Assembly: GCA_027036355.1 (NCBI GenBank)
Contig: JALVQZ010000125.1
Coordinates: 1-38,420, forward strand
DNA: 38,420 bases
Direction: 5' to 3'
Source of the DNA: Acidimicrobiia bacterium
GTDB taxonomy: Bacteria > Actinomycetota > Acidimicrobiia > Spongiisociales > UBA5794
Shown here: positions 1-38,420 of the stretch, piece after piece
How the letters are laid out: the number at the start of each line of letters is the position of its first letter
Position numbering within the stretch: position 1 is the stretch's first letter
Program-made: the position numbers and the translations under genes
The notes under the pieces: model-generated
Database searches by the model: none
What the model saw: only the letters and a program-made list of their open reading frames with translations
What the model was told of the DNA's origin: nothing

Positions 1-1
1 G

Positions 2-820
2 AAGTCGACCCTGCTCGGCATGATGGCGGGAGGAACCACCGCCGACCTGACCGTCCTCGCCCTCATCGGGGAACGGGGCCGGGAGGTGCGAGAGTTCATC
101 GAGGACGAGTTGGGCCCCGAAGGGATGCAGCGTTCGGTGGTGGTCGTCGCCACGTCCGACCAGCCGGCGCTCGTGAGGATCCGCGCCTCGCACCTGGCGA
201 CGAGGATCGCCGAATGGTTCGCCGACGGCGCCGCCGACGTGCTGTTGATGATGGACTCGCTCACTCGACTGGCGATGGCGCGCCGGGAGGTCGGTCTCGC
301 CGCCGGCGAGCCTCCGACCGCACGCGGGTACACCCCGTCGGTGTTCTCCGAGATGGCGCACCTCCTCGAGCGAGCCGGGCCGCGCGAACGCGGCACGATC
401 ACCGGCTTCTACACGATCCTCGTCGAAGGCGACGACATGAACGACCCGATCGCCGACGCCGCCCGGTCGATCCTCGACGGGCACATCGTGCTCGACCGGG
501 GGTTGGCCCACGCCGGACGCTACCCCGCGATCGATCCCCTCGCGTCCCTCAGCCGCCTCGCCCCCAAACTCGTCGACGCTCGACGCATCGAGCTGGTCAC
601 CCGGGCGCGGGGAGCGCTGGCGGCGGCCGAGGAGGTCCGTGACCTCGTCGAGGTGGGCGCCTATGTGCCGGGAACCAACCCGGGTGCCGATCTCGGTCTC
701 GCCGCCAAGCCGCACCTGGTCGAGTTCCTGAAGCAGGCGCCATCGGACCGTCCGTCCTTCGAGGACTCGTGGGCGCGTCTGGAAGCCCTGGCGCCGTTCC
801 TCGGAGACGAGCGGTCATGA
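2..820 (+). CDS. fliI: Flagellar export ATPase FliI, 5' truncated by window edge
   Basis: Frame from base 2 reads KSTLLGM (end of Walker A), then LIGERGREVREF, DSLTRLAMARREVGL, GEPP..RGY, EGDDMNDPIAD and ILDGHIVL; followed by fliJ. Confidence 0.95.
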   Translation, partial: KSTLLGMMAGGTTADLTVLALIGERGREVREFIEDELGPEGMQRSVVVVATSDQPALVRIRASHLATRIAEWFADGAADVLLMMDSLTRLAMARREVGLAAGEPPTARGYTPSVFSEMAHLLERAGPRERGTITGFYTILVEGDDMNDPIADAARSILDGHIVLDRGLAHAGRYPAIDPLASLSRLAPKLVDARRIELVTRARGALAAAEEVRDLVEVGAYVPGTNPGADLGLAAKPHLVEFLKQAPSDRPSFEDSWARLEALAPFLGDERS

Positions 821-1248
821 CCAGGAACAGGAACCCGTTCGACGTGCTGTTCCGTGTCCGGGCCATCAAGGAGCGACAAGCTCGCGGCGAGATGGGACGG
901 GCCCGAGCCGACCAGCACGAGGCGTACGCCAGGCTCCAGGAACTCAAGGCGAGCCTCGAGGGAGCGCCGGGCCTTCCCGGGACGCTGTCGGCCGTCCAGT
1001 TGCGGGCCCTCCAGTTGACGGGGATCACGTCCCACGAGCGCCTCCAGGCGGCGGCCGAAGCGCACGAGGAAGCCAGGGCCCTGGTCGAGCACCACACGGC
1101 CAGATGGCGCGCCACGTACGAGGAGCTCGAAGCCGCCGACCGCCTGAAGCAGAAGAAGAAGGAGGCCGCGGCCTTCCGGGCCGTCATCGCCTCGGAACGA
1201 GCGATGGACGACCTGCTGCTGTCGCTCAGATCCCGGAGGTCCCGATGA
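817..1248 (+). CDS. fliJ: Flagellar export protein FliJ
   Basis: ATGA overlap with fliI stop; 143-aa coiled-coil protein (VLFRVRAIKERQARGE...ERAMDD); canonical position after fliI. Confidence 0.75.
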   Translation: MTRNRNPFDVLFRVRAIKERQARGEMGRARADQHEAYARLQELKASLEGAPGLPGTLSAVQLRALQLTGITSHERLQAAAEAHEEARALVEHHTARWRATYEELEAADRLKQKKKEAAAFRAVIASERAMDDLLLSLRSRRSR

Positions 1249-1910
1249 CCGGGAACGTCGCCGCCGCCGCCGGCCGGATCGCTGCCATCCGTCGGCGCAT
1301 GGATGCGGTCGCTCCGCCATCGCGGGACTTCCGCAGCGTCCTCGCCTCCGCCGCAGCCGACGGTGGTCCGGCGGGCCCGGTCGCGTCGACCAAGCCATCC
1401 GCGGTCTTCGGCGTTCCGACCGTCGGCATCCTCGGGACCCGCCTCAAGCTCGCCCCCGGGGTGGCCGCCGGCGCGGGGATCGGCGCGATCGCCGACTGGT
1501 CCATGCGGCTGCCGGAGGCCGCACGGCCCTGGATCGGATCGATCCAGGAGGCGGCGAGGGACGCCGGCATCGATCCGCGGATGCTGGCCGCCTTGGTGTG
1601 GACCGAGTCGTCGTTCCGTCCCGACGCGGTCTCCCCGGCCGGCGCCGTGGGCCTGACCCAGCTCATGCCGGCCACCGCCGCCGAGCTCGGTGTCGACCCC
1701 TCCGACCCGGTCCAGAACCTCGAAGGCGGTGCCCGGTACCTGGCCCGGAACCTGGCCGAGTTCGGCCGTCTCGACCTCGCCGCGGCGGCGTACAACGCCG
1801 GCCCGGGTGCGGTTCGGCAGAACGGAGGCCATCCCTACATCGACGAACCCGGCGGCTACGTCGACCGGCTCGTCTCTCGATATCGACGACTTGGAGGTAC
1901 GCACCCGTGA
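1245..1910 (+). CDS. Lytic transglycosylase (SLT domain), flagellum-associated
   Basis: ATGA overlap; SLT motifs TESSF (catalytic Glu), AGAVGLTQLMP and AAYNAG. Confidence 0.9.
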   Translation: MTGNVAAAAGRIAAIRRRMDAVAPPSRDFRSVLASAAADGGPAGPVASTKPSAVFGVPTVGILGTRLKLAPGVAAGAGIGAIADWSMRLPEAARPWIGSIQEAARDAGIDPRMLAALVWTESSFRPDAVSPAGAVGLTQLMPATAAELGVDPSDPVQNLEGGARYLARNLAEFGRLDLAAAAYNAGPGAVRQNGGHPYIDEPGGYVDRLVSRYRRLGGTHP

Positions 1911-3280
1911 TCGAGTTCCCCCGCCTGCCCGACCCCGTCGGCGTCACAGGCCCGGAGGAGGGCGCCGAGGCCGAGGAAGGATCGGCGGCCTTCGCCGAGA
2001 TGCTGCAGCGCTCCCTCGGGCGCAATCTGGCTCCCGGCTTCGCCTCGCGGGCCCCCCACCGTGATGCCGAGAACGAGCCGTCGGCGAGCGGCGACGGCGG
2101 CGGCTCCGGATGGCTCGAGGGCGACGGCGTCGTCGGGTCCGCTGCCGCGGCGCTGGGCGTCGCGATCGGCGACTCCGCGCTGGGCGGCGCCGACGTCGCT
2201 TCGCCGGACGCGCGCCGCGATACCGGTGTCGCTGCCGACGGTCCTCCCGTCCCGGAGGTGCCCCGCGCGGCCCCCGATCCGACCTCGTCGCCGGCGGGTC
2301 CGCCCCCGTCCCTCTCCGTCGTCGAGGATGGACCGCCCGAGCCCGACGCGGTCCCGGCGGCGACCACGCAGGCCGAACCGGAGACGCCGTCTGCACCCGA
2401 ACGATCCGGGCCGGTCGGCGACGGCCCCGACGAGGTCGTGACCGTCGCCACGACCGTGTCCGGGTACGTGTCGATGGGGGAGCTCGCGACGGTGACCCCG
2501 ATCCGTGCACCCGGCGACGCCCCAGATGCCGGGCCCGTCGACGGGCCGGACCCCGACGGGACCATCGATGCCCCCTCCGCCTCGGCGCCTGCCTCGGTGG
2601 CCCAGTCCGAGCCGCTCGTGCACCCCGGCGCACCGGACGCCCCCGGTGAGGATCGGACGGCCTCCGTGCGAACCTCCCGGCCGGTGGATCCCGCCCGTGT
2701 CCCTCCCGGCGATGCGGGTGCGGGGGCGCCCGCGCCCCCCGCGGTTCGGCCTGTGGCGGGCGACGTCGACGAGGCACTGGCCCGGCTTCGGGCCCGTCTC
2801 GGGCGCCACGACGTTCGTCGCGGCGGCGATGCGGCCCCGCCGACCTCGTTGACCGCAGAGTCGGCCGGTGGGCGGATCCACGCCGGGCGCCCGACCCAGA
2901 CGGGTCCCCAACCGACCGTCCCCGCCTCCGCCCCTGTGTCGGCGCTCGCGGCACGCATCGTCGAGATCGCCGATCTCGTCGAAGCCCGGAGGCTCCCCCA
3001 GCGCGTGATCATCGACATGCCCGAGCTCGACGATGTCCGCCTCGCGGTGACCGTACGTGGAACGACGGTGACGATCACCGCACCCGACCGGCCGGAACTC
3101 CCAGGCGCCGTACGCGCGTGGCTCCCCGCCCTCGACGCCGCGCTCGCCGAACGCGGGCTCGACCTCGGCGGGGGTGGGCGTCGCCGGGACACCGGACCCG
3201 GCGAGCAACGACCCGGCCGGCCCATCGACGGCCCTCGGACACGGACCCGCGACACGACCGATGACGATCTCAGGCTCTGA
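1907..3280 (+). CDS. fliK: Probable hook-length control protein FliK
   Basis: GTGA overlap; long Pro/Ala/Asp-rich low-complexity body plus C-terminal T3S4-like segment (IDMPELDDVRLAVTV...LPALDAALAERGLDL); sits directly before flgD. Confidence 0.65.
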   Translation: MIEFPRLPDPVGVTGPEEGAEAEEGSAAFAEMLQRSLGRNLAPGFASRAPHRDAENEPSASGDGGGSGWLEGDGVVGSAAAALGVAIGDSALGGADVASPDARRDTGVAADGPPVPEVPRAAPDPTSSPAGPPPSLSVVEDGPPEPDAVPAATTQAEPETPSAPERSGPVGDGPDEVVTVATTVSGYVSMGELATVTPIRAPGDAPDAGPVDGPDPDGTIDAPSASAPASVAQSEPLVHPGAPDAPGEDRTASVRTSRPVDPARVPPGDAGAGAPAPPAVRPVAGDVDEALARLRARLGRHDVRRGGDAAPPTSLTAESAGGRIHAGRPTQTGPQPTVPASAPVSALAARIVEIADLVEARRLPQRVIIDMPELDDVRLAVTVRGTTVTITAPDRPELPGAVRAWLPALDAALAERGLDLGGGGRRRDTGPGEQRPGRPIDGPRTRTRDTTDDDLRL

Positions 3281-3298
3281 CGAGAGAGGCGATACCCC

Positions 3299-3724
3299 AT
3301 GAACATCGAAGCCACAGGCGCCGCCGCAGCGGCGGCCTCCACCCCCGGATCGGACGCCGCATCCAGTGCGCTCGGCCAGCTCGGATCCGACGCCTTCCTC
3401 AAGCTGCTGGTGGCGCAGCTCCGTTACCAGAACCCCATGGCCCCCAACGACGGCGCCGCCATGCTCCAGCAGACCGCCCAGTTCACGTCCGTCGAGACGC
3501 TCCAGGCGATCAGCGAATCGAACCAGCAGATGATGGGGCTCCAGCAGGTCACCTTGGCCATGTCGGTCGTCGGCAAGGAGGTCACCGCACTCGATCCGTC
3601 GGGCGGCAACGTCGTGGGGATCGTCGGGTCCGTTCGGTTCACCGCCGACGGTCCGATCCTCGATGTCGAGGGCTCCCAGATCCCGCTCGACAACGTCCTG
3701 AAGGTGACCGCTCCGACCCCCTGA
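3299..3724 (+). CDS. flgD: Hook capping protein FlgD
   Basis: LGSDAFLKLLVAQLRYQNPMAP...QTAQFTSVE signature. Confidence 0.95.
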   Translation: MNIEATGAAAAAASTPGSDAASSALGQLGSDAFLKLLVAQLRYQNPMAPNDGAAMLQQTAQFTSVETLQAISESNQQMMGLQQVTLAMSVVGKEVTALDPSGGNVVGIVGSVRFTADGPILDVEGSQIPLDNVLKVTAPTP

Positions 3725-3754
3725 AGGGCACCGCGCCACGGTGACCGTGGGCCC

Positions 3755-3781
3755 TTACGTCGGGCCCGGCGGAGCCGACAG
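3755..3781 (+). promoter_or_regulatory. sigma28/FliA-type promoter upstream of flbD-motAB-fliL
   Basis: cTTAC-N15-GCCGACAG. Confidence 0.6.
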
Positions 3782-3809
3782 ATCAGGTGCAAGCGACGAA
3801 CGATGAGCA

Positions 3810-3848
3810 CATCCAAAGGGAATTGGATGAGCGTGCACAAGGAGGTGC
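3810..3848 (+). promoter_or_regulatory. Two CsrA-type ANGGA hairpins in flbD leader, the second enclosing the SD
   Basis: CATCCAA-AGGGAA-TTGGATG (3810-3829) and GCAC-AAGGAG-GTGC (3835-3848). Confidence 0.7.
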
Positions 3849-3851
3849 CGA

Positions 3852-4115
3852 GTGATCCCCGTATCACCGCTCCAGGGTCGATCGATCCTGGTCAACGCGG
3901 ATCTCATCGAAGCCATCGAACGTGTTCCCGATACCGTCGTCGTCCTCGCCAACGGCCGGCGGATGTTCGTCACCGACTCCCCTGAGGAGATCATCGACCG
4001 GATCCGCCACGTTCGCGCCTCGATCTTGGCCTACGCCGACGACATCCTCGATCACGGTACCGCCGAAGTCGTTGCGTTGCATGGGATCGACGGGATCCCG
4101 GGGGACCTCCGATGA
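3852..4115 (+). CDS. flbD: Flagellar FlbD family protein, copy 1
   Basis: MI.V..L.G...VNADLIE.IE..PDTVV.L.NG motif; lies before motA. Confidence 0.9.
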   Translation: MIPVSPLQGRSILVNADLIEAIERVPDTVVVLANGRRMFVTDSPEEIIDRIRHVRASILAYADDILDHGTAEVVALHGIDGIPGDLR

Positions 4116-4894
4116 CGACCATCCTGGGTATCGTCATCGCCCTTCTCGCGATCGTCGTGGCGACGATCATGGACGGGAACTCGTTCGGCGCGCTCATCGG
4201 CCCTTCGTCGCTGGTGCTCGTTCTCGTCGGGTCGCTCGGCGTGTCGATGTCGGGGTTCCAGATGGACGACCTGAAGAAGCTGCCGAAGGTCATCATCTAC
4301 TCGTTCACCGGCAAGGAACCGGACGCCTCGGCCACCGTCGACACGCTGATGGAAGCCGCCGAAGTGGCCCGCAAGGAAGGGGTGCTCGCCCTCGAATCGA
4401 AGCTCGAAGGGATCGAAGACCCCTTCCTCCGCAACGGTCTGCAGTCGGTCGTCGACGGCGTCGACGCCGACACGATCAGGGACATGCTGGAGATCGACAT
4501 CCAGGCGCTCGACGATCGGCACCGCACCGGCATGAACATCGTCAAGGCGATGGGTGGCTACGCCCCGACCATGGGCATGATCGGGACCGTCGTGGGGCTC
4601 ATCAACATGCTGGGCAACCTCTCGGACCCTGCCCAGCTCGGGCTCGGCATGTCCGTGGCCCTGTTGACGACCCTGTACGGCGTCATCTTCGCCAACCTCG
4701 TGTTCCTCCCCATCTCCGCCAAGCTCGAACGCTTGAACGCCCTCGAACTGGCACAGCGTGAGCTCGCCATGGACGGCATCCTCGCCATTCAGGCCGGAGC
4801 CAGCCCCCGGCTCCTCGTCGAGCGCCTCGAGTCCTACCTCATCCCCGAGGCCCGCGTGGGCCACCAGGAACGTTCGAAGAGGAAGGCCGCCTGA
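4112..4894 (+). CDS. motA: Stator A subunit (MotA/PomA/MotP family)
   Basis: ARKEGVLALE, APTMGMIGTVVGL, ALLTTLYG; four TM segments. Confidence 0.95.
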   Translation: MTTILGIVIALLAIVVATIMDGNSFGALIGPSSLVLVLVGSLGVSMSGFQMDDLKKLPKVIIYSFTGKEPDASATVDTLMEAAEVARKEGVLALESKLEGIEDPFLRNGLQSVVDGVDADTIRDMLEIDIQALDDRHRTGMNIVKAMGGYAPTMGMIGTVVGLINMLGNLSDPAQLGLGMSVALLTTLYGVIFANLVFLPISAKLERLNALELAQRELAMDGILAIQAGASPRLLVERLESYLIPEARVGHQERSKRKAA

Positions 4895-5772
4895 TGGCCA
4901 GGAACCGCCGACCACCCGAAGAGGACAATCCGCTGCGGTGGCTCACCACCTACGGCGACGTCGTCACCCTGCTGCTGGCGTTCTTCGTGATGCTGTACGC
5001 CATCTCGAGGGTCGACGAGCAGAAGTTCATGCTCTTCGTCGCCGGCCTCCAGGATCCCTTCGGCAACGAAGCGATCGCCAACGGGCTCCTCGCCCAGGGC
5101 ACCGGGATCGTGGGGGGAGCGTACGGCGACAAGCCCGTCGGCGACCGGGAGGGCTTCGACGGCGACGGTCTGCTCGACGGGCGGCCCGAGGTCGACACGA
5201 AGGTCGCCGCCGACGTGCCGACCGAAGACCAGATCGACGAGGAGGACGTCCGCGACTACCTCACGTCCTTGGAGGACCTGGTGCGGGTGCGCGACGCCGT
5301 CAAGGAGGCGCTTCAGGCCGCGGGGTTCGACGAGAACGTGGACTTCGAACTCGGCGCCCGAGGCCTGGTGATCGCCGTCGCCACCGACGACGTCCTGTTC
5401 GCCAGCGGATCGGCCGCGTTCGGTGCCCAGGGGCGGGAGATCATCGCCGCGATCGCGCCGAGCCTCGACTCCTTCGAGAACCAGATCCTCGTCGAGGGAC
5501 ACACCGACTCGGTGCCCCTGCACGGGCGGGGCGGCTACGACAACTGGAACCTGTCTGCCGATCGCGCCCTGGCGGTCTTGAAACTGCTCGTCGACGAGTA
5601 CGGGATCGATCCGCAGCGGCTGGCTGCCACCGGATACGGCGAGTTCAGACCTCGGGCTTCGAACGAGACGGAGGAAGGCAAAGCGAAGAACCGCAGGGTC
5701 GAGCTGGTCGTCGTTGCCGACGTTGCCCGGCTCCAGGACACCACGAACGGAGGTGATGGCGATGGTGGCTGA
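4894..5772 (+). CDS. motB: Stator B subunit (MotB/PomB/MotS family)
   Basis: WLTTYGDVVTLLLAFFVML TM; OmpA-like domain EGHTD, NWNLSADRA, NRRVE. Confidence 0.95.
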   Translation: MARNRRPPEEDNPLRWLTTYGDVVTLLLAFFVMLYAISRVDEQKFMLFVAGLQDPFGNEAIANGLLAQGTGIVGGAYGDKPVGDREGFDGDGLLDGRPEVDTKVAADVPTEDQIDEEDVRDYLTSLEDLVRVRDAVKEALQAAGFDENVDFELGARGLVIAVATDDVLFASGSAAFGAQGREIIAAIAPSLDSFENQILVEGHTDSVPLHGRGGYDNWNLSADRALAVLKLLVDEYGIDPQRLAATGYGEFRPRASNETEEGKAKNRRVELVVVADVARLQDTTNGGDGDGG

Positions 5773-6235
5773 GGTCGCCGAGGCGCCGGCACAAGAAGCG
5801 CCCAAGAAAGGGAAGAAGAAGCTCATCATGATCGTCGTACCGGTCGTGGTGCTCGTCGGGGTCGCCGGCTTCTTCATGTTCGGGAAGGGCGGCGGTGACG
5901 AGACCGCCGTCACGACGACCACCGTCGTCGAGATCGGCTCGGTCATCGAAGGGGAGACGTTGACGGTGAACCTGGCCGATCCCGGCTCACCTCGCTACGC
6001 CCGAGTGACCTTCGCCGTGGTGCTCCCGATGGGCGCCGACTCGGGGATCGTGGGGATGAAGATCGCGCTGCTCAAGGATCGGGCGGTCAGCATCATCTCG
6101 GCGTACACGTCCGACATGCTCCTCGGCGACGGCGGCCTGGATCGCCTCCGAAGCGAGCTGACGGCGGCTGCCGGCGAGATCTGGGACGAGACCGAGGTGA
6201 TGGAGGTCGTGTTGACCGAGGTCCTCGTTCAGTGA
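5762..6235 (+). CDS. fliL: Flagellar basal body protein FliL
   Basis: KKGKKK plus single TM, then TVNLAD; GGAGG SD upstream; position after motB. Confidence 0.85.
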   Translation: MVAEVAEAPAQEAPKKGKKKLIMIVVPVVVLVGVAGFFMFGKGGGDETAVTTTTVVEIGSVIEGETLTVNLADPGSPRYARVTFAVVLPMGADSGIVGMKIALLKDRAVSIISAYTSDMLLGDGGLDRLRSELTAAAGEIWDETEVMEVVLTEVLVQ

Positions 6236-6278
6236 GCGGCGGCGTGGGTTCCTCCGAGCCGCGACGGCCGACGGGTCC

Positions 6279-6305
6279 TTCATCTGGAGGCGTCCCTGCC
6301 GACGG
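6279..6305 (+). promoter_or_regulatory. sigma28-type promoter upstream of fliM
   Basis: cTTCA-N15-GCCGACGG. Confidence 0.55.
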
Positions 6306-6339
6306 TTGATGGCGTGACACCTTCGACCGGAGGCACTCC

Positions 6340-7272
6340 GTGACCGCAGCACCGACGACCGACACGCCGCTCCGACCGGGCGACCAGGTCACCGTCGCGC
6401 CGTTCGACTTCCGAGCCACCGGCGCGATCGCCAAGGAGCTGGTCCGGCGCCTCGAGCTGCTACACGAGGTCTTCTCCAGGGCGCTCGGCAACGAGCTGTC
6501 CAACGCTCTCCGCTCGCTCGTCCGCATCGAACTGATGTCGGTCGATCAGGTGAGCTACGACGAGTACGTGCGGTCGGCGCCGAACCCGACCGTGCTCTGC
6601 TCCATGGCCACCCCACCGCTGCCCGGTTCGGTACTGATCGAGATGAGCACGCAGATGGCGCTCAACCTCGTCGATCGGCTCCTCGGTGGCAACGGGACCT
6701 CCACGATCGTCCGGCGCCCCACCGCCCTGGAGACGTCCATCATCGAGGACCTGCTGCAGATGTTCGTCGAGCCGGTCCGTCAGACCCTCGAGCCGCTCAT
6801 CGAGATCGAGCCCGCCCTCGGCGGGATCGAGTACAACCCGCACTTCCTGCAGGCCGCCAACCCGTCGGACATGATGACGATCCTGTCGTTCTCCTTGTCG
6901 ATCGTCCAGGGTGTCCGCGCCGAGGGTCTGCTCACCGTCGCGTACCCGCCCGCGGTCATCGATGCGATCACCGAACGGGCCGACGCGGCCGTCGCCGACG
7001 ATCGCCTCCCGGCGTTGGAGGCCGGCATCCCCGATTCCCCCGTCGCCGACCGTCTCGTCGACGCACCGGTGACCCTCAGCATCGAGCTGCGACCGACCAC
7101 GGTCGCCGCCGCCCAGCTCGCCGAACTGCGACCCGGCGACGTGCTCACCCTCGACCACCGGGTCGACGAGGAGGTCGTCGGGCGGGTCGCCGAGATGGAG
7201 ATCCTCCGCGGCCGGATCGGCCGCAACGGCAAGAACCTGGCCCTACAGCTGACACAGTGGAGCGCACGATGA
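6340..7272 (+). CDS. fliM: Motor switch protein FliM (no N-terminal LSQxEID motif)
   Basis: PFDFR, VDQVSYDEYVRS, DRLLGG.G, RRPTALE and C-terminal SpoA domain (LRPGDVL). Confidence 0.9.
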   Translation: MTAAPTTDTPLRPGDQVTVAPFDFRATGAIAKELVRRLELLHEVFSRALGNELSNALRSLVRIELMSVDQVSYDEYVRSAPNPTVLCSMATPPLPGSVLIEMSTQMALNLVDRLLGGNGTSTIVRRPTALETSIIEDLLQMFVEPVRQTLEPLIEIEPALGGIEYNPHFLQAANPSDMMTILSFSLSIVQGVRAEGLLTVAYPPAVIDAITERADAAVADDRLPALEAGIPDSPVADRLVDAPVTLSIELRPTTVAAAQLAELRPGDVLTLDHRVDEEVVGRVAEMEILRGRIGRNGKNLALQLTQWSAR

Positions 7273-8039
7273 CCACCGACACGATCACCCCCGACATCGA
7301 GGCGACCCTCGCCACGATCGCATCCGACGCCGTCCAGGCATGGGCCACCGCGGCCGGCCTCGACATCGACGCCGCCACCCCGGTCGTCGGCGGCACCGTC
7401 GATCTCGATCCGGACGCCGCGGTCGCCGTCGCCGCCCAACTCGCCGGAGCGGTCCAAGGAGCGCTGGTCGTCGTCGTCCCCGCCGACGCCATGCCCGATC
7501 AGGAAGCGGCGCTCGCCGGGATCGTCACCGCCGCCGCCGAGGCCCTCGGCCGCGCCGCCGGCGGCCCGGTCGAGGTCGAAGGTTCGGGCATCGTGGCCGC
7601 CGCCGAGGTCCTCTCCGCCGGCGGACATCACGTTGCCATCGAGATCGCCGGTGCGCAGGGCTCGTACCTGATGCACTGGCTGCTGGAGCCCACGCTCGTG
7701 GCCCGGATCGGGGACGGTCCGGTCGCGTCCCCCGGGTCACCGAGCGTGGCTCCGGCATCGTTCCCGGACCTCGCCGGAGCTCCGCCGGCGTCCGCGTCGC
7801 TGCGGGAGCTCAGCGTCCTGGCGGACGTCCAGATGGAGGTCAGCGTCGAACTGGGCCGCACCCAGCTACGGGTCAGGGACCTCCTCGCCCTCGTCGAGGG
7901 CAGCATCATCGACCTGGATCGAACCGCCGACGCCGAGGTCTCGGTGTTCGTCAACGGCACCCTGATCGCCAAGGGCGACGTGGTCGTCGTCGACGAGGAG
8001 CTCGGCGTTCGGATCACCGAGGTCGTCGCTCGGCCATGA
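7269..8039 (+). CDS. fliN: Motor switch protein FliN with long N-terminal extension
   Basis: C-terminal SpoA domain LADVQMEVSVELGRT...VNGTLIAKGDVVVV..LGVRIT; ATGA overlap. Confidence 0.9.
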   Translation: MTTDTITPDIEATLATIASDAVQAWATAAGLDIDAATPVVGGTVDLDPDAAVAVAAQLAGAVQGALVVVVPADAMPDQEAALAGIVTAAAEALGRAAGGPVEVEGSGIVAAAEVLSAGGHHVAIEIAGAQGSYLMHWLLEPTLVARIGDGPVASPGSPSVAPASFPDLAGAPPASASLRELSVLADVQMEVSVELGRTQLRVRDLLALVEGSIIDLDRTADAEVSVFVNGTLIAKGDVVVVDEELGVRITEVVARP

Positions 8040-8422
8040 ACGTCGGCGAGGTCATCGGCCGGACGATCCCGGCGCTCCTGCTGGTGCTGGCGGTCCCGCT
8101 CGGGGCGTACTGGTGGGCTCGCCGATCCGGCACGACCGGCACCAGCGCGGATCTCCGCATCGGCGCGAAGGCGGCCTTCGGGAAGAACCTGTGGGTCGCC
8201 GTGGTCGAGGTCGACGACCGACGGTTCCTCGTCGGCGTCGGCGAGGGAGGGATCAACGTCATCTCGGAGCTGGATCGGACCCCGGCGCCCGCGGTGGCAC
8301 ACGGCACGGAAGCCGACGAAGGAACGGAACGGCCAGGGATGGGCCTCGTCCGCCGGTTGCAGCACATGACGGTGCGCAAACCGACGAGGACCTCCTGGAG
8401 GCCGCGTGTTCCCACCCCGTAG
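8036..8422 (+). CDS. fliO: Flagellar biosynthesis protein FliO
   Basis: N-terminal TM, then VVEVDDRRFLVGVGEGGINVISEL; lies between fliN and fliP. Confidence 0.8.
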   Translation: MNVGEVIGRTIPALLLVLAVPLGAYWWARRSGTTGTSADLRIGAKAAFGKNLWVAVVEVDDRRFLVGVGEGGINVISELDRTPAPAVAHGTEADEGTERPGMGLVRRLQHMTVRKPTRTSWRPRVPTP

Positions 8423-9254
8423 GGTCGCAGCCTTCCTCCTGATCGTCGCCGCGTTCGTCGGGATGCCGAGGGGCGCCGCCTTCGCCCAGGTTCCCGACCA
8501 GCCGCCCGCCGCCGGTGTCGTCGGCGTCCCCGAGAACCAGACGGTCCTGACCGTCCCCGACGTTCCCGAGACACCGGCGGTGCCCGATGTCGGCATCAGC
8601 ATCGACTCGGAGGACGGAGGCATCTCGAAGGCGGTCCTCATCGTCATCATGCTCGCCCTGGCCTCGGTGGTGCCGTTGCTGCTGCTCCTCACGACGTCGT
8701 TCACGCGGTTCGTCGTCGTCCTCGGCCTGACGCGCAACGCCGTCGGGATCCAGAACATCCCGCCCACCCAGGTCCTCATCGGCTTGGCCTTCTTCCTGAC
8801 CTTGTTCGTCATGGGACCGATGCTGTCCACCATCAAGGCCGACGCGGTGGATCCGCTCCTCGCCGGCGAGATCGACCAGTCCACGGCCATCGAGATCGCC
8901 ACCGAGCCCCTCCGCAGCTTCATGCTCGACCAGACCCGCGAAGAGGACCTCGCCCTGTTCATCGGTCTCGCCGGCAAGGACAAGCCCGAGACGCCCGAGG
9001 ACGTGTCGCTGACGACGCTGATCCCGGCCTTCGTCGTGTCGGAGCTGACGACGGCGTTCATGATCGGATTCCTGATCTACGTGCCGTTCCTCATCATCGA
9101 CCTGATCGTCTCGGCGGTCCTGATGGCCCTGGGGATGGTGATGTTGCCTCCGGTGTTCATCTCCCTGCCGCTGAAGCTACTCCTGTTCGTCCTCGTCAAC
9201 GGCTGGGCGCTGATCATCGGCTCGGTCGTCCAATCGGTCGGAGCGGTGTCGTGA
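8406..9254 (+). CDS. fliP: Export gate protein FliP
   Basis: TSFTRFVVVL..RNA, PP.QVLIGLA, LIPAFVVSEL, GMVMLPP.ISLPLKLLLFV. Confidence 0.95.
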   Translation: MFPPRRVAAFLLIVAAFVGMPRGAAFAQVPDQPPAAGVVGVPENQTVLTVPDVPETPAVPDVGISIDSEDGGISKAVLIVIMLALASVVPLLLLLTTSFTRFVVVLGLTRNAVGIQNIPPTQVLIGLAFFLTLFVMGPMLSTIKADAVDPLLAGEIDQSTAIEIATEPLRSFMLDQTREEDLALFIGLAGKDKPETPEDVSLTTLIPAFVVSELTTAFMIGFLIYVPFLIIDLIVSAVLMALGMVMLPPVFISLPLKLLLFVLVNGWALIIGSVVQSVGAVS

Positions 9255-9517
9255 CCGACGCCCAGGTCCTCCAGATCGCCCAGGACGCGTTCGTCATCGC
9301 CGGCAAGATCGCCGGCCCCGTGCTCATGGCGGCCCTCATCGTCGGGGTCGTCATCTCCGTGATCCAGACGATCACCCAGATCCAAGAGATGACCCTGACC
9401 TTCGTCCCGAAGCTGCTCGCCGCCGGCCTCGTCGTGTTGCTCGGCGGCAACTGGATGATCGGTGAGATGACGAGCTGGGTCCGCGCCCTGTGGGGACTGA
9501 TCCCGGGTATCGGATGA
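9251..9517 (+). CDS. fliQ: Export gate protein FliQ
   Basis: Q..TQIQEMTLTFVPK. Confidence 0.95.
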   Translation: MTDAQVLQIAQDAFVIAGKIAGPVLMAALIVGVVISVIQTITQIQEMTLTFVPKLLAAGLVVLLGGNWMIGEMTSWVRALWGLIPGIG

Positions 9518-10281
9518 ACATCGACGTCGAGGCCGCCTTCGTCTTCGGGACCCTCCTCGCGATGGCTCGGATGATCGGCTTCGTCGTCGCCTCGCCGATC
9601 TACTCCAAGGCCATCCCGATGCCGGGCAGGATCGCCTTCGTCACGGTGCTCGGCTTCTTCTTCGCGGGCGACGGCGCCAACCCCCACACGATGGGCACGC
9701 TCATCGCATGGCTCATCGCCAACCTGGCCGTGGGGATCGTGCTCGGGTTCGTCACCGGGCTGATCTTCCACCTGTTCACCATGGCCGGAGCCATGGTCGA
9801 CTTCTCGTCCGGGCTCTCGATCGCCCAGGTGTTCGATCCGCTGTCCGCCAACCGGTCGGCGCCCTTCGGGCGTTCCTTCAACATCATCGCCCTGACCATC
9901 TTCTTCGCCATCGGAGGGCACCGGCTCGTCGTCGAGGGCATGGCCGCCTCCTTCCAGACGATCGGCCTCACCGGTTCGCTCGATCTGTCGCCGGACCTGG
10001 CGGCTGCCGCCATCGAGCTGCTCTCCCGGTCGTTCGTCGCCGCCCTGGAGCTCGCCATGCCCGTGGTCACCGCGTTGTTCGTCACCGAGCTCGTGCTGGG
10101 CATCGCCTCGCGATTCGCTCCCCAGTCGAACGTCTTCATGGTCGGGTTGCCGCTCAAGCTGATCATCGCCCTCTCCAGCGTCGGCGTCATCGTCTTGTTG
10201 ATGCCCGACTCCCTCGACGGGGCGATGCGGGTCATGCGTGACGCCTTCGCCCAGGTCGTCAACGGCATGGCCGCGGGATGA
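9514..10281 (+). CDS. fliR: Export gate protein FliR
   Basis: Polytopic membrane protein with AG..VDF..GL.IAQVFDP and RFAPQ.NVF.VGLPLK. Confidence 0.92.
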   Translation: MNIDVEAAFVFGTLLAMARMIGFVVASPIYSKAIPMPGRIAFVTVLGFFFAGDGANPHTMGTLIAWLIANLAVGIVLGFVTGLIFHLFTMAGAMVDFSSGLSIAQVFDPLSANRSAPFGRSFNIIALTIFFAIGGHRLVVEGMAASFQTIGLTGSLDLSPDLAAAAIELLSRSFVAALELAMPVVTALFVTELVLGIASRFAPQSNVFMVGLPLKLIIALSSVGVIVLLMPDSLDGAMRVMRDAFAQVVNGMAAG

Positions 10282-10290
10282 CTCCGTTCC

Positions 10291-10317
10291 TAAACCCCAC
10301 CCGTTCGATGCCGACTG
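10291..10317 (+). promoter_or_regulatory. sigma28-type promoter upstream of flhB
   Basis: cTAAA-N15-GCCGACTG. Confidence 0.7.
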
Positions 10318-10320
10318 GAC

Positions 10321-10359
10321 CGGTGCCCATGGAGCGGGCACCGAACGCCATGGAACGGC
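10321..10359 (+). promoter_or_regulatory. Two CsrA-type ATGGA hairpins in flhB leader
   Basis: CGGTGCCC-ATGGAGC-GGGCACCG (10321-10343) and GCC-ATGGAAC-GGC (10347-10359). Confidence 0.65.
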
Positions 10360-10383
10360 TGCGAACGCCGACGCGGAGCCACC

Positions 10384-11430
10384 ATGAGCGACCGGTCCCA
10401 GGACCGCACCGAGAAGCCGACTCCCCGCAAACGCCGGGAAGCGCGCCGTGAGGGGCGCGTCGCCCGCAGCCAGGAGGTCGGCGTCGCCCTGTCCCTGGTG
10501 GTGCTCGTCGCTTCGGTCCGCTTCCTCTTCCCGCTCGTGGCCCCTCGCCTCCTCGTCGCCGCCAGGGACCTGCTCATCCTCAGTGGGACCGGCCGCATCA
10601 CCCTGGGCGTCCAGGACGCGATCGTCGACATGGTGATCTTCGGACTGCTGCCGGTCCTCGGGCTCGCCACGGTCTTCGGGATCGTCGGCGGCGTGATGCA
10701 GGTCGGGTTCTCCCTGGCGCCCAAGGCCATGAAGCCGAAGCTGTCGAACCTGTCGCCGAAGAAGGGCCTCCAGCAGTTCAAGCCGTCGGTGTTCGGCTGG
10801 AACCTGGTCAAGACGCTCCTCAAGCTGGGGCTCCTCGCCCTGGTGGTCTGGGCGCCGCTCCATGCGGCGCTCTCGGGGCCGCTGGTGCCCTACGGGCTGG
10901 GCAACGCCGTCGGCAATGTGACCGCGATCGCCTGGAAGATCGTCGTGGGAGCCACGGTGTTGGCGGTGGCGATCGCCGGCGCCGACTACGGCGTCACCTG
11001 GTGGCGGACCGAGAAGGAACTCAAGATGACCAAGCAGGAACTCAAGGAGGAGCACAAGACCTCCGAAGGGGACCCGTTGGTGAAACAGCAAAGGAGGCGG
11101 CGTGCAGCCGAGCTGTCGAGGAACCGCATGATCTTCAACGTGGCCTCCGCCGACGTCGTCGTCACGAACCCGACCCATCTCGCGGTCGCGCTCCGCTACG
11201 GGCCGGGAGATCCCGCGCCGAAGGTCGTCGCCAAGGGTGCGGACTCGGTCGCCGCCCGGATCCGGCGGGAGGCGTACCGCCATGGCATCGTCGTGGTCGA
11301 GAACAAACCCATCGCCCGGGCCCTGTTCCGGACCGTCAAGCTCGACCACTTCGTTCCCGCTGCCCTGTTCGAGGCGGTGGCGACGGTCCTCGCCGTCGCC
11401 TACCGGCGCCGGGGGAGGAGGGTCGCGTGA
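10384..11430 (+). CDS. flhB: Export switch protein FlhB
   Basis: RTEKPTPRK..EAR.EG, EGDP and the NPTH autocleavage motif. Confidence 0.95.
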   Translation: MSDRSQDRTEKPTPRKRREARREGRVARSQEVGVALSLVVLVASVRFLFPLVAPRLLVAARDLLILSGTGRITLGVQDAIVDMVIFGLLPVLGLATVFGIVGGVMQVGFSLAPKAMKPKLSNLSPKKGLQQFKPSVFGWNLVKTLLKLGLLALVVWAPLHAALSGPLVPYGLGNAVGNVTAIAWKIVVGATVLAVAIAGADYGVTWWRTEKELKMTKQELKEEHKTSEGDPLVKQQRRRRAAELSRNRMIFNVASADVVVTNPTHLAVALRYGPGDPAPKVVAKGADSVAARIRREAYRHGIVVVENKPIARALFRTVKLDHFVPAALFEAVATVLAVAYRRRGRRVA

Positions 11431-13487
11431 AGATCCGCTCCTCGACGATCGTTCCGCTGACGCTGGTCGCCATCGTCCTGTTGATGGTCGTGCCGGTGTC
11501 GCCGCGGGTCCTCGACGTGCTGCTGGCGGCGAACATCACCCTGGCGATCCTGATCATGGTCGGAACGATCTTCCTCAAGGACAGCCTCGACTTCGCCATC
11601 TTCCCGTCGTTGCTGTTGATCACCACGATGGCTCGCCTCGCCTTGAACGTCTCGTCGACCCGGCTCATCCTGCTCAACGGCGACGCCGGCAAGGTCATCG
11701 AGACCTTCGGCAGCTACGTCGTCGGCGGGTCGATCGTGGTGGGGCTCGTCGTGTTCCTGATCCTCATCGTCATCCAGTTCGTCGTCATCACCAACGGCTC
11801 GACGCGGGTCGCCGAGGTGGGGGCCCGGTTCACGTTGGACGCCATGCCGGGCAAGCAGATGGCGATCGACGCCGACCTCGCGTCGGGGCTCATCGACGAG
11901 AACCAGGCCCGTGAGGCCCGCAAGCGCATCGCCGCCGAGGCGGACTTCTACGGTGCGATGGACGGAGCGTCGAAGTTCGTCAAGGGCGACGCCATCGCGT
12001 CGCTCATCATCGTGGCGATCAACCTCATCGGCGGGCTCGCCATCGGGATGGCGTCCCTCGGTCTCTCCTTCGGGGACGCCGTCAACCAGTACGTCCTCCT
12101 GTCGGTCGGTGACGGCCTGGTCTCGCAGATCCCCGCCCTGCTCATCTCGATCAGCACCGGTCTGCTGGTCACCCGGGTCGGAACCGAGACCGACATGGGC
12201 GAACAGATCGGGATCCAGCTCTTCGGCAGCCGGCGGGCGCTCATCTACGCGGCGGTGGCGGTCGCCGGACTCGCCATGCTCCCGGGCTTCCCGAAGCTCC
12301 CCTTCTTCGCCGTCGCCGGCGTGCTGTACCTCGTCGCCGCACGGCGTTCCGACGACGACCACGAGGCGGCCGCCGACGCCGATGACGAGACCCCACGGCT
12401 TTCCCTCGACCCGGAGGAGCCCGAGGCGATCATCGGTGAGATGCGGATCGAGCCGCTCGAGCTGCGCCTGTCCTACGACATCTTGGACCTGATCGACGCG
12501 GCCAAGGGCGGAGATCTCCTCGAACGGGTACGGGCGCTCCGCCACCAGATCGCCCTCGAGCTCGGCATCGTCATGCCCCTCGTCCGTACCCGCGACGACG
12601 CATCGTTGCCACCGTCGACGTACTCGATCGTTCTGCGGGGCACCGAGGTCGGACGGGGTCTCGCTCCCCGCGACCAGATCTTGGCGTTGCCCATCGATGC
12701 CGGCTCGGAGCTGCGCGGGCTGGGCGGCATCGAGACCGTGGAGCCGGTGTTCGGTCTCCCGGCGTTCTGGGTGCCCGAATCGGCGCGTGCCACCGCTGCG
12801 GCCACCGGGGCCACCGTCGTCGATCGCGCCTCGGTGCTGGTGACCCACCTGGCCGAGGTGGTCCGAACCAACGCCCCGTCGCTGCTGTCCCGCCAGGACG
12901 TGCAACGGCTCGTCGAAGGCCTGCGCTTCGAAGAGCCCGTTCTCGCCAACGAGGTGGGGACCGAGTTCCTGCCGCTGAGCCTGCTCCACGAAGTGCTGCG
13001 CGGCCTGCTCGCCGACCGGGTGTCGATCCGGGACCTGAGCCCCATCGTGGAGGCGGTCGCCGCCAAGGCCCACGAGACGAGGAACGTCGAGCAGCTCGTC
13101 GCCGCCGCTCGGGTCGCGGTCGGCCGGGCGATCGTCACCGGCATCGCTCGGGACGGCAAGTTGGGGGTGATCACGTTGGAGCCCGGCCTCGAGGCCGGAC
13201 TGCACGAGTCGATCCGCGACGCGGACGGGACGTCGCTGCTCGCCATCGACGCCAACCGGCTCATCGGTCTGCAGCGGGAGATCGAACGCTGCGCCACCGA
13301 CGCCGCCCGTCAGGACGTCCCTGCCGCCATCGTGTGCGGCTCGGCGCTGCGGGGACCGCTGCAGCGCACGGTCACCTCCATGAGCATCGACCTCGCCGTT
13401 CTCGCCTACCCGGAGCTTCCCCCAGATATCGAACTCATCGCCGTCGGAGTGATCGGAGTGAATGATGCACACCCAGCAGTCGCCTGA
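11427..13487 (+). CDS. flhA: Export gate protein FlhA
   Basis: GTGA overlap; RVAEVGARFTLDAMPGKQMAIDADL, FYGAMDGASKFVKGDAIA, GDGLVSQIPAL. Confidence 0.96.
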   Translation: MKIRSSTIVPLTLVAIVLLMVVPVSPRVLDVLLAANITLAILIMVGTIFLKDSLDFAIFPSLLLITTMARLALNVSSTRLILLNGDAGKVIETFGSYVVGGSIVVGLVVFLILIVIQFVVITNGSTRVAEVGARFTLDAMPGKQMAIDADLASGLIDENQAREARKRIAAEADFYGAMDGASKFVKGDAIASLIIVAINLIGGLAIGMASLGLSFGDAVNQYVLLSVGDGLVSQIPALLISISTGLLVTRVGTETDMGEQIGIQLFGSRRALIYAAVAVAGLAMLPGFPKLPFFAVAGVLYLVAARRSDDDHEAAADADDETPRLSLDPEEPEAIIGEMRIEPLELRLSYDILDLIDAAKGGDLLERVRALRHQIALELGIVMPLVRTRDDASLPPSTYSIVLRGTEVGRGLAPRDQILALPIDAGSELRGLGGIETVEPVFGLPAFWVPESARATAAATGATVVDRASVLVTHLAEVVRTNAPSLLSRQDVQRLVEGLRFEEPVLANEVGTEFLPLSLLHEVLRGLLADRVSIRDLSPIVEAVAAKAHETRNVEQLVAAARVAVGRAIVTGIARDGKLGVITLEPGLEAGLHESIRDADGTSLLAIDANRLIGLQREIERCATDAARQDVPAAIVCGSALRGPLQRTVTSMSIDLAVLAYPELPPDIELIAVGVIGVNDAHPAVA

Positions 13488-14598
13488 GGACATCGTCGTC
13501 GAGGCCGCGGATCTCGAGACCGCCCTGGCCGAAGTCGCCCAGCGTCTCGGACCCGAGGCCGAGATCGTCGATGCCCAGAAGGTCCACAAGGGAGGCCTCG
13601 GTGGCTTCTTCGCCAAGGAGCTCGTACAGGTCACCGCCCGGGTGCCCGCCGCCATGGCGGGTGTCGCCGGTGCCATCGACGCGCTCGTCGACGTCGCCGA
13701 TGGCGGCGAGGCCGACTTCCGCGAGGTCCTGCGGGAACGGATGATCGACCCGCCGATCGATCCTCCCGTCGACGCCGAGGGATCGGCGGGCCCCGACCCG
13801 CGTCCGGTCGGCCCGATGGCGCAGGCCGCCGCGGCCGCGACCGGAGCCACCGACACGGTCGCTCCGTCCGTGCCGGTCATGATGGTCAGCTCCCCGATCG
13901 ATGCCGACATCGAGCCCGACGCGCCCGCGGCGTGGCTGGCGACCGAGGCCGGAGGCACCGAGACCGCCCACGCGACCGCACCGGTGTGGGGTGCCGCCGA
14001 GTCCGGGCCGCCCGACTGGCGAGCCGACGACGGCGAGGCTCCCGAAGGGATGGGACGGGTCGACTGGAGCGCCACGGCCCTGGCGCGGATCGGCCTCCCG
14101 ACCGAGATCGTGGAAGCCACCAAGGGGCTGGACCCGCGCGACGACCTGGCGTGGGTGGGTGCGATCGCCCGGGCGGTGGCACCGCTGTGCGGTGCGCTGC
14201 CGGACGTTCCGATGCTCATCGTCGGCGCCCACGCCGACCGTCTCGCCGAGCCGCTCGACGTGCCACTGGTCAACCCGCCCGGCATGCCGCCCTACTCGGG
14301 ATCGGTCTGTGCCGTCGTCTCCAACGACCAGCGGGACCTCGACTGGCTGCGCTTCGTCCGGGGCGACCGGAAGCTGCATCTGGTGGTGGGGGAGGACCCG
14401 TGGCGTGAGCTCCTCGTCGACGATCCGCTCGTCGTGTCGTGGTCGGGCGACCGTGGCGTCATCGATGCCATCTATCTCGCCAGCACCTTGGGTGGCTCAC
14501 TCGGATACGGGACGGTCGACGGGTTCGCCTCGGGGATGGTCAGGGCCCGCCCCGTCGATGTCGCCCTCGCGGTGCGCCGTCTCGTCGGGAGGCGATGA
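13462..14598 (+). CDS. FlhF-like protein lacking GTPase motifs
   Basis: FlhF-type N-terminus (A.DLE.AL..V...LGPEA.IV...KV..GG..GFF.KE.V.VTA) at the flhF position after flhA; no GxxGxGKTT or DTAG visible. Confidence 0.6.
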   Translation: MMHTQQSPEDIVVEAADLETALAEVAQRLGPEAEIVDAQKVHKGGLGGFFAKELVQVTARVPAAMAGVAGAIDALVDVADGGEADFREVLRERMIDPPIDPPVDAEGSAGPDPRPVGPMAQAAAAATGATDTVAPSVPVMMVSSPIDADIEPDAPAAWLATEAGGTETAHATAPVWGAAESGPPDWRADDGEAPEGMGRVDWSATALARIGLPTEIVEATKGLDPRDDLAWVGAIARAVAPLCGALPDVPMLIVGAHADRLAEPLDVPLVNPPGMPPYSGSVCAVVSNDQRDLDWLRFVRGDRKLHLVVGEDPWRELLVDDPLVVSWSGDRGVIDAIYLASTLGGSLGYGTVDGFASGMVRARPVDVALAVRRLVGRR

Positions 14599-14834
14599 CC
14601 GTGGGGATGCGCCAGATCTCGGCCATCTTGGGTCTGTTCGCGCTCGCCCCGATCGGGTTGATGCTGATCAAGGGTCAGCTGTCGCTTCCCGAGGCGGCGA
14701 CCCGCGCCGGGATCGTTCTGGTCGCGGTGATGGTCGTCACCTGGCTGGGGCGTCTCGGCGTCGCCATCCTCGCTCGCTCGATGGAGGCGGCCGTTCCCCG
14801 ACGCCGGGCCTCCGACGTCGTCGTCGAGGACTGA
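14595..14834 (+). CDS. Small two-TM membrane protein of unknown function
   Basis: ATGA overlap and GGAGG SD; two hydrophobic helices with a PRRRASD tail; 79 aa. Confidence 0.7.
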   Translation: MTVGMRQISAILGLFALAPIGLMLIKGQLSLPEAATRAGIVLVAVMVVTWLGRLGVAILARSMEAAVPRRRASDVVVED

Positions 14835-14840
14835 CCGGCG

Positions 14841-16337
14841 TCACAGATCCTCGAGGACCGCGACGACGGTGGGATCGAATCGCGATCCGGCTTCGTCCTT
14901 GATCCTGGTCAGGGCCTCGGGGGTCGGATCCGGAGCCGAGGACCAGCGATCGAGCGCATCGGCGACGGCGAGGATGCGGGCCTCGAAGGGGATGTCGGTC
15001 CCTTCGGTCCCGTCGGGGAAGCCCGTGCCGTCCCAGTGCTCGTGGTGGCCTGCGATGGTGTCGGCCACGACGTTCCCGGCCGGGATCCGGACGATGTCGG
15101 CTCCCAGCCGCGGATGGGACCGGTAGGCCTCCGACCCGTCGTCGCCTTCCGGGAACCGCTCGTCGGCGGGAACGTGGATCTTGCCGAGATCGTGGAGCCG
15201 GGCGGCGAGGCGGACCGCCGCCAGGCGGCGTCCTTCCAACCCGAGGCGTTGGGCGAGGTCGGCGACGATCCGCTCCACCCGCAGCCCGTGCCCGGGCCCC
15301 GACGGATCGTCCTGTTCCACGACGTCGACGGCCTGGAGCAGGGCTTCGAGCTCGGTGGTGGCGGAGAAGACCCGGGTGAGGCTGTCGGCGCCGACGATGC
15401 GCTCGCCCAGGCTCCCGTCGACGCACGCGGCGAGTCCCCGCTCGGCGAGCTCCCGGACCGTGGCCACGTCGGAGCCGGTCTCCGGCCCGGCGTGGCCCAT
15501 CGCCAGGACGAGCGGCGCCGAACGGTCGGGGGCGAAGGTCGACGCGATCGACGACATCTCGTGTCCCAACGACGCGAACTCGTCGGCGGCGAGGATCTCG
15601 GCGAGGACGGCGAACTCGTTGTCGCCGACCGAGAAGATGTCGGCGCCTCGGATCCGGCAGGCCTGCTGCATCTGGGATCCGAGCCGCCGCTTGAGGAGCT
15701 TGGTGGCTTCGCGTCCCAGGCGCCCCGTCGGCGAGCCGAGGACCTTCACGGCGCCGTAGCGGGGAACGGTCCCGGCTTGACTGAGCGCGGCGAGACGTTC
15801 GGCGAGGGCGGCCGGGCCGGGCAGGTTCGATGCCGGATCCCGGTCGAACACCACCGGCGCCGCGTCGCCGTTGCCGAGTCGTTCGAGACGTTGCGCGTAC
15901 GTTTCGAGCACGTCCTCCTCGGGCGAGCCGTCCTCGACGTGGAGCCGGATCGCCTCTTCGTTGCCTTCGGCCACGATGGCGGTTCCGCCGCACGCCATCA
16001 GCGCCGCCGCCGTCGCTTCGCCGGCGGGATGGGTCAGGACGATGACCGGGATGTCGGTCGTCTCCATGGCGCAGATCTGCGAGACGGCCTCCGGCGGCGC
16101 ATAGCGGGTGGCCACGACGACGGCCGCGGCGGTGCTCTTCGCCTCGTCGTCGTCGACCAGCTCGTAGCCGTAGGCCGCCAGACGGGACCTGAGGGGATCG
16201 GGCGCCCACGGCGAGTAGAGGGTCAGGGTGGGGATCTCGACGGCCGGTTCGGTCTCGGGAGACGCCGGAGCGGATTCGGCCTCTTCGGCCGCGGCGGTCT
16301 CCGGCGGGGCCTCGAGCTCGGTTGCGGATCCTGCCAC
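14841..16337 (-). CDS. HD-GYP phosphodiesterase with N-terminal receiver-like and degenerate GGDEF domains
   Basis: GTG start after AAGGAGG; LHDLGK, HHEHWDGTGFP and ARILAVAD; central RDPASNLP...VGDNEFAVL. Confidence 0.85.
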   Translation of the reverse strand: MAGSATELEAPPETAAAEEAESAPASPETEPAVEIPTLTLYSPWAPDPLRSRLAAYGYELVDDDEAKSTAAAVVVATRYAPPEAVSQICAMETTDIPVIVLTHPAGEATAAALMACGGTAIVAEGNEEAIRLHVEDGSPEEDVLETYAQRLERLGNGDAAPVVFDRDPASNLPGPAALAERLAALSQAGTVPRYGAVKVLGSPTGRLGREATKLLKRRLGSQMQQACRIRGADIFSVGDNEFAVLAEILAADEFASLGHEMSSIASTFAPDRSAPLVLAMGHAGPETGSDVATVRELAERGLAACVDGSLGERIVGADSLTRVFSATTELEALLQAVDVVEQDDPSGPGHGLRVERIVADLAQRLGLEGRRLAAVRLAARLHDLGKIHVPADERFPEGDDGSEAYRSHPRLGADIVRIPAGNVVADTIAGHHEHWDGTGFPDGTEGTDIPFEARILAVADALDRWSSAPDPTPEALTRIKDEAGSRFDPTVVAVLEDL

Positions 16338-16340
16338 GGC

Positions 16341-16377
16341 GCACCTCCTTGTTGCCGACCCGTTGCATCCGTGCAAC
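16341..16377 (-). promoter_or_regulatory. CsrA-type hairpins in HD-GYP leader
   Basis: Minus strand GTTGC-ACGGAT-GCAAC (16362-16377), then CAAGGAGGTGC over the SD. Confidence 0.7.
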
Positions 16378-16395
16378 CCGGCGGATCTGCCGACC

Positions 16396-16422
16396 CTGTC
16401 GGCGGGAGCCTGGTGCGGTGAA
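16396..16422 (-). promoter_or_regulatory. sigma28-type promoter for the HD-GYP gene
   Basis: Minus strand cTTCA-N15-GCCGACAG. Confidence 0.55.
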
Positions 16423-16435
16423 GGTCTCGGTCACG

Positions 16436-16462
16436 TAAACATCGCCCCGTTCCGGCCGACAG
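16436..16462 (+). promoter_or_regulatory. sigma28-type promoter for FlgN paralog
   Basis: TAAA-N15-GCCGACAG. Confidence 0.7.
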
Positions 16463-16472
16463 GAACGGGGAC

Positions 16473-16559
16473 ATGAGCCACCTCATCGCACCTGCGTCGA
16501 TCCCGGCGGGCGCCTCCCGCCGGTCGTGGCGCGGTCTCACGTGGAGGAGCGCCCGATGA
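16473..16559 (+). other. Possible 28-aa upstream ORF coupled to FlgN paralog
   Basis: MSHLIAPASIPAGASRRSWRGLTWRSAR; its TGA overlaps the downstream ATG (ATGA, 16556-16559). Confidence 0.25.
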
Positions 16560-17095
16560 CCCTCGGTGACGCGGTGTCCGGCTTGATCGGTCCACATCAG
16601 GTGCCGCCACCGTCACCGGCGACCGCCGGTGGCGCCGAGGAGCGGATGCGAGCACTGCTCGCGTTGCTCGACGAGGAGCGGAGCATGCTCGAGAGGCTCG
16701 TGCACAAGCTGGCGGCGGCGACGGTCCTGGCCGAGGCCGCCGAGGACGTCTACCTCCTCAGGGCTGCCGACGAGGTCGTGGAAGCCGAGGAGGACCTCGG
16801 TGCCATGGAACTGGCGAGGGCGATGATGGTCGCCGACATCTGCGATCTGCTCGGCTTCGCCAACGAACTCACCCTCACCCAGCTCACCCAGGTCGCGCCG
16901 GAGGGTCTCAGGGAACCGCTCGAGCGTCGCCGGAGCGAACTCCTCGCCCAGGTCGACGACGTCAACCGGCTCAGGGAACGAGGTCGCGGCGCCGTCGAGG
17001 AGCGGCTGGCGCGGATCGAGCAGGGACTGTCCGGCCTGGAGGCCGCGATGGAAGACGGACGCTACGAGCCGCCGTCGTCGCGACGCTTCACCTGA
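16556..17095 (+). CDS. FlgN-like export chaperone, second paralog
   Basis: GGAGG SD; aligns by eye with 20019-20537 (ER..L..KL; TL..L...APE.LRE). Confidence 0.7.
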   Translation: MTLGDAVSGLIGPHQVPPPSPATAGGAEERMRALLALLDEERSMLERLVHKLAAATVLAEAAEDVYLLRAADEVVEAEEDLGAMELARAMMVADICDLLGFANELTLTQLTQVAPEGLREPLERRRSELLAQVDDVNRLRERGRGAVEERLARIEQGLSGLEAAMEDGRYEPPSSRRFT

Positions 17096-17319
17096 TCGGG
17101 TCGGGTCTCGGCGAAGCGGCGTTTGGCCTCGGCAGCATGCTCGACGGCGGCCAGGTTCTCCCGTTTGACCTGCTCGTACACCTCGGCCCGATGGACCTGG
17201 ACGCTGCGGGGAGCGTCGATCCCGATCCGCACCTGACCGCCGCGAACCTCGACGATCGTGATGACGATGTCGTTCTGGATGACGATGGATTCTCCGGGGC
17301 GACGGGTGAGGACGAGCAT
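17062..17319 (-). CDS. csrA: Translational regulator CsrA
   Basis: MLVLTRRPGESIVI..DI.I.IVEVRGGQVRIGIDAPRSVQVHRAE with the C-terminal extension typical of FliW-paired CsrA. Confidence 0.97.
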   Translation of the reverse strand: MLVLTRRPGESIVIQNDIVITIVEVRGGQVRIGIDAPRSVQVHRAEVYEQVKRENLAAVEHAAEAKRRFAETRPDQVKRRDDGGS

Positions 17320-17714
17320 CAGGCGGCCGTCAGTTCGAATCGGGCCCTGGCGGGATAGCCGCTGTCGGAGAGCACCACCTGCCGGCCGATGCGCTCGGCG
17401 GCATTGACGACGAACGGGCCGAGGAGGTTGAGGTAGAGCGCGCCTTCGTCTTCGGCGTCGAAGGTCACCGAACAGAACACCGTGGCATCTTCGGGTCGCT
17501 CGATGGAGAGATCGGCCTCGTCCTCGGACGAGAGCTCCAGGGTGTAGTCGGGCACGAACAGCCACGGCACGGTGACCAGCATGGCGATCTCGGGATCGTC
17601 GACCGAGCGCAGCTCGTAGAACGCCGAGTCGGGCGCGAGCTCGACGAGCACGAACCGTTCCAGCTCGGGGAACCCGGGGATACCGCCCGGGAAGCGGATG
17701 ATCTTGTCTTCCAT
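17319..17714 (-). CDS. fliW: Flagellar assembly factor / CsrA antagonist FliW
   Basis: IRFPGGIPGFP, PW.FVPDY, NLLGP.VVN....GRQVVL; TGATG coupled to csrA. Confidence 0.93.
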   Translation of the reverse strand: MEDKIIRFPGGIPGFPELERFVLVELAPDSAFYELRSVDDPEIAMLVTVPWLFVPDYTLELSSEDEADLSIERPEDATVFCSVTFDAEDEGALYLNLLGPFVVNAAERIGRQVVLSDSGYPARARFELTAA

Positions 17715-17769
17715 GGTCACCGATCTGCAGTGGGAGCGGTCGGGGTGCAGGGTAGCGCCGAGATCTCCG

Positions 17770-18654
17770 TCATCGAAGGAAGTCGACGAGGGACGCCTGG
17801 CTCGATCGAGCGAACACCGCCATCGTCGTCTGGTAGGCGCTTTCCCTGAGCTTGAGATCCATGACCGCCTCGGAGATGTCGACGTCCTCGATCTGGGAGA
17901 GCTGACTGCGAAGCGTGTTGATCTCTTCCAGGAACCGATCCTGGGCGGCGTCGATGCGTCGTCCGGCCGATCCGAGGCGGGCGAGGGCGCCGAGGTTGCG
18001 TTCGAGGGCGGCGTCGATGTCGGCGATGGCGGCTCCCATCGCCGACTGATCGCCGGCCAACGCGGCCGCTTCGAAGTCGTCGAGCACCGTGAAGATGTCG
18101 GTGCCCGCGTTGAAGCCGAAGACGTCGTCCGCGGTGACGTTCACCTGGACGGTCTCGTCGTCGTCGATGCGACGCATCACCGCTCCCGTGTCGCCGGTGA
18201 AGGTCCACGTTCCGGCGATGTTGGTGACGGGGGCACCGGCCCCGAACCCGCCGAAGATGCGGCGGCCCTGGTGCTGGGCGTTGGCGATCTCGACGAGCTG
18301 GTCGCGGATCTCGGCCACCTCGATGGCGATGGCCTGCTGCTCCTCGGCCGATGCGAACGACGCCCCGGTCACGGCCAGTTCCTTGGCCCGTTGGAGCCGC
18401 TCGGACACCGTCTGCAGTTTCGAGTCCGCCACGTTGACCCACATCTCCCCGTCGGCCGCGTTCGTGGCGGCCTGCTCCTTGACGCGGAGCGCCGATCGCA
18501 GCTCCATCGCCTGGCTCATGCCGATCGGGTCGGCGGAGGGCCGATCGAACGACTTGCCGGTGGCGAGGCGCCGCTGCGCGTCGGCCACGGCCGACTGGCC
18601 GGCGCCCATCCGTCGGATGGCTTCGTTGAACTGCCAGCGGTGGGTGATCCTCAT
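17770..18654 (-). CDS. flgL: Hook-filament junction protein FlgL
   Basis: MRIT, LATGK...RPSADP, IEDVD..EA, SLVDFLR. Confidence 0.93.
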   Translation of the reverse strand: MRITHRWQFNEAIRRMGAGQSAVADAQRRLATGKSFDRPSADPIGMSQAMELRSALRVKEQAATNAADGEMWVNVADSKLQTVSERLQRAKELAVTGASFASAEEQQAIAIEVAEIRDQLVEIANAQHQGRRIFGGFGAGAPVTNIAGTWTFTGDTGAVMRRIDDDETVQVNVTADDVFGFNAGTDIFTVLDDFEAAALAGDQSAMGAAIADIDAALERNLGALARLGSAGRRIDAAQDRFLEEINTLRSQLSQIEDVDISEAVMDLKLRESAYQTTMAVFARSSQASLVDFLR

Positions 18655-18657
18655 GCG

Positions 18658-20019
18658 CTACCTCCCCACGAGCCCGGTCCGGTTGACGAGCGTGTCGAGG
18701 AGCTGATCGACGGCGGTCATGACCCGCGCCGCCGCTTCGTAGGAACGCTGGTACCGGATGAGGTCCGCCATCTCCTCGTCGAGGGACACGCCTTGGCGCG
18801 ACTCGCGGATGTTCTGAGCGGTGCGGAGCAGGTTCTGGGACGACTCGGCGTTGGTGGCCGCCAGCCGAGCGCGGCTGCCCACGTCGGTGACGACCTGGCG
18901 GAAGGCGCCGTCGATCGTCGTCGTTCCCGAGAGGGCGACCGCGGCGTCGCGGAGCGCCGCGATGGCGTCGGCGTTGGTGCCGTCGAAGGCCGGAACCGGC
19001 GGCCCGGGGTTGCCGGCGGCGGCGATCTGGGAAGGATCGGTGACGGCGACCGCGATGGTGGAGGCCGCCGCCCCCGGCGTGTAGGTCAGGAGGGGACCGC
19101 CGGCCGCTCCCGACGGGGTGAACCCTGCGGCGTGAGCGGCGTTGATGGCATCGGCCAGGTCGGCGGCGAAGGTGTCGAGGCCGGACATGAGCGCCGGAGC
19201 GTCGTTCGTGAGGAACTCGGCGTAGCCGGCCAGCGCCCCGCCGGGGTTCAACGGGTTGCCCGAGTCGTCGGTGAACGCGTAGGAACCGTCGACGGCGATC
19301 TGGTGGACGGTGCTGCCGTCGACGAGCGCCAGCCCGTTCAACGAGACCCGAACGGTTCCGTCGCCGTTGTCGCTGATCGCGACCCCGGCGAGTTCGGTGA
19401 GCCGGTCGAGGATCCGATCCCGGGAGTCGAGGAGGTCGTTGGGGGCGCCCACGGTGGCCGCATCGAGGATCTGCACGTTGAGCGGCCCGAGGTCGCGCAG
19501 GAGCGTGTTGACCTCACCGACGGTGTCGCGCAACTCGACGCCCGCCCGATCGATCTGGGCGGTCCACGAGCCAGCCAGGTCCCTGATCCGGGCGGTCACG
19601 GCGTCCATGGCCGCGATGGTGTCGAGGCGGGCCGCGGTGTCGGGCGGATCGAGCGCGAGCTGCTCGAACGACGCCCACAGATCCCCGAGGGCGCCGGTGA
19701 TCCCTCCCTCGGGCTCCATCGTCATCTCGTCCATGGTGCCCAGCAGTCCCGACATCGCGGCGAACCTCCCGGCGACCTCCGAGTTGGCCCACACCCGGCG
19801 ATCCGCGAACCGGTCCCGGGCTCGGGAGATGTCGATCACGTCGACCCCCGTGCCGATCGGGCCGACCGGGCTCTGGTAGGTGGAACGGCTCGCCAGTTCG
19901 ACACGCTGGCGGGTGTAGCCGGCGGTCCCGGCGTTGGCGACGTTGTTGGAGGCCGTGTCGGTGCCCGCCTGGGCGGCCTGGAGGGCGGAGAAGGCGGTGT
20001 AGAGGCTGATCATGCTCAT
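18658..20019 (-). CDS. flgK: Hook-filament junction protein FlgK
   Basis: SNNVANA.TAGYTRQRV, NDLLDSRD, GVSLDEEMADLIRYQRSYEAAARV. Confidence 0.95.
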   Translation of the reverse strand: MSMISLYTAFSALQAAQAGTDTASNNVANAGTAGYTRQRVELASRSTYQSPVGPIGTGVDVIDISRARDRFADRRVWANSEVAGRFAAMSGLLGTMDEMTMEPEGGITGALGDLWASFEQLALDPPDTAARLDTIAAMDAVTARIRDLAGSWTAQIDRAGVELRDTVGEVNTLLRDLGPLNVQILDAATVGAPNDLLDSRDRILDRLTELAGVAISDNGDGTVRVSLNGLALVDGSTVHQIAVDGSYAFTDDSGNPLNPGGALAGYAEFLTNDAPALMSGLDTFAADLADAINAAHAAGFTPSGAAGGPLLTYTPGAAASTIAVAVTDPSQIAAAGNPGPPVPAFDGTNADAIAALRDAAVALSGTTTIDGAFRQVVTDVGSRARLAATNAESSQNLLRTAQNIRESRQGVSLDEEMADLIRYQRSYEAAARVMTAVDQLLDTLVNRTGLVGR

Positions 20020-20537
20020 CAGAGCACCTCGTCGATCCGCGCCGGGTTCGCCTGTCGCTCGGAGCGGTGGCGACCGGAGGCGTCGTAGAGGCCCGGATCG
20101 CCGTCCCCGTCGGCGAGGATCCCGAAGCTGCCGCCGATCCCCGACAGGCCGAGGGTGGCCAGGCGTCGGTTCTCCTTGGTGACCGATTCGATCTCCCCGG
20201 TGAGGGCGAGGAAGCGGTTGCGATGGTCCTCGAACACCTCGCGCAGCTCCTCGGGTGCGTTGACGGCGAGGTAGGCGAGGGTCACCGACGCGGCGGGAAC
20301 ACCCCATTCGGCGGCGAGGCTCGAGACGATCTCCGCCCGGTCCGTCTCGGTCTTGCGGATCTCGGCGATGATCCGATCCACCTCCCCGATCGCCGGTGCG
20401 ATGAACCGCTGGTCGTCGGCGTTGAGCATGAGGTTGGCGGTCACCAGCTTGAACAGGAGGTACTCCATGAGACGGCGCTCGTACCACAGGATGTCTGCGA
20501 GACGCGTCAACTGCTGGAGGCGGAGCTGTGGATCCAT
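20019..20537 (-). CDS. flgN: Export chaperone FlgN (actinobacterial type)
   Basis: ILWYERRLMEYLLFKL, EDHR..FL; directly upstream of flgK. Confidence 0.85.
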   Translation of the reverse strand: MDPQLRLQQLTRLADILWYERRLMEYLLFKLVTANLMLNADDQRFIAPAIGEVDRIIAEIRKTETDRAEIVSSLAAEWGVPAASVTLAYLAVNAPEELREVFEDHRNRFLALTGEIESVTKENRRLATLGLSGIGGSFGILADGDGDPGLYDASGRHRSERQANPARIDEVL

Positions 20538-20545
20538 CGTGGTTC

Positions 20546-20572
20546 CGGTCGGCCGTCGAGACCGCCGCTTAA
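20546..20572 (-). promoter_or_regulatory. sigma28-type promoter for flgN-flgK-flgL-fliW-csrA
   Basis: Minus strand cTTAA-N15-GCCGACCG, 8 nt before the flgN ATG. Confidence 0.7.
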
Positions 20573-20609
20573 GGAGGAACGGGGCGCCGCAGGGACGTTG
20601 CTCCTTAAG
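20568..20609. repeat. 14-bp inverted repeat spanning both divergent -35 elements
   Basis: CTTAAGGAGGAACG-N14-CGTTGCTCCTTAAG, 13/14 match. Confidence 0.8.
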
Positions 20610-20631
20610 TTCGGCGGCGAGCTGCCGAGGT
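20605..20631 (+). promoter_or_regulatory. sigma28-type promoter for degenerate GGDEF gene
   Basis: cTTAA-N15-GCCGAGGT. Confidence 0.65.
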
Positions 20632-20645
20632 AGGTAGAGGTATAT

Positions 20646-20672
20646 CGATGGAACGTGCCGTCACGGAACGGC
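20646..20672 (+). promoter_or_regulatory. CsrA-type sites in GGDEF leader
   Basis: CG-ATGGAA-CG (weak stem) and GCCGT-CACGGA-ACGGC (20657-20672). Confidence 0.55.
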
Positions 20673-20691
20673 CGAGCTCAGGGGAGTCGAC

Positions 20692-21348
20692 ATGAACGGT
20701 GGAACGAACGGACCCGCGGGGATCCCGATGAACGGATCCACCGCCTCGGCCCAGGAGGCGATGGAACGGATCGCCGCGCTCGAGGAGATCATCGCCGGCC
20801 AGCGGGCCGAACTCGGTCTGCTCCGCCTGCAGCTCGAGATGCTGTCCGCGACCGATGTGATCACGGGCCTGCCCAACTTGACCGGCATCATGCAGACCCT
20901 CGAGAAGCAGCTCGCTCGCCATCGTCGGACGGCCGAGCCGTTCGGGATCATGCTGATCGAAGCCGACGGCATCGAAACGACCGAGGGCGCGGGCCAAGAG
21001 GCCCTCCACGACGCGTTGCGCCACTGCGGAGCGATGATCTCGGCGGCGCTGCGCCAGTCCGATACGGTCGGGCGGATCGACGAGCGGACCTTCGCCGCCG
21101 TCCTGCCCGATCTGAGCCGCGACGGTGCGGGCGTGGTGATGGGCAGGATCGACGCCAACCTCCGGACGATGCCTCCCGGCCCGATCGACGCCCCGACCCG
21201 CCTCACCCCGCGTCTGTCGGTCGTGCTGATCGACGGCGCCTTCGCCGGCGACGCCACCGATCTGATGGAGGGCATCAACCGCCTCCGCGTCGAGGCGAAG
21301 CCCGGAGAGCCCACGATCATCGAATCGTCGGACCTCGCCGCCTCCTGA
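20692..21348 (+). CDS. Degenerate GGDEF-domain protein (GGDEF changed to DERTF) with intact RxxD I-site
   Basis: Coiled coil, then TDVITGLPN, and RQSD-TVGRI-DERTF-AAVLP. Confidence 0.85.
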   Translation: MNGGTNGPAGIPMNGSTASAQEAMERIAALEEIIAGQRAELGLLRLQLEMLSATDVITGLPNLTGIMQTLEKQLARHRRTAEPFGIMLIEADGIETTEGAGQEALHDALRHCGAMISAALRQSDTVGRIDERTFAAVLPDLSRDGAGVVMGRIDANLRTMPPGPIDAPTRLTPRLSVVLIDGAFAGDATDLMEGINRLRVEAKPGEPTIIESSDLAAS

Positions 21349-21455
21349 CCGACGCGAGGCATCGGAGACCGTCTCGACGGTCGTGCGTTCCTGGTCACGG
21401 CCGGCCCGCCGCGGGTGCCGGCGACCGTGGTCGCCTCCTCGCCCCACGTTTCCGC

Positions 21456-21482
21456 TTAACCGGCCGTGGTGACGGCCGACGG
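21456..21482 (+). promoter_or_regulatory. sigma28-type promoter upstream of flgE
   Basis: cTTAA-N15-GCCGACGG. Confidence 0.7.
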
Positions 21483-21497
21483 GACCCGGCGAGCGGA

Positions 21498-21591
21498 ACG
21501 GAAGACCGGCCGCACGCTCGTACCAGCAGCGCTCCACGGATCGGAGCCGATCCTCTCTAGGGACGGAGACGACCATCACGAAGGAGTGATG
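21498..21591 (+). promoter_or_regulatory. Tandem CsrA-type ANGGA hairpins in flgE leader
   Basis: ACGGA 21498; GCTCC-ACGGATC-GGAGC 21531-21547; TCTC-TAGGGACG-GAGA 21554-21569; CATCAC-GAAGGA-GTGATG 21574-21591 enclosing the SD. Confidence 0.72.
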
Positions 21592-21596
21592 CGCCG

Positions 21597-22823
21597 ATGA
21601 TGCGATCGATGTTCTCCGGGGTCTCCGGATTGCGGTCCAACCAGACGATGATGGATGTGGTCGGCCACAACATCGCCAACGTCAACACCGCCGGTTTCAA
21701 GTCCTCCCAGGTCACGTTCGAGGAAGCGCTCGCCCAGACGCTCGGCGGCCCGTCGGGCGCCGGCGTCAACCGCGGCGGGACGAACCCCATCCAGATGGGT
21801 CTCGGCGTGAAGATCGCGTCGACCGACGCCGTCTTCACGCAGGGGGCGACGCAGGTCACGGGCCGGCCCACCGACCTGGCCATCCAGGGCGACGGGTTCT
21901 TCGTGCTCGAAGGCGGCGGCGAACGGGTCTACACGCGGGCCGGCACGTTCCGGTTCGACGAGGTGGGCAACATCGTCGCCCCCGGCGGCATGATGGTCCT
22001 CGGCTGGACCGCCGACGGCGCCGGCAACATCGACAACCAGGTGGCGGTCGCGCCGATCACCCTTCCGCTGACCCAGGTCATCGAGCCGAACCTCACCACG
22101 CTCGTCGAGGTGGGTGGCAACCTGTCCGCCGACACGGCCGTCGGCGACGTGCACCGCACCTCGATCGACATCATCGACAGCCTCGGCGAGTCGAGGAACC
22201 TGCTGATCGAGTTCCAGAAGACCGCAGCCAACGACTGGGACGTGTCGGCCACCGTGGACGGCAACGCCGTGACGCTGTCGACCGCCTCGATCAGCTTCAA
22301 CCCGGACGGATCGCTCGCCGGACCCACCAGCTTCACGGTGTCGGGCTACACGCCCCCCGGCGCGAACCCGCTGAACTTCACGGTGGAGCTCGCCGGGAGC
22401 GCGCCGCTCCTCCAGTACGGCGGCGTGGCCAACGCCGAGGCCGTCAACCAGGACGGCAACCCGATCGGGTTCCTGAGGGACTTCTCGATCGGCGCCGACG
22501 GATCGATCAACGGGGTGTTCTCCAACGGAGAGGCCAAGCTCCTTGCCCAGATCGCCACGGCGACGTTCAACAACCCGTCGGGTCTCGTTCGCAACGGCGA
22601 ATCCCACTTCGCCGCCTCGGTGAACTCCGGTCAGGCCTTGATCGGCGTCCCCGGGGGCGGAGGCAAGGGCACGATCGCCGCCGGTGCCCTCGAGATGAGC
22701 AACGTGGACCTCGCCCAGGAGTTCACCAACCTGATCATCGCCCAGCGCGGGTTCCAGGCCAACTCCAGGATCATCACCGCCAGCGACGAGGTCCTGGCCG
22801 ATCTGGTCAACATGAAGCGATGA
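21597..22823 (+). CDS. flgE: Flagellar hook protein FlgE
   Basis: MRSMFSGVSGL, NIANVNTAGFK, DLAIQGDGFF, YTRAG.F, LEMSNVDLAQEFTNLIIAQRGFQANSR. Confidence 0.96.
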   Translation: MMRSMFSGVSGLRSNQTMMDVVGHNIANVNTAGFKSSQVTFEEALAQTLGGPSGAGVNRGGTNPIQMGLGVKIASTDAVFTQGATQVTGRPTDLAIQGDGFFVLEGGGERVYTRAGTFRFDEVGNIVAPGGMMVLGWTADGAGNIDNQVAVAPITLPLTQVIEPNLTTLVEVGGNLSADTAVGDVHRTSIDIIDSLGESRNLLIEFQKTAANDWDVSATVDGNAVTLSTASISFNPDGSLAGPTSFTVSGYTPPGANPLNFTVELAGSAPLLQYGGVANAEAVNQDGNPIGFLRDFSIGADGSINGVFSNGEAKLLAQIATATFNNPSGLVRNGESHFAASVNSGQALIGVPGGGGKGTIAAGALEMSNVDLAQEFTNLIIAQRGFQANSRIITASDEVLADLVNMKR

Positions 22824-22854
22824 TCTCGATCTCGACCCTTGATGGGAGGCACGC

Positions 22855-23100
22855 ATGATCACCGTCCACCGGCTGCGAGGAGAAGAGATCTTCCTCAACG
22901 CCGACTTGATCGAGTCGATCGAGCGGACGCCCGACACGGTCGTCACGCTCATCGACGGCCGCCGCATCGTGGTGGCCGACGATCCGGACGACATCGCTCG
23001 TCGGGTCGTGGCCTACCGGGGCGCGATCCTCGCTTCGGCCGAGGACATGCGATCCGGTGGTCGGCCTTCCCTCGTGATGGTCGAGGGAGGTGACGAATGA
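22855..23100 (+). CDS. flbD: Flagellar FlbD family protein, copy 2
   Basis: 35 of the first 64 residues identical to 3852-4115 by manual alignment. Confidence 0.9.
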   Translation: MITVHRLRGEEIFLNADLIESIERTPDTVVTLIDGRRIVVADDPDDIARRVVAYRGAILASAEDMRSGGRPSLVMVEGGDE

Positions 23101-23519
23101 GCGAGCACGTGCTGATCATCGACGACGACGAGGACTTCGCCCGGCTCCTGTCGGTGTACCTGAGCCGGGCGGGGTTCCGCACGACGATCGCCCCCGACGG
23201 GATCCAGGGTCAGATGGCGGCCAACCGGTCCCGCCCCGACGTGATCGTCCTGGACTACCAGATGCCGGCCGCGTCGGGGGTCACCGTCGCCGCTCGCCTC
23301 CGGCGCTCCACGCTCACCGGAGGGATCCCGGTGGTCATGTTGACCGGGCACAAGACCCAGACCCTCACCAGCACGGCGATGGCCGCCGGCGTCGCCGCGG
23401 TGGTGTCGAAGAACGACCTCACCGAGGACCTCCTGCTGCGCACCTTGCGGACCGCACTCGACGGGAACATGGGAACGTCCGTCGACCTCGACGCCCTGTT
23501 CCCGATCGATGTCACCTGA
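23097..23519 (+). CDS. Single-domain response regulator (CheY-like)
   Basis: IIDDD, LDYQMP phosphoacceptor, MLT, and K in VSKN. Confidence 0.9.
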   Translation: MSEHVLIIDDDEDFARLLSVYLSRAGFRTTIAPDGIQGQMAANRSRPDVIVLDYQMPAASGVTVAARLRRSTLTGGIPVVMLTGHKTQTLTSTAMAAGVAAVVSKNDLTEDLLLRTLRTALDGNMGTSVDLDALFPIDVT

Positions 23520-24594
23520 ACGGCCTCGACCGATGTCGCTGTTCCCTCTCGGGGTGGCGGCGTTCGCGGCGGGGGTGGCGATCACCGCGGTTCCGGGATC
23601 GACGCCGGTCGCGCTGCGGGTGGCGACCTTGGCGGTGTTCGTCGCCGCCTATGTGTGGGCGGCGTCGGTCGAGATCATCGTCCGGCAGCGGTCCGGTGGA
23701 GATCGCCGCTGGTCGGTGCTCCCGCGGCCGGTCCTCGACAGCGTGGTGGACGCGCATCTGGCCACCCGGGCCCACGAGGACGCCCTTCGTTCCGCCATCC
23801 AGCGGGAGCGCATCGCCGGCCTGGAGCTCGAGATCCGGGCTGCGGCCGCGGCGGAGGCACAGCGCCGTGTCGAGGAGCTCAACGCGGAACTCGAGGCGTT
23901 CACGTTCTCCGCATCGCACGACCTGGCCGTCCCTCTCAAGACGATCCGGGCGTTCGTCGCGCTCTTGGAGGAATCGGACGGCCATCGCCTGGGTGAGGAG
24001 GGACGCGAGTACCTCGCTCGGGTGGGCAACATCGCGGCCCGGATGGAGGAGCTGATCGGCGACCTGCTGTCGCTGGCGAGGATGCGGCGCGACGCCGACC
24101 CCGAACCGGCGCTCGTCGACGTGCGTGGCCTCGTCGACGAGGTCGCCGGCGACGTGGAACGAGCCGTCGGCAAGCCCATCGACGTCCGGGTGGTGGGCGA
24201 CGTCGCCGAGCTGCTGGCTCCGCCATCGCGGCTGCGAGCCATCCTGCAGAACCTCATCCACAACGGCGCCAAGTACAACGACCACGAGCGGCCGTCGATC
24301 AGGGTGCTCGTGGACGCCGGGGACCGGTTCGCGTCGCTGGTGATCATGGACGACGGCATCGGGGTGGCCGAGGGCGACCGGGAACGGATCTTCGAGCTGT
24401 TCGTCAGAGGCACGGACCATCTCGGGCTGCCGGGAACCGGCGCCGGCCTGGCGATCGCCCGGCGCGCCGCTCGATCCCTCGGCGGCGACCTCTGGTTGGA
24501 GACGACCGGACCGGAGGGAACCACCTTCTGTCTCACCATCCCCCGAACGGCGGTCCCCGAGCACGGGGCCGGCCGGCCGGCGTCGGTCGCTTGA
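23509..24594 (+). CDS. Membrane sensor histidine kinase
   Basis: Two TMs, H-box SHDLAVPL, N-box NLIHNGAKY, DDGIG, F.R, GAGL; start may be the ATG at 23533. Confidence 0.9.
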   Translation: MSPERPRPMSLFPLGVAAFAAGVAITAVPGSTPVALRVATLAVFVAAYVWAASVEIIVRQRSGGDRRWSVLPRPVLDSVVDAHLATRAHEDALRSAIQRERIAGLELEIRAAAAAEAQRRVEELNAELEAFTFSASHDLAVPLKTIRAFVALLEESDGHRLGEEGREYLARVGNIAARMEELIGDLLSLARMRRDADPEPALVDVRGLVDEVAGDVERAVGKPIDVRVVGDVAELLAPPSRLRAILQNLIHNGAKYNDHERPSIRVLVDAGDRFASLVIMDDGIGVAEGDRERIFELFVRGTDHLGLPGTGAGLAIARRAARSLGGDLWLETTGPEGTTFCLTIPRTAVPEHGAGRPASVA

Positions 24595-25712
24595 ACCCGG
24601 TGACCGAGCGGACCCCGGAGAGTCCTCAAGGCCTCGAGGGACCTGCCGACGGGTACGCCGCTATGGATCGGAGACACAAGACCATCATCCGTGGGGTCCT
24701 GATCGGGTTCCTGGTCGGGTCGATCTTCCCCCTCGTCGCCCTCGTCGTCGGCAGCGCCACCACCGGATCGGCCTCCATCGTCGACCTCCGGCGCGCCCAG
24801 CCGGTCACGTGGATCATCGACTTCTTCCCGTTCGCCCTCGCCGCCCTCGGTGGGCTCCTGGCCAGCGCCTCGTTCCGTTTCCGGGTCCTCGAGGAGCACA
24901 CCGAGGAGATCGCCCACCGGGTGATCGAGGAGTGGACGACCCAGATCCACGACACCAACGCCGAGATCGCCCGCTCCGCCCAATCCCAGGCGAAGTTCTT
25001 CGCCGCCCTGTCCCACGACATGCGGACGCCGCTGTCGGCCATCATCGGGTTCTCGACGCTCATCGAGGAGGAGGAGCAGGACCCCGAACTCGTGCGGGCC
25101 ATGGCCAGCGACATCCGGTCGTCGGCGACCCAGGTCCTCACCATGGTCAACGACCTCCTCGACGCCGCCCGGATGGACTCGGGGAAGATCGACATCGAGG
25201 TCGTCGACGTCGACACCGAGCAGATGATCAAGGACATCGCCAGGCACATGGGACCCCTCGCGGACGAGAAGCACCTGGACATGTCGCTCGATCTCGAACC
25301 GGGCGTCGAGTGTCGGGCCGATCCGCAGCGCCTCCGTCAGATCCTGATCAACCTCCTGTCCAACGCCGTGAAGTACACCGACGAAGGCGGCATCTGGATC
25401 CGGACCCGCTCGGTCGCCCGCAAGGTCTTCGTGGAGGTCCAGGACAGCGGTGCGGGCATCGCGCCGGAGGACGTGCCCGCGGTCTTCACCCCCTTCGAGC
25501 AGACCACCGTCGCCCAGCAGCGGGTCGACTCGACCGGCCTCGGGTTGCCCATCTCGCTGGGGCTGGCCCAGGCGATGGGTGGCACCATCGAGTTCCACTC
25601 GGAAGGCCCGGGGAAGGGCAGCACGTTCACGCTGATCCTCCCGGCGGCGACGGGCGAGGAAGCCGAGCCGCGGGTCGCCACCCTTCCCACCCTCGTGTCC
25701 TCGGCGGCGTGA
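24591..25712 (+). CDS. Membrane sensor histidine kinase
   Basis: Two TMs, SHDMRTPL, RLRQILINLLSNAVKYT, DSGAGI, TGLGL, GKGSTF; start (TTG vs later ATG) uncertain. Confidence 0.92.
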   Translation: MNPVTERTPESPQGLEGPADGYAAMDRRHKTIIRGVLIGFLVGSIFPLVALVVGSATTGSASIVDLRRAQPVTWIIDFFPFALAALGGLLASASFRFRVLEEHTEEIAHRVIEEWTTQIHDTNAEIARSAQSQAKFFAALSHDMRTPLSAIIGFSTLIEEEEQDPELVRAMASDIRSSATQVLTMVNDLLDAARMDSGKIDIEVVDVDTEQMIKDIARHMGPLADEKHLDMSLDLEPGVECRADPQRLRQILINLLSNAVKYTDEGGIWIRTRSVARKVFVEVQDSGAGIAPEDVPAVFTPFEQTTVAQQRVDSTGLGLPISLGLAQAMGGTIEFHSEGPGKGSTFTLILPAATGEEAEPRVATLPTLVSSAA

Positions 25713-25720
25713 CGGCCGCC

Positions 25721-25747
25721 TCAAGTGCGCCGGCGCGATGCCGATGA
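25721..25747 (+). promoter_or_regulatory. sigma28-type promoter upstream of cheA
   Basis: cTCAAG..., TCAA-N15-GCCGATGA. Confidence 0.75.
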
Positions 25748-25788
25748 ACCCTGAGAGCCGCAAGGCGCAGACGTGAGAGGGGATTCGG

Positions 25789-28497
25789 GTGTCCTGGAGC
25801 ACTGATCCAGAGCTCCATCGCATGTTCGTCGACGAGATCGCGCAACGGTCGCGAACGCTCGTCGAAGGGGCGGACGCGATCGAGATGGGAGCCGCCGACG
25901 ACGAGTTGGCCGGCTCCATGCTGCGCGAAGGCCACACGATCAAGGGCACGGGCCGGGTCATGGGGTACGAGGCGGTCTCGCTGGCGGGATTGATGCTGGA
26001 GGACGTCTGGCGGTGGATCCACCAGGGCGCCGTCGAGCCGTTCCCGGCACTCGCCGCGGCGCTCCGGAACCTCGCCGAGGCCCTCCCCGATGCCGTCGAC
26101 GATCCCGACCTGCTGGTCGACCCCATGCTGGCGGTCCATGCGGCCTTCGACGGCGTCGACCTCCCCGACGCGTTGCCGCTGCCGCTCCGCGACGACGCGA
26201 ACGAGGCGACCCAGGACGCCGACGACGGCGATGGGGCGGTCGTGATCCCGTTCGAGCCGCGCGCGGCCGCCGTCGCCGAGGAACCGGCCGGCGGCGTTGA
26301 TGACGGCGAGGAGCCCGCCGTCGCCGTCGAGGATGCCGACCGGCTCGACGAGCCGGAGGACGATGCGGTCGATCCGGAGGCTGCGGCCGCCCTCGAGTCG
26401 CTCGAGGGACTCGCCGAGATCCAGGAGGAACCCGATGAGGTCGTCGACGAAGTCGACGGCGACGTCGCCTCGGCGGCGGGGGACCGGGACGCGGAGGACG
26501 ACGACCAGGACGCGGGGGAGGAGGACCGAGCCGCGGAGGACGGCGAGGAAGGCGACGCCGACGAGGCGGCCGCCGACGTCGTCGAAGAGCCCGTCCCGTC
26601 GGAACCCGAGCACGTCGCCGCGGCCGTGGACGAGCCGCGGGACGTCGTCCACCACGAGGCCTCCGGTGCGTTCCTCGAGTTCAGCGTCGAGGCCGTCGGA
26701 CCCGAGCCCCGCCCGGTCATCGAAGTGGACATCGAACATGCCCCCGTCGAGTTCGACCCCGAATGGGACCTCGACCCCGTCCCCGAGCCCGCCGGCTTGG
26801 CCGTGTTCGACCCCGACGACCGGCAGGACGGGGCGCCGGTCGCCGACGTCGAGATCGCCGAGAGGGTCGCCCCGGCGCACGCCCCCGACCTCGGCGGGCT
26901 CCTCGGAGCGCTCGAGACGTGGGCCAGCGCCGAGTCCGTGGTCGTCAAGGCCGGCCAGCTGTACCGCATGATCAACGAGCTGGCAGGGGTGAGCCTCGAG
27001 CTGGAGGCCGCCTCCAAGCGGGCCGACGCCCTCGTCGCCCTCACCTCGGGAACGACCGTCGGCGAGGACACCGCCGAGATCGCGGCGGCGCTGCGCACCC
27101 TGGTCGAGACCACCAGGACGCTGGAAGACGAGGCGCTGGACCTGGCCTCCGTCAAGCTGTCGACCGTCACCAGCACCCTCCCCCAGCTCGCCCGCTACCT
27201 GGGCAAGAAGACCGGCAAGGCGGTCGCCCTCGAGCTCGTCGGCGACGACGTCCTCGTCGACCGGCAGATCGCCGACCGGATCGGCGAACCGATCCGCCAT
27301 CTCGTCGTCAACGCCATCGCCCACGGGATCGAGCTCCCCGACGTGCGAACCGAGCGCGGCAAGCCCCCCACCGGCTCGATCTCCGTCCACGTCGCCGTCG
27401 AGGAAGGCAAGCTCATCGTCGAGGTCGCCGACGACGGCGCCGGGATCGACTGGGGCGCGGTCGCCGAGCGGGCCCAGGCCGAGGGTCTCGCCGGCGACGA
27501 CGCCGGCGAGGAGGAGCTCCGCAGCGTCCTCACCAAGGACGGGTTCTCCACCAGCCCGCAGCTCGACGACCTGGCCGGCGACGGCACGGGATTGGCCAAG
27601 GTCCGGGCCGTCACCGAGGAGCTCTACGGGACGTTCACGATCGAGTCGGATCCCGACCAGGGCACCATCGTCACCCTCACCGTGCCCACCCATCGCGCCC
27701 TCCAGAAGGCGCTGGTCGTCCGCGCCGGCCGCCAGCACTGGGGCGTCCCCGAGACGGCAGTGGACGCGGTCATGCCCCTCGGCGCGGCCCATGCCTCGGT
27801 GGTCGCCGGCGGATCCAAGATGGTGTGGAAGGCCAAGGAGATCCCCGTCGTCTTGTTCGCCACCCTGGTCGGCACCGAACCGTCGGGCCTGCCGACCCAT
27901 CTCGTCATCGTGTCCGCCCCCACCGGAGCGATCGCGGTCGGCGTGGAAGAGCTGATCGGTTCCCGCGAGGTCGCCGCCAAGGAGCTCGGTCCCCTCGTCA
28001 GCGGACCCGACTTCGTCACGGGCGCCGCCCTGCTCGGCGGCGACGAGGTGGTGCTCCTCGTCGACGCCGCCCGCCTGGCCGAACGCCACAGCGTCGTGGA
28101 AGCCAAGCCGATCGGGCCGATCCGGAGCATCCTCATCGTCGACGACTCGAAGGGCGTGCAGGAGGTCCTGGCGGCGGCGCTCAGCTCGAGCGGCTTCGCC
28201 ACCTACACGACCGGGTCGGTCTCCGAGGCGCTCAAGGTGCTCGCCGTGCGCGACATCGACGCCATCGTGGTCGACTTCTCGATGCCCCGAGCGGACGGGG
28301 TCGCGCTGGTGCACATGGTCCGAGGTCGCTTCGGTGCCATCCCGATCGTGATGCTGTCGGGCGTCGCCACCGACGAGGACCGGAAGCGGGCGGAGGAGGC
28401 CGGTGTCGACGCGTTCTTCGACAAGGCCGACTTCAGGGAGGGCGTCCTCGCCGAGACGCTGCGAGAGCTGATCGAACGGGCGGAAACCGCCGGGTAG
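25789..28497 (+). CDS. cheA: CheA-like chemosensory kinase with C-terminal receiver (HPT-acidic linker-dimerisation-HATPase-CheW-REC)
   Basis: REGHTIKG (HPT), HLVVNAIAHGIE, DDGAGID, GFST, CheW-like domain, and IVDDS...VDFSMP...K. Confidence 0.9.
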   Translation: MSWSTDPELHRMFVDEIAQRSRTLVEGADAIEMGAADDELAGSMLREGHTIKGTGRVMGYEAVSLAGLMLEDVWRWIHQGAVEPFPALAAALRNLAEALPDAVDDPDLLVDPMLAVHAAFDGVDLPDALPLPLRDDANEATQDADDGDGAVVIPFEPRAAAVAEEPAGGVDDGEEPAVAVEDADRLDEPEDDAVDPEAAAALESLEGLAEIQEEPDEVVDEVDGDVASAAGDRDAEDDDQDAGEEDRAAEDGEEGDADEAAADVVEEPVPSEPEHVAAAVDEPRDVVHHEASGAFLEFSVEAVGPEPRPVIEVDIEHAPVEFDPEWDLDPVPEPAGLAVFDPDDRQDGAPVADVEIAERVAPAHAPDLGGLLGALETWASAESVVVKAGQLYRMINELAGVSLELEAASKRADALVALTSGTTVGEDTAEIAAALRTLVETTRTLEDEALDLASVKLSTVTSTLPQLARYLGKKTGKAVALELVGDDVLVDRQIADRIGEPIRHLVVNAIAHGIELPDVRTERGKPPTGSISVHVAVEEGKLIVEVADDGAGIDWGAVAERAQAEGLAGDDAGEEELRSVLTKDGFSTSPQLDDLAGDGTGLAKVRAVTEELYGTFTIESDPDQGTIVTLTVPTHRALQKALVVRAGRQHWGVPETAVDAVMPLGAAHASVVAGGSKMVWKAKEIPVVLFATLVGTEPSGLPTHLVIVSAPTGAIAVGVEELIGSREVAAKELGPLVSGPDFVTGAALLGGDEVVLLVDAARLAERHSVVEAKPIGPIRSILIVDDSKGVQEVLAAALSSSGFATYTTGSVSEALKVLAVRDIDAIVVDFSMPRADGVALVHMVRGRFGAIPIVMLSGVATDEDRKRAEEAGVDAFFDKADFREGVLAETLRELIERAETAG

Positions 28498-28548
28498 CCG
28501 CTTCCCGGCGCCGGGTGACATCGATGTAGTTCGCCGGCGGAGCTTCGG

Positions 28549-28554
28549 TACACT
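28549..28554 (+). promoter_or_regulatory. Housekeeping -10 box, near-leaderless pcrA
   Basis: TACACT 8 nt before ATG; no SD. Confidence 0.45.
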
Positions 28555-28562
28555 CGGTGGCC

Positions 28563-30740
28563 ATGCCCGAGTCCGCCCTCCTGGAGAACCTCAACCCTGC
28601 CCAACGGGAGGCGGTCGCCGCGGTCGACGGTCCGGTGCTCGTCGTCGCCGGAGCGGGTTCGGGCAAGACCCGCGTGCTCACCCATCGGATCGCCCACCTG
28701 ATCCGCGACGTCGGCGTGTCGCCCTACTCGATCCTCGCCATCACGTTCACGAACAAGGCGGCGACCGAGATGAAGGACCGGGTCGCCGCCCTCGTCGGGC
28801 CGGTCGCCAACGACATGTGGGTGTCGACCTTCCACAGCGCCTGCGCCCGCATCCTCCGCCGGGAGGCGCCCAAGCTCGGGTACCGGTCGTCGTTCTCGAT
28901 CTACGACGAGTCGGACGCGCTGCGGCTCGTGACGATGTGCGTCAAGGACCTCGACATGGACCCGAAACGGTTCCCGCCCCGGTCGATCCGAGCCACCATC
29001 TCGAACGCCAAGAACGAGTTGATCGACTACGAGACGTTCGCCGGCAGCGACAGCGGCTTCTACCACGAGAAGGTCGCCGACGTGTACCGCCTCTACCAGC
29101 AGCGCCTCGTCGAAGCCTCGGCGTTGGACTTCGACGACATCTTGATGCTGACCGTCGAGGTGTTCCAAGCCTTCCCTGAGGTGCTCACCACCTATCAGGA
29201 ACGGTTCCGGTACCTGCTCGTCGACGAGTACCAGGACACGAACCACGCGCAGTACCTGTTCGTCAAGCTCCTCGCCGACGTCCACCGCAACGTCTGCGTC
29301 GTCGGAGACCAGGACCAGTCGATCTACCGGTTCCGCGGGGCGGACCTGCGCAACATCGTGGAGTTCGAACGCGACTATCCCGACGCCAAGGTGGTGCGCC
29401 TCGAGCAGAACTACCGGTCGACCCAGACGATCCTCGACGCCGCCAACGCGGTGATCGACCACAACCGGCAACGGAAACCGAAACGTCTGTGGACCGACCG
29501 CGGCTCGGGGGAGCGGATCGCCACCTACGAGGGTCAGGACGAACACGACGAGGCCGCGTTCGTCGCCGAGGAGGTGCAGCTCCTCGAGCAGCGGGGGATC
29601 CGCCTCTCCGACATCGCCGTGTTCTACCGGACCAACGCCCAGAGTCGCGTCCTGGAAGAGCTGTTCGTGCGCTTCGGGCTGCCGTATCAGGTCGTCGGCG
29701 GATTGAAGTACTACGACCGTCGCGAGGTCAAGGACGTCCTGTCGTACCTCAGAGCCATCGTGAACCCGGACGACCAGGTGGCCTTGAAGCGGATCATCAA
29801 CGTGCCGAAGCGTTCCATCGGCGACACCACCGTCGGACACGTCGACCGCCACGCCCAAGCCGCGGCGATCGGGTTCATGGAGGCGCTCCGGCAGGCCGGC
29901 GACAACGCCCGGTTGACGAGCCGTGCGCAACGCTCCATCGCCGGGTTCGTCGAGCTGATGGATCACCTCCGGCAGCGAGCCGTCGACGGTCCGAGAGCGG
30001 CCATCGAGGCCGTCCTCGACGCCACGGGCTACATGGACATGATCCGGTCGGAACGCACGATCGAGGCCCTGGGACGGCAGGAGAACCTGGAGGAGCTGGT
30101 CTCGGCCGTCGCCGAGTTCGAGGAGACCGGACCGGCGTCTCTGGGCGCCGAGCAGTGGGCCGAGATGGGCGGGATCGACAAGCTCGGCATGTTCCTCGAG
30201 TCCGTGAGCCTGGTCACCGACGTCGACGCCATGGAGAACGACGAGAAGGTCACGCTGATGACGTTGCACAACGCGAAGGGTCTCGAGTTCCCCATCGTGT
30301 TCATCACCGGGATGGAGGACGGCGTGTTCCCCCACATGCGTGCGCTCGGCGATCCCGACGAACTGGAGGAGGAACGCCGGCTCTGTTACGTCGGGATGAC
30401 CCGGGCCGAGGACCGGCTGTACCTGACCCGGGCCTGGAGCCGGAACCTGTACGGGCAGAACCACTACAACGGGCCGAGCCGGTTCCTCTCGGAGATCCCC
30501 GACCATCTGATGATCGAGACCGAACGCGATCGGCGCCGCCGGTCCGCCGCGGCCGAGCCGAAGGCGACCGTCTCGGCGGGCGAGATCACCGTCGGCGACC
30601 GGGTCCGCCACACCCACTGGGGGTTGGGCACCGTCTCGGAGATCGCCGGAGGCGGCGACCGGGCCGAGGCGATCGTCGTCTTCGACGACCAAGGCTCCAA
30701 ACGCCTCCTCCTCGCCTGGGCCCCCTTGGAGAAGGCCTGA
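28563..30740 (+). CDS. pcrA: DNA helicase PcrA/UvrD
   Basis: AGAGSGKT, DEYQDTN, YRTNAQSR, HNAKGLEF, EERRLCYVGMTRA and C-terminal Tudor-like domain. Confidence 0.96.
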   Translation: MPESALLENLNPAQREAVAAVDGPVLVVAGAGSGKTRVLTHRIAHLIRDVGVSPYSILAITFTNKAATEMKDRVAALVGPVANDMWVSTFHSACARILRREAPKLGYRSSFSIYDESDALRLVTMCVKDLDMDPKRFPPRSIRATISNAKNELIDYETFAGSDSGFYHEKVADVYRLYQQRLVEASALDFDDILMLTVEVFQAFPEVLTTYQERFRYLLVDEYQDTNHAQYLFVKLLADVHRNVCVVGDQDQSIYRFRGADLRNIVEFERDYPDAKVVRLEQNYRSTQTILDAANAVIDHNRQRKPKRLWTDRGSGERIATYEGQDEHDEAAFVAEEVQLLEQRGIRLSDIAVFYRTNAQSRVLEELFVRFGLPYQVVGGLKYYDRREVKDVLSYLRAIVNPDDQVALKRIINVPKRSIGDTTVGHVDRHAQAAAIGFMEALRQAGDNARLTSRAQRSIAGFVELMDHLRQRAVDGPRAAIEAVLDATGYMDMIRSERTIEALGRQENLEELVSAVAEFEETGPASLGAEQWAEMGGIDKLGMFLESVSLVTDVDAMENDEKVTLMTLHNAKGLEFPIVFITGMEDGVFPHMRALGDPDELEEERRLCYVGMTRAEDRLYLTRAWSRNLYGQNHYNGPSRFLSEIPDHLMIETERDRRRRSAAAEPKATVSAGEITVGDRVRHTHWGLGTVSEIAGGGDRAEAIVVFDDQGSKRLLLAWAPLEKA

Positions 30741-30836
30741 GGGGGCGGGTCCCGACGGAGCCCTGGACGCCGGAGCGGAATGCGCGCCGTCGGGCAGGGT
30801 TGTCGTCTTCGATGGAGGCGAGCGATAAGGAGCATC

Positions 30837-31481
30837 ATGACCCTGCGTGAGAAGCTGGAAGCCCGCAAGGCGGCCTCCGCCGACAGGACCCCTGACCATG
30901 TCAAGGCCGTGATGGGCCGGTCACTCGAAGCGCTCCGGCACTCGGGGATCGTGGGACGGGCGCTGGCGGTCGGGGACGAAGCCCCCGATTTCACGCTCCC
31001 GAACGCCACCGGCGAGCCCGTGCACCTCGCCGAGCTGCTCGCCGCGGGACCGGTCGTGATCTCGTTCTACCGCGGCGGCTGGTGCCCGTACTGCAACCTG
31101 GAGCTGGCCGCCCTCCAGGAGGCCGTCGCCGACCTCGAGGCCGCCGGCGCCGGTCTCGTCGCCATCTCTCCCAACCTGCCGGACGAGTCGCTGACCACCG
31201 CCGAACGCCACGCGCTGACGTTCCCGGTCCTGTCGGATGTCGGCAACGTCGTCGCCCGCCGGTTCGGCCTCGTCTTCGAGGTGCCCGACGACCTCGAGGC
31301 CGTGTACCGGGCCATGGGCCACGACATCGGCAAGGCCAACGGCGCCGATCGCTGGGAGATCCCCCTCCCGGCCACCTACGTCGTCGACCCCGGCGGCACG
31401 ATCCGTTTCGCCTTCGTCGACGCCGACTACCGCCTTCGCGCCGAGCCCGCCGACGTCATCGAGATCCTCCAGACCCTCTGA
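30837..31481 (+). CDS. Peroxiredoxin-like (AhpC/TSA family) protein
   Basis: APDFTLP, FYRGGWCPYCNLEL; AAGGAG SD. Confidence 0.9.
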   Translation: MTLREKLEARKAASADRTPDHVKAVMGRSLEALRHSGIVGRALAVGDEAPDFTLPNATGEPVHLAELLAAGPVVISFYRGGWCPYCNLELAALQEAVADLEAAGAGLVAISPNLPDESLTTAERHALTFPVLSDVGNVVARRFGLVFEVPDDLEAVYRAMGHDIGKANGADRWEIPLPATYVVDPGGTIRFAFVDADYRLRAEPADVIEILQTL

Positions 31482-31578
31482 CGGGCGGCGGCGGCCCGTC
31501 GACGGGTCGGGGTCGTCGTGGTTCGCGAGGGGGGAATCCTCCGCAGAAGGCTCCCTGTCGCCCTACCATCGTCACACC

Positions 31579-33015
31579 ATGGTCCAACGTTCTCTGCCGG
31601 TCATCATCCAGGGAGGGATGGGCGCCGGCGTTTCCGACTGGCGCCTGGCCCGCGCCGTCGCCTCGCTCGGCCACCTCGGGGTCGTCTCCGGTACCGCCAT
31701 CGACACGATCTTCGTCAGGCGCCTCCAACAGGGCGACCCTGGCGGGCACATGCGCCGCGGCCTGGCCGCGTTCCCCATCCCCGACATGGCCGCCGAGATC
31801 CTCGACCGGTACTTCATCGAAGGCGGCAAGGACCCATCCGCGCGCTTCAAGACCAAGCCCATGTTCTCGGTCGACATCCCACGACCTCTCGAGGAGCTCA
31901 CCGTCGTCGCCAACTTCGTCGAGGTGTACCTGGCCAAGGAAGGACACGACGGCCCGGTCGGGGTCAACTACCTCGAGAAGGTCCAGATCCCGACCCTCCC
32001 GTCCCTGTTCGGGGCGATGCTCGCCGGGGTCGACTACGTGCTCATGGGAGCGGGCATCCCGAAGTTCATCCCCGGGATCATGGATTCCCTCGCCGCCGGT
32101 CGTCCCGTCGAGCTGAAGCTCGACGTCAAGGGCACCGACCGCGGCGAGTCCGTCGTGACCACCTTCGATCCGGCCCCGTACATCGGTGCGGGCGCGCCGC
32201 TGCCGCACCGGGGCCGGTTCATCGCTATCATCGCCTCCCACATCCTCGGCACCATGCTGGCCAAGAAGGCCGACCCGCCCGTCGACGGGTTCGTCATCGA
32301 AGGACCCACGGCAGGCGGCCACAACGCCCCGCCTCGCGGCAAGCTCGTTCTCGGCGAGACCGGCGAGCCGCTGTACGGCGAACGGGACGTCGTCGATCTG
32401 GGGGTCATGCGTGAGCTGGGGCTCCCGTTCTGGCTCGCCGGCGGCTACGCCGAGCCGGACAAGGTCGCCGAGGCGCTGGCCGAAGGCGCGGCCGGGGTGC
32501 AGGTCGGGACCGCGTTCGCCTACTGCGAGGAATCGGGGTTCACCGCCGACATCAAGGCCGAGGTGCTCCGCCGCTCCATCGAAGGCACGGCCCGCATCTT
32601 CACCGATCCCGTCGCCTCCCCGACCGGCTTCCCGTTCAAGGTCGTCCCCCTCGAGGGCACGATGTCCGAAGACGACGTGTACGCCGAACGCACCCGGGTC
32701 TGCGATCTCGGGTACCTGCGGAGCCCGTACAAGAAGGACGACGGTTCCGTCGGGTGGCGGTGCCCCGCCGAGCCGGTCGGCCACTTCGTCCGCAAAGGTG
32801 GCAGCGAAGCCGAAACGGTCGGCCGCAAGTGCCTGTGCAACGCGCTCATGACCAACATCGGTCTCGGGCAGATCCGTCGCGACGGCGCGAGGGAGAAGCC
32901 GCTCATCACCTCCGGCGATGACGTCGCCCACGTGGCCCGCTTCCTCCGTCCCGGGCAGACGACCTACACCGCCGCCGACGTCGTCGCCTACCTCATGGCC
33001 GACGTCCTCGTCTGA
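31579..33015 (+). CDS. Nitronate monooxygenase (2-nitropropane dioxygenase) family protein
   Basis: [39 protein letters not shown]; TACCAT -10 box at 31564. Confidence 0.88.
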
Positions 33016-33026
33016 GACGTCCATCG

Positions 33027-33425
33027 ATGTACCTCGCCGCCCTCGCCATGGTCGTCGGCGGGGCGTTCGTCGTCGCCGTCGGGCGGCGAGCCACGTCGGG
33101 CCGTCTCCCACGCGACGGTCACGGCGGCATCCGGACCAGGGTCACGACCCTGTCGGACGACACGTGGTACCCGTCCCAACGCATCGCCGGTCCGTGGATC
33201 GTCGCCTCCGGAGTGGCCATCGCCTTCGGGGGAGCGATCATCTTCGTGGCTCGACCCGACGACGACACCGGGCTGACCGTCGCGGCGTCGGCCGCGTTGA
33301 TCGCCGGGGTCGCCGCCCTCGTCGGGGCGTTGCTCGCCGGCAGGGTGGCCCACGGCGTCGTCGAGGCGTCGCCGGCCGCGGGCGACCAGGCTCGGCCGGA
33401 TCGGCCGGGGGAGTCGGTGAACTAG
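33027..33425 (+). CDS. SdpI/YhfL family membrane protein
   Basis: GIRT..T..SDD.W...RIAG motif between TM helices. Confidence 0.7.
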
Positions 33426-33436
33426 CCTGGGGCGCC

Positions 33437-33861
33437 ATGCCGCCTCGAGTGCTCATCGCCAAGCCCGGGCTCGACGGCCACGACCGTGGAGCGAAGGTCG
33501 TCGCCCGCGCCTTGCGCGACGCCGGATGTGAGGTGATCTACTCCGGCCTCCACCAGACCCCCGAGCAGATCGCCGAGACGGCGATCCAGGAGGACGTCGC
33601 CGCGGTGGGCCTCTCGACGCTCTCGGGCGCCCACCTCGTCCTGTTCCCGAAGGTCGTCGAGGCGCTCGCCGAGCGCGGCGCGGACGACATCATCGTGTTC
33701 GGCGGCGGGGTCATCCCCGACCCCGACATCGCCGTCCTCAAGGAGGCGGGCATCGCCGAGGTGTTCACCCCCGGCACGTCGCTCGAGACGATCCAGCGGT
33801 GGGTCGTCGAACATCTCGAAGGTCGAGACACGGCCGAGGCAGGGCCAGAAGGAGAGACAGC

Positions 33862-33865
<4 letters not shown>
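33437..33865 (+). CDS. Cobalamin-binding domain subunit of acyl-CoA (methylmalonyl/isobutyryl-CoA) mutase
   Basis: [24 protein letters not shown]; TAGCCT -10 box at 33423. Confidence 0.92.
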
Positions 33866-35081
<1,216 letters not shown>

Positions 35082-35085
<4 letters not shown>

Positions 35086-36011
35086 GCATCTTGGTGGGAC
35101 ATGCAACGAAGGTCATCGTGCAGGGACTCGGTCGGACCGGACGGTTCCACACCGACAAGGCCATCGCCTACGGCACCACGATCGTCGGTGCGGTGCATCC
35201 GAGCCGAGCCGGCGAGGTCGAGGTGTTCGAAGGAGAGACCGACCATTCCGGCGTCCCGGATCGGCCCGACACCTACCGGGTCGAGGTCCCCATCTTCCGC
35301 AGCGTCGCCGACGCGATGGCGGCGACCGGCGCAGACGCATCCGTGGTGTACGTGCCGCCGCCCTTCGCCGCCGACGCGATCATGGAGGCCGCCGACGCCG
35401 GCATGCCGCTGGTGATCACCATCACCGAAGGGATCCCGGTGGCCGACATGGTCGTCGCCAAGCGCTACCTCGAAGGCAGGGACACCCGGCTGGTCGGACC
35501 GAACTGCCCGGGGGTCATCACGCCCCGTGAGTGCAAGATCGGGATCATGCCCGGGTACATCCACACGCCGGGCCGGATCGGGGTCGTGAGCCGTTCGGGG
35601 ACCCTGACCTACGAGGCCGTGTACCAGCTCACCCAGAACGGCCTGGGTCAGACGACCGCCGTCGGCATCGGCGGTGACCCCGTCAACGGGACCGACTTCG
35701 TCGACGTCCTGGCGCTGTTCAACGACGATCCCGCCACCGAGGGCGTCATCATGATCGGCGAGATCGGTGGCACGGCCGAGGAGGAAGCAGCCGCCTGGAT
35801 CGCCGCGAACATGACGAAGCCGGTGGCCGGCTTCATCGCCGGGACGACGGCGCCCCCCGGCAAGCGGATGGGCCATGCCGGGGCGATCATCTCGGGCGGG
35901 AAGGGCACGGCGGAAGCCAAGATCGAGGCGTTGGAGGCGGCCGGAGTCGTCATGGCGCCGACGCCGACCGACATGGGTCAGGCGATGGCAGAGGCGTTGG
36001 AGCGGGCATGA
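35082..36011 (+). CDS. sucD: Succinyl-CoA synthetase alpha subunit
   Basis: [26 protein letters not shown]. Confidence 0.96.
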
Positions 36012-36024
36012 AGCCGTTGGCCCG

Positions 36025-36627
36025 GTGACCGAGCTCGTCACCGGACTGACGCTCGGGCTGGCGGCCGGTCTCGCTCCCGGTCCGCTCCAGGGCCTGATCG
36101 TGACGACGACCCTCCATCGCGGGTTCGGGGCCGGGTGGCGGGTCGCGATCGCGCCGTTGCTGACCGACGTGGTCATCGTCTCGTTGTCGGTCGCCGTGCT
36201 GTCGGTCCTTCCCGACGCGGTCCTCGTCGGGCTGACCGTCGTCGGAGGTGGGCTGCTGGTGGGTCTCGGCGCGGTCGAGCTCGTCAGGTCGCGCAGGCCC
36301 CTCCCGCCGGGCGACGCCGGGGGGTCGTCGAAGGACCTCGCGGCCGGGGCGCTCGTCAACGTGACCAATCCGCACGCCTGGCTGTTCTGGGTGACCGCCG
36401 GCGGGCCGTTGCTGATCAGGCTCTACCGCGCCTCCCCGCCGACGGCGGTCGGGTTCCTGGCGGCGTTCTACGTGGCCCTCGTGGGCTCGAAGGTGGGCCT
36501 GGCGGCCGTCGTCGCCGCCGTCCGCCACCAGCTCGGGGATCGCTCCCGCCGCAGGCTCCTCGCCGCCGGGGGGCTGTTGCTCATCGCCGGCGGGGTGCTC
36601 ATCGTGGCCGGGGGGATGTCGGGTTGA
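36025..36627 (+). CDS. LysE family translocator
   Basis: PGP motif, NVTNPHAWLFW; about six TMs. Confidence 0.8.
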   Translation: MTELVTGLTLGLAAGLAPGPLQGLIVTTTLHRGFGAGWRVAIAPLLTDVVIVSLSVAVLSVLPDAVLVGLTVVGGGLLVGLGAVELVRSRRPLPPGDAGGSSKDLAAGALVNVTNPHAWLFWVTAGGPLLIRLYRASPPTAVGFLAAFYVALVGSKVGLAAVVAAVRHQLGDRSRRRLLAAGGLLLIAGGVLIVAGGMSG

Positions 36628-36648
36628 CCGACCGTTGTCGAGGAGGGC

Positions 36649-37518
36649 TCAGCCGTCGGTGACCGCCGCGCTGCGGACGGCATCCGCGTACCGGTCGAGG
36701 CGTTCGACGATGGCCGGTTCCGGGTCCGGCGGCAGTGAGAGGACGGCCCGGGCGATCCCTCGTTCGGCCAGGCCGGTGAGGATCTCCGGGTCGGCAGGGA
36801 CGCCGAACATCCCGAGCTCGACGTCGTCGCGGGGTCGTCCGGCGGCTTCGAGCGCGTCTCCGAGCTGTTCGAGCTTCGCGTCGTCGATGCCGTGGCGGCC
36901 GTAGATCGGCATCCATCCGTCGCAGAACTCGGCGATGTGGGCGAACGTCTTGGGACCCGCTCCGCCGCCCATCACGATCGGTGGGTGAGGATCCTGCACC
37001 GGCTTGGGCCAAGCCCAGCTCGGCTCGAAGTCGACGTACGTGCCGTGGAACTCCGCGACGTCCTTCGTCCACAGCTCCTTCATCGCCAGGATTTTCTCCC
37101 GCAGGATGTCGCGGCGGTACCGGAACGGGATCCCGTGGTCCTCCACCTCTTCGCGGTTCCAGCCATACCCGATCCCGAACACGAACCGCCCGTCCGACAG
37201 CGTGTCCAGCGAGGCGACCTCCTTGGCCAGCCACAGCGGGTCGCGCTGGGCCACCAGGGTGATGCCGGAGCAGAGCCGGATCGTGGACGTCGCCGCGGCC
37301 GCGGCGCCGAGGGCCACGAACTGATCGTGGGTTCGCCAGTACATCTCGGGCAGCGGCGGAGCGTCCTTCTGCCCACCCCACGGGGTCTTGCGGCTGACCG
37401 GGATGTGACTGTGCTCGGGGAACCACAGGGATTCGAAGCCGCGGTCCTCGGCGGCGACGGCCAGCGCCACCGGCTGGATGGCGGTGTCGGTGGGGAACAT
37501 CATGACCCCGACGTGCAT
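36649..37518 (-). CDS. LLM class F420-dependent oxidoreductase (Rv2161c-like)
   Basis: AEDRGFESLWFPEHSHIP, LAKEVASLD.LS.GRF..G.GYGWN.EE, PKPVQ.PHPP. Confidence 0.9.
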   Translation of the reverse strand: MHVGVMMFPTDTAIQPVALAVAAEDRGFESLWFPEHSHIPVSRKTPWGGQKDAPPLPEMYWRTHDQFVALGAAAAATSTIRLCSGITLVAQRDPLWLAKEVASLDTLSDGRFVFGIGYGWNREEVEDHGIPFRYRRDILREKILAMKELWTKDVAEFHGTYVDFEPSWAWPKPVQDPHPPIVMGGGAGPKTFAHIAEFCDGWMPIYGRHGIDDAKLEQLGDALEAAGRPRDDVELGMFGVPADPEILTGLAERGIARAVLSLPPDPEPAIVERLDRYADAVRSAAVTDG

Positions 37519-37552
37519 GTCTCCTCCTCCGGTGATGATCGGGAACGTTCGT

Positions 37553-38420
37553 TCAGGCGACGCCGGCCTCGTCGAGGAGCGTCGGGATGTACTCGGCGAA
37601 GCCCTCGCGGAGCGACGCCGGCGAGAACCCGAGCTGTTGGGTCGCCTTCGTGTGGTCGCCCAGGTAGGTGACCCCGGCGGCGACCCGCAGGCTCTCGGCC
37701 TGTCCGGCCAACGGCGGGACGACCCTGGCCAGCGCGCCGACGGTCCCTGCGATGGCCTTCGTCGCCGGGACCGGGATCTGGAACCGTGGCGGGTTCGTGC
37801 CGGCGATCTCGGCTGCCAGGGCCAGGGCGCCGGACAGCGATTCGGGCGGTCCCGCCACGATGTACGACTCGCCGGCGACGCCGCGGTCCATGGCGAGGCG
37901 ATGCGCCGTCGCCGTGTCCGCCACGGTCGCCCAGCAGTAGGCGTTGCCGGCGGGCACGGCGGGAAGACGGCCGCGGAGGGCCCGGGTGAGGACGTCGGCG
38001 ATGGCCGAGTGGTCGCGCGGCCCGTAGATCGCCCCGGGCATGACGACGACCAGCGGCAGGCCCCGCTCCATCATGGGTTCGGCGACGAGCCGGTGCGCCT
38101 CCCACTTCGTCCGGTCGTAGTGGCTCAGGTGGGGACCGTCGTAGCGGTAGGACTCGTCGACGATCTGCCCGTGGGTGTCGGAGTTGATCGCCAACGTGCT
38201 CGTGTAGACCCCTCTGGGGATCTCGAGTTCCGCCATGAGCTCGAGGACGTTGCGGGTCCCCGCGACGTTGACCGCCTCCAGCGGTGCCGGGTCTCGGACG
38301 CCGATCCGGTAGACGCCGGCGACGTGGAAGACGCCGTCGACGCCGCGCATCGGTTCGCGCATTGAGTCCTTGTCGGTGACGTCCCCGCGGTGGACCTCGG
38401 CGCCGAGGTCCACCGCGGGG
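37553..38420 (-). CDS. NAD-dependent epimerase/dehydratase, 5' end beyond window
   Basis: GDVTD, VFHVAG, NV.GTRNV, YTST, YDRTK (YxxxK), PGAIYGP. Confidence 0.88.
   Translation of the reverse strand, partial: PAVDLGAEVHRGDVTDKDSMREPMRGVDGVFHVAGVYRIGVRDPAPLEAVNVAGTRNVLELMAELEIPRGVYTSTLAINSDTHGQIVDESYRYDGPHLSHYDRTKWEAHRLVAEPMMERGLPLVVVMPGAIYGPRDHSAIADVLTRALRGRLPAVPAGNAYCWATVADTATAHRLAMDRGVAGESYIVAGPPESLSGALALAAEIAGTNPPRFQIPVPATKAIAGTVGALARVVPPLAGQAESLRVAAGVTYLGDHTKATQQLGFSPASLREGFAEYIPTLLDEAGVA

What the first reader, a model, noticed from the sequence alone, without database searches (positions are those of the whole stretch)
3755..25747. Candidate layered sigma28 + CsrA/FliW + c-di-GMP circuit running a whole actinobacterial flagellum
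Seen in the sequence: nine sigma28-type promoters, ANGGA hairpins in five of their leaders, fliW-csrA inside the cluster, and two c-di-GMP-domain genes that carry both signals. Known: in B. subtilis the FliW-CsrA-flagellin partner switch mainly controls flagellin translation, and in Streptomyces the sigma28 WhiG is gated by c-di-GMP through RsiG. Inference: one sigma may transcribe early and late flagellar genes together, with assembly order imposed post-transcriptionally by CsrA and fed back through c-di-GMP turnover. That would differ from the classical class II/III hierarchy.
Basis: partly seen in the sequence, partly recalled or inferred. Interest (0 to 1): 0.85.

Follow-up and report, generated by a model that had tools for sequence, protein, structure and literature searches.

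The report
Flagellar regulon with σ28 and CsrA signals
A flagellar gene cluster of an uncultured Acidimicrobiia bacterium has the same alternative-sigma promoter before nearly every operon and CsrA-type RNA hairpins in the leaders of early and late flagellar operons, which offers a testable candidate for the missing post-transcriptional control of actinobacterial flagella.

Summary
The window (a whole contig of an Acidimicrobiia MAG) carries fliI to cheA. It has 7 strong and 2 weak WhiG/FliA (σ28)-type boxes, C-T-[T/A/C]-A-N-N-N14-GCCGA[C/T]. The strict pattern gives 6 matches against 0.37 expected. The boxes are conserved in relatives. Multiple σ28 boxes in actinobacterial flagellar clusters, σ28 sites before c-di-GMP genes, and non-hierarchical transcription are already published.

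The less expected part is CsrA. An A-N-GGA-N loop closed by a stem of at least 4 bp occurs in 16 of 940 leaders genome-wide, but in 6 of 12 σ28-type leaders: fliC, flgB, flbD1-motAB, flhBA, flgE and HD-GYP. It recurs in relatives with different stems (fliC 18/29, flhB 7/8, flgE 9/29).

The genome also encodes a Streptomyces-like WhiG with an RsiG homologue, and a second σ28 next to flagellin. The "GGDEF" gene is degenerate (DERTF, RxxD kept), so it is probably a c-di-GMP receptor and not a cyclase.

The claim that CsrA imposes assembly order is not supported, because the sites sit on early and late operons alike. No transcript data were available. Verdict: real, mostly a known kind, with a new and testable CsrA layer for Actinobacteria.

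The parts
3754..3779 (+). σ28-type box before flbD1-motA-motB-fliL (CTTACG-N14-GCCGAC)
   Evidence: (PWM 19.3); kept in G018
3810..3848 (+). flbD1 leader: hairpin CATCCAA/TTGGATG with loop AGGGAA, then GCACAAGGAGGTGC over the SD
   Evidence: G122 has a different stem (TCCCAC/GTGGGA) with loop ACGGAC and the same SD context
6278..6303 (+). weak σ28-like box before fliM (CTTCAT-N14-GCCGAC); a second GCCGA lies at 6267
   Evidence: Poor -35, not found by the regex in relatives, no strict hairpin
10290..10315 (+). σ28-type box before flhB-flhA-unk378-unk79
   Evidence: (PWM 22.5). A box is found upstream of flhB in all 8 loci L121-L128
10321..10386 (+). flhB leader: hairpin CGGTGCCC-ATGGAGC-GGGCACCG, second site CCATGGAACGG, third GGA in the SD (GCGGAGCC)
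   Evidence: Strict module in 7 of 8 loci of the clade, with different stems
14841..16337 (-). 498-aa protein with a REC-like region, a degenerate GGDEF (GDNEF) and an HD-GYP domain (HD kept, HHEHWDGTGFP)
   Evidence: Pfam HD_5 1.1e-27; NCBIfam c-di-GMP phosphodiesterase family 89 bits, below cut-off; residues
16335..16423 (-). HD-GYP upstream region: weak σ28-like box (16398-16423), hairpin GTTGC-ACGGAT-GCAAC (16362-16377), SD ACAAGGAGG
   Evidence: (PWM 15.0). Hairpin and SD are kept in G018 and G122, not in G023, G227 or G131
16435..16470 (+). σ28-type box before the flgN-like 189-aa gene, enclosed by a 9-bp inverted repeat (16445-16470)
   Evidence: (PWM 20.2). Box kept in G018 and G122
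17062..17720 (-). fliW (17319-17720) and csrA (17062-17319; 85 aa, with a C-terminal extension beyond the 53-residue domain)
   Evidence: Pfam FliW 1.8e-33 and CsrA 2e-26; sequences. Both are found in 7 of the 8 relatives whose fetched piece reaches that far: G018, G122, G023, G174, G227, G086, G235. In G131 only csrA passed my 1e-8 threshold; fliW is listed at 31% identity
17770..20573 (-). flgN-flgK-flgL, with a σ28-type box (20548-20573) whose -10 ends 11 nt before the ATG. This is likely a leaderless mRNA that also carries fliW-csrA
   Evidence: (PWM 23.8). The same 9-14 nt distance is seen in G018, G023, G174, G242 and G074
20604..21348 (+). σ28-type box (20604-20629), a GGA-rich 92-nt leader, and a 206-aa coiled-coil plus degenerate GGDEF protein (DERTF; RQSD kept)
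   Evidence: (PWM 19.7). Degeneracy and RxxD hold in 8 of 8 orthologues. Box kept in G018, G122 and G074
21455..21599 (+). σ28-type box (21455-21480) and flgE leader: hairpins at 21531-21547 (loop ACGGATC) and 21554-21569 (loop AGGGAC), and the SD GAAGGA in the loop of CATCAC/GTGATG
   Evidence: (PWM 21.2). Strict module in 9 of 29 flgE loci, including the 6 closest. Box kept in G018, G122, G023 and G074
25720..25745 (+). σ28-type box before the cheA-cheY hybrid gene
   Evidence: (PWM 17.9). Kept in G018 only by the regex; no strict hairpin
24625..24650 (+). σ28-type box inside the 5' end of the second histidine kinase gene; function unknown
   Evidence: (PWM 19.1). Kept in G018

Best explanation
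The window is the core of the flagellar and chemotaxis regulon of an Acidimicrobiia bacterium.

SHOWN FROM SEQUENCE.
- Nearly every transcription unit is preceded by one promoter class of the WhiG/FliA (σ28) type. This covers early genes (flgB operon, flhBA), the hook gene flgE, the stator operon, late genes (flgN-K-L, fliC), the chemotaxis genes and two c-di-GMP-domain genes.
- The genome encodes two σ28 paralogues. A FliA/WhiG1-like one lies divergent from flagellin and has its own σ28-type box. A Streptomyces-like WhiG lies in a dprA-xerC-σ-rpsB-tsf context, and the genome has a full-length RsiG homologue.
- Six leaders carry short hairpins with A-N-GGA-N loops, usually with a further GGA over the Shine-Dalgarno. 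They are fliC, flgB, flbD1-motAB, flhBA, flgE and HD-GYP.

INFERRED.
- The flagellin-linked σ reads these boxes and reinforces its own gene.
- CsrA, held in check by FliW and through FliW by the cytoplasmic flagellin pool, binds these hairpins. It would thereby throttle translation of most structural operons and of the HD-GYP enzyme, not of flagellin alone. This would couple output of a flat, single-tier transcriptional regulon to flagellin export, as a homeostat rather than a timer.
- The flgN-flgK-flgL-fliW-csrA mRNA seems leaderless and would escape this control at its 5' end.
- The HD-GYP protein may lower c-di-GMP. The degenerate GGDEF protein probably senses it. RsiG would tie c-di-GMP to the second σ28. 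Whether that σ reads the flagellar boxes is open.
For: PROMOTERS. 6 matches against 0.37 expected, with 0 of 100 shuffles reaching 6. 6 of the 13 promoter-positioned matches in the genome lie in this 1.3% of it. The best PWM hits outside the window lie before the flgB-position ORF-flgC-fliE-fliF (C110), a cheY-like gene (C283) and fliC (C92). Boxes are kept before flgN in 5 relatives, before flgE in 4, before the GGDEF-like gene in 3, and before flhB in 8 of 8 clade loci.

σ FACTORS. TIGR02479 scores 269 bits for the C70 σ and 175 bits for the C92 σ. C70 scores 283 bits to the PDB chain 6pfj_A. C92 scores about 120 bits to both WhiG and FliA chains. The C92 σ has an upstream box tTTACC-N14-GCCGAC.

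RsiG. C15:1371-1913 matches chain 6pfj_T at E = 3.9e-13 over residues 16-177.

CsrA MODULE.
- It occurs in 16 of 940 leaders genome-wide, and 4 of those 16 are flagellar. Counting flbD1 and flgB as well, 6 of 12 σ28-type leaders have it against 12 of 936 others (Fisher 1.6e-8; without fliC 4e-7).
- An independent MFE-based criterion gives 5 of 11 against 5.2%.
- In the window, 8 of 20 modules lie in the 3.6% that is intergenic.
- Positive control: 18 of 29 flagellin leaders across the class have the module upstream of an A-N-GGAGGA SD.
- Conservation with differing stems: flhB 7 of 8, flgE 9 of 29.
- Non-circular test: an A-N-GGA-N hexamer has a stem of at least 4 bp in 2.8% of other leaders, against 33% in fliC, 69% in flhB and 50% in flgE leaders of relatives.
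- The other module-bearing genes are unrelated housekeeping genes. No Rfam family matches the leaders.

PRECEDENT. [quoted passage not shown]
Against: - No transcript or binding data exist. No RNA run was listed, so TSSs, leader ends and CsrA binding are all inferred.
- I tightened the module definition after looking at the leaders. It equals the published CsrA consensus, but the P values are optimistic.
- A looser definition is common in the background (33%) and gives only P = 0.004 (9 of 12).
- Six of the 12 σ28-type leaders lack the module: fliM, flgN-like, GGDEF-like, cheA, cheY-like and the C92 σ.
- The module is missing from flhB in G227, and from HD-GYP leaders beyond family level.
- It was scarce in three loci from other actinobacterial classes.
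- Relatives are not independent, and the flgE set was partly picked after seeing modules.
- Two boxes are weak (fliM, HD-GYP).
- Other promoter classes were not excluded. The σ70 scan uses an E. coli consensus.
- RsiG's two motifs deviate from E-x3-S-x2-R-x3-Q-x3-D (D..S..R..H..D and E..S..R..Y..E).
- RsiG occurs in 198 of 301 genomes of the class regardless of flagella, so it need not act on motility.
- In Geodermatophilus, RsiG binds WhiG2 but not WhiG1 (PMC13595943).
- The partner-switch logic would repress early genes when flagellin accumulates, which is not an obvious design.
Confidence: 0.6

Rival explanations
1. CsrA acts on flagellin only, as in Bacillus subtilis. The GGA hairpins in the other leaders are ordinary leader structures for mRNA stability or SD masking, or partly chance, and CsrA does not bind them in vivo.
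For: - The fliC leader has by far the best site: a 10-bp stem with loop ATGGAT, plus ACAAGGAGG over the SD.
- A loose definition of a GGA hairpin is met by 33% of all leaders.
- Half of the σ28-type leaders lack the strict module.
- I tuned the module after seeing the data.
- Three loci from other actinobacterial classes show few modules.
Against: - The same loop (A-[C/U]-GGA-N) as in 18 of 29 flagellin leaders recurs in flhB (7 of 8) and flgE (9 of 29) leaders. The stems differ in sequence but still pair.
- Hexamers in these leaders are flanked by stems 18-25 times more often than in other leaders.
- The only non-flagellar genes with the module are scattered housekeeping genes at about 1.3%.
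- C. jejuni shows that FliW-type CsrA can bind many flagellar mRNAs.
Confidence: 0.25
2. A conventional hierarchy still exists. Early operons are started by a housekeeping-σ or activator-dependent promoter that this analysis cannot see. The σ28-type boxes only boost them later, as with the σD promoter inside the B. subtilis fla/che operon (recalled). Alternatively the two σ28 paralogues split the regulon into tiers.
For: - Two σ28 paralogues exist with different contexts.
- Only the flagellin-linked one has its own σ28-type box, so something else must start the cascade.
- Box quality varies: PWM 15 for HD-GYP against 24 for flgN.
- fliM has only a poor box.
- In Actinoplanes a response regulator, TcrA, activates five flagellar units in addition to FliA (Introduction of PMC13083903).
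- The cluster encodes a receiver protein and two kinases in the flgE operon.
Against: - No E. coli-type σ70 consensus was found in 14500-26000 (0 found, 0.5 expected), which is a weak test for this phylum.
- The highest-scoring boxes include both early units (flhB 22.5; flgB operon 20.6) and a late one (flgN 23.8), so box strength does not sort by class.
- In Actinoplanes, loss of FliQ left flagellar transcript levels unchanged.
Confidence: 0.3
3. The GGA loops are not CsrA sites. They are SD-like ribosome standby sites, or targets of another RNA-binding factor or small RNA.
For: - Some loops contain GGAG (flhB ATGGAGC), which could pair with the anti-SD.
- The flgE SD itself sits in a hairpin loop.
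- No binding data exist.
Against: - Most loops lack GGAG (ACGGAT, ACGGAC, AGGGAA, ACGGAAC).
- The invariant part is A-N-GGA, the CsrA core.
- csrA and fliW are encoded in the same cluster in 7 of the 8 relatives whose fetched piece covers that region; in the eighth (G131) fliW matched only at 31% identity.
- The canonical CsrA target, flagellin, carries the same module.
Confidence: 0.08

Closest known systems
FliA/WhiG1-dependent flagellar regulon of Actinoplanes missouriensis and other Actinomycetota (Jang 2016, Hashiguchi 2020, Denis 2026)
   Same: - One σ28-type promoter class before all flagellar transcription units.
- Several boxes inside the cluster.
- A σ28 paralogue encoded at the cluster.
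- No FlgM in the cluster.
- σ28 boxes before c-di-GMP genes, chemotaxis genes and a pilus ATPase gene.
The box here (CT[T/C/A]A-N16-GCCGA) fits the search consensus -35 xT(C/A)Ax, -10 GCCGA used in PMC13595943. Co-occurrence of WhiG1, WhiG2 and RsiG is described for Geodermatophilaceae.
   Different: - The class differs. 'Acidimicrobi' has 0 occurrences in the main text of PMC13595943.
- The -10 is extended here to GCCGACnGG[A/T].
- Those papers do not mention CsrA or FliW: 0 occurrences in PMC13595943 and PMC13083903.
- I could not open Jang 2016 or Hashiguchi 2020. What I say of them comes from the Introduction of PMC13083903 and from passages of PMC13595943.
- Supplements were not seen and may list Acidimicrobiia targets.
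FliW-CsrA-flagellin partner switch (Bacillus subtilis hag; Campylobacter jejuni flaA, Dugar 2016)
   Same: - fliW-csrA lie at the end of the flgK-flgL operon.
- The flagellin leader has a GGA hairpin plus a GGA over the SD.
- CsrA has a C-terminal extension.
- As in C. jejuni, many flagellar mRNAs besides flagellin carry candidate sites.
   Different: - The candidate targets here include the export-gate operon flhBA, which was not enriched in C. jejuni (about 1.2-fold in the table seen). They also include the stator operon and an HD-GYP gene.
- Transcription is single-tier σ28 rather than σ70/σ54/σ28.
- Binding is unproven here.
- The B. subtilis details are recalled, apart from the summary quoted in PMC4894983.
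RsiG-(c-di-GMP)-WhiG switch (Streptomyces venezuelae; Rubrobacter radiotolerans)
   Same: - A WhiG-type σ scores 283 bits to the S. venezuelae chain.
- A full-length two-helix RsiG homologue is present.
- Predicted σ28 targets include c-di-GMP genes and a pilus ATPase gene, as in Rubrobacter.
   Different: - Both c-di-GMP-binding motifs deviate: Q is replaced by H or Y, and E and D are swapped.
- The organism is flagellated and has a second σ28.
- rsiG and this whiG show no σ28 box.
- RsiG is nearly universal in the class and does not track flagella.
Degenerate GGDEF c-di-GMP receptors (PelD, PopA type; recalled)
   Same: The GG[DE]EF site is lost while RxxD is kept five residues upstream, in 8 of 8 orthologues.
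   Different: The protein is small (206 aa) with only an N-terminal coiled coil. It is encoded between flgN and flgE behind a σ28 box. Nucleotide binding was not tested.

Membership tests
σ28 (FliA/WhiG)-dependent promoters | -10 GCCGA and a -35 of the xT(C/A)Ax / TAAA type | tested here: met
   Seven boxes fit C/G-T-[T/A/C]-A. HD-GYP and fliM have C at the A position, so these two are weak.
σ28 (FliA/WhiG)-dependent promoters | Fixed spacing (about 15-16 nt between the TxA core and GCCGA) and a position within 200 nt upstream of a start codon | tested here: met
   All nine share the N14 register after the hexamer. Distances to the called starts are 11-117 nt.
σ28 (FliA/WhiG)-dependent promoters | A cognate σ is encoded in the genome | tested here: met
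   TIGR02479 scores 269 bits (C70) and 175 bits (C92; below the 189.6 cut-off but the best family).
σ28 (FliA/WhiG)-dependent promoters | Transcription starts a few nucleotides downstream and depends on the σ | not testable with these tools
   No RNA run was listed.
FliW-CsrA-flagellin partner switch | csrA and fliW genes, adjacent, in a flagellar operon | tested here: met
   Pfam CsrA 2e-26 and FliW 1.8e-33; the genes abut at 17319.
FliW-CsrA-flagellin partner switch | A flagellin leader with two GGA sites, one in a hairpin loop and one over the SD | tested here: met
   C92 leader. 18 of 29 flagellin loci across the class have the module.
FliW-CsrA-flagellin partner switch | FliW binds CsrA or flagellin alternately, and CsrA represses translation | not testable with these tools
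   No complex job was sent. The flagellin C-terminus is cut off by the end of contig C92.
RsiG-(c-di-GMP)-WhiG switch | An RsiG homologue and a WhiG2-type σ | tested here: met
   6pfj_T at E = 3.9e-13, aligned full length. 6pfj_A at 283 bits. NCBIfam WhiG equivalog scores 339.6 bits against a cut-off of 343.
RsiG-(c-di-GMP)-WhiG switch | Two E-x3-S-x2-R-x3-Q-x3-D motifs (motif text seen in PMC8325347) | tested here: inconclusive
   The exact motif is absent from all called genes. The homologue has D..S..R..H..D and E..S..R..Y..E at the aligned places.
Diguanylate cyclase (GGDEF) | GG[DE]EF active site | tested here: not met
   DERTF in the window protein and [DN][EDG]xxF in 8 of 8 orthologues. 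The Pfam match covers only positions 2-111 of 161.
Diguanylate cyclase (GGDEF) | RxxD inhibitory / c-di-GMP-binding site | tested here: met
   RQSD is present and RxxD is kept in 8 of 8. Binding itself was not tested.
HD-GYP phosphodiesterase | HD dyad and the HHExxDGxGYP motif | tested here: inconclusive
   HD is at residue 382 and HHEHWDGTGFP is present. The Y position is F, G, I or R in orthologues, and HD is lost in G131.
FlgM anti-σ28 | A complete small gene with the σ28-binding C-terminal domain, in flagellar context, conserved | tested here: not met
   Only a 36-residue match (40 bits), in a 116-nt gap between unrelated convergent genes on C156, with no nearby stop. It is found in 1 of 5 relatives, the same-genus one.

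The most novel reading that the evidence does not exclude
In this lineage FliW-CsrA, not FlgM, is the checkpoint of a flat σ28-only flagellar regulon. CsrA binds hairpins in the leaders of the rod/MS-ring, export-gate, hook, stator and flagellin operons and of an HD-GYP phosphodiesterase. Flagellin export would then set the translation of the whole machine. Through c-di-GMP, RsiG and the second σ28 it would also set its transcription. This would be the 'as-yet unidentified' late-stage control that the actinobacterial flagellum literature asks for.
Probability: 0.2. Interest if true: 0.75.

Novelty: new variant of a known kind. Interest (0 to 1): 0.5.

Why it matters
Two recent papers state an open problem. 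Actinobacterial flagellar clusters lack FlgM, so late-stage control must use an unidentified mechanism (Discussion of PMC13595943). In Actinoplanes all flagellar genes share FliA-type promoters without hook-basal-body feedback, so control 'may be at the post-transcriptional level' (Introduction of PMC13083903). Neither paper mentions CsrA.

The conserved GGA hairpins found here in early, middle and late leaders, beside a fliW-csrA pair, give a concrete candidate. It can be tested by gel shifts, CLIP and reporter fusions.

The finding also places a WhiG2-RsiG pair and a flagellin-linked σ28 together in Acidimicrobiia. It flags a conserved degenerate-GGDEF protein in the cluster as a likely c-di-GMP sensor.

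If the hairpins are not CsrA sites, what remains is an ordinary member of the known actinobacterial σ28 flagellar regulon.

Tried and rejected
- **RNA evidence.** No RNA holder was listed for window:16300-22900.
- **Global alignment and RNAalifold of seven flhB leaders**. This gave a poor alignment (-3.06 kcal/mol) because the leaders hold repeated hairpin modules. I replaced it with module counts.
- **Loose GGA-hairpin definition**. It is too common (33% of leaders) to be useful alone.
- **First PWM scan threshold**. It was too high and gave 0 hits, so I redid it.
- **Exact RsiG motif scan**. There was no hit in called genes. A relaxed scan found the homologue.
- **FlgM.** The Pfam hit on C156 was rejected as a working anti-σ.
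- **flgN-like 189-aa protein as a candidate anti-σ.** I considered this, but the sequence looks like an acidic helical FlgN/FliT-type chaperone. No complex job was sent because I make no binding claim.
- **RsiG-σ complex prediction.** Not sent, because a pass would reflect likeness to solved structures.
- **Rfam.** No family matched at gathering thresholds. There were two sub-threshold chance matches inside coding sequence.
- **σ70 and terminator scan** of 14500-26000. It found 0 of each, which is uninformative for this phylum.
- **Three loci from other actinobacterial classes** (L027, L039, L043). They had few boxes or modules, so generality beyond Acidimicrobiia is not shown.
- **Other module-bearing leaders in the genome.** They belong to unrelated genes, so no wider CsrA regulon emerged.
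- **Searches for print on CsrA in Actinobacteria**. I found no paper proposing CsrA control of actinobacterial flagellar operons. Only these searches back that statement, and supplements were closed.

Full report
WHAT THE WINDOW IS. The 38,420-base window is a whole contig (C125) of a 2.99-Mb, 290-contig genome that is 97.7% complete. GC content is about 70%. The nearest named relative, with FlgK 94% identical, is a record titled 'MAG: Acidimicrobiia bacterium'. I called genes by third-position GC and named them with Pfam and NCBIfam. In order, the genes are:
- fliI (cut by the contig end), fliJ, an SLT transglycosylase, a fliK-like ORF and flgD
- flbD1-motA-motB-fliL
- fliM-fliN-fliO-fliP-fliQ-fliR
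- flhB-flhA, followed by two unknown ORFs of 378 and 79 aa
- an HD-GYP protein on the minus strand
- a 189-aa flgN-like ORF
- flgN-flgK-flgL-fliW-csrA on the minus strand
- a 206-aa GGDEF-like gene
- flgE-flbD2-receiver-kinase-kinase
- a cheA-cheY hybrid gene
- pcrA and housekeeping genes beyond that

The rest of the flagellar set lies on other contigs. C110 carries fliD, an ORF in the flgB position (no Pfam hit), flgC, fliE and fliF. C92 carries flagellin, cut by the contig end.

THE PROMOTER OBSERVATION. All GCCGA pentamers in intergenic DNA were listed. Seven share one register: C/G-T-[T/A/C]-A-N-N, then 14 bases, then GCCGA[C/T], often followed by nGG[A/T]. Two more, before HD-GYP and fliM, have the same register but C at the conserved A.
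- The tool's own shuffle test gives 6 matches against 0.37 expected, and no shuffle of 100 reached 6.
- Across the genome a slightly wider regex matches 66 times. Nineteen matches are in the 8% of the genome that is intergenic. Thirteen are in promoter position, and six of those are in this window.
- A weight matrix built from the seven window sites ranks a site before the flgB-position ORF-flgC-fliE-fliF on C110 as its best non-seed hit. A site before a cheY-like gene on C283 comes next. Lower hits lie before flagellin, a VanY peptidase gene, a GAF-PAS kinase gene, a PilB-type ATPase gene and a PilZ-bearing glycosyltransferase gene.

In ten relatives whose clusters I fetched (FlgK identity 94% to 36%), boxes recur before flgN (5 genomes), flgE (4), the GGDEF-like gene (3), and flhB and the flgN-like gene (2 each by the regex). 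A wider look found a box before flhB in all 8 loci of the order-level clade. The boxes are real, non-random and conserved.

WHICH σ. The genome has two σ28-family genes. The first, on C70, lies between dprA-xerC and rpsB-tsf. It scores 283 bits against the S. venezuelae WhiG chain of entry 6pfj and 339.6 bits on NCBI's WhiG model, whose cut-off is 343. The second, on C92, lies divergent from flagellin. It is equidistant from WhiG and FliA chains at about 120 bits and has its own box, tTTACC-N14-GCCGAC, about 85 nt upstream. In most flagellated genomes of the class the C92-type σ lies 1-3 kb from flagellin. This matches the WhiG1/WhiG2 split described in PMC13595943 (I read Results part 2, the Discussion and passages).

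A relaxed motif scan led to a 180-aa protein on C15. It aligns over its full length with the RsiG chain 6pfj_T at E = 3.9e-13. Its two motif helices read D..S..R..H..D and E..S..R..Y..E instead of the published E-x3-S-x2-R-x3-Q-x3-D (motif seen in the text of PMC8325347). This RsiG homologue is found in 198 of 301 genomes of the class (three of them unpublished), including 16 of 16 in the window's family. Only 34 or 35 of 301 have FlgK, FlhB or FlgE. So it is a core feature of the class and not a flagellar accessory.

FlgM is represented only by a 36-residue Pfam match in a 116-nt gap between two unrelated convergent genes. It is seen again only in the same-genus genome. I do not count it as a working anti-σ.

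THE CsrA OBSERVATION. I folded each predicted leader, taken from 8 nt after GCCGA to the start codon.
- **Flagellin leader.** It is textbook: a 10-bp stem with loop AUGGAU, and ACAAGGAGG over the SD.
- **HD-GYP and flbD1 leaders.** They repeat this plan, down to the ACAAGGAGGUGC context.
- **flhB leader.** It has three GGA, the first in a heptaloop on an 8-bp stem.
- **flgE leader.** It has seven GGA, with the SD itself in a hairpin loop.

I used three controls of rising strictness against 940 other leaders of the genome.
- (a) MFE-based: 'SD GGA plus an upstream GGA in a hairpin loop' occurs in 5.2% of other leaders, against 5 of 11.
- (b) Loose: any GGA in a 4-8 nt loop with a stem of at least 4 bp occurs in 33%, against 9 of 12 (P = 0.004).
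- (c) Strict: an A-N-GGA-N loop (plus 0 or 1 nt) with a stem of at least 4 bp and at least 2 G:C pairs occurs in 16 of 940. Four of those 16 are flagellar.

With flbD1 and flgB, which my filters had left out of the 940, six of twelve σ28-type leaders carry the strict module, against 12 of 936 others (Fisher 1.6e-8). I fixed the strict definition after seeing the leaders, so this P value is optimistic. Dropping fliC, which inspired the definition, still gives 4e-7.

Inside the window, 8 of 20 strict modules on both strands fall in the 3.6% that is intergenic. Six of those eight are in flagellar leaders in the sense orientation.

CONSERVATION. Flagellin leaders from 29 loci across the class serve as the positive control. 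Eighteen have the strict module 25-90 nt upstream of an A-N-GGAGGA SD, and the stems differ from lineage to lineage.
- **flhB.** In the eight genomes where flhB has its own box and leader (FlhB at least 47% identical), seven have the module. Stems include GCCC/GGGC, GCGCC/GGCGC, GGTC/GATC and CGCC/GGCG. In the other 22 genomes flhB directly follows fliR and none has the module.
- **flgE.** Nine of 29 loci have it, including the six closest and three from two other families, again with unrelated stems.
- **flbD1.** The family-level relative G122 has a hairpin at the same place with a wholly different stem and loop ACGGAC.
- **HD-GYP.** The hairpin and SD are kept to family level only.

I also ran a test that does not select on stems. 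Given any A-N-GGA-N hexamer, a stem of at least 4 bp flanks it in 5.2% of 17,920 cases genome-wide and in 2.8% of cases in other leaders. In relatives' leaders the figures are 33% (19 of 57) for fliC, 69% (9 of 13) for flhB and 50% (11 of 22) for flgE. The flgE set included three loci that I picked after seeing modules, and relatives are not independent.

No Rfam family matches these leaders. The remaining module-bearing genes of the genome are unrelated housekeeping genes.

THE c-di-GMP GENES. The 206-aa protein has an N-terminal coiled coil and a GGDEF fold whose active site reads DERTF, while RQSD sits five residues upstream. All eight orthologues in relatives show the same loss and keep RxxD. 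It is therefore not a cyclase and is most simply read as a c-di-GMP receptor. That reading is inferred, and the comparison with PelD/PopA is recalled.

The 498-aa protein keeps the HD dyad and HHExWDG. It has GFP where GYP is expected, and that position varies among orthologues. Phosphodiesterase activity is plausible but unproven.

HOW IT LIKELY WORKS.
Shown: one promoter class on nearly all units; two σ28 paralogues and an RsiG homologue; fliW-csrA in the cluster; and conserved CsrA-type hairpins on six leaders.

Inferred: the flagellin-linked σ drives the regulon and its own gene. CsrA binds the hairpins and, bridging to the SD site, lowers translation. FliW, freed when flagellin leaves the cell, relieves it.

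The sites sit on early, middle and late operons alike. The fliW-csrA mRNA looks leaderless, with the -10 ending 11 nt before the flgN ATG and the same distance kept in five relatives. For these reasons I read this as a homeostat tying the whole regulon's translation to export capacity, as proposed for C. jejuni (passages of PMC4894983). I do not read it as a device that orders assembly. Graded affinities could still create order, but nothing here tests that.

The link from HD-GYP through c-di-GMP and RsiG to the second σ28 is possible but rests on homology alone. In Geodermatophilus, RsiG binds WhiG2 and not WhiG1 (PMC13595943).

COMPARISON AND NOVELTY. The promoter layer and the σ28-to-c-di-GMP-gene link are already published for other Actinomycetota. 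Multi-operon CsrA binding of flagellar mRNAs is published for C. jejuni.

Three searches and two directly relevant papers (0 occurrences of CsrA or FliW) gave no proposal that CsrA controls actinobacterial flagellar operons. Both papers name the missing post-transcriptional or late-stage control as open.

The finding is thus a new variant of known kinds. It has moderate interest and is limited by the lack of any expression or binding data, and by the organism being an uncultured MAG.

Noticed in passing
G000 contig C156:12077-12184 (locus L022:4078-4185); G018 locus L120:1486-2064: There is a 36-residue FlgM-like σ28-binding signature (Pfam 40 bits) in the 116-nt gap between a Na+/H+ exchanger gene and a convergent VCA0040-like gene. 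In G018 its GTG start overlaps the exchanger's stop. The frame has no stop for more than 150 codons. It may be a remnant or a translationally coupled micro-ORF.
   Followed up: partly
window 16445-16470: A perfect 9-bp inverted repeat (CCCCGTTCC / GGAACGGGG) encloses the -10 box of the flgN-like gene's promoter. It lies just upstream of the divergent HD-GYP box and is kept with one G.T in G018. It could be an operator.
   Followed up: no
window 24625-24650: A high-scoring σ28-type box (PWM 19.1) lies about 35-60 nt inside the second histidine kinase gene and is conserved in G018. It may be an internal promoter or chance.
   Followed up: no
window 20537-20573 (-): The flgN box ends 11 nt before the ATG, and five relatives show the same 9-14 nt distance. 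The flgN-flgK-flgL-fliW-csrA transcript is probably leaderless.
   Followed up: partly
G000 contig C15:1371-1913 (L211): A full-length RsiG homologue with variant c-di-GMP motifs sits 22 nt behind another gene. Homologues occur in 198 of 301 Acidimicrobiia genomes searched (three unpublished: G254, G275, G212). In several flagellated genomes (for example G120, G096, G216) it lies 12-30 kb from flgK on the same contig.
   Followed up: partly
The genome search (G226, G066, G291, G297, G206, G234, G070): Close orthologues (54-71% identity) of the flagellin-linked σ occur in genomes where FlgK, FlhB and FlgE were not found with these queries. This σ type is therefore not strictly tied to flagella in the class.
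   Followed up: no
window 13462-14834: Two conserved unknown ORFs follow flhA. In the 378-aa one, residues 13-65 weakly resemble the FlhF N-terminus (27.8 bits, cut-off 174) with no GTPase domain match. The 79-aa one looks membrane-bound. Both recur next to flhA in G018, G122, G023 and G174.
   Followed up: partly
window 8306, 8335, 23084: Strict GGA hairpins also occur inside coding sequence just upstream of internal genes. Two lie in fliO, 70-100 nt before the fliP start. One lies 13 nt before the receiver gene start. They may be internal CsrA sites.
   Followed up: no
window 17062-17095: The 3' ends of csrA (-) and the flgN-like 189-aa gene (+) overlap convergently by 34 nt.
   Followed up: no
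window 3852-4115 and 22855-23100: There are two flbD (SwrD-like) genes. One heads the motAB operon and one follows flgE.
   Followed up: no
window 20630-20727: The GGDEF-like gene's leader holds six GGA in 92 nt, several of them as GGAACG repeats, without a strict hairpin. The leader in G122 is similarly GGA-rich. It could act as a CsrA sponge or bind something else.
   Followed up: no

Follow-up and report, generated by a model that had tools for sequence, protein, structure and literature searches.

Predicted CsrA-FliW Sites in Sigma-28-Type Flagellar Leaders of an Uncultured Acidimicrobiia Bacterium

The Flagellar Cluster Harbors csrA and fliW

The DNA stretch analyzed here (38,420 nucleotides, referred to as the window) is part of the genome of an uncultured Acidimicrobiia bacterium (2.99 Mb, 69% G+C, 2916 called genes) and carries a flagellar gene cluster. 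An earlier note on this DNA had named flbD-motAB, flhB, an HD-GYP gene, a degenerate GGDEF gene, and flgE, and these names were right: the HD-GYP protein has HD and the segment HHEHWDGTGFP, whereas the GGDEF domain is degenerate and reads EADGI where the motif would be. A profile search of the genome identified csrA and fliW as single-copy genes, both located within the flagellar cluster in the gene order flgN-flgK-flgL-fliW-csrA.

17062..17319, minus strand: csrA, 85 aa, PF02599 at 92.3 bits (sole match in the genome), putative reader of the hairpins described below
17319..17720, minus strand: fliW, PF02623 at 114.9 bits (sole match in the genome), putative CsrA antagonist

Solved CsrA chains match the csrA product at E 2e-15 and the FliW-bound CsrA 5dmb at 7e-14, and the length of 85 aa is that of the FliW-bound type. 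The RNA-binding core is retained; the alignment with the solved chains spans all of it and takes in the VHR(A/E)E(V/I)Y segment.

The Leaders Are Headed by Sigma-28-Type Promoters

The leaders are headed by a sigma-28-type promoter of the form CTTAAC-N15-GCCGAC, which makes them plausible as 5' UTRs.

3753..3781, plus strand: promoter of the flbD-motAB unit, CCTTAC-N15-GCCGACAG, pattern scan
10289..10317, plus strand: promoter in the fliR-flhB spacer, CCTAAA-N15-GCCGACTG, pattern scan
16396..16423, minus strand: promoter of the HD-GYP gene, CTTCAC-N14-GCCGACAG, -35 box one mismatch off the pattern, found by eye
20603..20631, plus strand: promoter of the degenerate-GGDEF gene, CCTTAA-N15-GCCGAGGT, pattern scan
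21454..21482, plus strand: promoter of flgE, GCTTAA-N15-GCCGACGG, pattern scan

The pattern NNT[AT]AN-N13-16-GCCGANNN, which was defined on these same leaders and is the sole basis of the predicted transcription starts, occurred in 17 of the 1689 leaders scanned genome-wide, whereby 9 of the 17 are flagellar. A sigma factor with regions 2-3-4 is encoded beside the flagellin gene. Between positions 3600 and 21700, no sigma-70-like promoter was found, and none of the five terminator-like sites in this region coincides with a hairpin. Among relatives, the flbD-motAB promoter is conserved in G001, G020, G007, G003, and G059, and all 12 orthologous fliR-flhB spacers examined contain a GCCGA box. 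In front of the HD-GYP gene, relatives show a GCTTAT, TCTAAT, or TTATCC box followed by GCCGA. The flgE box (CTTAAC...GCCGACGG) also occurs in G001 and L045; CTTAAG variants are found in G020 and G003, and G007 has no evident box.

The Leaders Contain ANGGA Motifs in Hairpin Loops

The following hairpins and Shine-Dalgarno (SD) elements were assigned in the five leaders.

3810..3829, plus strand: flbD leader hairpin CATCCAA-AGGGAA-TTGGATG, GGA in the loop, formed in MFE and centroid folds
3835..3848, plus strand: flbD SD hairpin GCAC-AAGGAG-GTGC, SD AAGGAGG in the loop, GTG start at 3852, formed in MFE and centroid folds
10321..10343, plus strand: flhB hairpin 1, CGGTGCCC-ATGGAGC-GGGCACCG, located at the predicted 5' end or close to it
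10347..10359, plus strand: flhB hairpin 2, GCC-ATGGAAC-GGC, read in the sequence
16341..16351, minus strand: HD-GYP SD CAAGGAGGTGC, GTG start at 16337
16362..16377, minus strand: HD-GYP leader hairpin GTTGC-ACGGAT-GCAAC, from sequence, strict scan, and folding
20657..20672, plus strand: GGDEF leader hairpin GCCGT-CACGGA-ACGGC, weak candidate, from sequence, strict scan, and folding
21531..21547, plus strand: flgE leader hairpin GCTCC-ACGGATC-GGAGC, from sequence and strict scan
21559..21567, plus strand: flgE leader tandem AGGGACGGA, read in the sequence
21574..21591, plus strand: flgE SD hairpin CATCAC-GAAGGA-GTGATG, ATG at 21597, formed in MFE and centroid folds

All four hairpins that the earlier note had quoted are present where it had put them, and its count of two to five sense-strand ANGGA motifs per leader was reproduced (flbD 2, flhB 2, HD-GYP 2, GGDEF 4, flgE 5). 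MFE or centroid folds form both flbD hairpins, flhB hairpin 1, the HD-GYP and GGDEF hairpins, the flgE SD hairpin, and two hairpins outside the window, in front of the flagellin and flgB-like genes. In the MFE fold of G000, flhB hairpin 2 is out-competed by pairing with the start-codon region and the upstream flgE hairpin is absent, another hairpin with a GGA loop appearing instead; in the centroid fold, a rival hairpin (GGAUC-GGAGCC-GAUCC) competes with the upstream flgE hairpin.

The motif nearest to the start codon was said to be the SD itself in the flbD, HD-GYP, and flgE leaders, in line with CsrA targets having one site upstream and one over the SD. This holds for these three leaders but not for the other two, since the SD of flhB is GCGGAG, with no ANGGA over it, and that of the GGDEF gene is GGGGAG. 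The element CAAGGAGGTGC indeed occurs at the ribosome-binding sites of both flbD and HD-GYP and is also found in front of flagellin on contig C92; its context ACAAGGAGG lies upstream of only six of the 2916 called genes, and flagellin, flbD, and HD-GYP account for three of these. ANGGA motifs that overlap the SD are common as such (18% of 1689 leaders).

It could also be that the GGA loops attract the 30S subunit as SD-like standby or enhancer sites, or act as decoy SDs, so that translation is tuned without a protein. GGA is the SD core, three leaders have very strong SDs (AAGGAGGTG), and flbD and flgE display their SD in a hairpin loop, all of which would suit such a role. However, the upstream loops ACGGAT, ATGGAT, ATGGAGC, and AGGGAA pair over only about 3–4 nt with the anti-SD, and the conserved element is A-N-GGA rather than GGAGG, which makes this explanation very unlikely.

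Strict ANGGA Hairpins Are Enriched in Flagellar Leaders

Leaders have a genome-wide ANGGA density of 0.495 per 100 nt. Compared to this density, the counts were elevated for GGDEF (P=0.008) and flgE (P=0.009) and unremarkable for flbD (P=0.13), flhB (P=0.09), and HD-GYP (P=0.29). Bare ANGGA counts are thus weak evidence, whereas the hairpin context is strong evidence. Loose hairpins, defined as any GGA in a 4–9 nt loop on a stem of at least 5, were about as frequent on the sense strand (186 of 1689 leaders) as on the antisense strand (187), at 11% each. With a first strict criterion (perfect stem of at least 5, ANGGA in a 5–9 nt loop), 18 of 1689 leaders were retained, including 4 of the 14 flagellar leaders (P=8.5e-6). 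The comparison with other leaders that the earlier note had proposed thus yielded an enrichment, which was larger (7 of 14 flagellar leaders vs. 25 of 1689 in total, P=2e-10) with a widened criterion that was adjusted after the HD-GYP and flagellin hairpins were known and allows the A to be the closing base. Genome-wide, these 25 sense-strand cases compare to 26 on the antisense strand, so that one hairpin alone is weak evidence. From the 19 strict matches outside the window and the flagellin leader, 18 lie before genes that have no obvious connection to motility (WhiB, RelA/SpoT, thiolase, and others) and the remaining one before a flgB-like gene.

The flagellin leader on contig C92 served as a positive control, since flagellin is an expected CsrA target. 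It shows the same hairpin-plus-SD layout as the cluster leaders, with GTCGAC-ATGGAT-GTCGAT just 3' of a sigma-28-type box and the SD ACAAGGAGGTGC, and this layout is conserved in G001, G059, G007, and G003. The hairpin matches the ACA..GGAUGU core of the CsrA SELEX consensus RUACARGGAUGU, as given in PMC7652899. By their layout, the leaders of flagellin and of the flgB-like operon may extend the candidate set.

Relatives Retain the Loops While the Stems Vary

The earlier note had described stems that differ in sequence around conserved loops. The same was seen among the orthologs of flbD, flhB, HD-GYP, and flgE, which keep GGA loops, but not for GGDEF. For the upstream flbD hairpin, orthologs have other stems, namely TCCCAC-ACGGAC-GTGGGA (G020), CCAA-ACGGAT-TTGG (G059), CCAT-AGGGAT-GTGG (G003), and CGGGC-GGGGA-GCCCG (G007). 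The flbD SD hairpin is the same in G000, G001, G020, G007, G003, and G059 and reads GCAC-ACGGAG-GTGC in G107. At the position of flhB hairpin 2, relatives have GGA hairpins such as CGCC-ATGGACC-GGCG and CGCC-ACGGACC-GGCG. The HD-GYP hairpin corresponds to GTTGC-ACGGAC-GCGAC in G020, CAGGC-ATGGAT-GCCTG in G007, and CGGGC-AAGGAA-GCTCG in G003; no clear upstream hairpin was found in G059, G373, and G107, which are relatives outside the family. The HD-GYP SD region of G007 and G003 is GCTAC-AAGGAG-GTAGC. The upstream flgE hairpin has the loop ATGGATC in G001 and reads CTCCC-CGGAT-GGGAG in G020, CACCCC-ACGGAG-GGGGTG in G007, GCCCC-AAGGAC-GGGGT in G003, and GACCCC-AGGGAC-GGGGTT in G059. At the tandem position, ACGGACGGA is conserved in G020, G007, G003, and L045. 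The stem of the flgE SD hairpin is kept in G001, G020, and L045, and GGA is in the loop only in G000, G001, and G020. For the GGDEF gene, the stem is retained in G001, a relative from the same genus, but its loop has no GGA (GCCGT-CCGCGA-ACGGC), and the upstream ATGGA is lacking. The GGDEF leader thus probably falls outside the conserved set.

Each orthologous region was compared with its own 300 dinucleotide shuffles (stem of at least 4, at most one G-U, loop of 4–8). Relatives with a hairpin upstream of the gene numbered 9 of 11 for flhB (0.90 expected), 6 of 8 for flgE (0.58 expected), and 4 of 6 for HD-GYP (0.42 expected), whereby these counts overstate independence because the relatives are kin. 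For 12 control genes, pooled, hairpins were found in 4 of 84 regions vs. 5.15 expected, without excess over the shuffles. The stem covariation proposed earlier as a check was found for flhB hairpin 1 in a model-based alignment (A4, 10 sequences), with a score of 0.226 compared to 0.093 +/- 0.031 for shuffled alignments, none of 500 shuffles scoring as high. Slid controls reached at most 0.089, and 76.5% of cells were paired vs. at most 45.5%.

These data bear on two further explanations. The hairpins might have arisen by chance in the purine-rich, SD-like leaders of a 69% G+C genome and been singled out afterwards in the earlier note, as would fit the unremarkable ANGGA counts of flbD, flhB, and HD-GYP (P=0.09–0.29), the loose hairpins on either strand, and the strict hairpins in 18 non-flagellar leaders. 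This was already disfavored and is barely credible given the enrichment in flagellar leaders by either strict criterion, the roughly tenfold excess of orthologous leaders over their own shuffles, which the 84 control regions do not share, and the covariation of flhB hairpin 1. Alternatively, the inverted repeats might be DNA operators of a flagellar-regulon transcription factor, as they lie 10–60 bp downstream of the predicted promoters, where repressor sites can occur. However, the stems, i.e., the half-sites, vary among genes and orthologs while the loop, i.e., the spacer, is conserved, which is the opposite of an operator, and G-U pairs (GTCGAC/GTCGAT, GTTGC/GCGAC) preserve stems in RNA only. 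Operators are therefore extremely unlikely.

Comparison With Known CsrA Systems

The statement that no CsrA regulon of this breadth has been described in Actinobacteria agrees with our literature search, which found no paper on CsrA targets in the phylum. The earlier note had placed the DNA in the right phylum, the nearest flgE loci being from Acidimicrobiia MAGs. Campylobacter already provides an established flagella-wide CsrA regulon, and the Acidimicrobiia set would be another such case. In Campylobacter jejuni, the mRNAs recovered with CsrA by RIP-seq were for the most part flagellar, flgE among them; ANGGA lay in hairpin loops, and FliW acted as the antagonist (PMC4894983, Dugar et al., 2016). 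The FliW-type CsrA, the targets from flagellar alternative-sigma classes, and the loop ANGGA, often both upstream and over the ribosome-binding site, that are reported there resemble what is predicted here. The source also reports compensatory changes that back the flaA leader structure, as well as sites between operon genes, comparable to the locations between fliR and flhB and at the 3' end of fliO in our cluster. The C. jejuni regulon was established by RIP-seq and genetics, whereas the present one is predicted, in another phylum, with sigma-28-type boxes at most flagellar units instead of RpoN and FliA, and with a c-di-GMP phosphodiesterase among the candidates.

The neighborhood flgK-flgL-fliW-csrA is like that of the Hag-FliW-CsrA partner switch of Bacillus subtilis. 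As in the accounts of hag (PMC13443453, PMC7652899), the flagellin gene has a sigma-28/sigma-D-type promoter and a leader with a pair of GGA sites, the first within an upstream stem-loop and the second over the SD. In B. subtilis, a firmicute, the switch is described as acting on hag, whereas in the Acidimicrobiia actinobacterium the site architecture is also predicted for the flbD-motAB, flhB, flgE, flgB-like, and HD-GYP leaders.

In the flhDC leader of Escherichia coli, two CsrA sites at the 5' end block RNase E (PMC7652899). The flhB leader likewise has two GGA hairpins directly downstream of the predicted start, and its SD is not overlapped by a strong site, so that by analogy its geometry resembles activation by 5'-end protection more closely than SD occlusion. 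The gene, organism, and RNases differ, the 5' end is predicted, and fliR read-through would make the sites internal. CsrA of E. coli also represses genes for the synthesis of c-di-GMP (Jonas et al., 2008, as cited in PMC7652899), and there, as predicted here, CsrA is tied to enzymes that turn over c-di-GMP and to the decision between a motile and a sessile lifestyle. In E. coli the targets are GGDEF cyclases, whereas the conserved candidate in our genome encodes an HD-GYP-type phosphodiesterase (HHEHWDGTGFP) under a flagellar promoter, and the candidate sites of the degenerate GGDEF gene are not conserved.

A Possible CsrA-FliW Circuit

Functional RNA structures that are not read by CsrA, such as 5'-end stabilizers, processing signals, or sites for another GGA-loop-binding protein or small RNA, would agree with the location of flhB hairpin 1 and the flagellin and flgB hairpins, which lie at the predicted 5' end or close to it, and with the lack of an SD-overlapping ANGGA in flhB. 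CsrA was found in five of five Acidimicrobiia genomes without flgE-leader hairpins and in four of five with them, so that CsrA presence is not predictive of sites; this lack of correlation also favors non-CsrA structures. On the other hand, it is the A-N-GGA loop and not the stem that is conserved, which a pure stabilizer would not need, the loops fit the CsrA consensus, the same motif lies over the SD in flbD, HD-GYP, and flagellin, and the cluster itself encodes CsrA. To our knowledge, CsrA is the only known reader of GGA loops. Altogether, we regard structures of this kind as unlikely.

The reading of the leaders as CsrA sites, originally proposed for all five, is retained for four of them, with csrA and fliW present, the enrichment, the conserved GGA loops, and the flagellin layout in its favor; it is not retained for GGDEF, whose counterpart in G001 has a loop without GGA. 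We therefore consider it probable that the sigma-28 leaders of flbD, flhB, HD-GYP, and flgE carry CsrA-FliW sites, as predicted from sequence. The cluster's own CsrA would bind hairpins in the 5' UTRs of transcripts from sigma-28 (FliA/WhiG-type) promoters. In flbD-motAB, HD-GYP, and flgE, the architecture suggests that a CsrA dimer would bridge the upstream GGA loop and the GGA within the SD and thereby block ribosome entry. In flhB, with two GGA hairpins at the predicted 5' end and an SD of only GCGGAG, the effect may instead concern mRNA stability or processing. By analogy to B. subtilis and C. jejuni, FliW, whose gene adjoins csrA, would release the mRNAs when free of cytoplasmic flagellin, and synthesis of stator, export gate, hook, and c-di-GMP phosphodiesterase would track the flagellin secretion status.

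Repressing hook and export-gate synthesis via a flagellin-sensing circuit is a non-obvious logic and speaks against a CsrA reading.

The predicted sites suggest that CsrA in this organism may govern far more than flagellin, namely flagellar genes together with one c-di-GMP gene.

Gene Content and Arrangement of the Flagellar Cluster

The source genome G000 is a draft of 2.99 Mb with 69% G+C, and its contig C125 bears a large flagellar cluster. Gene order was derived from Pfam scans together with a GC3/codon-based gene caller that was written for the analysis (3070 genes, 92% coding).

Gene order of the flagellar cluster on C125
First block: fliI, a fliJ-like gene, an SLT-domain gene, a long unassigned gene and flgD, followed by a 127-nt gap
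Second block: flbD-motA-motB-fliL-fliM-fliN/Y-fliO-fliP-fliQ-fliR, followed by a 102-nt gap
Third block: flhB-flhA and two unassigned genes, then the HD-GYP gene on the opposite strand
16556-17095, plus strand: unassigned gene between the HD-GYP gene and csrA
Minus strand: csrA-fliW-flgL-flgK-flgN
After flgN: a degenerate GGDEF gene, flgE, a second flbD, then two-component and CheA-like genes

Synteny of the cluster extends to the relatives G001 (same genus, ~95% protein identity), G020 (~75%), and G007, G003, and G059 (~50-70%), and six more genomes of the class carry parts of it. The nearest flgE loci from public genomes belong to Acidimicrobiia MAGs (best 70% identity), which makes the source an actinobacterium of this class. 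DNA of the window was matched in hydrothermal-vent metagenome runs, with no RNA run among those listed. The hook locus is split (window 3299-4115 and 21597-23100), whereby flbD-motAB directly follows flgD and flgE lies 17 kb off, itself followed by the second flbD paralog, which has 47% identity to the first. This arrangement is common to G001, G020, G007, G003, and G059, and the usual flgD-flgE order is found in G264, G354, and G249. The gene at 16556-17095 belongs to no Pfam family, is preceded by a sigma-28-type promoter at 16434-16462 and is kept at the same position in G001, G020, G003, G059, and G200. Because it gave a tblastn cross-hit of 29% identity to the FlgN region, it may encode a second FlgN-like chaperone.

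ANGGA Hairpins Are Overrepresented in Flagellar Leaders

The earlier note had described candidate CsrA sites, that is, ANGGA motifs in hairpin loops, in the leaders of flbD-motAB, flhB, the HD-GYP gene, the degenerate GGDEF gene, and flgE. Re-reading of the sequence located every quoted hairpin at its coordinates and reproduced the count of two to five ANGGA motifs per leader (two each for flbD, flhB, and HD-GYP, four for GGDEF, five for flgE). CsrA/RsmA sites present a single-stranded GGA, usually as A(N)GGA, in a short hairpin loop, and such loops are found in all five leaders as well as in those of flagellin and flgB. On folding, the hairpins form in the MFE or centroid structure, except for the flgE upstream hairpin and flhB hairpin 2, for which there are competing folds; in G000 the competitor of the flgE hairpin is an alternative hairpin with a GGA loop. 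For flbD and flgE, folding also exposes the SD itself in the loop of a small hairpin. The proposed arrangement of one site upstream and one over the SD applies to flbD, HD-GYP, and flgE, but not to flhB, which has two upstream sites and the SD GCGGAG, nor to GGDEF, where the SD reads GGGGAG.

As a test set, 1689 upstream intergenic regions of at least 30 nt were collected from the whole genome, of which at most 250 nt were taken. ANGGA density per 100 nt was 0.495 on the sense and 0.384 on the antisense strand of leaders, compared to 0.300 genome-wide, and 18% of leaders carry an ANGGA within the last 18 nt. Thus, two motifs with one of them over the SD are not unusual per se. By raw ANGGA counting, GGDEF and flgE were the only individually notable leaders and the remaining three did not stand out, and a loose GGA-in-loop definition yielded no global enrichment (186/1689 sense vs. 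187/1689 antisense). A strict rule (rule 1: perfect stem of at least 5 bp, ANGGA in a loop of 5-9 nt) selected 18 of the 1689 leaders; when the A was allowed to be the closing base (rule 2), 25 leaders were found in sense and 26 in antisense orientation. The 25 comprise the five noted leaders, that of flagellin (contig C92), that of a flgB-like rod gene (contig C110), and 18 leaders of genes without evident motility link. The Pfam match of the flgB-like gene is weak and under the cut-off, and synteny in relatives puts the gene between flagellin and fliI. Set against all 1689 leaders, the 14 flagellar-cluster leaders, as delimited by gene content, stood out under rule 2, which was chosen after the HD-GYP and flagellin hairpins had been seen (7/14 vs. 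25/1689, hypergeometric P = 2e-10), and under rule 1 as well (4/14 vs. 18/1689, P = 8.5e-6).

The best non-flagellar look-alike is the leader of an SRPBCC/polyketide-cyclase-like gene (C172:7511-7610), which forms the hairpin TATGGAA-CGGACA-TTCCATA, contains ANGGA four times, and has the SD GGAGGAAGGAAC. Rfam covariance models, including those of CsrB/Rsm sRNAs and c-di-GMP riboswitches, gave no match at gathering score over the window, and a permissive search of 3600-21700 gave three sub-threshold matches (E 0.67-2.6), none of them in a leader.

Sigma-28-Type Promoters Precede the Leader Hairpins

Sigma-28 (FliA/WhiG/SigD) promoters consist of a TAAA-like -35 and a GCCGATAA-like -10 element, which are ~15 nt apart and lie ahead of motility genes. 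Each hairpin is preceded by a box CTTAAC-N14/15-GCCGAC(N)G. The pattern NNT[AT]AN-N13-16-GCCGANNN occurs in only 17 of the 1689 leaders, and nine of these are flagellar, namely flbD, flhB, the 16556 gene, flgN, GGDEF, flgE, the flgB-like gene, flagellin, and the sigma-factor gene beside flagellin. HD-GYP has the same box with one -35 mismatch. The pattern, which marks predicted starts, stands upstream of motility genes, and a sigma gene with regions 2-3-4 adjoins flagellin. Between 3600 and 21700, no sigma-70-like promoter was found by scanning, and none of five terminator-like sites coincides with a leader hairpin. It is therefore plausible that the leaders are genuine 5' UTRs, with predicted start sites, in a regulon of the FliA/WhiG type.

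On C92 (locus L003), flagellin (2-520, minus strand) is divergent from the FliA/WhiG-like sigma-factor gene (776-1642, plus strand; regions 2, 3, and 4). Both genes have sigma-28-type boxes, which suggests that the sigma factor is autoregulated. In the divergent flgN/GGDEF region, a perfect 9-bp inverted repeat (CTTAAGGAG...CTCCTTAAG, window 20568-20609) has two CTTAAG ends that represent the -35 boxes of opposed sigma-28-type promoters. The fliM leader (window 6277-6339) is of a kind unlike the others: it has a sigma-28-type box CCTTCA-N15-GCCGACGG and no ANGGA, and its SD GGAG is apparently paired in CGGAG-GCA-CTCCG beside the GTG start. Another box of this type, CCTAAA-N16-GCCGATAC, precedes a gene for a GAF-GAF-GGDEF protein (C185:1880-3841, minus strand), whose leader lacks ANGGA and which is possibly a second c-di-GMP gene of the sigma-28 regulon.

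Hairpin Loops Are Conserved and Stems Covary in Relatives

That stems vary while loops keep GGA was borne out in relatives for flbD, flhB, HD-GYP, and flgE, but not for GGDEF.

Leader hairpins of G000 and relatives (stem-loop-stem)
flbD: CATCCAA-AGGGAA-TTGGATG (G000); TCCCAC-ACGGAC-GTGGGA (G020); CCAA-ACGGAT-TTGG (G059); CCAT-AGGGAT-GTGG (G003); CGGGC-GGGGA-GCCCG (G007)
flhB, examples of pairs: GGCCG-AAGGAA-CGGCC with CGCC-ATGGACC-GGCG; GGCC-ATGGACA-GGCC with GCCG-AAGGAT-TGGC
HD-GYP: GTTGC-ACGGAC-GCGAC (G020); CAGGC-ATGGAT-GCCTG (G007); CGGGC-AAGGAA-GCTCG (G003)
flgE, in relatives: CTCCC-CGGAT-GGGAG; CACCCC-ACGGAG-GGGGTG; GCCCC-AAGGAC-GGGGT; GACCCC-AGGGAC-GGGGTT

The flbD SD hairpin GCAC-A[AC]GGAG-GTGC is found in seven genomes and the HD-GYP SD hairpin GCTAC-AAGGAG-GTAGC in G007 and G003; no clear HD-GYP upstream hairpin was seen in G059, G373, and G107. 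The flgE leader also keeps ACGGACGGA in G020, G007, G003, and L045, and the GGA of its SD loop is kept in the closest relatives only. Two hairpins are present in 11 of 12 orthologous flhB spacers. In 18 of 19 more distant genomes inspected by eye, the fliR-flhB spacer is almost or wholly missing and ANGGA is absent from it; only L144 differs, with ACGGA and AGGGA in a short spacer. For GGDEF, the stem is kept in G001 with a CCGCGA loop and without the upstream ATGGA, and G020 has no equivalent hairpin; this leader is an unsupported candidate.

The 126 nt around each inferred start were scored for at least one hairpin with A-N-GGA (stem of at least 4 bp, at most one G-U, loop of 4-8 nt) and compared to 300 dinucleotide shuffles of the same region; flbD orthologs were also identified via adjacency to motA.

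Orthologous leaders with an ANGGA hairpin and number expected from shuffles (the near-identical G001 is counted, and kin are not independent)
flhB: 9/11; expected 0.90
flgE: 6/8; expected 0.58
HD-GYP: 4/6; expected 0.42
flbD: 3/9; expected 0.81 (some rows are the flbD2 paralog)
12 control genes pooled (fliM, flgN, motA, motB, fliL, flhA, flgK, flgL, fliW, cheA, uvrD, and the 16556 gene): 4/84; expected 5.15

The ortholog counts, relative both to the shuffles and to the control genes, argue against chance. For the covariation analysis, a MAFFT alignment of the flhB leaders with RNAalifold was discarded, as hairpin 2 came out paired with the -10 box of the promoter and loops of unequal length were out of register; a MAFFT alignment of the flgE leaders (A5) had the same register fault. 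Instead, a covariance model was built from eight flhB sequences and recovered ten orthologs, two of them outside the seed; four weak matches of the first search (E 0.29-0.62) were judged spurious and dropped by the lowered threshold. On the resulting alignment, which is fitted to the structure and favours it, the proposed structure had a covariation score of 0.226 vs. 0.093 +/- 0.031 for shuffled alignments (0/500 as high), and no slid control exceeded 0.089. The inner pairs of flhB hairpin 1 show compensatory changes. This formal pair count covers the flhB leader; a conserved loop on a stem kept by compensatory change is seen in flhB, flgE, HD-GYP, and flbD, and not in GGDEF. It could also be that the inverted repeats serve as DNA operators, against which speak the conserved loops on variable stems and the stems that are held by G-U pairs.

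csrA, fliW, and the Flagellin Leader

The genome contains exactly one csrA and one fliW gene, which adjoin each other within the cluster of the window. The single-copy csrA product matches PF02599 at 92.3 bits with an intact RNA-binding core, and the 85-aa protein aligns over residues 1-55 with solved CsrA chains, including the FliW-bound form. The flagellin leader on C92 has GTCGAC-ATGGAT-GTCGAT a few bases past the -10 box and the SD ACAAGGAGGTGC. Of 2916 called genes, only 6 have the SD context ACAAGGAGG upstream; flagellin, flbD, and HD-GYP are three of them. With fliW beside csrA in a late flagellar operon and predicted CsrA sites in the flagellin leader, the genome has the composition of a flagellin-FliW-CsrA partner-switch module, in which FliW would bind either CsrA or flagellin. 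The leader layout equals that reported for B. subtilis hag in the available parts of PMC13443453 and PMC7652899, and the hairpin fits the ACA..GGAUGU core of the SELEX consensus RUACARGGAUGU (PMC7652899). The flagellin gene is truncated by the contig end; in G001, flagellin is present as two tandem copies whose leaders are identical. CsrA was found in 5/5 Acidimicrobiia genomes lacking flgE-leader hairpins and in 4/5 having them, so that co-occurrence of the two is uninformative.

Proposed Mode of CsrA Binding

In the sequence-level tests the leader elements resemble CsrA/RsmA sites, the pairing with a site over the SD being confined to flbD, HD-GYP, and flgE, and, judged by architecture and analogy, the best reading is that CsrA would bind the flbD, flhB, HD-GYP, and flgE leaders. 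It might also be that the hairpins are bound by another reader or have a purely structural role, or that their loops act as standby SDs. In the CsrA reading, a dimer would bridge the upstream loop and the SD-embedded GGA in flbD, HD-GYP, and flgE and so occlude the ribosome-binding site. CsrA dimers bridge sites that are 10-63 nt apart. The bridging model fits because upstream loop and SD GGA are ~20-50 nt apart in these three leaders (~22 nt between the GGAs in flbD, ~24 nt in HD-GYP). In flhB, both sites lie at the predicted 5' end, where CsrA binding could protect the 5' end; the layout resembles that of E. coli flhDC, whose 5' end is protected by CsrA (PMC7652899, available part). FliW, when free of flagellin, would relieve the CsrA effect by analogy with B. 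subtilis and C. jejuni.

Further Candidate Sites Outside the Five Leaders

Four ANGGA motifs lie within 40 nt at the 3' end of fliO (window 8306-8345), ~60-100 nt ahead of fliP, which starts at 8406, the last of them in the hairpin GGCC-AGGGATG-GGCC (8331-8345). A GGA hairpin is kept there in 5/8 relatives (0.51 expected), even with a differing encoded peptide, e.g., GGGCC-ATGGACC-GGCC in G107; it may be an intra-operon CsrA site before fliP. The flgB-like leader (C110, L016:195-300) has a sigma-28-type box followed by the hairpin CGAG-A[AC]GGAT-CTCG, which is kept in 6/6 genomes. Downstream there is a long stem with the 5' arm AAGGAAGAGC, covarying between genomes, and then a T-rich tract, which looks like a terminator/attenuator whose formation a GGA-binding protein could control.

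The flgE upstream hairpin was found in 20 of 77 public loci (4.5 expected), and about three quarters of the 20 (15, from record titles) are Actinomycetota. Two hairpins with ACGGA[CT] loops are present in flgE upstream regions of other Actinomycetota (L049, L051, L060, L080, L086, L087, L106, and others), in records of Acidimicrobiia, Nitriliruptorales, Kineosporia, and Ilumatobacter, e.g., GTGAGCCG-ACGGAC-CGGCTCAC; the Ilumatobacter-type leader has CGCCCG-AACGGAAA-CGGGCG and CGGC-ATGGAC-GCCG. Since the hairpin-bearing loci include Nitriliruptorales, Kineosporia, and Ilumatobacter, the flgE pattern extends past the family of the source organism.

Implications for Predicted CsrA Regulation in Actinobacteria

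In Gram-positive bacteria, the textbook role of CsrA is control of flagellin alone, and the pairing of CsrA with FliW is regarded as ancestral for this very widespread regulator. In C. jejuni, a CsrA-FliW regulon that spans the flagellum is established, with ANGGA in hairpin loops and with flgE and sites inside operons among its targets (PMC4894983), and CsrA control of c-di-GMP enzymes is known from E. coli (cited in PMC7652899, available part). In the available part of a survey of actinobacterial flagella, CsrA and FliW are merely among the proteins searched for (PMC10746217). The earlier note knew of no CsrA regulon of this breadth in Actinobacteria, and a full-text literature search agreed, finding no CsrA targets in this phylum. 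The sites are thus a well-supported prediction of a kind of regulon already established in C. jejuni, here in a new phylum.

More tentatively, and we consider this rather doubtful at present, FliW-CsrA might govern the greater part of the sigma-28 flagellar regulon as a master layer after transcription, in Acidimicrobiia and partly in wider flagellated Actinomycetota. Such a layer would reach the rod/MS-ring operon (flgB leader), stator (flbD-motAB), export gate (flhBA, perhaps fliP), hook (flgE), flagellin, and the HD-GYP c-di-GMP phosphodiesterase, and would act in at least three modes, namely SD occlusion, binding of 5'-end hairpins, and control of the terminator-like stem with an AAGGA site in its 5' arm. 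If so, the FliW-CsrA switch would not be a flagellin-only homeostat, and this, together with C. jejuni, would argue for a flagellum-wide regulon, rather than flagellin alone, as the ancestral task of CsrA.

From the leader sites, a consensus of sigma-28 promoters in uncultured Acidimicrobiia is obtained as well, and the candidate sites are concrete and cheap test targets in a phylum for which the literature search found no CsrA target. In a deep class of Actinobacteria, GGA hairpins that are conserved and covary stand on the leaders of hook, export-gate, stator, and c-di-GMP phosphodiesterase genes, which suggests a wider role of CsrA. This would back the Campylobacter-based view that the original regulon spanned the flagellum and would link the secretion status of flagellin to c-di-GMP signalling.
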